Shown piece by piece: positions 1-64,000 of a stretch of 64,000 nt of DNA; within the stretch, counting starts at the first letter, position 1, and every line of letters starts with the position of its first letter. The stretch covers positions 381,985-445,984 of the forward strand of contig NW_005434637.1 of assembly GCF_000315625.1 (NCBI RefSeq), read 5' to 3'. The notes beneath the pieces are model-generated. The model was not told where the DNA came from. It ran no database searches and saw only the letters and a list, made by a program, of their open reading frames with translations. Source of the DNA: Guillardia theta CCMP2712 (lineage: Eukaryota > Protista > Cryptophyta). The position numbers and the translations under genes are program-made.

Positions 1-430
1 CGGCCGGACTCGACCGGCGGGCCGCTCAGCGGCTCGGCTCCCGGCGGCGAACGCACGGGACCGGCGTCGGACGTTGAACTACCGTACTGAGGCGGCCTGA
101 CCAAGTTGTCACTCAGCAGTGAACATAACTGCCAAAGTTTACCCGATCACTGGACCCCTCCGGCCCGGTCCGATCACCGTCACGCCGTCATGCCCGGCAC
201 GGTGACGGTGTGACCGTACGGTGCAGTGCCCGGCCGCGGCCGGCAGTGTGATCGGACGGCCCACTGCCAACTTGCCGCAGTGCAAGTTGCGGCCTGGCAC
301 TACCGTCGGGTACCGTACGGTCGGGCGCCGGACTCCGACTCGCCGAGCCTCCGGGTCAGACGTCCGATCCGATCATCGGCCGATCGGATTGCCAAGTTGT
401 GACTTTGTCAGCGGTGTACCGCACCGAGGC
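1..430. other. GC-rich palindromic-word island upstream of PIF1 (similar islands at ~12745-12880, 34770-35040, 38495-38840, 53670-54025, 60100-60260, 60620-60750, 63775-63900)
   Basis: Dense CCGG/GGCC/CGATCG/GTAC/GTCAC/GACTC/AAGTT words in intergenic positions. Confidence 0.6.
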
Positions 431-639
431 AGCCTCACCGTTGTATATGTTGAGTAAAATTCTTGCTCTAAGGGACCGTTGCTCCATACACGCCTTTACG
501 AAAAATCCGAGAGAGCGTGTGAGAGGAGGACGAGTGGAGGGAGAGCGATAGCGGTACAGGCAACGTCCCCAGAATCGAGAGCTAGAGAACCTCATCTGCA
601 CCTTCATCGCATCTCCGGACAGACAACTTGCCTCCTATC

Positions 640-4833
<4,194 letters not shown>

Positions 4834-4894
4834 TCCTGTGAGGAGGACGAAGACCAACAAACATCTCATCCTCAACCCACGAGGCTCGTAGAAT

Positions 4895-5566
4895 CTAGCA
4901 CTTCTTCTCAGGGGCGATCGACGACGTCAACCCTGCCTTCTGCAACCCCAGGCTGTACTCTCTCGCAAGCTGCTTCCATGTTGTCGTAACTGTGGCCAAC
5001 CCGCTCTTGTGTGCCTCCATCGTGATCCTGTGGGCCTTCTTGCGCGTCACCGTCCGCACTACCTTGACGATCGTGTCGATCACATAGTCGAAAGTGTGAA
5101 CGTCGTCGTTGTGGAGAAGAACGCGCCAGATCGGCTCCTTGTCCACTTGCTCCTTCTTCTCGTAATCGGCAGCCTGTCCTGCTCCTCAGTATTCTGCCCA
5201 TCCCTCCCCCTCTTCCTCCTCTCCTCTTACCTTGTCAAGATCAGGTGGCTTCGTCAGCACAGCAACACCAGCTCCTCCTCCCTCTTGATCCTTCGAGAAA
5301 TCCGGTCCTCCCTTGCCCCCCACATTGCCCCCCGATCCTCCCTTGTTGATCTTGCTGGCTCCCCCGTCGCCAGGGCGCGCCATCATGACAGCAGCGAGCG
5401 GCGACTGCCGATGCTGGCAAAGAGAAGCAAATCGATTTTCCTTCCTCAAGTTGAGCATGGGAGAGAAACCGAACCCATTGACATCACAGACAATGAAGAG
5501 AACACCGAGCAAGACGCAGGATGACTTGACCATTCTTCTTGACGAGCAGCAACTCCCTCGATCCAA
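4895..5566 (-). CDS. clpS: ClpS adaptor with bipartite plastid-targeting presequence (intron 5174-5230)
   Basis: ClpS domain WRVLLHNDDVHTFDYVIDTIVKVV...AHRITMEAHKSG. The N-terminal signal VLLGVLFIVCDVNG is followed by Phe (FGFSP), as in complex-plastid stromal targeting. Confidence 0.92.
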
Positions 5567-6980
5567 GATGTCTGCAAAACCTCTCTCACGCTCCTTTCGA
5601 GAACCTGAATGCCATCGTCAACACTCGTCGGTTTCGTTCAATTTCATGCAATGGCATTCGCCACATTGAAACCAACCAACCATGCACTGACAACCCTAGG
5701 TACTTTGTTGGAGACAGAGCGCGCGCAAGATCAGAAGCATGATCTTCCCTCCCTTTCTAACGAAATCTCAGGCTAACTTGATGGAATGATAACAATAAAT
5801 CTGTTCTCTACCCTGAAACCTTCCTGCTGCCTCCCCTCATCAAATCGTACATAGCTGGCCAAAGTCGTCATGAAATGCCGCAACAGTGACCTTGCAGCCA
5901 CCCACGCCCCACACGAGAAGGAGTCAGTCTCATCTTCCTTGCAGATACCTTCACTTATGCCATTCTCCTCGCTCCTCCCATCCTCGCTCTGCATTCTCCA
6001 CCTTCACTTCATCTACCCATCCTCGTGCGGCCTCTGCATTGAAAGGGGGGGGGGGGAGGGAGATAGTGGGTTCGATGTCCTAGAAAGGTCATAGGGATGT
6101 TATAGAATTACTACGGACTCTCTACATATTGTACCGTAGCGGCCATAGGAAGTATAAGAACTATCACTTTTAGGTGATAGTTTTGTGGGTCCTAGTGAAG
6201 TCATAGAAGTCTACGAGAAACCGAATGTTCTGGTACATGCACAAAAGAGAGAAAACATCGTTTCACTTAAAACAATTATGTATTACCGTTACACTCAGTT
6301 ATGTTTTACCCCCATCCCCCCTCTGCGGGTTATGACAAAAAGGGGACCCCTCCTTCGAAGCACGCTTTTAAATATTCTATTTCATATTTTAAATATTTGT
6401 TTTCAAAGTTGAAAATTTAAGTAAATAGTTGATATCTATATTCTCAATCTGGACCCCACCATCACAGGTGATACTTTTACACCGAAGCATCCAGTTCCAT
6501 CACCCCTACCCCCTATTTTACCGAAATTTGTACTATAATTTTGTAATCTTACCCCTGCTTTTCGACCACCCTCAACCTTCAAATATGTACTTTTATGATC
6601 TATAACTATTTAAGGACAGTGCCGTATGACACGTTTGCGGTACAAACTAATAATGAATTTTTTAAAAACTACTACCCACCTTTTGAGCAGTTTTGGACCC
6701 CATGGAAAGCCTTTTAAAACACCACTTCTTTAAAATTTACAAACTACCCCCACCCCCTTTTCCACAAGAGTCCCTGCTATCCAAAGTATACTTGGAGTAG
6801 AAAGAGCTTGCCTCAGAATTCCACTAGATCTCTCTGAAAGACAGCAATCAATTATTAGATGAATCAATGGGACAGGACAAAACCTGAGTGAAGCAGTCAA
6901 AATGACCGCCGTCACTCAGCCAGTCGCACTCGAAGGAGCTGAATTTGTACAGGAGGAGGAGGAGGAGGTGGTGGAAGAGG

Positions 6981-7020
<40 letters not shown>

Positions 7021-7205
7021 ACTCACCAATCATGCTCAGCGGCCTGTCAAACACTATGTAGGCAGTGAGCATAAGAGAGGAAACCAGAGAGTGGAGGTGC
7101 TGGGAAGATTGAGAATCGTTGCTGATCTCTGGTTCCTAATAGGTCGAGGCTTGACCACGCCGCCCGAACCTGTCCTGACTCACCGCTGTAGCCGGGCTCA
7201 GAACC

Positions 7206-10200
7206 ATGGCGAACACGAACCGTTCCATGCTGCAGAGAAAGAGCTCGATCTTTCATGAAACTCAAGGGGACGCAAGGAAGAAGCGGACCATGGGGAACGG
7301 ATGGAGGGATTGCTTCCTCATTCTCTCCAATGGGAAGCTGTATTACTATGATTCGAGGCAGGCGTACGTCGATAGCCCAGGCGAGCCTCTCGGCGATATC
7401 GACGTGGTGAACGCCCGGGTGAAGCAGGGCTCGCAGGATGAGAACGGACATATCTTTACCCTCCAAGAAGCGGCTTCATCCCGCCTGCACGTCTTCGCCT
7501 GCCAGACCATCCAGGAGGTCGGCATGTGGATCTCAGCGGTGGAAGCCTTCGTAGTGCCGGAGGAGGTTCTGTCTGCGATCGATCGCGCTTCCCACTCCAG
7601 TGATCCGCTCCCTGCAGGTGGAGCAAGCGGAGCATGACAGCGATCACTTCACGATGATACGAATGGGCGAAGCTCCTGTCTCCATGAGGAAGCATCTTGA
7701 AGGTCAGAGCACGGACCTTCCTCCTCCTCCTCCTCCTCCTCCTCCCCCGCGTTGGACACTTGATCAAAAGGTAACACTCTGTGCAGGGTGGTCTAGCCAG
7801 AACCGTCAGAAGAGCTTCATTGGACGCGTCTTCGGTGATCCCTCCCCACCCATCGCGACAGGGCCTGACGCGTTTCCCAGGAATCGTGGAAGGAAGCGGC
7901 GGTTCTCGACTGATCCATCCCATGGCACCGTTCGCTCTCCATTTGCAGGTCTGAGAGCGGAGGGGGTAGGAAGGGGGAGGATAACAGGATCTTTGCAGCT
8001 CATCTCAGCCATGTTCGTGATCTACTCTTGCATCGAGACGCCAGCCGTGCTGGCCTTCTCCGATGCAGGCTCATGTGACTGGCCTGTGACCAACACTATC
8101 GACCTTGTCATCGAGGTTTTCTTCATGTTCGAGATATTCGTTCAGTTCTTCGTCGGTTTCTACGACGAGCTGGGGAACTACATTGACAATGTCAAGGATA
8201 TCGCTCTGGAGTACTTGAAGTCTCGGTTCTGGTTTGACACGTCGACAGCTCTCCCCTTCACTTGGGTGGAGCTGTTTGTTTGGATCTCCACATGCTCCAA
8301 TCACAACAACAACTCTGTCAAGTCCTGGTCGCAGGTCCTCAAGGTGCTCTTTCGAGTCCTCCGACCCCTCAGGCTGCTCAAGATCTTTCGGTTCGTCCGG
8401 GTGATGCAAGTCTGGGGAGCGTACAGCATCCGCATCAAGCTCTGGATCCAGAAAGTCATCATGATCTCCTTCACCGTCTTCTTCATCGTCCATATCTACA
8501 GCTGCATCTGGTGGATTTTGAAGCAGTACGTGACCCCTGACGAGGAACTCCAGCTCTTCCTCCACGACTTCAACGTCAGCCAGACCGACAGCGGGGGCAA
8601 GTACATCTTGTCCGGCTACTTCATCAACACGATCTTCACCACGGTCCGTCGAGATCTCTTCGTCCGGTCACTCTCACTCTCACCCAGGTTGGCTTCGGCG
8701 ACATCAGCGCGGACACACCAGGAGAGATGATCTTCTGCGTGGTTGCTGAGTGGACAGGCGCCATCGCCTTCGCCTTCATGATCTCCCACCTACAGGTCTG
8801 AGCGCATGAAAGCAAGCTAACAAGAGAGCTGACTGGTTCTTTCCTCCCTCCCTCCCTCCCTCCCTCCCTCCCTCCCTCCCTCCCTTCCTCAGGACGCAGT
8901 CTCCAAGTTCAACGCTCGGTCCGACGCCCAGCGAGAGGAGCTGGAGCGCGTGATGTTGTTCCTGCGCAAGAAGCGCTGCCCCAACTTTCTTGCTAACAAG
9001 GTTCGCCACTGGGTCCACTACACGCACTCGGCCAAGGCAGAAGAGGAGGAGAGGAGCTCTATTCTTCAATCCCTTCCCCCGCACCTCGGAGAGCAACTCG
9101 CCCTGCACCTCAACGAGGGCGTCATCGCCCGCATCCCTATATTCTCAAGCATCCAATCAGCCCATCGCAACAATTTCTTTGCCAGCATTCTCTTCTCCTC
9201 CATCTGGGAAATGTACGGCCCCGGGTGAGTACGCTCCTTCCTCTTCAGCCTTCCTTGACAGACTTGCCAGCGACATGGTCGCCTTCCACAACGACCCGGC
9301 CTTCCGCCTCTGCATGATAGCCTCGGGCTCCGTCTCTGTCATAGGAAAGAACAAAGAGACGAGCAAACTCGTGGCAACGCTGCGGGCAGGCGATCACTTC
9401 GGGGAGTACTCGCTGCTCGGGGACCAACAGTGTGACGTCACCATGCTCGCCGCCTGCCTTCTGAGCTTGTGACAGGTGGGGAGCAGAGATGGGGATCAGA
9501 GCCGACTACATCGCCAACGAGATGTGCGAGATCAGGTCCGTGAGCGTCGCGGCCCTCCAGAAGGCGTTGAACTACTACCCCGAGATCTCCGACCAGATCG
9601 ACGAGATGAGGGAGCAGAGGGAGAACGAGCAGGTTGGCAACTGCCAGTACCTCCTTGACGACCGGGAGATCCAGCTGGCAAGGTGGAAGAAGCTCTGCCA
9701 GACCCTCATGGACTCGAAACGAGAGCTCTGGAGGAAGGTCGCGTTCGTCACGGAGGCCCAAAGAGCGTCCAACGCCGATGGAAATGCACATGCACGACGG
9801 GCGAGCGCCAGCTCGCAGGACCTGCTCCAGAGCCACTTGAAGTCCGGCTCCATGTACAGCGGGTCTCGGAGGGTGAGGAGAGAGGCTGGCAGGATTCGAA
9901 CTGAAAACCACGACCAGGCGAGTGAGGTATCGATGCAAGCCCCGTCTTCCAACGGACAATCGAACCATGTCCATCCTAACGTCGTGGTCCATCCTGTATC
10001 TCACCTTGCTCCTCCTCCTCCTCTTGCTCCTCTTGCTCCTCTTGTTCCTCTTGCTCCTCTTGTTCCAGTCCCTGAGCAAGTGGACGCCCATCCAAACCAG
10101 CAACACCTTGCTCCTGAGCCGAGCAGACAGATCGACGGAGAATTTCTCCAGAAGATGGAAGGTAATGTTTCTCCTCCTCCTGCTCCTTCCTGACCCTGAG

Positions 10201-10739
10201 GCTCGCAAGGCCTGCAGGATTTCTTCAAGACCCGCATGACGCGCCTGGAGCTCGAGATGGCAGAGTTCCGAGAGCAGACGAGGAGGCAGAACGAGGAGAT
10301 CCTGCAGCTGCTGAAGGAGGAGAGGAGGATGGGGTACGCTCCTACCATCTCCGACGACGTCGAAGACGACATGTCCGATTTCGAATCTTTCGTCCACGCG
10401 TTCTCCAAACCCGCCGGCCGCCCTCCTATACAGGAGCGCCAGGGAAGGCCAGCGACGGTCGCCATGGCAGAGGAGCACATTGCACCGGTGAACCCGCACG
10501 GCTCGAGCGTCGTTCTGGTGGACAGAGGTGAGCAGGAGTCATCGGCAACTTGTAGATCGACTAAGATGTCAATGTCAGGAGGGAGGCAGGACTTGAAGCA
10601 GAAGCTGCACGCCATGAAGGAGAGTCTTGAGAAACGAGTCCGCGATACCCCGCGAGGCATGTGGAGGAGGGGATCCAACCCGTTCACCTTCCGAGACGAC
10701 AAGGTCCTGCGAAACTGGAAGGTGGTGGACAAGAAGTGA
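7206..10739 (+). CDS. Voltage-gated K+ channel of the CNBD (EAG/HCN/CNG-like) superfamily with N-terminal PH domain; further 5' exons from ~6902 possible
   Basis: PH-like exon (WRDCFLILSNGKLYYY...HIFTL...HVFACQT...WISAV); S4 RVLRPLRLLKIFRFVR; pore TTVGFGD split by intron 8644-8687; C-linker (LQSLPPHLGEQLALHLN); cNMP-binding domain (IASGSV...LRAGDHFGEYSLL). Confidence 0.88.
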
Positions 10740-10837
10740 AAGCAAGGGAGCTAAACACCTGATCCTCCCTCCTGACCCTGATAATTCAATGAAGCTGCGA
10801 TTGACTCGGATTGCTCTGGGCGCAGCACGTGCGGTCA

Positions 10838-12533
10838 CTACCAGAACCAGTAGAAGGGTCTGTATTCCAACGACTGCACCGTCTTATCGTTCCACCCCAA
10901 GTTCCTCCTGTTGCTCGAGGACTTCATAGGCGACGGTCGCAGCTCGACAACGGGGCTCGTTGCCGCTGGGCTGGGCCCTTCCTGCTCCTCCAGCTCCTCG
11001 TCTCGCCCGGCCGACAGGACAGGCTCCTGACTCGATCCCCTCCCTGAACCCTTGAAGTCCCTTCTGCCCCCCTGCTTGCCTGCTTCCTCCTCCCCTCGAA
11101 TCGAGTCCGTCCAGGCATGCACGACTGGCGACCGAGGCGCTCTGACCTTGCGGTCCCCTGCCTCTACAGCTCTTATCCTGCTGTCCTTGGAAGCATCGCC
11201 TACCACGTGCTCCTGCTCCTCCACAAGCTCCAGCGGCCTCTTGATATGCACCCCCTCCTTCTTCAGCGTTCGGTTCAGAGGACTTGGCAGCGGGACCTCG
11301 CTCTCTCTCAGCAGCAGGCCAGCAGTCCTCCCAGCTGGCTGCTTCCTGTCGCCGCTTGAAGTCCCACCGTCCTCGTTCCTCTCGTCCTGCCTGTCACTCT
11401 GACTTCCATCCACATCCCTTCTTGCTGCCTCCTCCTCCTCCGACTTGTTCAGCTCGTGGACGATCATGTCCTCCAGCCATCGAGTGCGACCCAACTTGTC
11501 GCCGGCGTTCTCGGGAGATCGGAGGATCCCGACGGGGCTGCTGACGACATCGATGGGCGGAGGTCGAAACTCGGGGGTCGACCTGCGGAACGAGCCTGGA
11601 AGGTTGTTCAGGAAAGAGGAGAGGGAGGGAAGGAGAGAAGGGGAGGAAGGGGAGGAGAAGAGGAGGAGGAGAGGAGGACGGGAAGAAGAAAAAGTGGGAG
11701 GGGTGGGAAGTCGAAGGAGGAGGGGAGGGGGGAGAGGGGAGGAGGAAGAGGAGGACGGGACAGAAAGGAGGGAGTGGAGAGTCGAAGGAGGGAGGGAGGG
11801 GAGGGGAGGCACCGCTGTCGGCTGTGGAGCTCAGGTGCCATTTGTCGATCTTGATCTTTGACTTGGAGGGAAACACTACAAGGCAGAGCATGTCAGACAC
11901 TCGCCTTGAGAGAGGAGAGGAGCATTCACAGGAGATCCCCGAGAAGGAAAGTCTCTTCGACTGCACCTCAAGTTTGTCGTACACAAAGTCATCCGACATG
12001 TCCTAGTCACGACAGAGGGAGGAAGTCAGGAACCTGACTGCGGTATCAGACACCGCCGCTACCTTGAAGGAGACTTTGCGCTGTTCCTGCTGCAATCACC
12101 ATCGTCAGTGGGAGACGCAGCTGGCAGCAGAGGCAGGCAAGACCTCGGACGCTCTCCTCCCCCTCTCGTTCTTGCGGGGGGTCGTGGCTCCATGGAATCC
12201 TTTCTGGTTCTCTCTCGTGTTCTCCAGCGTCAGACTATGCAGCTCCTTGACCGCTGGGTCCTTGTCGTTTGCCAGGGCGCTCTTGAAGCTCGCGGAGCCC
12301 ATCCTATCCCAGCTCCCTACCACTAGCCTCCATCGAATGGGATCAAACCCTCTCGGCCCACTGAAGGCTCTTCAACCTCAGCCGATGATCGGTAAGGTGG
12401 CTGGCAGCGGGCACATCATCCTTCAACCTTCTCTACAACCCTCCTCGCTCCTCGGGCCTCGATCCTCGGGACTCAGGCTCCTCTCGCCCGGCCGTTGTCC
12501 CCGCAGCCTCCTCTCCCTCCCCGGCTCGCCCAT
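10838..12533 (-). CDS. Hypothetical low-complexity multi-exon protein
   Basis: Long minus-strand open stretches separated by intron-like segments. No recognisable domain; boundaries uncertain. Confidence 0.4.
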
Positions 12534-12966
12534 GGCTCTCCTTGAATCATATCCGCCCACCCGGCCCTTTAACGCCCTGGGTACTTTTAGGGGCCCATTT
12601 CCGTTACAACGGCAGTAACGCTCTTGTTTACTGCACACACGGACTACCCGAAGTCACCAAAGTTACGAACATTTCAATGTAACCGTCAGAGTAACCGTAA
12701 AATCCGGGGAGGTTACTTAACTGTGAGTGTCCGGTCAGTGATCATCCGCTGCCCTGGGCCCCGGCGACCGGCAGCCCCGGCGCCCCCCCCCCTCCCGGGG
12801 CCCGGCCGGGTCTTAATGTCACCGTCGCCGGGTGGTCCGATCATGAGTCATGCGGCCGGGCGGCGGCCGGGCCTGAGGATGGAATGAGGGGGATGAGGTG
12901 TAGATAAGAGTGCGAAGGTGACATGGAGGAAGCGGAGGAGGAGGAGGAGGAGCGCTGAAGTGATCG

Positions 12967-14661
12967 ATGCAGGAGGAGACGGAATCAGACATGGCAGAAG
13001 ACCTTCGAAGTGAAGCACCCAAGTAGGCTCTGCTGCTCGATGCTCCTTCTGACTGTCATGTCGGCAGCGCTGCCAGCAATGGTGGACACGAGGGCGGAGT
13101 GAGAGACGGCACTGCTAACAGCAGCGAGGAAAGCAGAGGTTTTTCACAAGAGACAAGTGATGAATCGATTAGTGTGATGCTAGTGAAGTCACGGTGATCT
13201 TCGTTTCCACCAGGTCTCGACAAGAAACCGAGCGACAGGGTTGAACGAGATTGGTCGAGGGAGGAAGAAAAGTCGGCCGATCGGCTATGGCGCAGAGATC
13301 GATCTCGCGACCGGCGGAATGGATCGAGGGATCGACAGAAGGACAGATCCAGGGATAGACGACGCGACAGGTCTCGGGATCGGGGGAGGGACAGGTCTCG
13401 GGATCGGGGGAGGACAGGTCTCGGGATCGGGGGAGGGACAGGTCTCGGGACCGGGGAGGGACAGGTCTCGGGATCGGGGGAGGGACAGGTCTCGGGACCG
13501 GGGGAGGGACAGGTCTCGGGACCGGGGGAGGGACAGGGCTCGAGACAGATCATGGCATAGGGAGAGAAGAAGATCGAGGGATCGAAGGTATGCTCTCCGT
13601 CAAGTTGTTGGTCGGCCGGCAGGCGTTTTCAGCTGATGTCAGGATGTTGCTTCAGGTCCAGGGATCCGTCTCCTTCGAGAAGGTGACGCAAGCTCACAAT
13701 GACGTGCGCCTTGACCAGCCTCCTCCTCCTCCTCCTCTTTCTCCGCCTCCTCTTCCCCCTCCTCCCCCTCTTCCTCCTCCTCTTCCTCCTCCTCTTCCTC
13801 CTCCATCACTACGTCCTCCTCTTCCTCCTCCAGGGACAGCGACAGAAGGGATCGCAAGTCTCCCGACGGCGAGAACCGACCTAAGGCTGCTGAGGGTGCT
13901 CCGGTGAGGTGCCGTGTGCCATGGTGCTAGTTCGGCTCAATGTCCCCGTTGCAGGAGAGTCAGACGCCCGTGAAGTTGTCTGGGGGATCGATCGTGAGTG
14001 AAGCGCTGAACAAGCTGCAGATGCAGGTGAGATGAGAGAACGGAGTCGTGAAGGACAAGAGAGCGAGGAAGAGGAGTGAGGGAAAGAGGGGAAGGTGAGC
14101 GAGGGAGCGAGGGAGCGAGGGAGCGAGGGAGCGAGGGAGCGAGGGAGGAGTGAGTGAGTGAGTGAGTGAGTGAGGGAGGGAGGGATGATTCATGATGCGA
14201 TGACATTTCGCAGCTTCGAGCCGAGATGAACAACAGTCCTGCTCTTGCAAAGGCGAAGATCAGCGCTAAACGGCTGTACATCGGGAACCTGCCTGTTGGA
14301 CTTCCCGTGAGTTCGAATGTATTGGGTAGGAACGAACATTGATTGCTCTTTCTCCGTCATGCTGCTCTTGTCTGTGATTGTTGTGCTCTTCCCTGCGCTC
14401 TTCGCTCTTTCTCCTCCCCCACAACCAGGGCGTCGAAGCACAGCTGATGGAGCATGCCAACCAAACTCTCATCTCGTCCGGATGGCACAATCCGGACCTG
14501 CCAGGTGATGCAAAGTTATTCCTCCTCCTCATCCTCCTCCTCCTCCTCCTCCTCCCCGCCACCCTCCCTCTACTCCCTTCCTCATCCGTCTCGCAGGTAA
14601 CCCCGTCATCTCGGTCTGGTTTTCTCCTCAACAAACCTTTGGCTTCCTTGAGTTCCGATCG
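12967..14661 (+). CDS. U2AF65-like splicing factor (RS domain + RRM1), running into the assembly gap
   Basis: RDRSRDRG repeats, then AKRLYIGNLPVG, LMEHANQTL, GNPVISV and TFGFLEFRS, matching U2AF2 RRM1 RNP motifs. The 3' part is not visible. Confidence 0.75.
13366..13548 (+). repeat. 24-bp tandem repeat encoding RS domain (DRSRDRGR)
   Basis: GACAGGTCTCGGGAYCGGGGGAGG about 7 times; two units are 23 bp. Confidence 0.9.
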
Positions 14662-14805
14662 GTGAGGAGGAGGAGGAGGCTCACAAAGTCGACAGGAAAG
14701 TCGAGGAGGAGGGGGAGGAGGAGGAGGAGGGAGGAGGAGGGAGGAGGAGGGAGGAGGAGGAGGAGGAGGAGAGAGGAGGACAGAAAAGATTAATTGAGGA
14801 CAAGA

Positions 14806-15436
14806 NNNNNNNNNNNNNNNNNNNNNNNNNNNNNNNNNNNNNNNNNNNNNNNNNNNNNNNNNNNNNNNNNNNNNNNNNNNNNNNNNNNNNNNNNNNNNNN
14901 NNNNNNNNNNNNNNNNNNNNNNNNNNNNNNNNNNNNNNNNNNNNNNNNNNNNNNNNNNNNNNNNNNNNNNNNNNNNNNNNNNNNNNNNNNNNNNNNNNNN
15001 NNNNNNNNNNNNNNNNNNNNNNNNNNNNNNNNNNNNNNNNNNNNNNNNNNNNNNNNNNNNNNNNNNNNNNNNNNNNNNNNNNNNNNNNNNNNNNNNNNNN
15101 NNNNNNNNNNNNNNNNNNNNNNNNNNNNNNNNNNNNNNNNNNNNNNNNNNNNNNNNNNNNNNNNNNNNNNNNNNNNNNNNNNNNNNNNNNNNNNNNNNNN
15201 NNNNNNNNNNNNNNNNNNNNNNNNNNNNNNNNNNNNNNNNNNNNNNNNNNNNNNNNNNNNNNNNNNNNNNNNNNNNNNNNNNNNNNNNNNNNNNNNNNNN
15301 NNNNNNNNNNNNNNNNNNNNNNNNNNNNNNNNNNNNNNNNNNNNNNNNNNNNNNNNNNNNNNNNNNNNNNNNNNNNNNNNNNNNNNNNNNNNNNNNNNNN
15401 NNNNNNNNNNNNNNNNNNNNNNNNNNNNNNNNNNNN
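14806..15436. other. Assembly gap (631 N)
   Basis: Run of n. Confidence 1.
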
Positions 15437-15570
15437 GGTATTGAGAGGGGAGAAGAACACCATAATTCCTGAATGAAAAGTTATATTGTTTGACATGGAC
15501 ATTTGCATATTAAGGTTACCCTTACTCCTCCTCCTCCTCCTCCTCCTCGCTCTTTCTCTTCCTCCTCCTC

Positions 15571-16624
15571 TCAGCTCGTCGTGTTCTCCTCCTGCTCCTC
15601 CTCCTGCTCCTCCTCCATCATCTCGCTCACTGCCGCTCTCCCCTTCCTTGTCCTGCTCAGCGCCTCCCGCAGCTCCTCTGCGATGTAGCGCTCAGCCCAA
15701 AGCTGATCTTGCTGCTCAGTGGAGGAGAGTCAGAGGGGTTGAAGGCAAGAGGAAGAAGGGGGAGGGGAAGAAGGTGGGGGAGGCAGAAGTGAGGAGGAGG
15801 AGGAACATGAGGAGGAGGAGGAACATGAGGAGGAGGAGGAGGAGGAGGAGGAGGAATGTGGAGAGAGGACCTTGAGTGAGATGATCTGTTGCTCAAGCTT
15901 GTTTCCTCTCTCCTTCTCCTCTCTGACTCTTCTCTCCGCCTCCTCCCACTCCTCCGTCGCCCTGACCTGTTCCTGCTCTGCTCTCTCGAGCTCCTTCGCC
16001 TTCCTCCGCAGCTGCTCGGAAGATGCTGCAGCCTTCCAGGACAGGAAGCGCGCGAGGAGGAAGAGAGACCTGGAGGTTTCCTTCTCTTGCTGGAGGAGGT
16101 TGAGAGTGAGTGGATCAGAGCAGGAGAGGGGGAGAAGAAGGAGAAGGGGAGATGGGAGAGCGAGGTGAGAGGGCGGGAGAGGAAGAGAGGGAGGGAGAGG
16201 GAGCAATGAAGACTGAGGGAGGACAGGACGAGATACAGAGGAGGAGATCAGCTGGGAGGAGAGAGGGAGGCAGCAGGAGGAGCAGGAGGAGCAGAACACC
16301 TGGAGCAGCCTATTCGTCAAGATCAGGTTCGTGTTGAGCCTCCTCAGCTTGTGGAACTTGTTCTTGACGCTGTTCAGCTCCGCAAGGACGTCGACCTCCA
16401 GCTCTCTGAACACTTTCCTGTACCTCTCCTCATAGCTCGCCAGCCTCCCTGACGTCAAGCAGACGATCCCGGCATGAAGGGCCTCCAGCGTTGCACACGT
16501 CCGCTCCGTCTGCCTGATCACGCTGATGACGTCACCAGGGATTTTACCCCCACCTCCTCCTCCGTCCTCGGTCGATGGACTAACGACACGCTCAGCCGTC
16601 GGCCCCTCCGTCTTGTGTCCCTGT

Positions 16625-16662
<38 letters not shown>

Positions 16663-19600
16663 ACTTGTTGGCTCTATTGTCACCTTCGTTGATCTCGAGG
16701 CGCTTGGAGTTCCTGAAGAGGCAAGGTCTGCTTCCTCCTCCTCCTCCTCCTCCTCCTCCTCCTCCTCCTCCTCCTCCTCCCATCCAGGCTCAGATCTTCC
16801 CATGATTCGTTCTTTCTCTCCTTTCGCCTCAGCGCTCCTCGACTGCAGCAGCAGCAGCAGCTCCTCTATCACGCTCACGCTCAACATCATCGAACTGAAT
16901 CGCTCGAATGAGACCGAATTCTCCATCTTCATCAGCCTGTATTTCGCCTCTGCTGCAACCTGTATGCGCAGGCTCCTTTCAAACCCTCTCGTCATCTCCT
17001 TGACCTCACTCTCCAAGTTTTCTCCCTCATCCCTCAGGATCTTTGCTATCTTGATCGACTTGTCCAACTTGTCTGCCAACTCCCGACAAGTCAACAAGTT
17101 CCATCGCATGTCTCGCAGCAACACTCCCTCCATCACCATCACCTCTTCAACCTCTTGGACACACCTCGACACTTCCGAGCACAAACTGCCTGCTGTCTCC
17201 TCCAGACACTGAATCCTTGCTCCCATCGTCCATCGCAAACACTCTCCCCGCCTCCGCTCCTCCTCCAGCTGCCCTGCCAGCTCTCCTCCCCGCCTCCGCT
17301 CCTCCTCCAGCTCGCCTGCCAGCTCTCCTCCCCGCCTCCGCTCCTCCTCCAGCTGCCCTGCCAGCTCTCCTCCCCGCCTCCGCTCCTCCTCCAGCTGCCC
17401 TGCCAGCTCTCCTCCCCGCCTCCGCTCCTCCTCCAGCTGCCCTGCCAGCTCTCCTCCCCGCCTCCGCTCCTCCTCCAGCTGCCCTGCCAGCTCTCCTCCC
17501 CGCCTCCGCTCCTCCTCCAGCTGCCCTGCCAGCTCTCCTCCCCGCCTCCGCTCCTCCTCCAGCTGCCCTGCCAGCTCTCCTCCCCGCCTCCGCTCCTCCT
17601 CCAGCTCGCCTGCCAGCTCGCCTGCCAGCTCTCCTCCCCGCCTCCGCTCCTCCTCCAGCTCGCCTGCCAGCTCTCCTCCCCGCCTCCGCTCCTCCTCCAG
17701 CTCGCCTGTCAGCTCTCCTCCCCGCCTCCGCTCCTCTTCCAGCTGTTTCTCTAGCCGTCTGATGCGGATCGGATCCTCCTGTCTGCTCAAAGAGAAGTTT
17801 GCCAGCAGGTCAACCAAGGAGGAAAGGCGATCATCGATGTCGAGCAGCTGTGAGGAGAAGCAAGACAAGCCAGCTCCGAGGGCTCTCATGCCCTCGTCGA
17901 AGCTTCTCTCCTCCTCCATCTGCTTGCACAGCAAGCTCTTCACATGATCAAGCATGCTTTCAAGGACTTGATTGTTGGCGTTAGCGATCGTCTCTGCCTC
18001 GCCTTTCAGGCACTTGACCTCACTGAGCAGCAGTCTGACATCTCGTTTGACAAGCGCGATGTCAACAGAAGCATCGCCTGTTCTCCTGCCTCCTTCCGAG
18101 TTTGAATTACAACCAGCTTGTCCTGCCGCTGTCGTTCTCGCCATCATCGAGCTGCTCTGCCCATCTTTCTCCTCATAATTGTCGCAGTTGACAACTGCAC
18201 CTTCATCTGCAATTTGATCCCTCTGCGAGCCCACGACAAGCATGCCAGATTGACTTGACAACATCGATGAGCTCTGAATGGACTCAAGTTTGCCGTCATC
18301 GCCTTTGATTCTGTTGATCAGGTTTGCATCTTCGACTGTGACCTCCTCCAAGTCTGCAGGTCGAGGAGCTGAAGAGATGAACATGTGAGTTTACCAAACC
18401 TCCGACAGAGATATTGTCACCATGTGAACACTTGGCTCCATGCTTCCTGCGTACATAACACGTCATAACCATGTCATGATGGTCGACACCCTTCCGACTT
18501 CATCACAACCATTCTTATCTACCACCATTCTTATCTCTTCTCACATCATCATCATCATATTTACCATCACCAACATCTACTCTCATCACAACCATTGTTA
18601 TCGCAATCTCACCTTCTCTTCCCTTCTTCGACGTAAAATCGCAGCATGTCAAGCACTCTGCTCCCTTCAAAGAGCTCGTTCTGGAGCTGCAGGTTCTGCA
18701 TATCGAGGCGGGCCATCATTCCCATCGTCAACACCACCTCGTCCCTCCCTTTCCCCCTCTCCCTTCCTCCTCCTCCTCCTCCTCCTTCTCCTCCCACCTT
18801 CACTCGCAACTTGTCGTTCTCTCTCATCAGCTCTTCCTCCGAAGGAGACCTGAACGTCTTCTGCTGACACGTCAGCACAACAACTGAAGCTCTTCTTCCT
18901 CTCACCATCGATCTCAGCATTCCCTTCTTGCCGCCGGAGACAGGAACATCGCTGCTATGGACATCAATCAGAACCGCTGGCACTATCAGGGACACGTCAA
19001 GTCTCACTCGCTGTTCAACATGCTGGAAGTCATGTAGTGGTTCATCCTCTGCAGCTTCTTGATCTGGATCTCTCTCACTCCTCCACCTTCCTCCTCCTCA
19101 GCCCTCACCTTGCTCAACTGAGCCGCACTCTCATCTCTCAGCTTGTTGTTCTCGTTCTGCCAACGTCCCCCCGTCATCCCACCAAGTTCGTCAGCATCCA
19201 TGGGCGGCAGACCTGCAGCTCCAACGCGGTCTGAAGCAGCTCAGACACGTCTTTCTCTCTCGCTGCCCTCTCAGCCGCTACTGAAGCATTCCTCCTCTTC
19301 TCACGAAGGTGCAAGGCCCTTCCTTCGTCCAACACAGCTCGCAGTCGGCGTCTCAAGACGTAAAGTGAAGACATCGCTGCAGCGCAAGCCTCCATCGCAC
19401 ACAGTTGATCTCCCTGTGGCTGATCTCAAACAACCCTCCTCGTCGTCGTCGTCGTCGTCGCCCCCCCCCCCCCCCCCCAAACTTTTCATTCCTACCGTGA
19501 TTTCGGCACTCTCGTCAAACTCAAACTCCAGCACATACTCAGAGTCTGTCGCACATGGACATCAAGGGAGCAGATCAAGATAACAGTTCTCACCATCCTG

Positions 19601-20489
19601 CTCTTCTCCGTTTGTTTGCATACAAGGCACGTACATCAAAGTCCGCGATTCCATACAGGTGCTGGGACAGGAGCTTCCTGACATGCAAGCTGCCCTCGCA
19701 CTGAGGCAAAGTGACAAACAAGTGCCGTCAGCGAGCATCGGTCAACCTGGCGGCCTACCTGCAGAAATCTTGAATCTCATGCTGCGCGTCCTCCTTTCCG
19801 TTTGAGTGCCCACAGACAAAGTCCGCGGACGATCCGCCTGAGATGCGGTACAATCGCACCGATGGCGTATTGCACACAAAGCTCAGTTGTCGCAGATCGA
19901 ATGGGGTTGACAAGATCTCTTCCGACGTGTCTGGGTTCAGCATCGTCGTCTCCCATGCCCCCAGGCTCTCGTTCATACTCGATATCTGCGTTTGTATCCA
20001 GTGCATAGCCTTGCTGACCTCTCTCTTCCCACCCTCGGATATCAAACTGCCTTGACCTGCAAACGGCTGGCCACCAAGGTCGCGATGCCTCAGGGACTCT
20101 GCTTTGCTCGTTTCCTTTGACCTGCAATAAAAAACTTTATCAGACTGAAGAGAGACGGGCTGGAAACAAAACCTCGAAGCTTGCTCTTCTCTCACTGGCG
20201 TGGCAGTGTGTACTTGCGACCCGTTCTCCTCCTTTGCCGTGGCGCTCTTGGTGTATTTCAAACACTTATCCACGGCAACTTTCATGGCAGGCTTGCGAGT
20301 CGCAGGCTTGCGAGAGCGTATGTAGAGGGAATCTTTTTGCTCATCCGCGCATCCTACCAACTGGTTCATCTCATTGGATGAAATGACCGCCAAGGGTGCT
20401 CGCTCGGCCCTACAAAGAGCGATGTCTGCACACTTCATCCTTCCTGGATCAGAGCCAGGGAGGCCCTCCTGTTGCTTGCCCATGACCAT
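15571..20489 (-). CDS. Large multi-exon coiled-coil protein with a 14-aa tandem repeat (may be more than one gene)
   Basis: 884-aa open stretch at 15730-18384 plus E/K/L/R-rich flanking exons. The last exon ends with TGA at 15571-15573. Confidence 0.55.
17243..17745 (-). repeat. 42-bp coding minisatellite, (LEEERRRGGELAGQ/E) about 12 times
   Basis: Visible tandem units with one in-frame 12-bp internal duplication. Confidence 0.95.
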
Positions 20490-20850
20490 GTGATATCGGA
20501 GATCTCAGTCCTCTTGACCTCTCCAGCAAGGTAGCACCGTCCTCCCCCTCCTCCCTCTCGCATCCGATGCTGCCACCATGGCCCACAGGCGTGTAGGCGA
20601 TTCGAAAACCAGGAGGCCCTCATCTCCGCTCCGACCAACTAACCTTTTTTCCGGGCCTGCCTCATTTACTGTCCTTTATGAGATGACCACCCCTACCCCC
20701 CCTTATCCCCAAGAGATGACCACTGGTTTGTTAGGGCAACTTCCCCGCCACGTGCTATGTCCCCGATCTGAGGGAACCGGCGCACCTACCGCTCCTCCTC
20801 TTCCGCCGCCACCCGCCTGTTGCTGAGTTACCTTCTCCTACCCGCACGCC

Positions 20851-22812
20851 ATGGACCCCAAGACACATCAGCTCCTGCTCCGAGACGAGCAGGGATTGAA
20901 GCTCAAGGCAGGTCCCTCCACCGCAAGCTACCAGTACGACTACAATGCCGCACAGTCCTTTGCCCTGTGTCACGCGAAGATTGACGTCGAGTACTCTCCC
21001 GATGGGTCACTCGTCGCTGCGATCGATTCTGACAATGCCGTGGTGGTGGTGTACGACACGATCAGCGGAAAGGAGCAGTGCAGGATCAAGTCGAGTGCTG
21101 CTGTTGCCTCATTCTCTCCCTTGGGCAGTTTCCTGCTGACGTGGGAGAGGCTAACTGATGACCTGCAGAAGAGTGGGGGGAACCTCCGTGTGTGGGACAG
21201 CAAGAGTGGCGCTGAGCTCTCAGCATTCAGCCAGAAGAATTTCAGCAAGGAGAGTTGGCCTTACCTCAAGTGGACGTCGGACGAGTTGATTGCCTGCATG
21301 CAGATCACCAATGGAGTGCACCTTTACAACGGCAAGGACATCAAGAAGGGCGTGCTTGCTAAGATCGAGCAAGAGAAGCTGAGCGCCTTCAGCGTTGCAC
21401 CCGGCCCTCTGCCTTACAAGATCGCCACGTTCGTTCCGGAAGTCAAGGACCAGCCTGCAACCATGAAGCTTTTCTCCTATCCCAATGTGACCGAGCCCGT
21501 GGCCACCAAGAAGATGTTTCGAGCAAACGATGCTTCCTTCCTGTGGAGCCCAACAGGGACAGCCGTTGTGATCCGCACGAGCACGGATGTCGACTCCACC
21601 GGGAAGAGCTACTACGGGGAGTCCAAGCTTACCTTCTTCTCGGCTGACGGGAGAACGGAGGGCAATGTGGCTCTGTCCAAGGAGGGGCCCATCCATGATG
21701 TAGCCTGGAGCCCGTCAGGAAAGGAATTCGTCGTAGTCTACGGATTCATGCCAGCCAAGGCCACTCTCTTCGATGAGAAGTGCAAGGCCATTTTCGACTT
21801 TGGCACCGGCTCGAGGAACACGATATCCTGGGCACCTCACGGTAGATTCTTGCTCCTTGGAGGATTTGGAAACATCTCTGGAAATCTGGAGTTTTGGGAC
21901 AACAACAGGAAGAAGTTGATAGCGAATGTGAAGGCACCTGGCACGACCAACTGGTCCTGGTCTCCCTGTTCGCGGTATTTCCTCACAGCAACGCTGTTCC
22001 CAAGACTGAGGGTGGACAACGGCTTCACGATCTTCAAGTATGACGGCACTAGCGTTCACCAGGAGAAGCTTCCTCATCAACTCTACCAGATCTCCTGGAG
22101 ACCCAGCAAGGCTGGAACGTTCCCTGATCGACCTGCAAGCCCGGGGGCTGGGGGCAAGTCTGCAACCTCGACCTCGAGCAACGAGCCTGCGGCACCCAAG
22201 GCTTACGTCCCTCCCCATCTGCGAGGGAAGGACAACGCAGGGAATGCCAGGCCGACGTTCTCCCTGCATGACTACGAGCAAGCGTCCAAGGTCGGCGGCA
22301 ACACCTCAGCGCTGGGTCGGCAGCTTCCTCCTGGCGCCTATGAGGACGAGCATCAGATCAGCAAGTCTGCCATGAAGAAGAAGAAGGCCAAGGAGAAGGC
22401 TCAGCGAGAACAGGAGGCAGCACAAGCTCTTGCTGAGACGCAGAAGGCGCTTGCTGCTGCAGGGATCGACAGTGTGCCAAACCAGAACGCTAAGCAAGAT
22501 GATGGACCGAAGAGTTACACCAATGAGGAAGAGATCAACAAGAGAATCAAAGCTGTGAATAAGAAGATCAAGCAGGTGAGTTGGTTGAGGTTGATGTCTG
22601 CTCACCGATGTGACGAACTTTCCAAAGGCTGAGGCATTGAGGGAAGACGAGAAGTCAGGGAAGGAGTTGAATGCCGATCAGAAGAAGAAGATTGAAAGTA
22701 TATCCGAGATGCAGGTTCGAGCTTGTTTGTCAGGAGTGCAATCCTCACTGTTATGCGCCAACAGAAGGAGATCGAGGAGCTCAACAAGGCATTGCAGAAT
22801 GTACAAGGTTGA
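20851..22812 (+). CDS. EIF2A: Eukaryotic translation initiation factor 2A (two short 3' introns)
   Basis: Beta-propeller motifs TDVDSTGKSYYGE, GPIHDVAWSP, GFGNISG, PRLRVDNG, AYVPPHLR. C-terminal coiled coil KIKQ|AEALRE...ELNADQKKKI. Confidence 0.95.
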
Positions 22813-22911
22813 GTATGATGTGATCATTACAACGCCCGCTTCTGTAACCTCAACACAAATAAACGAACAAAATGCTCGAGTTTTACAGGTTATGAATCTC
22901 AAGATGTACAT

Positions 22912-24728
22912 CTACATCTGGTCCCAAACGCCGATACCGGTTATTCCCTTGGGGCTATACAACCTACACCCCCCAATGGTCGTCACTCGACGGCCGTGGT
23001 TGGCGTAGAAGTAATACGCACTCCAATCGTCTGTTTCCACTGCGAGAATATGCCTGCTGCAGTGCAAGATGTTGTGCATGAGGGAGATGCTGTCGATGAT
23101 CGGCGACATGATAATCATGTTGTTTACCTGCAGCTATAGGGATCACAGTACCAGCAGCTCCTCTTGTACACCTGTTGGACATGGCGTCGTTCAGAGCTCG
23201 TCCGGGTCCCATTCGCATGCTGCCAGGGTTGCTGATAGATAGAGTCGGGATCGATGTTCATTTGAAAAGTAAACCATGTTGTAAGTGCAGCCAGGTCCGC
23301 TCTGACCGGCCATCTTGGCATGACACGAGCCCTGAGCTCATTGATCGGCCGGGGACCGCAGGCTCTAGAGTGGTCGCTTGCGATGACCTGCCACATTGAG
23401 GGCAGGAAGTTCCGAGTTTGGGGCCGCCGGTCAGGTGAGTTCACCTCTGTGTCATGAGAATGGGTAGTTCACTTGGATAACCTAGGGGTAGTGTGTGTTC
23501 AAGGCAGTGTTGGCGCTGTGGGAGTCTTCCCTTTGAAGACTTGGGCCCCGACAAACATACTGGATCCCCTCCACGGACGTTGGTTTGCCTCCTGTGCTAA
23601 CTGCCCTCGATCTGCATTCAGATCGTCAACAAGTCGTGGCGCCACGTTCACCCCGTGCCAAGTTGTGACCGACGAGGTTCGTCCATGCCTTCACCGCCAG
23701 GCGAGTGCCGTTACCCGCGGCGTGGAGGTCCCTTCCTCTATGGGGGAAGCTCCGTGAAGCTGGGAGGAAGCGTTCTCTACGGGAAGAGGGAAGGAGACGA
23801 AGATAAGGAAACGAGAAGGATTGTTACAAGCCCGGCTGCTTCCACAGCCTTTGCGACCAAGTTTAGCAGCCCACTGTACATGCGAAAGGAATCTACAAGG
23901 AGACTTGATGCAGACTCGTCAACCTCGGCGAGGAGGGTGAGCGGTAGGATGAGCTGGAAGAGGCGACGAAGAGCTGCAGGTTTGCCCACAGTGACAAGCT
24001 GTACATCGACGAGTCACAGCCAGTCCAGTGGCGGACACCAAAAACGCCCGAACAGTTAAAAGTTCAACTCATTCTTCACGATCAGTACTGATTTAATGCA
24101 ACTGAGATGTCATAGAGCACAACCTAACCCAATTCACCGACTTACAATCCTGCGATCTTGAGGCCAGCGTGGTCATCCTGTCAAACTTGGTCAGCATCAA
24201 CCGCAACCCTGTCACTTCAAGGACCTGGGCAGAGTAGTTGGAGCCAGGGATGAGGGATCCCTCAGCCCATGGCTGGGAGCCACGGGAGCTGACGTTGATG
24301 CGGGTTCCAGTAACGTTCCAGTGAAGAGAAGTGAACTGCAGGAATTTCATCGTCAGTTTGACGCCAGCATTCAAATTTTCACATTGTGCTGTGGCAACAC
24401 TTGCAATCGCGGATTCAAACAGAGAGCCACTTCGAAGCAACAGGCAACATGAAGGAATGTTCGAGTGGGAATACTAAGTATATCAGGAGGAAGTGATGAC
24501 AGTCGAATCCTGCCAATCTTGATTTCTTCGAAGATGAGAGGCGACGATGCGAAGGTGCCGTTTGATCAGGAAACACAACATATGGGCAGGGAGGAAGGGT
24601 GACGAAAAGAGGAACAGCAAGCTGCACAAAGTTCTAACAGGTTCATATCAAAGATCTCATGCCATCACAAGAAGCAGGAGAGGCAGCGTGCGCGCAACGC
24701 CTCTGCCCATTGTCGTATGTCTCACCAT
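22912..24728 (-). CDS. Hypothetical secreted or membrane-anchored multi-exon protein
   Basis: Spliced N-terminus MVRHTTMGRGVARTLPLLLLLAVPLFVTLP is signal-like. The last exon reads VNNMIIMSP...GVWDQM*. No family recognised. Confidence 0.4.
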
Positions 24729-25261
24729 TGTCGGCCTTGTGCTTCTTAAGAGACGCCGCAGGAAAAAAGAATGGCTCTTCGAAATCCGTTACATACACGT
24801 TGCAAAGCAGTTGTCGTCTGTAACTGCAGTACAACCGTTAGATATTGTAACGGCTCGAAACAACCGACATTGTCGTGGGTGAGGTGAGGACTGAGTAGCC
24901 TGTAGGGGCAGGGGAGTAGAAGGCGAGATGGTTGAGGAGATCAGCAGAGAGCATGTCGAAGAGGAGGAGGAGAAGGTGGACAGAGGAGGCCAAGGGGAAG
25001 GAGAGGGATAGAGGAAGGGGGAGAGGAAAGTGAGGTCATGCCTAGGGAACAAGCATGCAGCCAGGGCATGGGACCAGAATAGACGAGGTCAAAAAACGAG
25101 TTGGAGAGGAGCGAATCATGATTGAAAGAGGGGAAGGAAGGAGTGGAAGGATTGCTTGGAATATGCACCACAAAATCTGACGTCGTCCTCATAGATGATG
25201 AAATTCACGGAACCATCTTGATCAGAGCAGATGCGAGAGGTGTAATCTCTACCGCGAGACC

Positions 25262-28233
25262 ATGCAGGGGTTGAAAGAGGAAGCCACGATGGTGCCTGGT
25301 GAGGTTCCTCCAGACCTTTCCAACGAGGAGGCAGAGATTGAAACCCTGTCACTCCGCGATGCTCCGGCGCTGGAGGGAGACGACTACCTAGACACTGGCC
25401 GTCGAAGTGAGGGTGGGCCCCCTCCTCTGGTAGAATCTGCCTCCCAGAACGATTTCTTGAAGGTAGACAGGAACGGAGTTCTGACAGCCCAAAGTAGAAG
25501 GAGGACTTCCAATGGAAGTCAGAAGCTAGACATCCTCATCAACGATGAAGTAGCAAGCAAGGGGTTTGGGGAGGCTAAGGACATCGACGTGGAGTACTTG
25601 CCAGGACAGGACAAGAACGCGCGGCCGTATAGCGTGCCAGGATCGGCATGGAGTGAGAGCAGATTGGACCTGGATGCCCGGAAGGATCCACAAGCTGAGG
25701 AGTTCCAGCAGATGAAGATTGCAGTGGAGCAGATCTTGGAGTTCAAGGTTCGTCAGAGAAAGGAGGCTCAAGGGGCCTTCAAATGGGACATGATCAGCCT
25801 AGCGGTCTACTTGATCTTCTTGATCATCTTCTCGGTCTACTTCATCTACGTCTACGGCGATACCCAGACTAGAATTATCTACGATACCAAATCAGCCGTG
25901 GAAAACATCGTAGCTAACTCAGGGGGCTACGGGGTACCTGCCACCTACTCTTTGTCGAGTATGGCTTATATCAATGACATCTACACCTACCTTTCGAACG
26001 TCATCGTCCCGGTGATCTCCTTGACGAACCTCACGAAGCTGGATCCCCGCTGCGAGCCTGACGGGAGGAGCAAGAACCAGATCTGCCTGACTCCGTCTAG
26101 TCCACTTTACCAAGAGAGCTTGTGCTGCCTTACAATCCAGCCAAACCCATCGGTTTTTGTCACAGGGGGGAACGTGCTGATGAACTATTTCAGGATTCGG
26201 CAGCTGAGAGTTCGACAGACCACCAACTCAAATCTCGGGGTAAAGATTGCAATGTATCCATCATTCGATGTGGATACCCAAGAGACCCATGATGGGGGCG
26301 GGACTCTGCCTACTGAAGATCCAACTGGGCTGAGAATCGACTGGCCTTCAGGCAAGAGTTGGTACAGGTACACACCCTGCTACACAGATTGTTATGTCGA
26401 AGACTCCAAGGCAACACTCCTCAACGTGTACACGTCTGGTGGATATGTTGCTTGGCTGAATGGCACCACGGAGGACATGTTGGCTGAAGTCCAGGATCTG
26501 AAGAAATACGAATTTATCGATGAATCAACAAGGGCATTGTTCATGGACTTTGCGGTATTCTTCCCCGCTCGGAACCTCTTCAGTGTCACAACAGTCTTGA
26601 TAGAGTTGACGGCAGCCGGAGGCTTCTATTCGAGCTATGTGATACGAGTGAGTGACCTGCGTCAGTCAATGTCTCAGTTGTGGATTATCTGGGAACTTTG
26701 TATCTACGGGTATGCGCTCGGGGTGTTGATGATCATCGATATTGTCAAACTCTTCAGGAGAGGGATCGCGTTCTTCAGAGATGGGTGGAACTATCTCAGC
26801 ATGGTCAAGTACTCGTTCTTCGTCTGGGGTCTCTTCATTCGAGTTACACTTGACAGCAAGATATCAAGAATAGGAGACATGGTGCCTCAAGGGGACATGG
26901 CGAACAATTTTCCGTGGCTCAGTGTAATGTACCAAGAGGATTTCTACAACCTGCTGTTTGGAGCCAGTGCTTTGCTGTCTTGGATAGGCCTGCTCAATTA
27001 CGTGGAAGCCATTTCTCCTGGAACGAGGGAGCTCACGGGGACCCTGGCTGGTTCAGCGTCGCATCTCAAGACCTTTGTGGTCTTGCTCTTCATCTTCTAT
27101 GTGGGCTACTCAAAGGCTTTCACCCTCGCGTACGGTTCGCAGCTCAAGGATTTTTCTAGCATCCAATACAGCATGATCTCGCTCTTCCAGATCATCATTG
27201 GCCAATCAGATTATCAAAGTCTTGCTAATGTCCATAGGACGGTCACTCCTATCCTCTTTATCAGCTTTGTGATCTTTCTGCTGTTTATCATGCTCAACAT
27301 GTTCCTTGCCGTGGTCATGAAGACTTATGATCAAGTCCATGAGTCCCTGGCAGACAAGTCGAAGAACTTCGTGACTGGAACAAGCCTCATGCGTCAGAAA
27401 GCAAGGGAGTTCTGGAAGACCTTGACGGTGAAGTCAGTCGATGAGCTCTTGAGCATGGTGATGCGCTTCCGACATCTGCGTTGCATGTTCATAACATCTC
27501 CATGCAGGACGAAAAGAAGGACTCGGGAAGGTTCGGAATCTACGACGTCCGCAGCGTCTTCGATCGTGAGAACTTAACGAAACGAGAGTTCCAACTGCTG
27601 TTCAGGTTGTGCGCGAGGATGTGCAAGGAGGAATTCTGAAGTTGCTGGGCAGGGGAGACGAGAAGGCGCTGGATAGGATGGGAGTCAAGACTGTGGAGGA
27701 GCTGCTATCATTCGCTGACGTATCCGGGGATCCCAAGCTTTCTGTCAATGAGGTGGAGGAGAGGAGGGGAAAAGAGGATTCCCCTCAGTGCTGAACGCCC
27801 AGCTAGGTCCGAGAGCACAGAGAGAAGATCAAGAATATGGAGAGGAATGAGGTCAAGACTCTTGAGGTGCAGCACTGTTCGGATGATCGTGCCAAGTCTT
27901 TTCTCACTGGGATGGACAGGGAGCGGACCTAGAAGGGTTGAAGCAACAGATCGCCGAGTCGATGTTGCAAGGTCTTATCTTACACTTCTCGTCTCCTCCC
28001 TCCCAGCTCACTCCCTTTGCGTGAAGCTCTACAAGCTCATGCGGAAGAGCTGAAGATCTTTGTCGAAAACCAGCTTTCTCAGGTCACCCTCCTGTTGTCA
28101 GGCTCCCAGGTCCAGCAGGTACGTCCGATCACTGTTTCACGTTACCTTCGATCTAGATGTGCAGTTCCCTCTGAGTTGTCTCTTACTTGTCGTCGTGTAG
28201 ATTCCACCACCTCCTCCAGAGGATCAAGACTGA
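25262..28233 (+). CDS. PKD2: Polycystin-2 / TRPP cation channel
   Basis: RIRQLRV, YTSGGY, FIDESTRALFMDFAVF..NLF, FFRDGWN, FIMLNMFLAVV; six TM segments; EF-hand-like ADVSGDPKLSVNE and a coiled-coil tail in short 3' exons. Confidence 0.9.
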
Positions 28234-28339
28234 AGCCTTTGTTGAAATGTGTTCCAAATGTTGATGATGTATATTTCGCGGTCGCGCCAACCTGTTGCTG
28301 TACAGGACAACTTGTGAATAGATCCAACGAATCTCATCT

Positions 28340-29486
28340 TTAATAATCCGGGTATTTGTAGTTCATCAGGACATTCTGTTCTGTCCCGCTCTTGGGGTCG
28401 TTATAATCGTCAACCACAGACTTGGGCGTCTTGTCCCAGGTGTACCCAGAAACAGGGTGCAACTGCGGAGGAATGTCAGGGCATGCCCTGCGTTCACATG
28501 GCTGTCTCTCTTCACCTTGTCATTATCCCACACATTGACCTCTCCCAGTGCCTTCGTCGAAGAGTCCTGCAGGCAAGCAGCGTGAGCGACAAGTACCAAA
28601 AGGCAGGAAGACGCAAGTTGGTAGACCTGATCGAAGGAATCGTCCTCGTAGTGTTTGAAGTTGAATGTCATCTTGTCGCCCAGCTGCAGTTCAGCGCAGT
28701 GAGCAAACAGATCACAGAGGTGAGAGGAGAACACTGGAGAGGAAAACACACACCTGCCATGAGCTGTCTTGGCTGGCGTCTGAATGATCGTCCCAGACAT
28801 TCGGCTGCAGCACATTTCACTCTAGGAACCTCCTGCTCTCCTTCACTCACCTCTCTCAAGGCCTGCGCCGGAGATTCCTTCCAATCAAAATGTTGCCAGT
28901 TGTGAAACGTCTCCTAACATTCCAACTGCGTGAGGGAACAAGAGAAACGACTGTTCAGCCCACCTTCAGTCCGTTCTTGCGCTCATCGAAGGGATACTTG
29001 TCTGGAAGGTCTTCCCAGACGTTCTTTGTATCCGCAGCCTTTGTAGGAGGGTATGGGCTCTCACCAGTCGAGTGCGAGGTGCTGCATGCAGAGACGTGTC
29101 AGGGTTCGATCAAGTTACGAGCTGCCTAGATCCTCACGTTGAAAACCCATAGCCCTCGAAGTTATCGAAAGGGTTCTTCTCAGGGGTATACGAGTAAGCA
29201 GGCGCCTTGTATCCTGCATCAAAGTCTTCTAGAGGGTTCTCTTCCGGCGTGAAAGTGTATGCCAGGCTCTGCATTCGTGCCTTTGCCAACTGTTGCAAAT
29301 CAAAGTGAGCACAGGGCGGGCAAGTAGGATGTAGGAAGCGTTGACCTGGGCCCTTCCCTTGCTGTACATCGTCACTCGTCCAGGTACAGCAGATTCAAGG
29401 TGACTGCTCGCAAACAAGAGCAGCAGGAGGAGAGTCCCTCCCGCGCCCCCGGCCGCCGCCCACACCATTCCCTCAGCTCGCGCCAT
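28340..29486 (-). CDS. Orphan type-II membrane or secreted protein with internal YxxTPExNP and NVW[DE] repeats (~8 exons)
   Basis: Signal-anchor GGTLLLLLLFAS. Exons join in frame through GT-AG introns to a TAA at 28340-28342. Confidence 0.65.
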
Positions 29487-29589
29487 TGCGCGAAGAGCCG
29501 TAACGGTTACCTGGTCCGTTGTATTACCAGTTACACAGCGGTTAACAAACATGTTTGACTGTTATGACCGTTACATAGTTTGTGGCAGC

Positions 29590-32343
29590 ATGCATACGGC
29601 GGTGGGGAGCGGTTGTCGGCAGTTGGAGGCGGCAGCGGCGGGGAGATATGTCGAGACTGTAGCTAGCATGAGGATGGCGAAGACAAGGGGGGAGGATGAG
29701 GAGAAAGAAGATGATGATGAAGGTCATGAGGAGGAGGAGGAGGAGGAGAGAGGAGAGAGCAACAGGTTAGGTGAAGCCGAGACCGGTCAGGATCTGAATG
29801 AAACCGCCCATCTGTTCTTGCCGCCTCCAACTTTCCACTGCGTAACTACTTGTCTCTTTGTCACGATCTTCATGTCTTATCGTCCATTTCAGCACGTCGC
29901 GTTCGAGGATGACCAGGAAGGGGAAGAAGAGCGAGCGAGCAGACTTGAGCGGGCGGAGCTGAGCATGCGAAGGCTCCTGGCGAATCAGGTGAGTTCAGAC
30001 TGGATGTAGTACACCAACATCTCACTGGTACCGCGTGTAGATCCGTGATATCTACGCGCTCCTCAATTCCATGAAAGGGCTCCCCGACGACGAAGGCTTG
30101 AAGGCCCTGATAGCGGACGCGGAGCTTGCCACGTTCACGGCGTTCCAAAGGGAGATATCGGACCTTCACGAGAGCATGCAGGATATGTTTGTTCAGAAGC
30201 TGAGAGATCAGATCGAGACGCGGAGGACTGAGATCCAAAATGATGTGAACCAACAGATAATGACGCAGAGGAGGCGGTACTTGTCCATTATGCGAGCGTG
30301 GGAGCGACGGAAGTCGGAAACTTCAGCTCGCAAGCTCTCCAAGCACTTTCATGTACACCCATTCAGCTACACTCTTTGCAGGAACTCTGATGATTGTTCC
30401 CTCCAGGTGGGTTGCAAACCTTCGATTGCCGATTGGACTTGCATGCAAATCTCTCCCGGCGTGAGCCCGTTGCCTCTTTGGCTCGCACGGCTGCGATGCA
30501 ATGTGGTGCGTGCAAGACACTTGGTTTATGCTCCTCTCCTTCTCCGGCTCGCTCCTTCTGCTCCCTGTCCTCTCCTGCTCCTGCTCCTTCCTCCTCTATG
30601 TGGTTCCCGTTCTTTCGACAGGCTTATGCTCTCGCTATCAGGTCGGACTGGACGCGGATGAGGAGATAGTTTACCGAGCGCAACACCGGGCAGCCTCTGC
30701 CGGCCTGATTGAACGATGTGTCTTCGTGAAAGGAGAGCTTTCGAGGCTTGCCCGAGAAGAACCCTTCTCCTTTCTTGACGTTAAACGTGCATTGAAGAGA
30801 TTCGTCTCAGGAGGATTCGCGGAGTATTCCGATGTAGTGATGAGAATGTTAGAGCAAGAGGCGCAGGGCTTGACACCAGCCGCTGCCCAGCACACCTCGT
30901 GCAAAACTCTGATCCTGCAACATATCCTTCTGGAGCAGCGAATAAGGGACGAGTCAAGACCTCTTTCCCCTGCTGTTCCCCAGCAGAAAACAAAGAGCTT
31001 TAACGGCGACTTTGACCTTGTTGTTGTACTGGATGCTGGCAGCGCTGCAAGCATTCTAGAATCTCCAGAGCAGCTTGAGGTGGTTGAGAAGCTTTTGACT
31101 GTTTCGTGATTAACCGAGCTGCACTGCAAGGGGATGAGAAAGATGATAAAGCCCGGAGGTCTATTGTTCCTTCTTTGCGGCAACAACAGGTGGGGAAGAG
31201 ATGGGGAGTTCACCTATGATGACTTCAATTAACAGAGAGCCGTCCGATGGTGTTCCATCGTTCTCCAAGCAGCAAGTCTGCATGCAGTTTGCTCGCTCGT
31301 TTGATCAGGGTGATAAGACGGAAACGTGCGTGTGATAGACTGAGAAATTTCATCAGAAGAGATTTTTGAGACGAGGTTTGACATGGAACAAGACCCGTCA
31401 TTCTCCTCCAAGCCTGTTCTTGCTTGGTGCGCTCTCTTCCGCCGTCGGCTTGAATTGGATGCAAGTGAGTTTGGGAGGGTGAAAGTCTCCCTGCTCACTC
31501 AGAAGTCTCCAGGGTCTTGGAGGAGCGTCGAGGACGCCTGGGGTGAGCTGAACGAGGCTCTGCGACCTCGAGCAGCAGCTGCCGTATCCTTCGATTCCCT
31601 CATCGACCTTCTCTTGCGAGATGCCTGCCAAGTTCAGCGGCCCCTCACGATCGCAGCGATGAATGTGAGGAGGAGCATCTCCCAAGTCTCGCAGGTGGGA
31701 GGGAGCAGCTTCGGGGCTTCTCGGCTGATCTTTGCGCAGTGGTTGCGAAGGCTGCAGGATGTGGCAGAGCAAACGAGGAGAGACAAGTTGTTCAAAGACG
31801 GGAGAGAGATAGGAGTCGTTCTCTATGACTGATGGGGCCTGCACAATATAGGGTTTACCCCCACATCGTTGTGAAGGTGTGCAGGTGAGGGAAAGGCTGT
31901 GATGCCACAAGGTTGTGATGTTTGAAGGAAGGCTTCTAGAGCTTGACTAGTGCGCTCCAAGTTACAACTGGAATCAATCTGGTTGGTTGACTTGTTTCAT
32001 GGAATACTGTGCGATGGTATCACAAGCTTTTCTTTCAGATGCCATTTTCCAACTCTATGGCAGCAGCGGCTCGGTTTCTCTTCCTCCTCAATCGAATGCA
32101 AAAGACCAGAGGGCCTTCTTTGGGTCCACAAAAATCTCTGCTTCCCATCCTCTCTCAAGCGGCACATGGATCCTTCCGTCCAGCACCTTCAAAGGTGCTT
32201 GTCAACCTTGCAGAAGGGGAGGGGAGGGGAGGGGAGGGAACTGGATAGCAAGGATAGAATCTGCAAGAGGCAAGCGTGTGAGGGTACCAGTTTTGTGTTT
32301 TTGCCAGCGGAGTGAACTGTCACGCGCTTACAGATGCCTGTGA
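29590..32343 (+). CDS. Hypothetical multi-exon protein with a coiled coil and a degenerate class-I SAM-methyltransferase-like segment
   Basis: GLDADEEIV..AQHRA..AGL.ERCVFVKG, FDLVV and LRKMIKPGGLLFL resemble MTase motifs. No clear GxGxG; both ends uncertain. Confidence 0.45.
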
Positions 32344-34664
32344 AGTTGGAGGCAAAAGAGCGTCAGTTGTCAGTGAACAGCGACTATGTTCGTCCTCCTC
32401 ACTTCTCAACGACGAATAGTCAATGTTTTCCTGCCCATCGCCCACTAAAGTTGCCTGGAGGGACATGATTGGTTCCTCCTCTTCCTCCTCCTCCTCCTCT
32501 TACCTTGCTCGGACTCTGCCCCTGCCAAATGCAGAGACCCTTCTCGTTCTGCCCTGGATTGATGATCGGCTCCCTCACCTTCGTCACATTCTCCTTGAGC
32601 ATGCAAGAAGGCCAGCAAGAATTCTCACCAGCATCTGAATCTCCTCCGAGTCTGGCGGGAGAAGGTCGTGGGAAGCAGCCTCGTTGGCAGCTGAAGAAAC
32701 AGCGCCAGCATCCTGAGAGAAAGATCAAAGAGAGAAGGGTCGGGAGATAAGTGTTACAAAGCCGTTGCTGAAGATGTTGTCTAGTTTGATCTGGCTGTAG
32801 ACCCTCTCTATTCCTCTCAGGACCATAATCACCTGTTTTTCTGACAGTCACCGTGTGCTGGTACCCATTACAGTCTAATCACATCTTGTGGGTTGATCTT
32901 GGAAGCCTCCGAGGACCAGGCGGTTGTTCCAGTCCCAGTGCTAGTCGCAGATTCATATCATCCACTGTCATTCTGCGACTCAAGTCTTACCTGATGAGAA
33001 TCCCGCTGCACTTGTAGCTTTCAAAGGCATCATCGTCGGCTCTGACCTTCAGGGGCTATCAACTTCTATCTTGTGTCACTTTCTGTGCTTACTCTTAGTA
33101 TAGAGGTCCGGCATGGATCTTTTTCACCGACAAATACCTGCCAAAACTTTCAGACAGAATCAAAAGCTGAATTATGATGAAAAATGGGCTCATGAACTGG
33201 AAAAAATCAACGGCTCTGGTATGGGAGCTGGAAAATGACTTGACCTCATTAAGAGCCAAGTTTTCAATGGTATGAAGGTCTTCGCTTGATGATCCTAGAG
33301 TGTTGGCCTTGGATAATCTGACAGTCAAACGATTTCGTTTCAACCATCTGCCAGAGTCGTGAACCAAAAACTTTCATACTTGAATTCGACCTGAACTTCC
33401 CCTCCTTCAGGCGCTGAAGTGCGACTCCAAATGATGATGCATCCATAGCACAGAGTTTGCTGTGATGGAAATGAACAATCTTGCAAAATGCTTCTCAGCA
33501 AAAAAAAGTACCCTCTACTCCTTGTTGGGTCTGTGTTGATCCCAATCTTTGCATTTTGACGTCAGAGAACAAAAGGATTTCAAAGCAGAAACCTGAGGCA
33601 AAGCAGATTTGTTTTCCAAAGCCTGTGTTTCAAGCATCAAGAACATCTTCTGGTTGATCTCCTTATGCTTACAGCGCGTAGGAACGTTCCATCTCCACCG
33701 GCTGATATCAGGATATCATACTTCTTCCCGTTTAACAACTCTTGTCTCCTGCTGAAGAGCAGATGGTTACCGAAAACATTCAAACATTGCTTTCATGCCA
33801 AGGGCCCAGGACTTACGCGCTGTTCGTGCGTGATGATGAACTGGGATCATCCGGATCGTCCAGTGAGCTTGTAAAGCTCTCACCTTCATCACCCGTCAGT
33901 GCAGGACAGCCAGTGATCCAGTCTAAAGGACCAGAGGTCAAGATAGTATACTCGATGCCGAAATCCGTGAGAGTCGTTGTAATCTTGTTCAAGGAGTCCA
34001 TTTGAACTTTGTGAGACTTCTTCACCAGAGCCGAACTGAAACCCTGCCACGACATGTCAGTTGCGTTCAACCATCAGCAAAGTTGTAATCCGACCTCCTC
34101 GTCCAGAGTCTTGTCGACAAAGTCGAGCTCGGGCTGTGTTATGTCCGCCCATCGCTTTCCGCATATCCGACTGCACAAACCACGTTCAGGATGGTGTTTC
34201 CTCGGATCAGAGGAGACGCGCAACCTTGCTTCGTCCTGATACCTCGTGACTTTGGTTATGATCTGAGCTCGTTCGATCTCCAGGGGCATCGGAGTTCGGT
34301 CAGACATACTCTTGTACTTGTTAGGAGAGACGTGACGATGCCTGGCTCCGTTCACAGCTCCCCAGGACCATTTGACATAGAGCCGGTTCGGGTTGGAAAC
34401 CGATCCTTTCAGCCTTCGCTCATATGCCGAAGTCAGGCCTCGCGAGGACCCATCATAGTACGCCGTGGTATGATGGCTGCGTGCTGACGTTGGGCTTCGT
34501 GGGGAGCGGACAAGCTCTTGGTGAGAGGAATAGAAAACAACAGGTTGCAAAGAGGTCGTGTTTAGGGAGCAGAAGGAGGAGCAGAGGGAGGAGCTAAAGC
34601 ACGATGACATTGTTCTGCTGCTCAGTCGCTTCATGCTTCCAAAGTTCTTGGCCGCTGCCGCCAT
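32088..34664 (-). CDS. NADK2: NAD kinase, mitochondrial NADK2 type (many exons)
   Basis: IITKVTRYQ, ISAGGDGTFLRA, GINTDPTRS, LALNEV, KCSGILI|STGTGTTAW, VREPI, C-terminal VLDG...ALWSFAFD*. The N-terminus is Ser/Arg-rich like a transit peptide. Confidence 0.88.
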
Positions 34665-35627
34665 TCTATGTCTACGACGCCAGGTGTAGATCACCCCACC
34701 CCTACAGATCCCAACAAAACTACCCCTCCTCTGAGATTCCGTCTCCCTCGTCGCTTCCTAGAGACGCTATCCTCCGCCCGGCCCCCGGGGCCGTGACCCT
34801 CTTGGCACCTGTTGCACTGAGACCGCCGGGCCCGGCACCGGCCCGTCCGATCACGGTGCACTAGTGAACGGGCCGTGGCAGGCGCCTAACCTCGGAGTCT
34901 CCGGCCGACTCAGCGATCGGCCCGCAGTACTACCGTAGGCCGGGCCGGCTGAGTCCCGGATCGGACGGCCCGGCGGGCCGCCGCGGGGCCCGGGCCGCTG
35001 GTAGACCGCGCCGGAACTCAGGCTCAGCCCCGGCAGGACATGTACTCAGCTTTGAAGCGATAAGCTGGTTATGAGCTTCACCTGAAGAGTCGCACCACCC
35101 TTATTGAACCCCAGACGACGAAAGCCTTCAACAGGGTGGTGGGTGCCGTGACTTTTTTATAAGCATCTGGGGGTGGGTAGTGCAGTAATTCTTTCCCCTC
35201 AAAGTCGACACACGTATCAGATATGGTGGGGTGGTCTTGCTTGTCTCCAGGGTGGGTAGAGGTTAGTTATATCAAAGGGGTGGGTCCTTCAGTGTTGACC
35301 TGAAGAGTCGCCGCCGACATGGCCGAGGTGGGTGCAGTTGAGCCAAGCTGAACTGGAATGGGAGGGGGGAGGGAGGCCAGAGAATGGAAGCAGGGAAGCG
35401 GGGAGAAGAAAGAACAGGGAATGTCTTATGGATGGAGGATGCAGATTGATGTTGCTGACTGAACATGATCACCGATCTTGTTTTGTGAGTCAAGATTATC
35501 CCTGAAATTGCAATGGAAGGGTAGTGATCCCTAGTTTCCATCTCTGCTTCATCATGAACATTTCTCCCGAAATTTCAAATTTTTGAATGCCCAATTTTTG
35601 CCACAGGAGAAGAAGGAACAGGGCGGT

Positions 35628-36507
35628 ATGCCGGAGCTGAAGCTTCCGGACATTTCTATGCCGGAGTTCAACATGCCCGAGATCAAGATGCCGACTGATT
35701 TCAACGAAGGCAGTGCACAGCTCGTCGAGATCCTCAAGCCTGTCGAGCAGCTTTCCCCTATCAAGTTTGGTCAGATGCACACTGTCATCAAGGACATGTA
35801 AATGCCTTCGGTTGCGCAAAACAAGCTGTGACCTGTGATTCGAAGGAACAAGGAAGCCGGAGACGCCATTGCTAACTATGTTGTCTTCGTGCAGGTCAGT
35901 TTATCCTGTGTCAAGATGCTTTCTGTTGTCTGATCCTACATTGATCAACAGATCATCTTCCTTCTGCTGTTCGTTGCCTACTTCGTCATGGGCGTCATCG
36001 CTGTCTGCGTTGACTTTGCTGCCATGGATGCTCCTTGCGCGGCTCAGTCATGGGTGTGGTTGTACGTTCTCCTCGTCGTCATCATCCCCACTTCCTTGGG
36101 CTTCATCATGTTTGCTGTTGAGGCTGTCTTGAAGTCCATCGACCTGAAGAAGAACGTCGGATGGGAGGTTCCCTCCGTGTTCTTCTCCTTCCCCAGCCCG
36201 ATCGTGTACATCGTGTTTGGCATCCTTGGCATTGTACTCTGGAGCAACATGGGAGATGAATGCGACAAGTTCTACTCCACGAACCATGGAATGCTCCTCA
36301 CCATGTTCCACATTCAGGTATTTGTCTTTGATAACGTTGATTGCAACAACTCTGCACGTGCCTGTGAGTCGTTGATCATCCTGTTTCCTACAGGTTATTG
36401 TCATGGGCGTTGCCGCAATTTTGGGTGTTATCACCGTCTGGTCCCAGGCTGTCCAGTTCATCACCTCGTTCTTCACCAAGACTGAGGAGAGCGTTAAGTC
36501 TGCCTAA
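35628..36507 (+). CDS. Hypothetical ~4-TM membrane protein (start may lie upstream)
   Basis: Spliced hydrophobic helices (IIFLLLFVAYFVMGVIAVC; WVWLYVLLVVII; IVYIVFGILGIVLW; QVIVMGVAAILGVITV). Confidence 0.6.
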
Positions 36508-36724
36508 TTCTTTTGAAATTCTGCATCAGTATCCTCGTGTTTCTAAGGCGTTCAGGAGATGGAGTAAATTAAGACTTTCTGATGCATTGCTTCATCGAAC
36601 ATGTTTGCCGACTGTGCGATCACCTAATCATTGTGGGGCTGATCTGTAATAGTTTATTCAAATAGAACGACGATCACGCTCTGCTCTAGATCGTTAACAC
36701 GAAAGCCACTCGCAGCATCTTCCT

Positions 36725-37162
36725 TTACTTGAACGCTGCCACCATCCCCCCGCGCCCGCTCTTCGCAAAGTTCGCCTGGCATCCGTAGCTGTGGCAAGTA
36801 ACCGACCCGTGGCTGTCCCAGCCGTTGCCCGAGGTCACTCCCCTGCCTCCGTCCTTCCCGTAGCCGACTCCGATCCCGAGTCCCTGCCCCGTCATCAGCT
36901 ACTCTCCTCCTCTCCCTCCTCCTGGCCTCCCTCACCGCTCCGAGCTTCGACATCTTCGCGCTCAGCTCGTCGGCACCAAGGTGCCCGATCTCGTCGAGGG
37001 ATGGACCTCCGACAAGGCGGGAGCCATCGCAGTAGGACTGAGTGCACGACACGTGGACTCCGACGTCGTTGCTAGCAGCATTCCTGCACACGCCCATCAG
37101 GTCGTCATGGTCAGGGCAGGAGGAACGGCAGGGAGTCATTACCAGAGCATTGAAAGAAGCAT
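36725..37162 (-). CDS. 108-aa Gly/Cys small protein, copy 1 (3 exons)
   Basis: Two GT-AG introns give MLLSMLWNAASNDVGVHVSCTQSYC...GSVTCHSYGCQANFAKSGRGGMVAAFK*. Homology with copy 2 ends just after the stop. Confidence 0.75.
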
Positions 37163-37977
37163 GATGAAGACGGAGGAAGAGGAGACTGAGACAAGGGTGC
37201 GGCGTTAGTAACGGGCAGCACGAGCGAAGGATGTTGACGAGGATAAAAGTTTAAAGATAGGTCGTGAAAGGGAGCATCGTAAAGGAGGTTCCAAAGGAAA
37301 GTTCCAGGCTGGGTTGCTGAAGGCGAGGCCAGACGATAGCTATACCTATCCTCCTATCTTGGATAATACCCCCACCCCCCATCTGCCTCCTTGCCTTCTT
37401 TGATCCCTCCCTTGCTCCCTCCCTGCACCCTCCCTTGATTCCTCGTTGCTTGCCCTCCTGCCCGCCCCCTGCACCATGATGGTGGTTGGGTTGCGCTGAA
37501 GGGGCAAGTGTGTAGACCCCATCCCCGCTCATTGCATGTATTTTTGCAAACCCGCCTCAGAGGACCCAAGTTTGGTGTGCTGAATGAGGGTCTTTCTATG
37601 ATTGTCCCTTCGCTGAAAATGTACACGACACAGCATGGGCGATGTTGGCTACGGCGGTTGTAGATGGTTGGGGTATGGATTGAAAGAAAGAGAAGGAGGA
37701 GGAGGAGGATCGTTGAGCAGGGAGGAAGGGGAAGGGGAAGGGGGAGTTGGGGAGGGAGCACGAGAGAAAAGGAGAGATAAGTAGAGAGAAGGCAGGCATT
37801 AAGGATAGAAAGCTCTTGACGAGACGAACGTGATGTTAACGATTCCCTGTATTGTCCTTCTGAGTCAAAACATTATGAGAGAGATCATTAGCTACGAAGC
37901 AAACGCGATTGGCGACTGGTCTACCTTCAAGATTGAGTATCTGACGCTGCACCCTTGTCTCAGTCTCCGTCTTCATC

Positions 37978-38415
37978 ATGCTTATTTCAATGCTCTGGTA
38001 ATGACTCCCTGCTGTTCCTCCTGCTCTGACCATGACGACCTGATGGGCGTGTGCAGGAATGCTGCTAGCAACGACGTCGGAGTCCACGTGTCGTGCACTC
38101 AGTCCTACTGCGATGGCTCCCGCCTTGTCGGAGGTCCATCCCTCGACGAGATCGGGCACCTTGGTGCCGACGAGCTGAGCGCGAAGATGTCGAAGCTCGG
38201 AGCGGTGAGGGAGGCCAGGAGGAGGGAGAGGAGGAGAGTAGCTGATGACGGGGCAGGGACTCGGGATCGGAGTCGGCTACGGGAAGGACGGAGGCAGGGG
38301 AGTGACCTCGGGCAACGGCTGGGACAGCCACGGGTCGGTTACTTGCCACAGCTACGGATGCCAGGCGAACTTTGCGAAGAGCGGGCGCGGGGGGATGGTG
38401 GCAGCGTTCAAGTAA
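37978..38415 (+). CDS. 108-aa Gly/Cys small protein, copy 2 (3 exons)
   Basis: Same exon structure as copy 1 (MLISMLW...MVAAFK*), with an L/I difference at residue 3. Confidence 0.75.
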
Positions 38416-39244
38416 ACCATAGCGCTATGGAATCGCTGAGAGCCAGTTTTGACCGTACTCGCCAATCATTCAATAAAGGAAACTACAATGTGGCACCGTG
38501 ACTGCGAGGCTGATGATCGCCCTGGCCGGGCCACCGCTCTCAGTCTGAGGGCCGTCACGCACTGCAGAGGCCGGAGTCGGATCCTGGCCGGAGCCGGCCC
38601 GAGGGCCTGCCAGGCTGCCCGGGGAGTCGGACGGTCGGCCCGGCCGGGCGGCGCTGCCGCGTGGGTGTGTTGCCAAGGTTCACTGTCATCCGGTCATGTT
38701 GCCGTTGAAGTTCCGTGGCCACGGAACTTCAACGGCGTGACGCCGCCGGCCCGGCCCCCGGGCGGCGGCATTCTGAGTAGCTGAGCCTGTGCCAGAGTGA
38801 TGCTGACAGAATGTGCCCGACTCTGAGGCGAGTCAGCGAATACTTGTAAGGAGGAAGGAGAGGTAGGATGGGAGGAGAGAGCGAGCGAACATGGAGAAGA
38901 GCGAGGATGGAAGGAAGTGAGCGGGAAGAAGGGGAAGGAGGAGGGCCGGAGCGATCATGGCTGGGAGATGACGTGTCCGAGAGGAGGATGTGAAAACGGA
39001 TCGGAGCAGACGAGCGAGCTGAGAGGGAGATGCGGGAGGGACTTTTCTGGGTCACAACGCCTCCTTCAGCAGGATACAGAGAGCAGAGAGCTCATGAGGA
39101 AAGGAGAGGTGGTAGAGTAAGAAGAAGGATGCACTCTGCGAGTACCAAGGAGGGGGCTTCAAGTGAAGGCTGGAACGAAATGCGCTGAAACAAGTTGTTG
39201 TTCTTGGAGCAACCAAACTCAAAACCACTCAGTGAAAGACTAGG

Positions 39245-39973
39245 ATGAGCACAATATTCATCCTCCCAAAGAGCATGTTTTGCAAGCAATCTGTCTATCT
39301 CACCGTATTGCTGTGCTTGAACAACGTTGGAGGGCTGAACTTGTACAACCTCCCATTCGAGGCTGCAGACCAGTCTGCCCTACGAGTTGGACCACAGCCC
39401 GGCAGCAAGCCAGGAGGGCTGCGGTTACGAGGAGGAAGAGACTTGCTGCGGATCGAAAGGCTAGAGAATGACATGTACAGGATGGGCAAGCACGTCTTCA
39501 ACTCTCCCGCAGACGCCTACCGGACTGCTCAGGAGCCCTACTTCGTCAAGGCCCCGGGCTCCATCTTGAATCCAGCCCATTGGTTCACTTTCTTGCGCTA
39601 CCTGCTCGTCGGAGATCCTCAGAGGACCGTGGGGATGAGAAGAGTGAACACTGATTCACACTCGGGCCCTCTGGTCATGATCGACGGGGCTGACGACCTG
39701 GCGACTGCCCTGCAAGGTTCCGGCCTCCCACAGCAAGTTCAGTTTGCACTCCAGGCATTCTTGCTCTACCCCATCGTCCTTCCCATAGTGGAGCTCGGCT
39801 TCAAGGGGGCAGCAGATGATAGGGAGGAGAATCAGGCAGAGGCCAAGGACGCGAGAGCTGACGTGGAGCTGTTGAAGTCTTCCCTCCTGGCTATGCTGCT
39901 CCCTAACGAGAGTTTGATGGGAGAGAGCGACGCTTGGGAGGCCATGCAGAGGCTCAAAAGCAGTGCCGATGTA

Positions 39974-40007
<34 letters not shown>

Positions 40008-42201
40008 TGGAGATGCCAAAGTTGATGGGGACGAAGGCAGCTGGAGCACTGGCAGGGACGAGAGTCAACCAGTCCAAGGAGGTTCCAAGGAGCAAGGGAG
40101 AGAGGCCCACGGAGGAAGGCAGTAGCACGCTGTCGAAGCAGTACCTCAAGTGGAGCCTCAGGAACAGATGGCAGAGGAGGAGAAACCAGATGTTGGTCGG
40201 TGAGCACTTCCAGGATGAGCAGTTCGTCGAGGACGCTATCACAGTCCTCTCGTTCCTGATGCACCGGACGAGCCTGGATGCTCCACTGCAAGGGAAGGGG
40301 AGGGAGGAGGAGCTGAGCATGAGGGAGAAGGACAAGGAAGGGGCAGCAACGGCGCGTGTGCAGGCACACGATTGGCCCAGTGAGAGCGTCTTGGAGCAGA
40401 TGGTTCGCCTGCTGGCAGCGCTTGACGGGGTGGTGACGAAAGCATGGGAGCCGAGGGTGCGGGCGGACCTGACGAGCCCTCTCGCCATGTTCGCGACAGC
40501 GACTATGTGGTGGTCGATGCTGTGTCATGAGCTCGCAGCCTTCAGCGGCTTCATCCAGCAGCTCACGCAGACCTCCGCCCTCTCCTCCTTCGCCACCGCT
40601 TGCAAGACAGTGGCCAACTGGATGCTGCCGGTTGGGCAGCTGGGGATGTCGCTGTACGGGCTGTCGGTGGGGATCAACGGGGTGCGGGAGGCCTTCGAGC
40701 TCGCTGAGAAGAAGGAGATGGTGCGTGAGTCGAAGATGCTGGACAAGTTCAGCGAGACGAAGACGATCCTCCTCCGCCAGCTGTCTCACCTGGCCCAGTC
40801 CACCTTCCTGTCCGAGATCCTTGCCGGCTTCCTGCTCTTCTTCGGGCAGCTGATGATGACAATCGGCTGCCAGGACATCGCGGGGAAGATCTACTTCCTT
40901 CTCTTCGGGATCTCCTCCTCGGCCGTCGCCATCGTCATGAAGACCTACATCGATCTAGACACCGAGAAGAAGTTCGGCTACGACGAGGACATTCTCTCTG
41001 TCCCGCAGATCCTCATCAACCATGTCCCCAAGACCATCGCTGTCTGCTCCCACCAGTCTGACTTCCGTGCCATCGCCCTGGTGCAGGCGAAGAGAGAGCG
41101 GCTCCTGTGGAAGCTCGCCTGGATGAAGGCCCTCACGCTCATCGATGGGAAGGAGGAGGAGGATACAAGGAGGAGGGTGGCGGCAGGGGACCTCTACAAG
41201 TTCGACTACGACCTGGAGCTGAGAGAATTTCTCCACATGATCCTCACTCACGCTGACTCCTGCTCGATCTTTACGAGCCTCAAGCGGCTGCACGCGGACT
41301 CGAAGCACAAGAGTCGCAGGCAGCAGGACCCTCTCCTCGTTGCCCTGAGCTGCATCACCGCGATCAAGGCTCTTCAAGAGCTGCCGAACCCGTCAGGATG
41401 CATCGACGAGGATGAGTGCATTGCCGGAGAGAGCGAGGAAGGATTCTACGTCAAGGTCGTCGCAGACAAGCTCGAGCAGAACGTCATGCTGTGGATGACT
41501 TACCCTCGCTCCGAGATCCTGAACCTGGTGAAGCCTCCTCTGTTTTCTCTGCCCTCTCTCCCCCTTCTCCGATCTTCTTTTCTTCCCTTCTTCGTCTACA
41601 TTCTTCTTTGATTCGTTCCTTCTGCACTGACCCTCTCTCCGTTCGTCCTCGCCCCTCCTCCCTCTATCGCTTGATTTGTCTCGTCTCACTCCTCCTCCAG
41701 GTCCTGATGGGCATGGAAGATGAGAAACTCATCGACGATGTCCACTGCCTCGTTCTCAAGGACATCCTGGTGGACCAGCGGCTGCCGCAAGCAAGCTTTC
41801 CTCTCTGTGGGAGGAGAAGTGCGGGGAGCCGAGGAGAGGTAGAGGAGGACGAACTGCTCTCTTCCTTTCTAGACGTGGTCCCTTGCTACGAGGAGCGATC
41901 GATCAAGGTCCCGGGATGGCAGATCTACAAGTACCGGCACGGCAAGCACGCGTACAAGTTCCTGCAGGCAGAATTCATGCTCAGCCTCTACCGCTGCGAG
42001 ATCGACTCGCTGCCTCGTCCGCGCCACCATGCTGTGAAGCTCCTGGCCTCCTCCCTAGAGCGCGGCATCTTGCGGACCATCACGTGGGGTTGGAAGCAAA
42101 GAATCCGGTCCAAGATCGGCTGCTACAACGAGGTGCTGCTGGAGATGCTCCGCGAGCTCGACCTGAGGAAGAAACTCTTGTCGCCGGCTCTTGGTACATG
42201 A
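39245..42201 (+). CDS. Large orphan multi-TM protein with signal peptide and LRLRGG (one intron ~41529-41700)
   Basis: 788-aa ORF plus an in-frame second exon; hydrophobic N-terminus YLTVLLCLNNVGG; several TM-like segments. Confidence 0.7.
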
Positions 42202-42353
42202 GGACAGGGGAGGGGAGGCGAAGGAAAAGGTGGGAGGAGGAAGAGGAGGAGGAGGAGGAGGAGGAGGAGGAGGAGGGGGAGGAGGAGATCCAAACCCAGT
42301 CATCTATATGTATCTAAGTGTATTGAAACAAACATCTTCCACTCTGCAGGATG

Positions 42354-43640
42354 TCACGACACGAACTTTTCCGCTGAGACAGGGTAGGCTTCCATCGACC
42401 CCTCTTTCTTCTTCTCTCCGCCATCGCTGGAGCTTTTCACGTTCACCTCCTCGGGGATCGCGCTGATGTCCGAGATCGTCTCCAGCTCGCTGTCATACGT
42501 GGAGGAGGCTCCTCTCGTACCTCCTCCTCCTCCTCCTCCTTCCTTCGCATCGATCGGAAGGACGGTCAGGCGGCTACCTCGCTTCCTCTGAGAGTTGAGC
42601 TTCCTGCACAGAAGTGCGGCCTCGTCGTACCTGCAGACCATCTCCTCGCTGTCCTGCACGAAGATGTCCTTGCCCGTCCTGTAGTCTTTGATCTGACGGA
42701 ACAGCGCGTACGGGCGAGGGACAGCGTCTTTAGGACACTTGTGCGCGCTCTCGCAGTCGACATACGATCCTATCTCCACCAGCCGCTTGTCCAGGTCCTC
42801 CTCCTCCTCCTCCTCCTCGTTCACATCCTTGACTTCCCCACCCTTGGCGATGTAGGAAGTCTGCAGCGATACCATCTGACTGAAAGTGTCCATGAGGTGG
42901 CAGACCGCCCTCTCGCCCTCGCTCGTCTTCTCCAGGTACTGCAGCGAGTACGCGACAGATTCCAACGTAGATAAGCAGAACTGGTGAGGCTCCTTCCTAA
43001 ACTTGTATCCGCTCCTCCCTGCCCGTGCAAACTGCACGCGGGTGACGTCTCCCCTCTCCACGGCCCTTCGGATGCATTCCTCGCGGATCACACGCCCTGC
43101 CTGCCGCCATGTTCCATCGACTACAATAAGGGTCCGCTCACTGTCTGAGTCATCCAGCTGTAGAGTCTCGATGTCCACAGCCCCTGGCCCTGGATACAGC
43201 AGGAGAGTTTTCTTATCGCTCAGGGCAGCTTCAAGAGCGGGATTCCCGTCTAGGGTGCCATGGATTATGCCTTTCTTGTTTTGGATCGGACATGCTGCAG
43301 TATCACTGGCATCGTTGACCTTCTGCAAGAGCGAAGAATCGTCCTGGGAGCTAGAGGAATCGTACGAGAGTGGAGATCCTTCATCGGAGCCGACTTTCCT
43401 CCCCCTCCTTCCTCTCGTTGTCGAGGCCTCTTTCGCACCATTCCCTCTCGCTACAACTACCTGCATGTTATCAAGCACGAGCTCCATGAGAGGGACGGTG
43501 CCGATGATCTTCTTGTGACATTCGCAGGGATGTTGAACAACGAGAATCTTCGTCTTCAGCATGATCTTCTCTGCGGGAAGCGAGCTGCATACGCAAACGG
43601 TCTCCGGCCTCCCGCACCTCTGGCATACTGCCCTGCCCAT
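42354..43640 (-). CDS. DTWD2: DTW-domain tRNA-uridine aminocarboxypropyltransferase (DTWD2/TapT-like), single exon
   Basis: CQRCGRPETVCVC, ILVVQHPCE, LLYPG, LIVVDGTWRQA, RKEP...LSTLESVA. Confidence 0.9.
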   Translation of the reverse strand: MGRAVCQRCGRPETVCVCSSLPAEKIMLKTKILVVQHPCECHKKIIGTVPLMELVLDNMQVVVARGNGAKEASTTRGRRGRKVGSDEGSPLSYDSSSSQDDSSLLQKVNDASDTAACPIQNKKGIIHGTLDGNPALEAALSDKKTLLLYPGPGAVDIETLQLDDSDSERTLIVVDGTWRQAGRVIREECIRRAVERGDVTRVQFARAGRSGYKFRKEPHQFCLSTLESVAYSLQYLEKTSEGERAVCHLMDTFSQMVSLQTSYIAKGGEVKDVNEEEEEEEDLDKRLVEIGSYVDCESAHKCPKDAVPRPYALFRQIKDYRTGKDIFVQDSEEMVCRYDEAALLCRKLNSQRKRGSRLTVLPIDAKEGGGGGGGTRGASSTYDSELETISDISAIPEEVNVKSSSDGGEKKKEGSMEAYPVSAEKFVS

Positions 43641-44142
43641 GGCGCCTTCCGGCACCTCTGACCCCACCCTTTTCCCGTTTTGGAGAGGAACCAACCTGGT
43701 AGGGTGATCAACATGCAATTTCAGTCCGGAAATCGAAATTTTGCATAGATTTGATGAAATTGAAGCGCTGAAAAGTTGAAAAATAATTACAATATTTGAG
43801 TAGTCAACACTTATTTCAGATGGCCATGAAGAAAGTAGAAGACCCTCATACGGCATTGACCGTTATGACGGTTATCATGGTAGCAATCCTGCCTTTTTTT
43901 TTCCTCCCCACGAGCAAAGAGAAGCGACAAACTCTCAAAACTTTAGAGAAAACTTTCCAACTCGAAAAGTTTCCTTCAAACTTTATTAGTCATTTTAGTC
44001 AGTAATCAGTAGGAATCAAGTTCACCTCAGTGACTTTCAAGACATTATCAAAAGGCAGCGAAATTGAGTTAATCGACTACTAGTTTACTCTCTGGGCACC
44101 TGTATCCTCGAGGATACATCTGTTTCCGAGAGACCGACGAGA

Positions 44143-45874
44143 ATGTCGGTGCGGGTAGCGTCCCATGCAGGATCCTGGTATGCGGGAAGAGGCGACGAGC
44201 TGAAGAAGCAGCTGGACAGGTCGGAGCCTCTCGTGTCTATCTCGCTCTTCCATGCTCCTCCCTTGACTCTCGCACTTGTCCTGCGCTGTCCTTGCCTTGA
44301 GCAGTCTCGCAACTGTAGTTTGCGCTGCAGTTCCGCCATGGGATCGCGATACTGGAACTTCTTGATAGGATCTCACCGAATTGCTGAGCGATTTATGACA
44401 TGGATGTCGTTGTGCTCGTGGTCGTCTCTTTGTCCCGCTCTTCTGTCCCTCTTGCTTGTCCATCGCTCTCGTTTGTTCCTTGAGCGAGCATTCCATCGAC
44501 AGCATCGTGTCGACATGACTTGATCTCACGTGCGATCCACAGATGGCTGCAAGATGTGAAGAAGTCTGATGAGCTGCAGCCTTCCTGCGGCTTGATCGCT
44601 CCGCATGCCGGTTACTCCTATTCGGGCCCAACTGCTGCGTACGCTTATCGGTACATGGACCCCTCGAGGTAGGACGGGAGCGACGAGGCCTGCACGCTCT
44701 GACCTTGAGCACCAACAGAATTAAGCGAATATTCGTACTCGGACCGTCTCATCACTACTACCTTACTGGTTGCACGCCTGATCCTGTCCTCGTCAGTTTT
44801 GACACGCCTGTTGTCCGGCAGGGTGCGCGCTGTCAAAGCACAGCGCTTACGCTACCCCACTCGGGAACCTGGAGATTGACACAGATGTTGTCAAGGTGAG
44901 GAGAAGATGTAGGTTGGGGCGAAGGGGGGAGGAGGGCAACGGGAAGGGCAAGAGCTGAAAGATCTGCTTTGTGGAGGTGCTCTGACTTGCCACCTTTGTT
45001 CAGGAGCTTCACAGCTCAGGACTCTTCGAGTACATGTCGGAGGAAGTGGACGAAGACGAACACTCGCTGGAGATGCAGATGCCGTACATCTACAAGGTGA
45101 TGGAACAGGCGTCCAAGAGCTACAAGATTGTTCCTGTCCTGGTTGGGAACCTCTCACCCAAGAAAGAGGACGTGTACGGGTCGCTCTTCTCCCGGTGAGC
45201 TCTGAGATCCCTTGCTCGACAAGTCTCACTCGTGTTTGAAGCTACTTGAACGATCCTTCAACCTTCTTCGTGATCTCCTCGGACTTCTGCCACTGGGGCT
45301 CTCGGTTTCGATACACTTATTATGACCCTTCCTTCGGAGAAATTTACCAGGTGAACGACACGGAGGTGTGAGTTTTCCTTCGCCGTGATGTGTCAAGGCA
45401 GTCAATCGAGGCGCTAGACAGGCAGGGCATGCAGGAGATCGAATCGCTCTCTCCCGAAAACTTCCAGAACTACCAGGCTAAGGTCTGTCAAGCAAGGCAC
45501 ATGGTGGCTCAATCGTGTTTCCTGACTCTTGTCGTGTCAGTTCAACAACACAATCTGCGGAAGGCACCCGATAGCTGTCTTGCTGAATGCTTTGAAAGCC
45601 TCCAGCGCTGCTTCTCAGGCCTCCGTCCAGTCTCTGTGCGTGACCTGGTTGCTTCTCAACGCTCTCCTCCTGACTCGGCGCGCGCAGCTACAAGATTCAA
45701 TTTGTTCGCTACGCTCAGTCTTCCCCTTGTCGCTGTCAGGTGGTCACATTTGTCCCCCTCTTGTCTTCCCTTGTTCTTATCAGCGTCCGTCCTCGTCTCC
45801 AACACTCACTGCACGACGTTCAGGCTGATTCCTCCGTCTCTTACGCTTCAGCTGTCGTCAAGACAGCTGGCTGA
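44143..45874 (+). CDS. MEMO1: MEMO1 family protein (multi-exon)
   Basis: [69 protein letters not shown]. Confidence 0.94.
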
Positions 45875-46006
45875 CTACAGGCAGCAGAACATGGCTTTAA
45901 GTACAACAATAGAATTGATTTACAACAGAAGGAATCTCCTTTTCCTCATCTCCTCTTTCCTCCTTCACCCATCCATTCACCCTCCTCTCCCCTCCTCACC
46001 CACACC

Positions 46007-48891
46007 CTAGAACCCTGCCAGCTCTCTGTAGATCCTCTCTGTGTCCTGTGCGATTCTGTCCCAGTTGAACCTTTTCTGTGCCTTTTGCCTCCCCCTGCCA
46101 TGCTCGTCATAACAAGCTCCTCCTCTCCCCCCACCCACCTCAGGCCCATCTGCCTTGCGTTCTCAAAGTTGGAGAAGATCTCGCAGATCCCCCATGAGAT
46201 GCTGCCGGCCAGTCAGCGGGTCGTCGAGTCGAAGGGCATCGACTTGCCTGTTCGCTGAAGGATGCACGTGATAACCATCCACTCCATGGTCGACAAACTC
46301 CCGAGGCCCTCCCGAGCTTGTGGCGACTACAGGCTTCCCCGACGCCCATGCCTGCTTTTGAATGAGCAATCCCTGCACCTCTCCCTCCTCCCTTCCTTCC
46401 TCCTCCCGCCTTGATCCTCCTTCTCCACCTGTCCCTCCTTTCCTTGTCCTCCCACTTTCTTGCTCCTTTTCTCTGGCTCACCTCTAAGACGACGATACCA
46501 AATGGCTCGTTACGCGATGGGATGCAGACGCAGTCTGTGCTCTTGAAGAGCTCGACGAGCGGCCGGCCTGACATGCTGCCGAGAAAGCGGACGGCATTTG
46601 ACACACCGAGCTCATTCACTCTGTCAAGGAGGACTGAGTTGAACGAAAAGCGGTAGGAGAGGAGGAGAAGAGTCGAGGGATCCAGTGCGTTCACTCACCT
46701 CCTCTCCAGGTCAGCCCGCATGTACCCATCCCCCACGATGGCAAACTTGACATCGGATCTCGTGTTGAGGACGAGAGGAACAGCTTCGACAAGCAAGTCA
46801 GGCCCTTTCTGCGTCGCCAGGCGACCAACGAAGAGAACAAGGGGATCCAGGGGCCCGATGTTGTAACGTGCCTGGACATGGGTGTTAGGGGGCAAGCTTC
46901 CTACTCCCTCCTTGTGTACCTTGACTGCTCCTGCATCGAACGTCGCTAGGTAAGGAGCGAGATGAATACCATTGTACACCATCCGCATCTTGTCCTCCGA
47001 CACGCGGAACTGTTGCTTCACCTCATCGCAGAGCACCCCAGACACCGATATCACACGATCTGCCACTTGCACCACCTCTTCCTCTATGCGACGGATACGC
47101 TCGGACTGCAAGAGCGTGTTAACAAGCAGGCACAACCTCCTCCCAATTCTCCTCACCTGCCCTCCATAGTTGACGTTGCCGCACCTCCCAAACTCCGTGC
47201 TGTGAATGGTGGCAACAGTGTTCCTCCCAATGTTCTTGCACTGCACGACGGCCTTCGCAGCGAGCCAGTCGTGCCCGTGGCAGATGTCGAAGGGAGCTCC
47301 TTGGAATTGCTCCGACTCTGTCAGGAACCAAACGAAGGAGTTGCACATGTTGCTGCACTCCGTGATGAAGTCTGGATCCTGCAGTGGAGGTCAGCAAGCA
47401 CTCGAGAACTGCCTCAGGCACTCACAAGTTGGATCGGAACTCGGTGAATGTGAACGCCGTCGATGATCTCGTAAGGCATCTGGCCATCTCCCGTCCTCGA
47501 GTACACTGAGAGTGAGAGTCAATGCCACGTCACACCGTCTGCTCCTCACTCACCGTGTACTTCATGCCCTCTGCGCTCTAAGCCAGCTGCCAGCTCAGTG
47601 ACATGCGGAGCTACCCCTCCGACCTGATAGGTTATCAATAAACTCAACTCTCTTCCTCCTCTCCTTCGCCTGACCGCAATAGTGTGCAAAGATTCCCAAG
47701 TCAAGAGGGCAATGCGGAGAGGTCTTCCACCATCCAGCGCCTTGCTTGCCACCCTTGAGAGTTTCTTTTCTCCCTTTTCTCCCTTTAATCTGAGAGCTCC
47801 AGTCAACCGCACCATCGTCTAAGAAATCACATCAAGCTGCATCTTTACCCTCACCTCACGACTTCGTTCGAAGACGCCTCCTCGTCAGCGATCTCTCCCT
47901 TCGGGAGACTACTCAACGAGATTTCAACCGAGCTGTTCACTGAATGCTGATCAAGCCGTCAAAAACACTGATCGGGCAGGAAAATCGACATCTACATTCG
48001 TCTGGGTGCTTCCTCCCCTCAACCTCAACGTAATCTTCTTGACGAAAACAGCATCGTAACCCTGCCGACAGCATTTGAGCCCACACTCAGGTTCATGCAC
48101 AAAAAAATCTGCCAACCTCTCTGGAGTAATCCACCCCGTTGATGGTGAACCCTCCTGCAATCACAATCAATGAATCCAGGGGGAGTCCAGCTGTACAAAC
48201 CCATCTTCCTGAAATCAGTGACGAGCTCAAAATCGTACACAGACAAGAATGCTGCGAGGCCAACAATCCCGTCCTTGTTGATGAGATCCTCCGGCAGCGG
48301 ATACATCGGTGGAAGCGGGATCGATCCCTTCCTCGGTAGGAATGGAGATTCAATCATCTGGGAAAATTTGATTCCATCGCCTCCGTATGATCCCCGCCAT
48401 CTCAAGTAGAGCTTGTCCACACTGTTCTTGTTGCTCTGCGTCTCGCCAACGGCCTCGATCCCATCCTTCCCGTACATAGGATTCGCGTCGTGCCGATTGA
48501 CCGACGTGAGGTCAGGGTTTGAGAACCGAGAGCATCTGTAAACTGGGTCGGAGGCCAGGTTTATCACCACCACTCTCCCGTCCTCTGTGTGGAAGGTGAA
48601 GGAAGTCGCCGCCCCCACATCCACCTGCTGCGGGGTGCAAGCAGGATTCAGCACCTTGGAGATCGCTGCGAGGCCAAAACAATGCGTGAATGGCGAAAGG
48701 AGGAAGGAGCTCCCCGTGCTGATGTATAGCGAGAACACCAGCAATGTGCACGCAGACTTTGGCGTCCTCCAACTTTGCCTCACACTCATCCGGCGATTTG
48801 AATGCTCGTCCTCAGTGCCAGATGGAAACTTTTTCCTCCGCCTGTTTGCACATGAATCAACATTCCTCGACGGGGTCGTTGATAGTTCCAT
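46007..48891 (-). CDS. GT4 glycosyltransferase with signal-like presequence and an extra N-terminal region
   Basis: LRIALLTWES...VGGVAPHVTELA, HGHDWL, TIHSTEFGR, LFVGRLATQKG, IPSRNEPFGIVVLEAW, FNWDRIA. Upstream exons (48891-47850) splice in frame to the GT domain; an alternative start lies at 48789. Confidence 0.85.
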
Positions 48892-50741
48892 TTCAAGCTT
48901 GTCGTGAAAGTACCTGAAACTTTGATTTAGACATTCAATTTTCAGCCAGCTTCCCTGCAAGAGAAGAGAGAGAAAAAACCAACCTTGTGTTGCGAATCAG
49001 TACAGTTGATATCTCAGTGTCTACTTTTCTTTTCTCTCATGCTCGCTGGCCGGTGGTGCAAACCCAGTTCACTTGTCGATCCACTGTTGAAACATATCCG
49101 ATCGACCTCACGACCAAGAAAACAGCAGAATAGGATTGTGTATCTCAATCCAGGAGAAAATGAATCAACCTGCTGATAAGATCCGTCAGACAAGGGTTAC
49201 ATGTAAGCTCTCCAAGGCAGAAAGTTGGCGTTTGACGGACAAGGAGAGGGAAGAATGGTCAGGAAGGGGACGAATGGAGGCGACAAGAAGCGGAGGAGAC
49301 AAAAGTCAGAGGTACAGGGGAACTGATGCGTTAGCAAGGAACCAAGGGCGAGGAGGAAGAGGATGGGAGCTACGAGGATAACGCTAGGAGTTGAGGATCC
49401 AGTGGAGGAGCGGGATGCATGCACAGGCTCCCCGCATCGTCGTGTTTACCCCCACCCCACTACCCCTGAATTTCACACCGCCGTTCCCACCCCAACGTTC
49501 TCACCACCCCTGCCCTCGGCACCCGGCCCCCAAACTACCCCTGAGTCATGCACCACAATTCTGTTTACCCTACCCTTCATACTGCAGTCAAATATGCACC
49601 CGTTGTTTGTCGGCTGCAGATGCCGTGAAGGGGTCCTATCTCCTGAGATCGGGTATGCCCGGGGGTGGATAGACCATGACCTAGAAGAATCGGAGGGGGT
49701 GGTATCAACTGGGGGTCAACACACCCAGAGGATTCGCCTCTTGATTTCAATTTGGTTTCGAGAACCCAGTTTTTCATGGGGGTTTAGAGGGGGTGATGGA
49801 GATTGGTAGGTACTCTCACCGGTACTACTCATAGTCAGTTTGAGGGGTCCTTGTTGAATTCTGGATAGTTTCCAGGAAATTCAATATCTGGGGAAAAACA
49901 GTTTTAGAGCGCACATATAAAGGGACCCCCGGTCATGACCTCATTTCTCACAGGAAAAACGTGGGGTAGAGGTTGAGGGTGGGTTATCGGGGTCCATTTG
50001 TACGCGTTCCCCCATCCGGTAGGATACATTTGTATACAAATCCTCACTTTTAATATTTTATGGAGGTGAATCGTTTTTAATAACTACTTTATAATATTTT
50101 GAAAAGGAAAGCCTCTGGTGTTTTGTACCTCAAAGTCATTCCCTTATCTTACTTTAAAAACTTATAAGATATCGTACGAGAAACAGCCCCCAGTATAAAA
50201 TAGATATAAAATTCGGGCCCGGCCCGGGGGCACTCGAACCGGAACACCACTCGGCAATGACGGTGGCAGCAGAGGCGGGCCCGGATGCACTTTGTTACTG
50301 ACGAGAAATGGGCACCTGCCGTCCCGCTTCGACCACCCCGGGTGGTTGAAACAGATCTAAAGTATGAGGTGGGGTAGGTGGTCCCAACAACCGGGTCATA
50401 AGATTCAAAAGGGTAGGAGGAAGAGGGGGTGATCAAGCGATTGTGGCTTGACGTTGTGGGAGGGGTAGGGTGGAAAGATGAAGTTGAGATGCACCTCACC
50501 CGTCCAAGACTTTAGTACCCCACCCATCATCATGTGGGCATGTGAGGGTTAATTAACCCCCTATGTTGTGTAGAGTACCCTTTTAGAACCTTGGGACCCC
50601 TACCCACTGTTGACTACCTACCCTTGTAGCTAAAGAGTCATCCCCATACCCCCTCTTTCTCCCACATTTCATCACCACCCCTGTGTTTCCATTGATGGGT
50701 ACCCCTCATCACCCTACCCATACCAAATCTCCCAAAGCGCC

Positions 50742-52509
50742 ATGCAGGAACTCAACCGGCTTGTGGGCGAGGAGAGGAGAAGGTTGGAGCATGTTTGATG
50801 TGTCACCCAAGTTTTTCCTCTCACAGATGCCTCATAATGGTTGCGAGAGCAAGCTCCCCTAGTCGCTGATCTCGAGTCCTTTCTTCCACCTGTCCTCCCC
50901 TGCTCGTGTAACCACTGCAAAGTTAGAGTTCTGTTCCTATTCCCTTGCGGCCATTGCGGTTGGTCCAGACCTGCACTTGCCTGCCTGCCCCAGCCCTTGA
51001 TTGTCTTGTCATGCATCAAGGTCACCTTCTGGCTCATCGTCCCTCCCCTTGATGTTGAAAAATGTTGGTTCACAGCGGCCCCTTGCAACACTTTGACCGC
51101 TTTCACAACGTCTCGCCTGATCTTGCCGTCATCAACATCTTTCATTGGTCAATTTGAGGCTCCTCACTCGATGATGCCAGTCAACATCCTGCGGTGCATC
51201 CGGAGGCCAGTTTGTTCGAAGGACTCGACAGGTTCGTTGCATCTTGCCCCCCAAGTTTCACAGTCTGAACTGTTGTTTAAAACTCCAGAGTGGGCGAAGC
51301 TTACGGGCTTGACCTCGATGATGAGTACAAGGTATGCCGCATCCAAGGGACACTTGTGTGCATGATCGGACCCCCCAGAGCGACTACTCCGACTACTCCA
51401 ACGGGCAACTGGATGATGATTTCGTTGACTATGACTCCGAAGGAGACGAGACCTTGGTTGTTTCCCGATCACCTTCTCTAGAGAAAGCACTGACCCAGCG
51501 CAGGAGAAGTATGGGATGGATGACCGTGACAATGGCATCATGGAGATCTCAGAGGTAGCATGGGGAGAGCCGGCGATTCGAACCGTGTTTGACTTGATGT
51601 GTCAGGACGAAATGGAGAAAGAATTGGACGAGCAAGGCTGCGATTGTGAAGGGTTGGACTCATGTCAATTGTGCTCGTCCGTCTTTGCTACAGATGTTCA
51701 TACACACTCCTCCTCGGAAGACGCATGCAGTCCTTCGAGGAAACCCTTATGGAATCCATGGAATCGGTTCTCAAATCGCCGCCCTTCCACCATTGACGGC
51801 AAAGTCATGATGCTGCAGGTCAGCCTGGTTTCTCATGGGTGTTGAGGCTCACATGCTTTCTTCCGCCTTCAGAAGTATGGGCCGCGTTTCGGCCTGGCAC
51901 GCTGGGGACACATTTTCTCGGGGCATTGGAATGTCAATAAGCGCAAGGGTCAGGCAAGCCATGCATCCTTGGAAGAACTTCCGCCAGGATTTCTCAAGTC
52001 GCAGAATCTCTTGCCTTGGAGGAGGTGAGCTCTGTGTCCTCTCGCACCAGTATGCTTACTTCTGTCATGACAGACTCAATCGATGGGCTTGGAGGGCTCG
52101 CAGAGTGAGGATGGTGGAGGAGCGACCCCAGAAGAGATACTTCTTCGGGTCCCTTGTATGTCCCTTGTCTTGTCAGACAGCAGCTGCTGAAAACTCTTGT
52201 CCACAAGGTCTGGGTCACGCTGTTCTTCGTCGCTCTGTTTTGGAGGTGATCGCCCAATGGTGGACGCTTGCAGCCTAACGGTGAGATGCTAGGCGACTGA
52301 GCTTGCACACAATTCTATGGGAGTGGCTGTTTGGATCCCATTTGTCCCATGTAGGGGGAGCCCGCTGTCAGCGATCGAAGATCGTATCTCCATGGTATGC
52401 TTGTAGTTTTGCTCCTTTGAACGCAGATTCACATGTTGTTCCCCTCAGGTACTATTGTGGTCCTCAGAATGGCCATGACTTCTCGAGAAGGTTTGTTGCT
52501 CATTTCTGA
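50742..52509 (+). CDS. Hypothetical multi-exon protein with a Cys/His RING-like fragment
   Basis: CSCNHC...LFPCGHCG and an acidic middle region. Exon structure is uncertain. Confidence 0.35.
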
Positions 52510-53565
52510 CTTCTTCTTACTTGACTCTCCTTGCTCGCAGACCTCTTGACGTGCTTGACACTATATGCGCACAACATGATTTCTGCATCGGTGAGTAATT
52601 TCGCGTGCTTCAGATGCGATAGGCAAATGTTGTTCATTTCCGTTGCAGAAAAGTCAGAATATTGGATTGAAGGGCGACGGAGAAAGTCTGTCTGACGAGA
52701 TAGGAAAGGTGGAAAACACTGAAGGGTTTGCAGGTTGTACCCCATGGGTGAAACGGATGAGGATGATTTCCTACGGTCTGCATACCGATTGCGCACCCTG
52801 AGCCGTCTAAACGTTTTCTTCAGGTGTGGGATTCCGATGCGTTCACACACGAATCCCAGCTATGGTTGTAGAATCACAGACTGCGACAGAGAGATGGTCG
52901 AGGTGCCCATGTGAACGTTTGATCCTCCCTTTCCTCATCGCTTTCTTGCAGAGCCTGTTGAATACCTTCCAATGTTCTGGTGATCAGTCGCTTCCGAAGG
53001 TCCAACTTCACAGGAAACTCGTTCTGCACCGCGCTGATAGATGCGGCAGAGCCCATGGTGCTACGACGAACGCTACGTCGGGAAAGCACACTGTACAGAG
53101 TGAGGCACTTTGAAGAGATGTAGCGACGAAACTGACTCCTGTCACATCAGATATCTCTGGACTTGGAAGATAGGGCTGTGGCCGGTCTGCAAAGCTGCAG
53201 GGAAGATAGCTACAGCATATCATTCATGGAAGATCAAAACAGCTTGCTCCATCATGAAGCAGCAGGTGACCTTGCCCTCTTGCTGTGAGCCTCGCTCGTT
53301 CTGACGGGGCTGAGCAGATTTTGGCTCCTCTGGATGACATAGACAACGCCCCCCCAAGGTGCTCCTTGCTCGCCATCAATCTGTGTGCGTCTTGGCAGCT
53401 CTGACCTGCTCTGCAGAGGATGGAGGATGGTCTCATCGCTCTTGACGTTGCTGGGCGGCACTCGGTCTGCCCAGCAGCTTCGCGGAGGTGTTGCATGGAA
53501 CTGCACGTGCCCATAACTTCCCATCCTTTCGGAACTTCTCCGTGCTTATCAACGTTTTCTGCCAT
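52500..53565 (-). CDS. Hypothetical multi-exon protein
   Basis: A chain of short minus-strand ORFs starting next to a GC island; no domain recognised. Confidence 0.3.
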
Positions 53566-54206
53566 GGGACGGCTCTGAACTTGAATCCCTGGCCTCAGTC
53601 CGGGTGGCAACTGACGGGACCGCCGGTCCGCCCAGAGGTTCAGTTGAAGCAAATTCTGCCAGCCAGCCACGTCCGATCGGGCCGATCATTCCACGCAGGG
53701 GCCGGGCGGGTGCGAGTGTGACTCGTGAGAGACTCTTGTAAATCACAAGTAAATATCATGTAAATACGCAACCGACAGTGTGGCGGCAGCGAGCCTGCCC
53801 CGGGCCATCCGACCCGGCGTACAGCCTGGTGTACTGGGCCGGCCATCCGATGATGATCGCCGAGTTCGCCGCCCGGGCCCAACCGTACGGTCCGGTGACT
53901 GAGTGTCCGGTGAGCCTCCCCGCCGCCCGGCCGGCCCCGGGCGGCGGCCTGGCAAGTCACTGAGTCTCACGGCCACCCGGTCCGAGTCAGCCGGACTCCC
54001 GGCCGGGCGGCGATGGGCCCGGATAAGCAAGTTTTCGAACTTTTGAGTATATTTTTCAAAATTTCAAATTCTCGTGATCAGCCACCTACGTGGTACACAA
54101 CCTCCGTGAAGGCGAAATGCGGGCCGTGCAGAAAGGGGCGGACGGGGGAGGAAGGAGGAGGAGAAGGAGGAGGAGGAGGAGGAGGAGGAGGAGTAGGAGG
54201 GAGAGA

Positions 54207-55198
54207 ATGACGAAAGTTGATGATGATCATGTAGAGGACTTTGATTATGACGAGACAATCACTTTGCGGTGCTGAGATCGTTTCTCCTGTCAGGATGCCT
54301 CCGTTCGACTTGCGGGCAGCCCAGTATCGTATCCTGGGCCCGATCGATGGAAGGGCCGCAGGCGAGTCTGAGCAACATAAGCGTCTCCCTGTGTCGGCTT
54401 GTTTGACGAGTGATTCATGGCAGATGGTAACGGATCATCGGATTGCTCCTTGCCGAACAGACAAGTGAGAAAACAATCTTGCGTTGCCTGAGAAGCCCTC
54501 CCCTCTCTCGCTGTCTCCTTCCCTGCCCACTGCTTGTCTTCATTCCTCTCTTCTTTCTGTCAACGATCGCTCCTGAGTCGCATGTAAAAGGCTCCGCCAA
54601 GCATGAAATTTCCTCATCCTCTCGGCAGCCATCCTTTCATTGCGTCCAGGAGCCAGAACACTGTTGACCTGTCGTTGAGCAAGCAGCAGTCAGGTAGAAG
54701 ACAAGCAAGTGGGTGTGAGTTCTGCTCTGACCGACATCTTTGCAGCTCAAAGTCACAGAGGAAGCGCCTCATCTGGTCCTTCTCCTCACTCCGACGCGAG
54801 CAGGTTCGCGCTCCAGCTCATGGTCGTAACTCTGATCGTCGCATGCGGCAGATACGGGCAGGTAACTCTTGGGCCATCTACCTACAGCTTCACGAGCAGG
54901 CAGCGAATGTCTTACTACAACCCCCCGCAGAGCATCCTTGCGTGTATCCGCAGGTTCGATCTGCCTCGAGGGCAGGGGGGAGGAGACGAGAGGAAGGGAA
55001 GGAGAGAAGGAGGAGGAAGGAGGGTGAAGGCGGGGGGGATGGTGGGGTGAAGGAGGAAGTGAAAAGAGGGCAAGGGCTCAGGGAAGGGTATGATACATTT
55101 TCACAGCGATGAGGGAGCATGGAACTTTGCTTGGCTGACGGCTGGACTGTCAGTGGTCGGCGTTATTTTGTATTATTTTAGCTTGGGGTGGGTGCGAT
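54207..55198 (+). CDS. Hypothetical small multi-exon protein
   Basis: Short exons flanked by plausible GT/AG sites; no homology recognised. Confidence 0.25.
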
Positions 55199-55362
55199 AA
55201 TCGTGGAATCGAGGAATGAAGTATTTTTTTGATGAAGATAGAAGCTAGGGTTCCTGTTTCACCCTTCAAGTTGTCTCTCCTTCCCCTCGTCTTCTCTCTC
55301 TTTCCCCTCGTCTCTCCTTCCCCTTGTCTTCCCTCTCCTTCTGAGCCCATAAGGACATGTCC

Positions 55363-55541
55363 TTATAGGTTCAATCCGCTCTTGATAGCCATGCGATGCT
55401 CGGCCTTGTTGTTGGAGCTCAGCAGCCTCTTCTTCATGTAGGACTTGAGCCAGGAGTTGATGCGAAGCTTGTAGGTCACGAGAACCTCTGCATGCTAAAG
55501 TTACCATCCTCCTCCTGCTCCACCTCTTGGTCCTCTTTCTC

Positions 55542-55634
<93 letters not shown>

Positions 55635-58399
55635 ATATCACCACCCTCATCTTCATCGCTGCTGCTGCTGCCGCCACCACCACCACCACCACCATCGTTA
55701 TCAACAAACAACTCGGTCGCATTTATCATCATCATCATCATCATCATAACTTCAATCGTCATCAACACCACCACCACGATCTTTGACGTAACGTCATCCT
55801 CTTCAACTTCGTTCACCTTTCCCGTTCGCATCTTTATTGTCCATCACAGATACCTGCCAACATGAGTGACCACCGAGGGGCGCGTGCCAGCAGAGCACTA
55901 CATCTGCTGCTGTCAAGTTGTTGTTGTTCGGGATGAACGCGTTCGCTCCCATCTCGCAGAGGCGTTTGACCTGCCCTCAGAATCAGGAAGTGGAAATCTA
56001 CTCTTGAATCTTTTCTCCTCCTCTCTCCTCTCCTCCTCTCCTCCTCTCCTCCTGTTCTCCTCGTCCTTCTTCTCACCATTTCAAATTTCCCAGCCGCTGC
56101 TGCTGCATGTAGCGGCGTGTTTCCCTCTAAGTTCTTGGCGTCCAGTTTCATCTTACCCTGGCTCAGCAGAACCTCGACGCATTTCCTGCACTTGAGTTGG
56201 TAGAAGCCAGCAGCGGGAAGCGAAGTGAGGTGAGCAGGGACGCATGGGGAAAGTCCGTTCGACCGTCATGCAGATGGAGAGGCATACGAGCGCAGGGGAG
56301 GGAGCGGAGGTTGAGGACAGGGGAGAAGGGAGGAGGAGGAAAAGAACAGCAGAGAAGGGACTGGAGGTGAGCTCACGGATGTCCCAGCCTGGCAGCGAGA
56401 TGCAGCAGTGGACCTGGAAGAGTGAAATGACACCATGAGCGCCAGCGGCAGTCCACCTGACCTTCACGGTTGCTCGCTTTGAATCCTGCCTGGCAGAGGG
56501 TCGCAAGAGAAAGGTGGCAGTCCCTCTGGACGGCGAAGCGGAGGGCTGAGGATGTTAAGATCAGTTGTGACTTGATTGACGGCACACGAGGAATGGACCT
56601 GAATCAGCATATCCCCCAGTCTGTCTGAAGTTATTGGTTTTCTCACACAATTTTATCATGTTCTTCGAGCCTCCAATCAGCAGAGAAATTCAGAGGAAAC
56701 GAAGCAGACCTTGAGCGGAATCTTCTCCTGCTTTTCCACGGTGTAGAGGAGGTACTCGTTCATCTGCAAGCTCTGCCCCGGGGTGAGCGAAGGGAATTGC
56801 TTCTGCGAAATGTCAAGAGCAGATCGTATGCACGTGGATTTTCAGACCGATATGTTTTGAATTCGCAGATTGCGACGCTCGATATCCTTGATGCTCGCCA
56901 GACCGCAGGCATCAAACCAAGGTGATATGTATTGTCGTCCACCTGACAAAGCTCTGATGGGGAGGAGGAGTAGGAGGAGGAGGAGGAGGAGGAGGAGAAG
57001 GGGGAGGAGGTGGCGGTGGCGGTGGAGGATGGAAGAGAGTAGGAGAAGGAGGCACTTAGATAACCTTTGGTGCAAACGATGCTGTCGCACAGGCAAGCGA
57101 CCGCTGTGAAGTTCTTTTTGACCTTCAGAAAAACGAGGATCAATCAACGAAATCACATTGTGACGATGATAATATCCCAACCTTTCGAACTTGAGAAGGA
57201 GAAAATCCAAGATCAACCAGGAGAGTTTTGCACTTCTGTGATGTCAAAGGGGACGCTGGACGACATCCTCTTCAATCGTTCACCGACACAACAAGTTTGA
57301 CATACCGAGCTCCAATACACTGCCATTGCTCGTCTCATACCTCCTGTAAACCTTCATTGGTGGAGGTGCCTTCATGTGAGGTTATGTCAGCTTTACAGGA
57401 TATTGGCTCCGTCATGATAGACAAACCGATCTCGACCTTCGGAAGTAAACCCTGTTGGTGGACTTCAACTTGCTCTGAGGACCACAATCAGCTAGTTCAG
57501 CACAGGTACAGCCATGGATTACCGATCCAAAGTATCCCGCTTCTGTCGGAAGTTTAGTCTTGTCTCCTGCATGTTTCTTGAATGTCTTGGCCATCTTGCG
57601 GGAGAGTGAAACATTGAGGATGGGCGTCGCTTGATCCTCTGCCAACACAAGAACGTCGTACTGTCCACATCGTCATGGTACCAACAAGTCGCGTCAAAGT
57701 CACGAACCATGTCCTCATCGTCTCCTCCACTGGACATATCTGCCTTCCATGACTTATCAGGTTGATCTGCTGAGAGTTCAGACATGCTCTAGAGGCAAGC
57801 AGATGCGTACTGGGTTGACTTGTCGTTTTCGTGGAACCAGTCGCAGCATTCGTGGACGCCATTTGTTGCTCGTTGAATCTCTTCTGTTTCCTCTCCTGCA
57901 TCTTCATCATCTTGAGGATCTTCATCCTTCTCTTCAGCCCTTTCTGCCTCCTCGCCAGCTTCTTGCGAAGCTTCTCCTCCCTCTTCATTATGATCATCTG
58001 ATTGGCGGGGTGGAGTGAAGAGCGCCGGTCGATCCCTTCATACTCCTGCTGCAACGTCGGGTGCTCGAGCGGATCATCATTGAGCCACCGCATCACTTGC
58101 CAGTCCTTCTCCATCTTGGTCGGGACCTTCCTCCCCTCGCCATTGTCAACTTGGAAGTCAGAGCGATCGGTCAGCGGCTTGATGCGTTTCTCCATGGCCG
58201 ATGGGAACATCTTCCCCTTGAACTTCTTCCCTCCGCCGCGCAAGTTCAGGCGCACCATGGTCATGCGCAGTCTTGTCATTGTCGATACGGCGAGTTCCGA
58301 GTTGAACCCTGCTGCTTCCTCCATGGTGGAGGAGAACAGGGACAGACACACAAGCGCAAGTGCCACGTGCCCTGCCCCCCCGAAGTTCCAGAACCCCAT
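55363..58399 (-). CDS. Ankyrin-repeat protein with signal peptide and LNLRGG presequence
   Basis: Signal HVALALVCLSLFSS; ankyrin motif DAKNLEGNTPLHAAAAAGKFEM|VKRLCEMGAN. Confidence 0.7.
55543..55633 (+). repeat. (CAT)n microsatellite, intronic
   Basis: About 30 CAT units. Confidence 0.95.
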
Positions 58400-58896
58400 G
58401 GTGAGCACCGTCTGACTCGACGAGCTAGAGGATGCATGCCATGGTGGAGTGGATGCTTCGGTCTCCCCTGAGTACGCTAAGAGGTGAAGTCAAGGATGGC
58501 CTTATGGAGGAGAAGAATTGCTCAGAAGCATACTCGCTTTCAACTCCTCTCTCCTCTCTCCTCTCGAGCAGTCCGCCCTCTCCCGCTCTCTCCCTGTCCT
58601 GCTCTTTCACCATGTCATCCTGCTCCCTCATCCTCTCGGTCTCCTCCCAGTTATCAGCTGTTCATCCCTCCACCGCGGTCATGCCCGCCTGCATGCCCGC
58701 ACCGGACTGCGCACCGGACGCATCGCCCGGTTACGAGGGGGGATGCGGTAAACAGCGCCCCTCATCCCCTCTCTGCAAGCGGCTGTTCGCGCTCATGGTT
58801 CGCGCTATGGCGGAAAGCATGGATCAAGAGGAGGCAGCAGCGCCGCGAGCGATGCAGCCCTCGCCGCAAGATCCACTCATCTGCCATGCTCCAACC

Positions 58897-60024
58897 ATGC
58901 CGGCAGCTCGCAGGCGAATCACCATAGCCGTCTCTTCACTCCTAGCATGCGCGCTCGTTGCCTGCCTTTTGATCTCCCGGCAAGCCAAAACGTCCCTCCT
59001 ATCCGTGATCTTTCCGGGGAGCATCCTAGCGCGCGTACAACTCAGAGACTTGACGGCGATCAGGAACGCAGGCAGCGATGCCCATAACACTGTAGAGTGG
59101 GGGAGAGACTCTGCCATGAGAAAGGCAGCAGAGACGGACGTCGGAGTCCCAGGGTGGGAGCCAGGCCCCGACTACTACTCTACAAGGCGGTGGGACAACA
59201 TGGACGTCATGCCTTCGCACAAGTCACGATTCTTCGAACCGTACACTGGCAAGACAGGCTGCCCATCGTGTGACAACTCTGCATACTCCGGTCCTTACGT
59301 GATCTCAGTCTCAGATCGGTGTGACCACACCGCGGCGGTTTCTAACATCAAGATGCTGTTGAAGCCTCAGGACCACCTCGAGAAGATCCCCAACATCGCA
59401 GCCTCAAAGTACGAGGACTACACCTGGATCGAAAACCAGCTAGAGCTCACGACGCTGCTGTACTCTAAGGTCATCTACGTGGTCCCACCTTGCTTCTTTC
59501 CCACCATTTCCCGCCATGGATTGAACATCCTGGATCGATCAATATACACCAGAGGCAACAATATTCTGTTGCTCGGAGGATACAGCGGAGCCGATTTCCT
59601 CTCGAGGTTCCTTGCTGGCGATGATGGATATGGCTATGTCAGAACTGGAAACATAGACGAGTACTCCACGGAGAAGAGCAGGATGGACGTTGTGTGGAGT
59701 GAAGGACCGTTCTACATGCAGAACGATGCTACTACGACAGAGTTCTTCTATGGTCCGCGCTTGTTGGAAGGGTTGGGCGATGCAGGTTGTGCGTGCGGCA
59801 CTGTGGCGATTCCTGCCAGTGAGTTGCCGGAAAACACAGTCTTCTACTATATGGATCAGAACGACAATGCTGTGATCTTTGAGATCCCGGCAGGACAAGG
59901 TCGTATCCTATTCATTGGATATGACTACGGTGCGATCGTTCCTCATTGGTCTGACATCTTGCTTCTTGCTGAAAGAGAACTTGAGCTGCCGGAGCGCAGC
60001 GTCTCTGTAGTCACAGACTCATGA
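58897..60024 (+). CDS. Orphan intronless type-II membrane protein (ORF open from 58432)
   Basis: Signal-anchor RRRITIAVSSLLACALVACLLIS followed by a globular-looking domain (GNNILLLGG...GQGRILFIGYDY). Confidence 0.65.
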   Translation: MPAARRRITIAVSSLLACALVACLLISRQAKTSLLSVIFPGSILARVQLRDLTAIRNAGSDAHNTVEWGRDSAMRKAAETDVGVPGWEPGPDYYSTRRWDNMDVMPSHKSRFFEPYTGKTGCPSCDNSAYSGPYVISVSDRCDHTAAVSNIKMLLKPQDHLEKIPNIAASKYEDYTWIENQLELTTLLYSKVIYVVPPCFFPTISRHGLNILDRSIYTRGNNILLLGGYSGADFLSRFLAGDDGYGYVRTGNIDEYSTEKSRMDVVWSEGPFYMQNDATTTEFFYGPRLLEGLGDAGCACGTVAIPASELPENTVFYYMDQNDNAVIFEIPAGQGRILFIGYDYGAIVPHWSDILLLAERELELPERSVSVVTDS

Positions 60025-60241
60025 TGAACTCATGCCGTTACTATCCGATCTTTTAACTTTGCCGTATCTTCTCCATCAGTAAACATGAAAGTCATGCCAG
60101 CCTGTGACTATGATCGGACGGCGCGGCCGGCGGCCGGCGCCGGGCGGCACTGCCGCAGTCACCCGCCGGCGCAGCCTCCCGGGCTGGCGCCAGCACTGCT
60201 GGCACGTTCCGACGCCAGGCACTGCAAGCCGGCGGCGACCC

Positions 60242-60319
60242 GTGACGGAATACAAGTTCAAGGGTTAGACTTGTACTAGTCCAAAGTCACGCAGATATCA
60301 CATCGACCTTAGTTGTAAC
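60242..60319 (+). repeat. Dispersed repeat; second copy at 63865-63968
   Basis: Shared colinear blocks GTGACGGA, ACAAGTT, GTTAGAC, TTGTACT, CCAAAGTCACG, CAGATATCACAT, CGACCTTAGTTGTAAC. Confidence 0.85.
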
Positions 60320-60803
60320 CAGAATTGAGGAGCACATGAGAGATAGACTGTATGCTAGGATGTGAAACCCAAGCATCCAGACATGAGAGGACCTTACTGC
60401 GGCAAGACGGCTCAGCTAGGACTTGAAGCCCCCTCTTCGTCCCACACTGCACGTGGCTCTACGGCACGGAGCTCTGACCTGCATGCTCTACGCAGACTAC
60501 CTTGCTATAGTGGACAACGTAAGGAGGGTGTCCGGCGAAATAGGATGACTGCTATAGGTATCGGCCATCATGTGGGAGGGGCTGGGGTTTCATAGAAGAG
60601 GAAGATGGGCATGCGAAGTGAGTGCGGCCGGCCCCGGGGCCCCGCCGCCTGGTGCCCGCCAGGGTGCCGCTGTGCCCGGGCCGGCCCGGCCGCCGGGCCC
60701 GGCCAGCCCGGCCCGCCGGCCGCGGCCTGCCCGCCGGCCGGCTGGGCGTACTGTTTCACCATCATTCGTGGTACTCTTCCCATTCGTTCAGGTGGCCGCC
60801 GCC

Positions 60804-61376
60804 ATGGTTGCTGTGAATAGCCCATGGCTCACCCTGCTCGTCCTGCCAGCGATGATGAGAGGCTTCACTGAAGCGACAGCGCCTGCACTTGTGTCTCGAA
60901 CAAGCGCAGCTGTGCCATCTGCACATTTCTCGTCCTCTCCTATGAAGAACTTTGCAACCTCAATGCATCTCAGGGGAGGAGGGGAGCGGTACAGCCTCGG
61001 GCTGCGCGACTCAATAATGATCGCGCATTCATTCACTGGGAAGGAATTCGGTCCCGCACAGAACATGCATGGGGCGACGTATACTGTGGACGTGGAATTT
61101 CATGTGGAGAGCCTTGCTCCACGGTTGAATTGGGTTTTGGACATTGGGGAGGGAATGACGATGTTAAAGAAAGTTCTTGGGGAATACAACTTCAAAAATC
61201 TCAACGAGCTCTTTCCCGGAGAAAACACTACAACAGAATTCATGTGCAAGAAAATATTTGAGGGTCTTTGCGTGGAGTTGAAGGGCAAGTTCAAGGGGTC
61301 CATAACCGTGAAGTTGTGGGAGAGTCACAGTGCATGGGCTTCTTACACCAACGACATTGGTGCTGATGGCTGTTAA
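60804..61376 (+). CDS. 6-pyruvoyl-tetrahydropterin synthase / QueD-like T-fold protein with presequence ending in LRGG; intronless
   Basis: RDSIMIAHSF.G.EFGPAQNMHGATYTVDV, NLNE, NTTTEF, LWESHSAWASY. Confidence 0.88.
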   Translation: MVAVNSPWLTLLVLPAMMRGFTEATAPALVSRTSAAVPSAHFSSSPMKNFATSMHLRGGGERYSLGLRDSIMIAHSFTGKEFGPAQNMHGATYTVDVEFHVESLAPRLNWVLDIGEGMTMLKKVLGEYNFKNLNELFPGENTTTEFMCKKIFEGLCVELKGKFKGSITVKLWESHSAWASYTNDIGADGC

Positions 61377-61833
61377 CAATCACATTTCCCTTCTGCCACT
61401 CTCTATTTCCTGTTGACCTAGAAACCAATATTGTCAACCTGCAATAAACAATCACAACCAAGCACACCAAACGATCGCAATGTGTCCAAAGAAGTCCGTA
61501 CCCCCACGGCTTGATATATGCAGTCTATAATGCAAAGGGTAGGATGTCGATTTTGATTTTATCAAAAAGGCTAAAACCTTGTCAAGAAGGAAAGACTGAG
61601 GTCTGACTTGTTGTTGGATCACTCAAAAAATCACACATCACACATGAGGTAAGATGTGACTTGTATTCATTATTCAATGAATAAGGATATAGTCTACCCC
61701 GTGTTGAGAAATACCTCAGGGGTCAGCGATGACTCAAGTAAGAAGAATCTGAAATTACAAAGGCATTTATTTCATTCTTTGAATATCTTATTCTGTCAAA
61801 GTTAAGACTTCTCGTACATGATATCAAATTACA

Positions 61834-62016
61834 TCATAATTGTTGTATCTCGCCAAAGACATTGATAAACTCGCTTTTGCCAAGAATCAATTCAATGCTC
61901 CTTCTCAAGCTTGCAAGCTGCTTTTGCTTAGTGGAGCAAACTTCCGGACGCTTGAGAGGGGTCAAAGAAGCTTGGAAATGAGCAGTGATTGTGTTGATTT
62001 CAACCTTATTTGTCAT
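61834..62016 (-). CDS. 60-aa microprotein, paralog A
   Basis: MTNKVEINTITAHFQASLTPLKRPEVCSTKQKQLASLRRSIELILGKSEFINVFGEIQQL; similar along its length to the ORF at 62815-63006. Confidence 0.7.
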   Translation of the reverse strand: MTNKVEINTITAHFQASLTPLKRPEVCSTKQKQLASLRRSIELILGKSEFINVFGEIQQL

Positions 62017-62814
62017 GAGTACGACAACAGACAAAAGATTGTCTAATACGTGTCCGATTGATCTTTTCAAAAATGGCTGCGCACTGTACTCCAAGGAAAT
62101 CTGTAGGGCTTGACGAGAGCTTCTTGATATGAGATGAACAGTAAAAGATCTCTCCCTGGGTGACTGCGTTGAGAGGAAGGTACGGAAACAAGTTGGTCAA
62201 GCGCAAATGCAGTAAGAAGGAATGATAAGAACCAAGTGCCGAGAGACGTGGTGGGTGAGGACAGGGGAGCCAGACTGATGTAGATAAAGGGAACTTCGGA
62301 AGGACGTTAGAGGAAAAGAAAAAGCCCGATGGTCAGCACGCTGACTCGGTTCCATACTGCGTTCGATTCCGTACCCCTACCCGTATCTCCAGCATGAAAA
62401 TGTGGGGCACATATACCCCTCAGCCTTGCCGTTCCAGTGTTTTGTGACTCCAGAAGTACAGAAGAGTCCTTATGAGAAGGGTTGGGGTACATACCCCTAC
62501 CCCGAATTAATTGTCCATCACATGGGCAAATTGGGGTATGTGATGAGACCGTCAAACCACAATGGGGTTGCCCTGTTTAAATCGTGTTTTAATTGTGGCT
62601 GACAAAAAAAAACGGTGTCACTAGCTCTTTCTGTTTAAATTGACCCTCACCTACACATCCTTCCTCGTGCTCTGCCTCGTGCTCTCAACCCTCGCCCCTC
62701 TCTCACCCCCTCGCTGTGCCGGCGATCGGCAGATCTCTGCTGGCCCCTCAGTCAACGTTGCCCTCTCATCTGTTTCGGTCGTGTTGTCAAGCGTAGACTC
62801 GATCTAGAATCAAG

Positions 62815-63006
62815 ATGCAGAGCGGAGGGGAAGTTTCGGTTCTTCAGCCCATCACTACTGAGCTGCAAGGAGAGCAGAAGCCTCGCGAGCCCCCAACAGT
62901 CTCGTCTGTGAAGCAGAAGCAGCTTGCGAGCCTCAAGAGAAGCATTGAGCTGATTGTGAGCCGTAGCCATTTTGTCGATGCACTTGGCGAGATCCAGAGG
63001 CTATGA
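62815..63006 (+). CDS. 63-aa microprotein, paralog B
   Basis: MQSGGEVSVLQPITTELQGEQKPREPPTVSSVKQKQLASLKRSIELIVSRSHFVDALGEIQRL; same stop position as paralog A. Confidence 0.7.
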   Translation: MQSGGEVSVLQPITTELQGEQKPREPPTVSSVKQKQLASLKRSIELIVSRSHFVDALGEIQRL

Positions 63007-64000
63007 TGGAAAACTCGTCGAAGGGATGTATGAAAGAGTTGGGAGGTGTTGTGATAAGTAAATAAAGAGATAATATAATTCTTATCATGAAGTGTAGTGA
63101 GACAACAAGACAAAGCGATGATTCCATGATATCGTTGTCTATTTGTGCTATCAGATTCGAATCAAGATGTTCTCCTGGTCCCCTGCTCTGAGAGATGTAG
63201 AATATCACGATAAAACTTTGGAGTTCCATGATTTCCCCATTCTTACAGCTTGATAATAATTGGGGCCGGGACATTTTGTATTATTTGTGTCAAGATCCGA
63301 TTTAAACGAGAGCTACCACTGTTATGAAATAAAACTTTACAAACTTCAATCCAAACTCTACAGGGTACTGATGCAGCTTTCTTATCAAGCCCAAACTTAG
63401 GCAAAACACCTTTGCCAAAACTGCCGATTCCGTGAGACTCGGGGGTCTGGAGCCTCACAAGCCCGACATCACTTAACTCGCTGCCATTTAATCCCAAACT
63501 TGTCATCATCGGAATGTTTCAGACTTTCCGACTCGACATGGGCATATAGAGGGACTTCAATGGCGCGAGAAACTAGAAGAATGGCTGTTGAGTTTGCCAA
63601 AAATACCCTAAATATGAGTCAGCTTTGCTATGGGATCCGACAATGATGACTCGCCCGGCCGTTTGGCCAGTGCGACAGTCACTGAGTGTCAAGCCTTGAA
63701 GGTCAAGCCTCCTCGACTCTCCTGATTGTCCTCGTACTGATTTTAACTTAACTTTGAGTAAAGTACTCGATGGCGGGGGCCGGCTCTCCGTGCACTGGCG
63801 CATCAAGCGGCCCTTAAAGGTACCGTACCGTCCGAGTCACCGTTGCTCAGCCTGGCAGTGTACGGTGACGGAGCACAAGTTTGTTAGACTCAGCGTCAGG
63901 GGCTTGTACTCAGATCAGTGCCAAAGTCACGCCGCAGATATCACATTCGAGTCGACCTTAGTTGTAACTTGAAGACAGTTCTTGCTCAAGACCGAGTTTA

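Follow-up and report, generated by a model that had tools for sequence, protein, structure and literature searches.

A conserved ubiquitin-tail-like L-R-L-R-G-G motif very likely closes targeting leaders of unrelated proteins in the cryptophyte Guillardia theta

The window analysed here, a stretch of 64,000 nucleotides of the Guillardia theta CCMP2712 scaffold JH993001.1, is the source of four genes whose products carry an L-R-G-G motif. A first-pass annotation had listed four such peptides between 39419 and 60983, and all of them were recovered by translation, each in frame inside a real gene and two of the four on the minus strand (the GT-B glycosyltransferase gene and the ankyrin gene). The ubiquitin-type C-terminal tail L-R-L-R-G-G is present in its exact form in two of these window genes and in many of the orthologues. 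The first gene, a single ORF of 788 aa (39245..41611, plus strand), encodes an orphan multi-pass membrane protein, for which a Pfam search returned no match. From its likely start, the Met at 39275 (MFCKQSVYLTVLLCL...), the leader (39275..39418, plus strand) consists of a hydrophobic core, SVYLTVLLCL, with a best 11-residue Kyte-Doolittle mean of 1.8–2.0 in this family, and a 32-residue spacer; it is followed in the translation by LRLRGG (39419..39436, plus strand), identical to ubiquitin residues 71–76. Its orthologues (P0121–P0124, Hemiselmis tepida among them) show LRLRGG, PRMRGG, or MRLRGG, with a family identity of 26–33% in the leader versus 52–56% past the motif.

The second gene encodes a GT-B glycosyltransferase (GT4/GT5-like) of 708 aa in 14 coding exons (46007..48891, minus strand), according to a spliced model based on a transcript contig. 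Its LRLRGG, at residues 255–260 (48028-48011, minus strand), lies in a 66-nt exon (48061-47996) and does not share the frame of the long ORF upstream, into which splicing brings it. The transcript contig implies 215 nt of introns in total between 47672 and 48200; automatic enumeration had left 820 solutions, and the introns were picked by eye from the splice and branch consensus, with 46 + 55 + 49 + 65 nt as the sole consensus-like solution. The NCBI model agrees with the spliced model in both length (708 aa) and start. Pfam matches on the exons correspond to Glycos_transf_1, Glyco_transf_4, and Glyco_transf_5, and generic GT4 and glgA-like matches hint weakly at a tie to starch metabolism. 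The motif sits between the catalytic domain and a conserved orphan N-domain, which is 75% identical to P0145, and has no other relative among 1.84 billion representatives. The idea that this N-domain is a degenerate ubiquitin-like domain found no match in Pfam, Atlas, or PDB sequence searches, and the AF2 model was unusable (pLDDT 32).

The third gene, an ankyrin-repeat gene on the minus strand (55363..58399), has an NCBI model of 586 aa with Ank matches, and its first exon comprises the leader, the 58.2 kb motif, and a K/R/E-rich region. The peptide RLNLRGGG (58252-58229, minus strand) has its core, LNLRGG (58249-58232), 28 residues past the hydrophobic core HVALALVCLSLF. A Hanusia phi protein (P0149, 251 aa) aligns with the first ~230 residues of the product and has an identical LNLRGGG, with 41% identity ahead of the motif and 75% behind it. 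The 251-aa Hanusia transcript had raised the idea that the 58 kb gene was not an ankyrin gene, which was dropped in view of the Ank domains in the 586-aa NCBI model. Finally, the fourth gene is a single-exon PTPS-like (T-fold) gene of 190 aa (60804..61376, plus strand; Pfam PF01242 at residues 68–183, E 2e-18), equal to the 190-aa NCBI model and with its exact product recorded in GCA_000315625.1. Here, translation places MHLRGGG at residues 54–60 (60963..60983, plus strand), and the earlier remark that the homologous enzyme starts near the GG is borne out, as the region common to leaderless homologues opens 2–4 residues past the motif.

The first-pass annotation had also placed all four motifs downstream of a hydrophobic signal sequence. 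In the orphan, ankyrin, and PTPS-like proteins the motif follows closely, at 28–35 residues past a signal-peptide-like core, exactly where the conserved protein starts. The GT protein is an atypical case, in which a Phe-type leader is followed by a conserved domain of 197 residues and only then by the motif, 197 residues past the core. As had been stated for ClpS and other genes, no gene besides the four was returned when the window was scanned for a hydrophobic N-terminus followed by the motif, even in a relaxed form.

If the motif were a coincidence, due to chance or to the composition of a G+C-rich genome, the raw six-frame number of LRGG would fit, being nine against 8.6 in 60 order-2 Markov simulations, the level expected by chance. 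The exact LRLRGG, however, occurs twice in the window versus 0.1 times in the simulations, none of the 60 reaching two, and finding three or more LRGG among the first 60 residues of about 20 genes has a probability of about 6e-6. Coincidence is also contradicted by the orthologues, as the motif is kept across five genera in three families despite divergence of the leader beside it, so that we regard it as extremely improbable. The five remaining LRGG, at 34724-34735 (minus), 15563 (minus), 53478 (plus), 58731 (plus), and 58374 (minus), were discarded as noise, being in short non-coding frames with no signal peptide or gene context. In addition, the codons and flanking DNA are unlike among the four genes, so the motif is not a shared DNA element.

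The comparison with orthologues revealed a consensus [LMI]-R-[LM]-R-G-G kept in three families, covering Hanusia, Geminigera, Rhodomonas, Hemiselmis, and metagenomic relatives. Identity to the orthologues is 22–41% ahead of the motif versus 52–91% behind it, and homology or conservation begins 0–4 residues past the GG. Among 20 non-identical leaders from four families, R at −3 and G at −2 and −1 never vary, L occupies position −4 in 19 (M in the remaining one), R position −5 in 17, and L or M position −6 in 18, with −7 and −8 free and Pro never found after the GG (0/20). The first-pass annotation had read the motif as a processing site cut by a DUB-like protease, and what stands of this is that the motif is real, recurs in unrelated signal-peptide proteins, is conserved across cryptophyte genera, and is located at the leader/mature junction; the enzyme is discussed below. 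From these alignments, we consider it very probable that the motif is a conserved junction element closing targeting leaders.

The leaders themselves share an architecture. All motif-bearing ones have a best 11-residue Kyte-Doolittle mean of 1.8–3.4 within the first ~40 residues, and the spacers, of 18–56 residues, are basic and acid-poor (1–9 R and 0–3 D/E, five in Hanusia P0149), GT being the exception with 197 residues, 21 of them acidic. Signal-peptide cleavage sites were estimated by hand with the −3/−1 rule, which gave L at +1 for the orphan, T/M for the ankyrin gene, S/N for FKBP (see below), F for GT, and an ambiguous result for PTPS, where Phe at +1 is possible for both the G. theta and the Hanusia leaders. 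Three leaders whose signal peptide is followed by an aromatic residue (F in ClpS, Y in CPOX, and F in g347) do not carry the motif; the ClpS gene (4898..5533, minus strand) is the negative control in the window, its leader reading MVKSSCVLLGVLFIVCDVNG followed by FGFSP, with Phe next to the signal peptide and LRGG absent.

Beyond the window, blind sampling of the adjoining 17 kb provided a fifth case, an FKBP_C+TPR immunophilin with MRLRGG. An in-frame signal-peptide-like core lies upstream with a 55-residue spacer, and the NCBI model starts three residues ahead of the motif, thus missing the signal peptide. In a metagenomic cryptophyte contig of 227 kb, 38 kb were walked and the only motif was that of the PTPS case. 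In the PTPS-like family, the 16 homologues with RxRGG form one clade (SH-aLRT 96) that holds all the named cryptophytes, including Hanusia, Geminigera, and Rhodomonas, and short extensions of a similar kind, LFRL[TSH]GG and SIRGG, occur in two further clades.

The PTPS-like homologues of most other algae have a plain signal peptide with the mature domain directly after it, so this protein is not a clear "cytosolic" cargo, and its cryptophyte leader could be a secretory propeptide. Extended to all cases, the motif would end ordinary propeptides cut in the ER, Golgi, or vacuole, unrelated to the plastid, its likeness to the ubiquitin tail being convergence, and the secretory nature of the algal homologues together with the short extensions in the two other clades speaks for it. 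We find this very unlikely, since FKBP-TPR, ankyrin-repeat, and soluble GT-B proteins are of non-lumenal types and the motif is unlike kexin/furin, S1P, and PEXEL sites. In line with the latter, the PEXEL/TEXEL consensus (RxLxE/Q/D or RRL) is not contained in [LMI]R[LM]RGG.

The cargo behind these ER signal peptides is cytosol-type (a co-chaperone of the FKBP-TPR kind, an ankyrin-repeat protein, and a soluble GT-B enzyme using nucleotide sugars), and the periplastid compartment is the remnant red-algal cytosol with the nucleomorph. The lack of the motif in ClpS, CPOX, and g347, with F or Y behind the signal peptide, also speaks for this compartment. We infer that this compartment is the probable destination of the motif-bearing proteins. 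The layout would be an ER signal peptide, a fast-evolving, basic, acid-poor spacer of ~18–56 residues, the ubiquitin-tail hexamer, and the mature protein. The signal peptide would deliver the precursor to the ER around the complex plastid, the transit-peptide-like spacer would bring it into the periplastid compartment by way of SELMA, the ERAD-derived translocon, and a cysteine protease of the kind that reads ubiquitin tails would cut behind the Gly-Gly, freeing the mature protein. Taken as a whole, the reading that the motif ends leaders cut in the periplastid compartment by a ubiquitin-tail-type protease has, in our judgment, about an even chance of being right.

The motif could instead be left uncut and serve as a tag for sorting, retention, or recognition. 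A ubiquitin-system component, either of SELMA or of the periplastid compartment, might read it as the mark of cargo that remains in this compartment and does not cross the inner two membranes. The absence of the motif from aromatic-type, stroma-bound leaders would fit such a tag, as would the fact that some motif-bearing leaders lack a lysine for ubiquitination, and in GT, cleavage at the motif would part two conserved domains. Known ubiquitin readers, however, contact the hydrophobic patch of the fold and not the tail, and both the sharp change of conservation at the motif and the start of homology 0–4 residues past the GG are what a cleavage site predicts. A precedent for an uncut motif is Toxoplasma PUBL, a protein imported into a red complex plastid. 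An RGG at its leader/mature junction, upstream of the Ubl domain, had been put forward as a DUB site, and experiments found it neither processed nor needed; unlike the present cases, this concerns a single protein, the mature portion of which is a Ubl (PMC5487736). On balance, an uncut tag appears unlikely.

If the leader is removed, which enzyme does it is a separate question. The invariance pattern (L/M at P4; R, G, and G fixed at P3, P2, and P1; mostly R at P5) coincides with the P6–P1 sites read by ubiquitin-tail proteases, and the LXGG specificity of USP, UCH, and PLpro enzymes is such that two invariant glycines suit a narrow-channel protease cutting after GG. DUBs normally require the ubiquitin fold for efficient cleavage, and Pfam detected no ubiquitin-family match in any motif-bearing protein; the short leaders have neither the length nor the constancy for a beta-grasp fold of about 70 residues and therefore do not supply one to a DUB. 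A fold is not strictly required, as coronavirus PLpro cuts LXGG in non-ubiquitin proteins. Cleavage of DUB type at the motif is plausible, if slightly short of even, and it is a tentative proposal that leaders of nucleus-encoded periplastid and nucleomorph proteins evolved to mimic the ubiquitin C-terminus for removal by a ubiquitin-tail-specific protease.

The leader could also be removed at the same place by a non-DUB enzyme, either an M16 processing peptidase acting by the "Arg at −3" rule (R-G-G/X) or a C39-like Gly-Gly peptidase. This rule is known for MPP, the mitochondrial and stromal processing peptidases being the M16 models, and both the location at the junction and the R fixed at −3 suit it, as does the lack of a ubiquitin fold in the short leaders. 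Yet it leaves unaccounted the invariant G-G, L/M at −4, R at −5, and L/M at −6, which jointly are ubiquitin residues 71–76, and to our knowledge no such motif exists in SPP or MPP substrates. We rate a non-DUB enzyme as somewhat unlikely. Also in its favour, ptDUP, the diatom SELMA deubiquitinase and the only one named, reportedly has no cryptophyte orthologue (PMC12412216). On the side of ubiquitin-tail cleavage, a putative DUB whose domain is of the Ufm1-peptidase (ZUFSP-like) type is encoded in each of the four cryptophyte nucleomorphs sequenced (PMC6559170), and this nucleomorph-encoded enzyme is one candidate for the leader protease.

Several known systems resemble the leaders in part. 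In ubiquitin and UBL precursors (polyubiquitin, UBA52, RPS27A, and ISG15), deubiquitinases cut behind LRLRGG, and the hexamer is identical or near-identical, with the invariant R-G-G and L/M at P4, whereas the cryptophyte leaders are 18–56 variable residues with no ubiquitin fold upstream. The PLpro sites are likewise short LXGG sequences in non-ubiquitin proteins cut by a USP-fold protease, but in a viral polyprotein and with no targeting role. Bacteriocin double-glycine leaders also end in an invariant Gly-Gly, cut there by the papain-like C39 cysteine peptidase of ABC exporters; unlike ours, they are bacterial, have no signal peptide, and follow another upstream consensus. The closest working analogy, and a functional one only, is PEXEL/TEXEL of Plasmodium and Toxoplasma, a short conserved motif tens of residues past the signal peptide (RxLxE/Q/D, RRL) whose cleavage by plasmepsin V or ASP5 licenses transport beyond the ER; it is unlike the present motif in sequence, protease class, compartment, and lineage.

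The bipartite targeting sequences of red complex plastids, with the ASAFAP or +1 Phe rule reportedly described by Gould et al. in 2006, likewise place a variable, basic, acid-poor spacer behind an ER signal peptide, and leaders in which an aromatic residue follows that peptide (ClpS, CPOX) behave as a class of their own. Their known conserved element, however, is at the signal-peptide cleavage site and not at the leader end, and we know of no conserved motif described for the far end of the transit peptide. A search of the accessible literature found no description of the present motif, which is apparently undescribed, and ASAFind 2.0 (2025) gives no such motif for cryptophytes (PMC12136025).

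Should the ubiquitin-tail likeness be functional, leader removal would be mechanically tied to the ERAD-derived import machinery. For the first time, an organelle presequence would be seen to be processed through the ubiquitin system, the leader peptidase long sought in the periplastid compartment would be identified, and a one-line sequence rule would list the periplastid and nucleomorph proteome. Which nucleus-encoded proteins reach the periplastid compartment or the nucleomorph, and which enzyme cuts their leaders, are questions of complex-plastid biology, and current predictors use only the residue after the signal peptide. An easily scanned hexamer at the leader end would sharpen proteome prediction in cryptophytes and would help to correct gene starts such as that of the NCBI FKBP model.

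The four LRGG peptides claimed in the first-pass annotation were all correctly translated, with two encoded on the minus strand. On the plus strand, the site at 39.4 kb falls 49–59 residues into the single 788-aa ORF of the orphan membrane protein, and the one at 60.97 kb covers residues 54–60 of the 190-aa PTPS-like protein, whose Pfam PTPS match runs from residue 68. On the minus strand, the site at 58.2 kb is located in the first exon of the ankyrin/K-rich gene (NCBI model of 586 aa with ankyrin repeats), and that at 48.0 kb corresponds to LRLRGG at residues 255–260 of a 708-aa spliced glycosyltransferase (GT). Before splicing, this last motif is out of frame with a long upstream ORF. A 3661-nt transcript contig placed on the GT region fixed the exon pieces and required that introns totalling 215 nt be removed from the stretch 47672–48200, which is achieved by introns of 46, 55, 49, and 65 nt with the pattern GTGAGT...CTGAC...CAG, yielding a continuous protein with the same start and length as the NCBI model. 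An exact product match for the PTPS-like ORF (60804–61373) is on record for scaffold JH993001.1 of Guillardia theta CCMP2712 (GCA_000315625.1), where the locus sequence is identical to window positions 50804–64000, the window corresponding to record positions 381985–445984. Upstream of it (60570–60803, plus strand), the frame stays open for 78 further Gly/Pro/Ala/Arg-rich codons from an ATG; this extension is probably non-coding, and both Hanusia and the NCBI model back the start at 60804.

LRGG appeared nine times in the six frames of the window, whereas simulated sequence gave 8.6; taken alone, this tally is meaningless. The other five occurrences were discarded as noise, as they lie in short open frames devoid of gene context; one of them is a G-rich LRGG at 15563–15574 (minus strand), beside an assembly gap of 631 N (14806–15436). 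The exact LRLRGG sequence was observed twice against an expectation of 0.1, a number attained in 0 of 60 simulations. In addition, three motifs are located within 60 residues of the gene start (Poisson P ~6e-6 for 20 genes). Codon usage differs among the four sites and their flanking DNA is unrelated; thus, they did not arise as duplicates of a single DNA element.

At the level of sequence comparison, the decisive evidence for the motif is its conservation among orthologues, the nearest relatives of the window proteins being those of Hanusia phi, Geminigera, Rhodomonas, and Hemiselmis. PTPS-like proteins carry SLRLRGG in Hanusia and Geminigera and GLRLRGG in Rhodomonas, and about 12 metagenomic or transcriptomic relatives showed MRLRGG, LRLRGG, or IRLRGG. 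Their common layout consists of a hydrophobic N-terminus, 18–35 unalignable residues, the hexamer, 0–4 residues, and the conserved core YSLGIRDSIMIAHS. Orthologues of the orphan membrane protein presented LRLRGG, PRMRGG, and, in Hemiselmis tepida, MRLRGGG, and the LNLRGGG of the ankyrin/K-rich gene is identical in the Hanusia protein. Identity to orthologues was 22–41% before the motif vs 52–91% in the 120 residues after it. Position counts over 20 non-identical leaders (signal-peptide-like core plus spacer ahead of the hexamer; −1 is the last G) showed that R, G, and G never vary at −3, −2, and −1; −4 is L in 19 leaders and M in the remaining one, −5 is R in 17, N in two, and H in one, and −6 is L or M in 18, with −7 and −8 being free; at +1, G was found in 13 and P in none. 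The ubiquitin-tail motif is confirmed and strengthened as an observation.

A tree of 108 PTPS-like proteins grouped the 16 RxRGG sequences in one clade (SH-aLRT 96) that holds every named cryptophyte. Two other clades, placed elsewhere in the tree, bear short motif-like extensions (LFRL[TSH]GGH and SIRGGH). PTPS-like T-fold proteins constitute a widespread secreted or ER-lumenal family in algae, and in most other algal homologues the signal peptide directly adjoins the mature domain; as the family is secretory elsewhere, the extension seen in cryptophytes may in principle represent a propeptide.

As a blind sample, the scaffold was extended 17 kb past the window and scanned, giving 81 kb in all. 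One further hexamer turned up in the extension, where a 606-aa FKBP_C + TPR gene carries MRLRGG at its start (L007:2007–4700, JH993001.1, ~13 kb beyond the right edge of the window, minus strand). The NCBI model begins MPQMRLRGG, and the frame is open upstream of this start, encoding a signal-peptide-like core, MMMLERHSSKRKVELLVLFLFHAISDIGIVW, and a 55-residue spacer, in the same leader layout. NCBI has probably misplaced the start and thereby missed the targeting leader, a case showing that annotated N-termini can be mis-called. Three genes of the 81 kb showed a classical stroma-type leader, in which the residue after the signal peptide is aromatic and a Ser/Thr-rich stretch comes next: ClpS (VNG/FGFSP), coproporphyrinogen oxidase (SSA/YVTSP), and a 347-aa gene (GIA/FMIP). 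The motif was absent from all three. A second cryptophyte fragment (38 kb read of a 227-kb metagenome contig) contained no motif beyond its PTPS gene.

Altogether, the motif very likely has a sorting or processing role, and the hexamer is most likely the end of a leader headed by an ER signal peptide. Its cargo includes a co-chaperone of the FKBP-TPR type, a protein with ankyrin repeats, and a soluble nucleotide-sugar GT-B enzyme, all of which belong in a cytosol-like space and not in the ER lumen. In a cryptophyte, the ER gives access to such a space, namely the nucleomorph-containing periplastid compartment; the signal peptide would lead the cargo toward it, and this compartment is the likely predicted destination.

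The GT gene (46007–48891, minus strand) does not fit easily. Its leader is Phe-type (GSS/FLLSPF). LRLRGG is preceded by a 197-residue N-domain that shares 75% identity with its sole relative; instead of closing a fast-evolving leader, the motif thus lies between two conserved domains. The three short leaders place the motif soon after a hydrophobic signal, whereas LRLRGG of the GT follows this conserved domain. Furthermore, the cut of the G. theta and Hanusia PTPS signal peptide might fall before Phe. Several motif leaders have no lysine, a point of relevance should leaders require ubiquitination, as they do in diatoms.

The conservation profile of the hexamer reproduces ubiquitin residues 71–76, including the two glycines demanded only by a narrow active-site channel, which points to a protease that reads ubiquitin tails and would cut the leader after GG. 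Such a deubiquitinase mechanism appears plausible and attractive. Short LXGG sites can be cleaved without a ubiquitin fold, as with coronavirus PLpro and RLRGG-AMC substrates, and the PLpro sites parallel the leader hexamer. One observation that does not fit is that an analogous RGG of the Toxoplasma plastid ubiquitin-like protein PUBL was not processed. The diatom deubiquitinase ptDUP, from the plastid import translocon SELMA, has no cryptophyte orthologue, and "an alternative enzyme" is anticipated by the authors of that study (PMC12412216). Four of four sequenced cryptophyte nucleomorphs encode a zinc-finger protein that bears a Ufm1-specific-peptidase domain and has been presented as a putative deubiquitinating enzyme with no assigned role (PMC6559170); it is only a candidate for the leader protease. 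One such nucleomorph-encoded, ZUFSP-like protein is Gt2_270.

No description of a signal peptide plus LRGG motif in cryptophytes was found in the searchable text of openly available papers, and we provisionally regard it as undescribed. Such a motif goes unmentioned in ASAFind 2.0 (2025), which has a cryptophyte matrix (PMC12136025). An alga-related Rae1 of cryptophytes has been reported to lack a detectable signal peptide, probably due to incomplete N-termini (PMC6411479).

Elsewhere in the window, an ion-transport-domain ORF (7600–8730, plus strand) and a 771-aa polycystin-type cation channel ORF (25262–27577, plus strand; PKD_channel, Polycystin_dom) lack the motif. In or beside the ankyrin gene model (55260–55850, minus strand), extreme low-complexity coding-like runs were found, namely a poly-Asp run of ~35 residues and, read in a different frame, poly-Met. 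Window genes contain many very short GT..AG introns (44–130 nt); between 44800 and 49500, these are mostly of 44–58 nt, with a GTGAGT-like 5' site and a CTGAC/TTGAC branch ~10 nt before CAG, and a single GC..AG case was detected (46202–46247, minus strand). Finally, at 44800–46100, the single 3661-nt transcript contig runs across the point where two convergent genes overlap or abut at their 3' ends, these being a plus-strand gene with GT..AG introns at 44.9–45.8 kb and the minus-strand GT gene.
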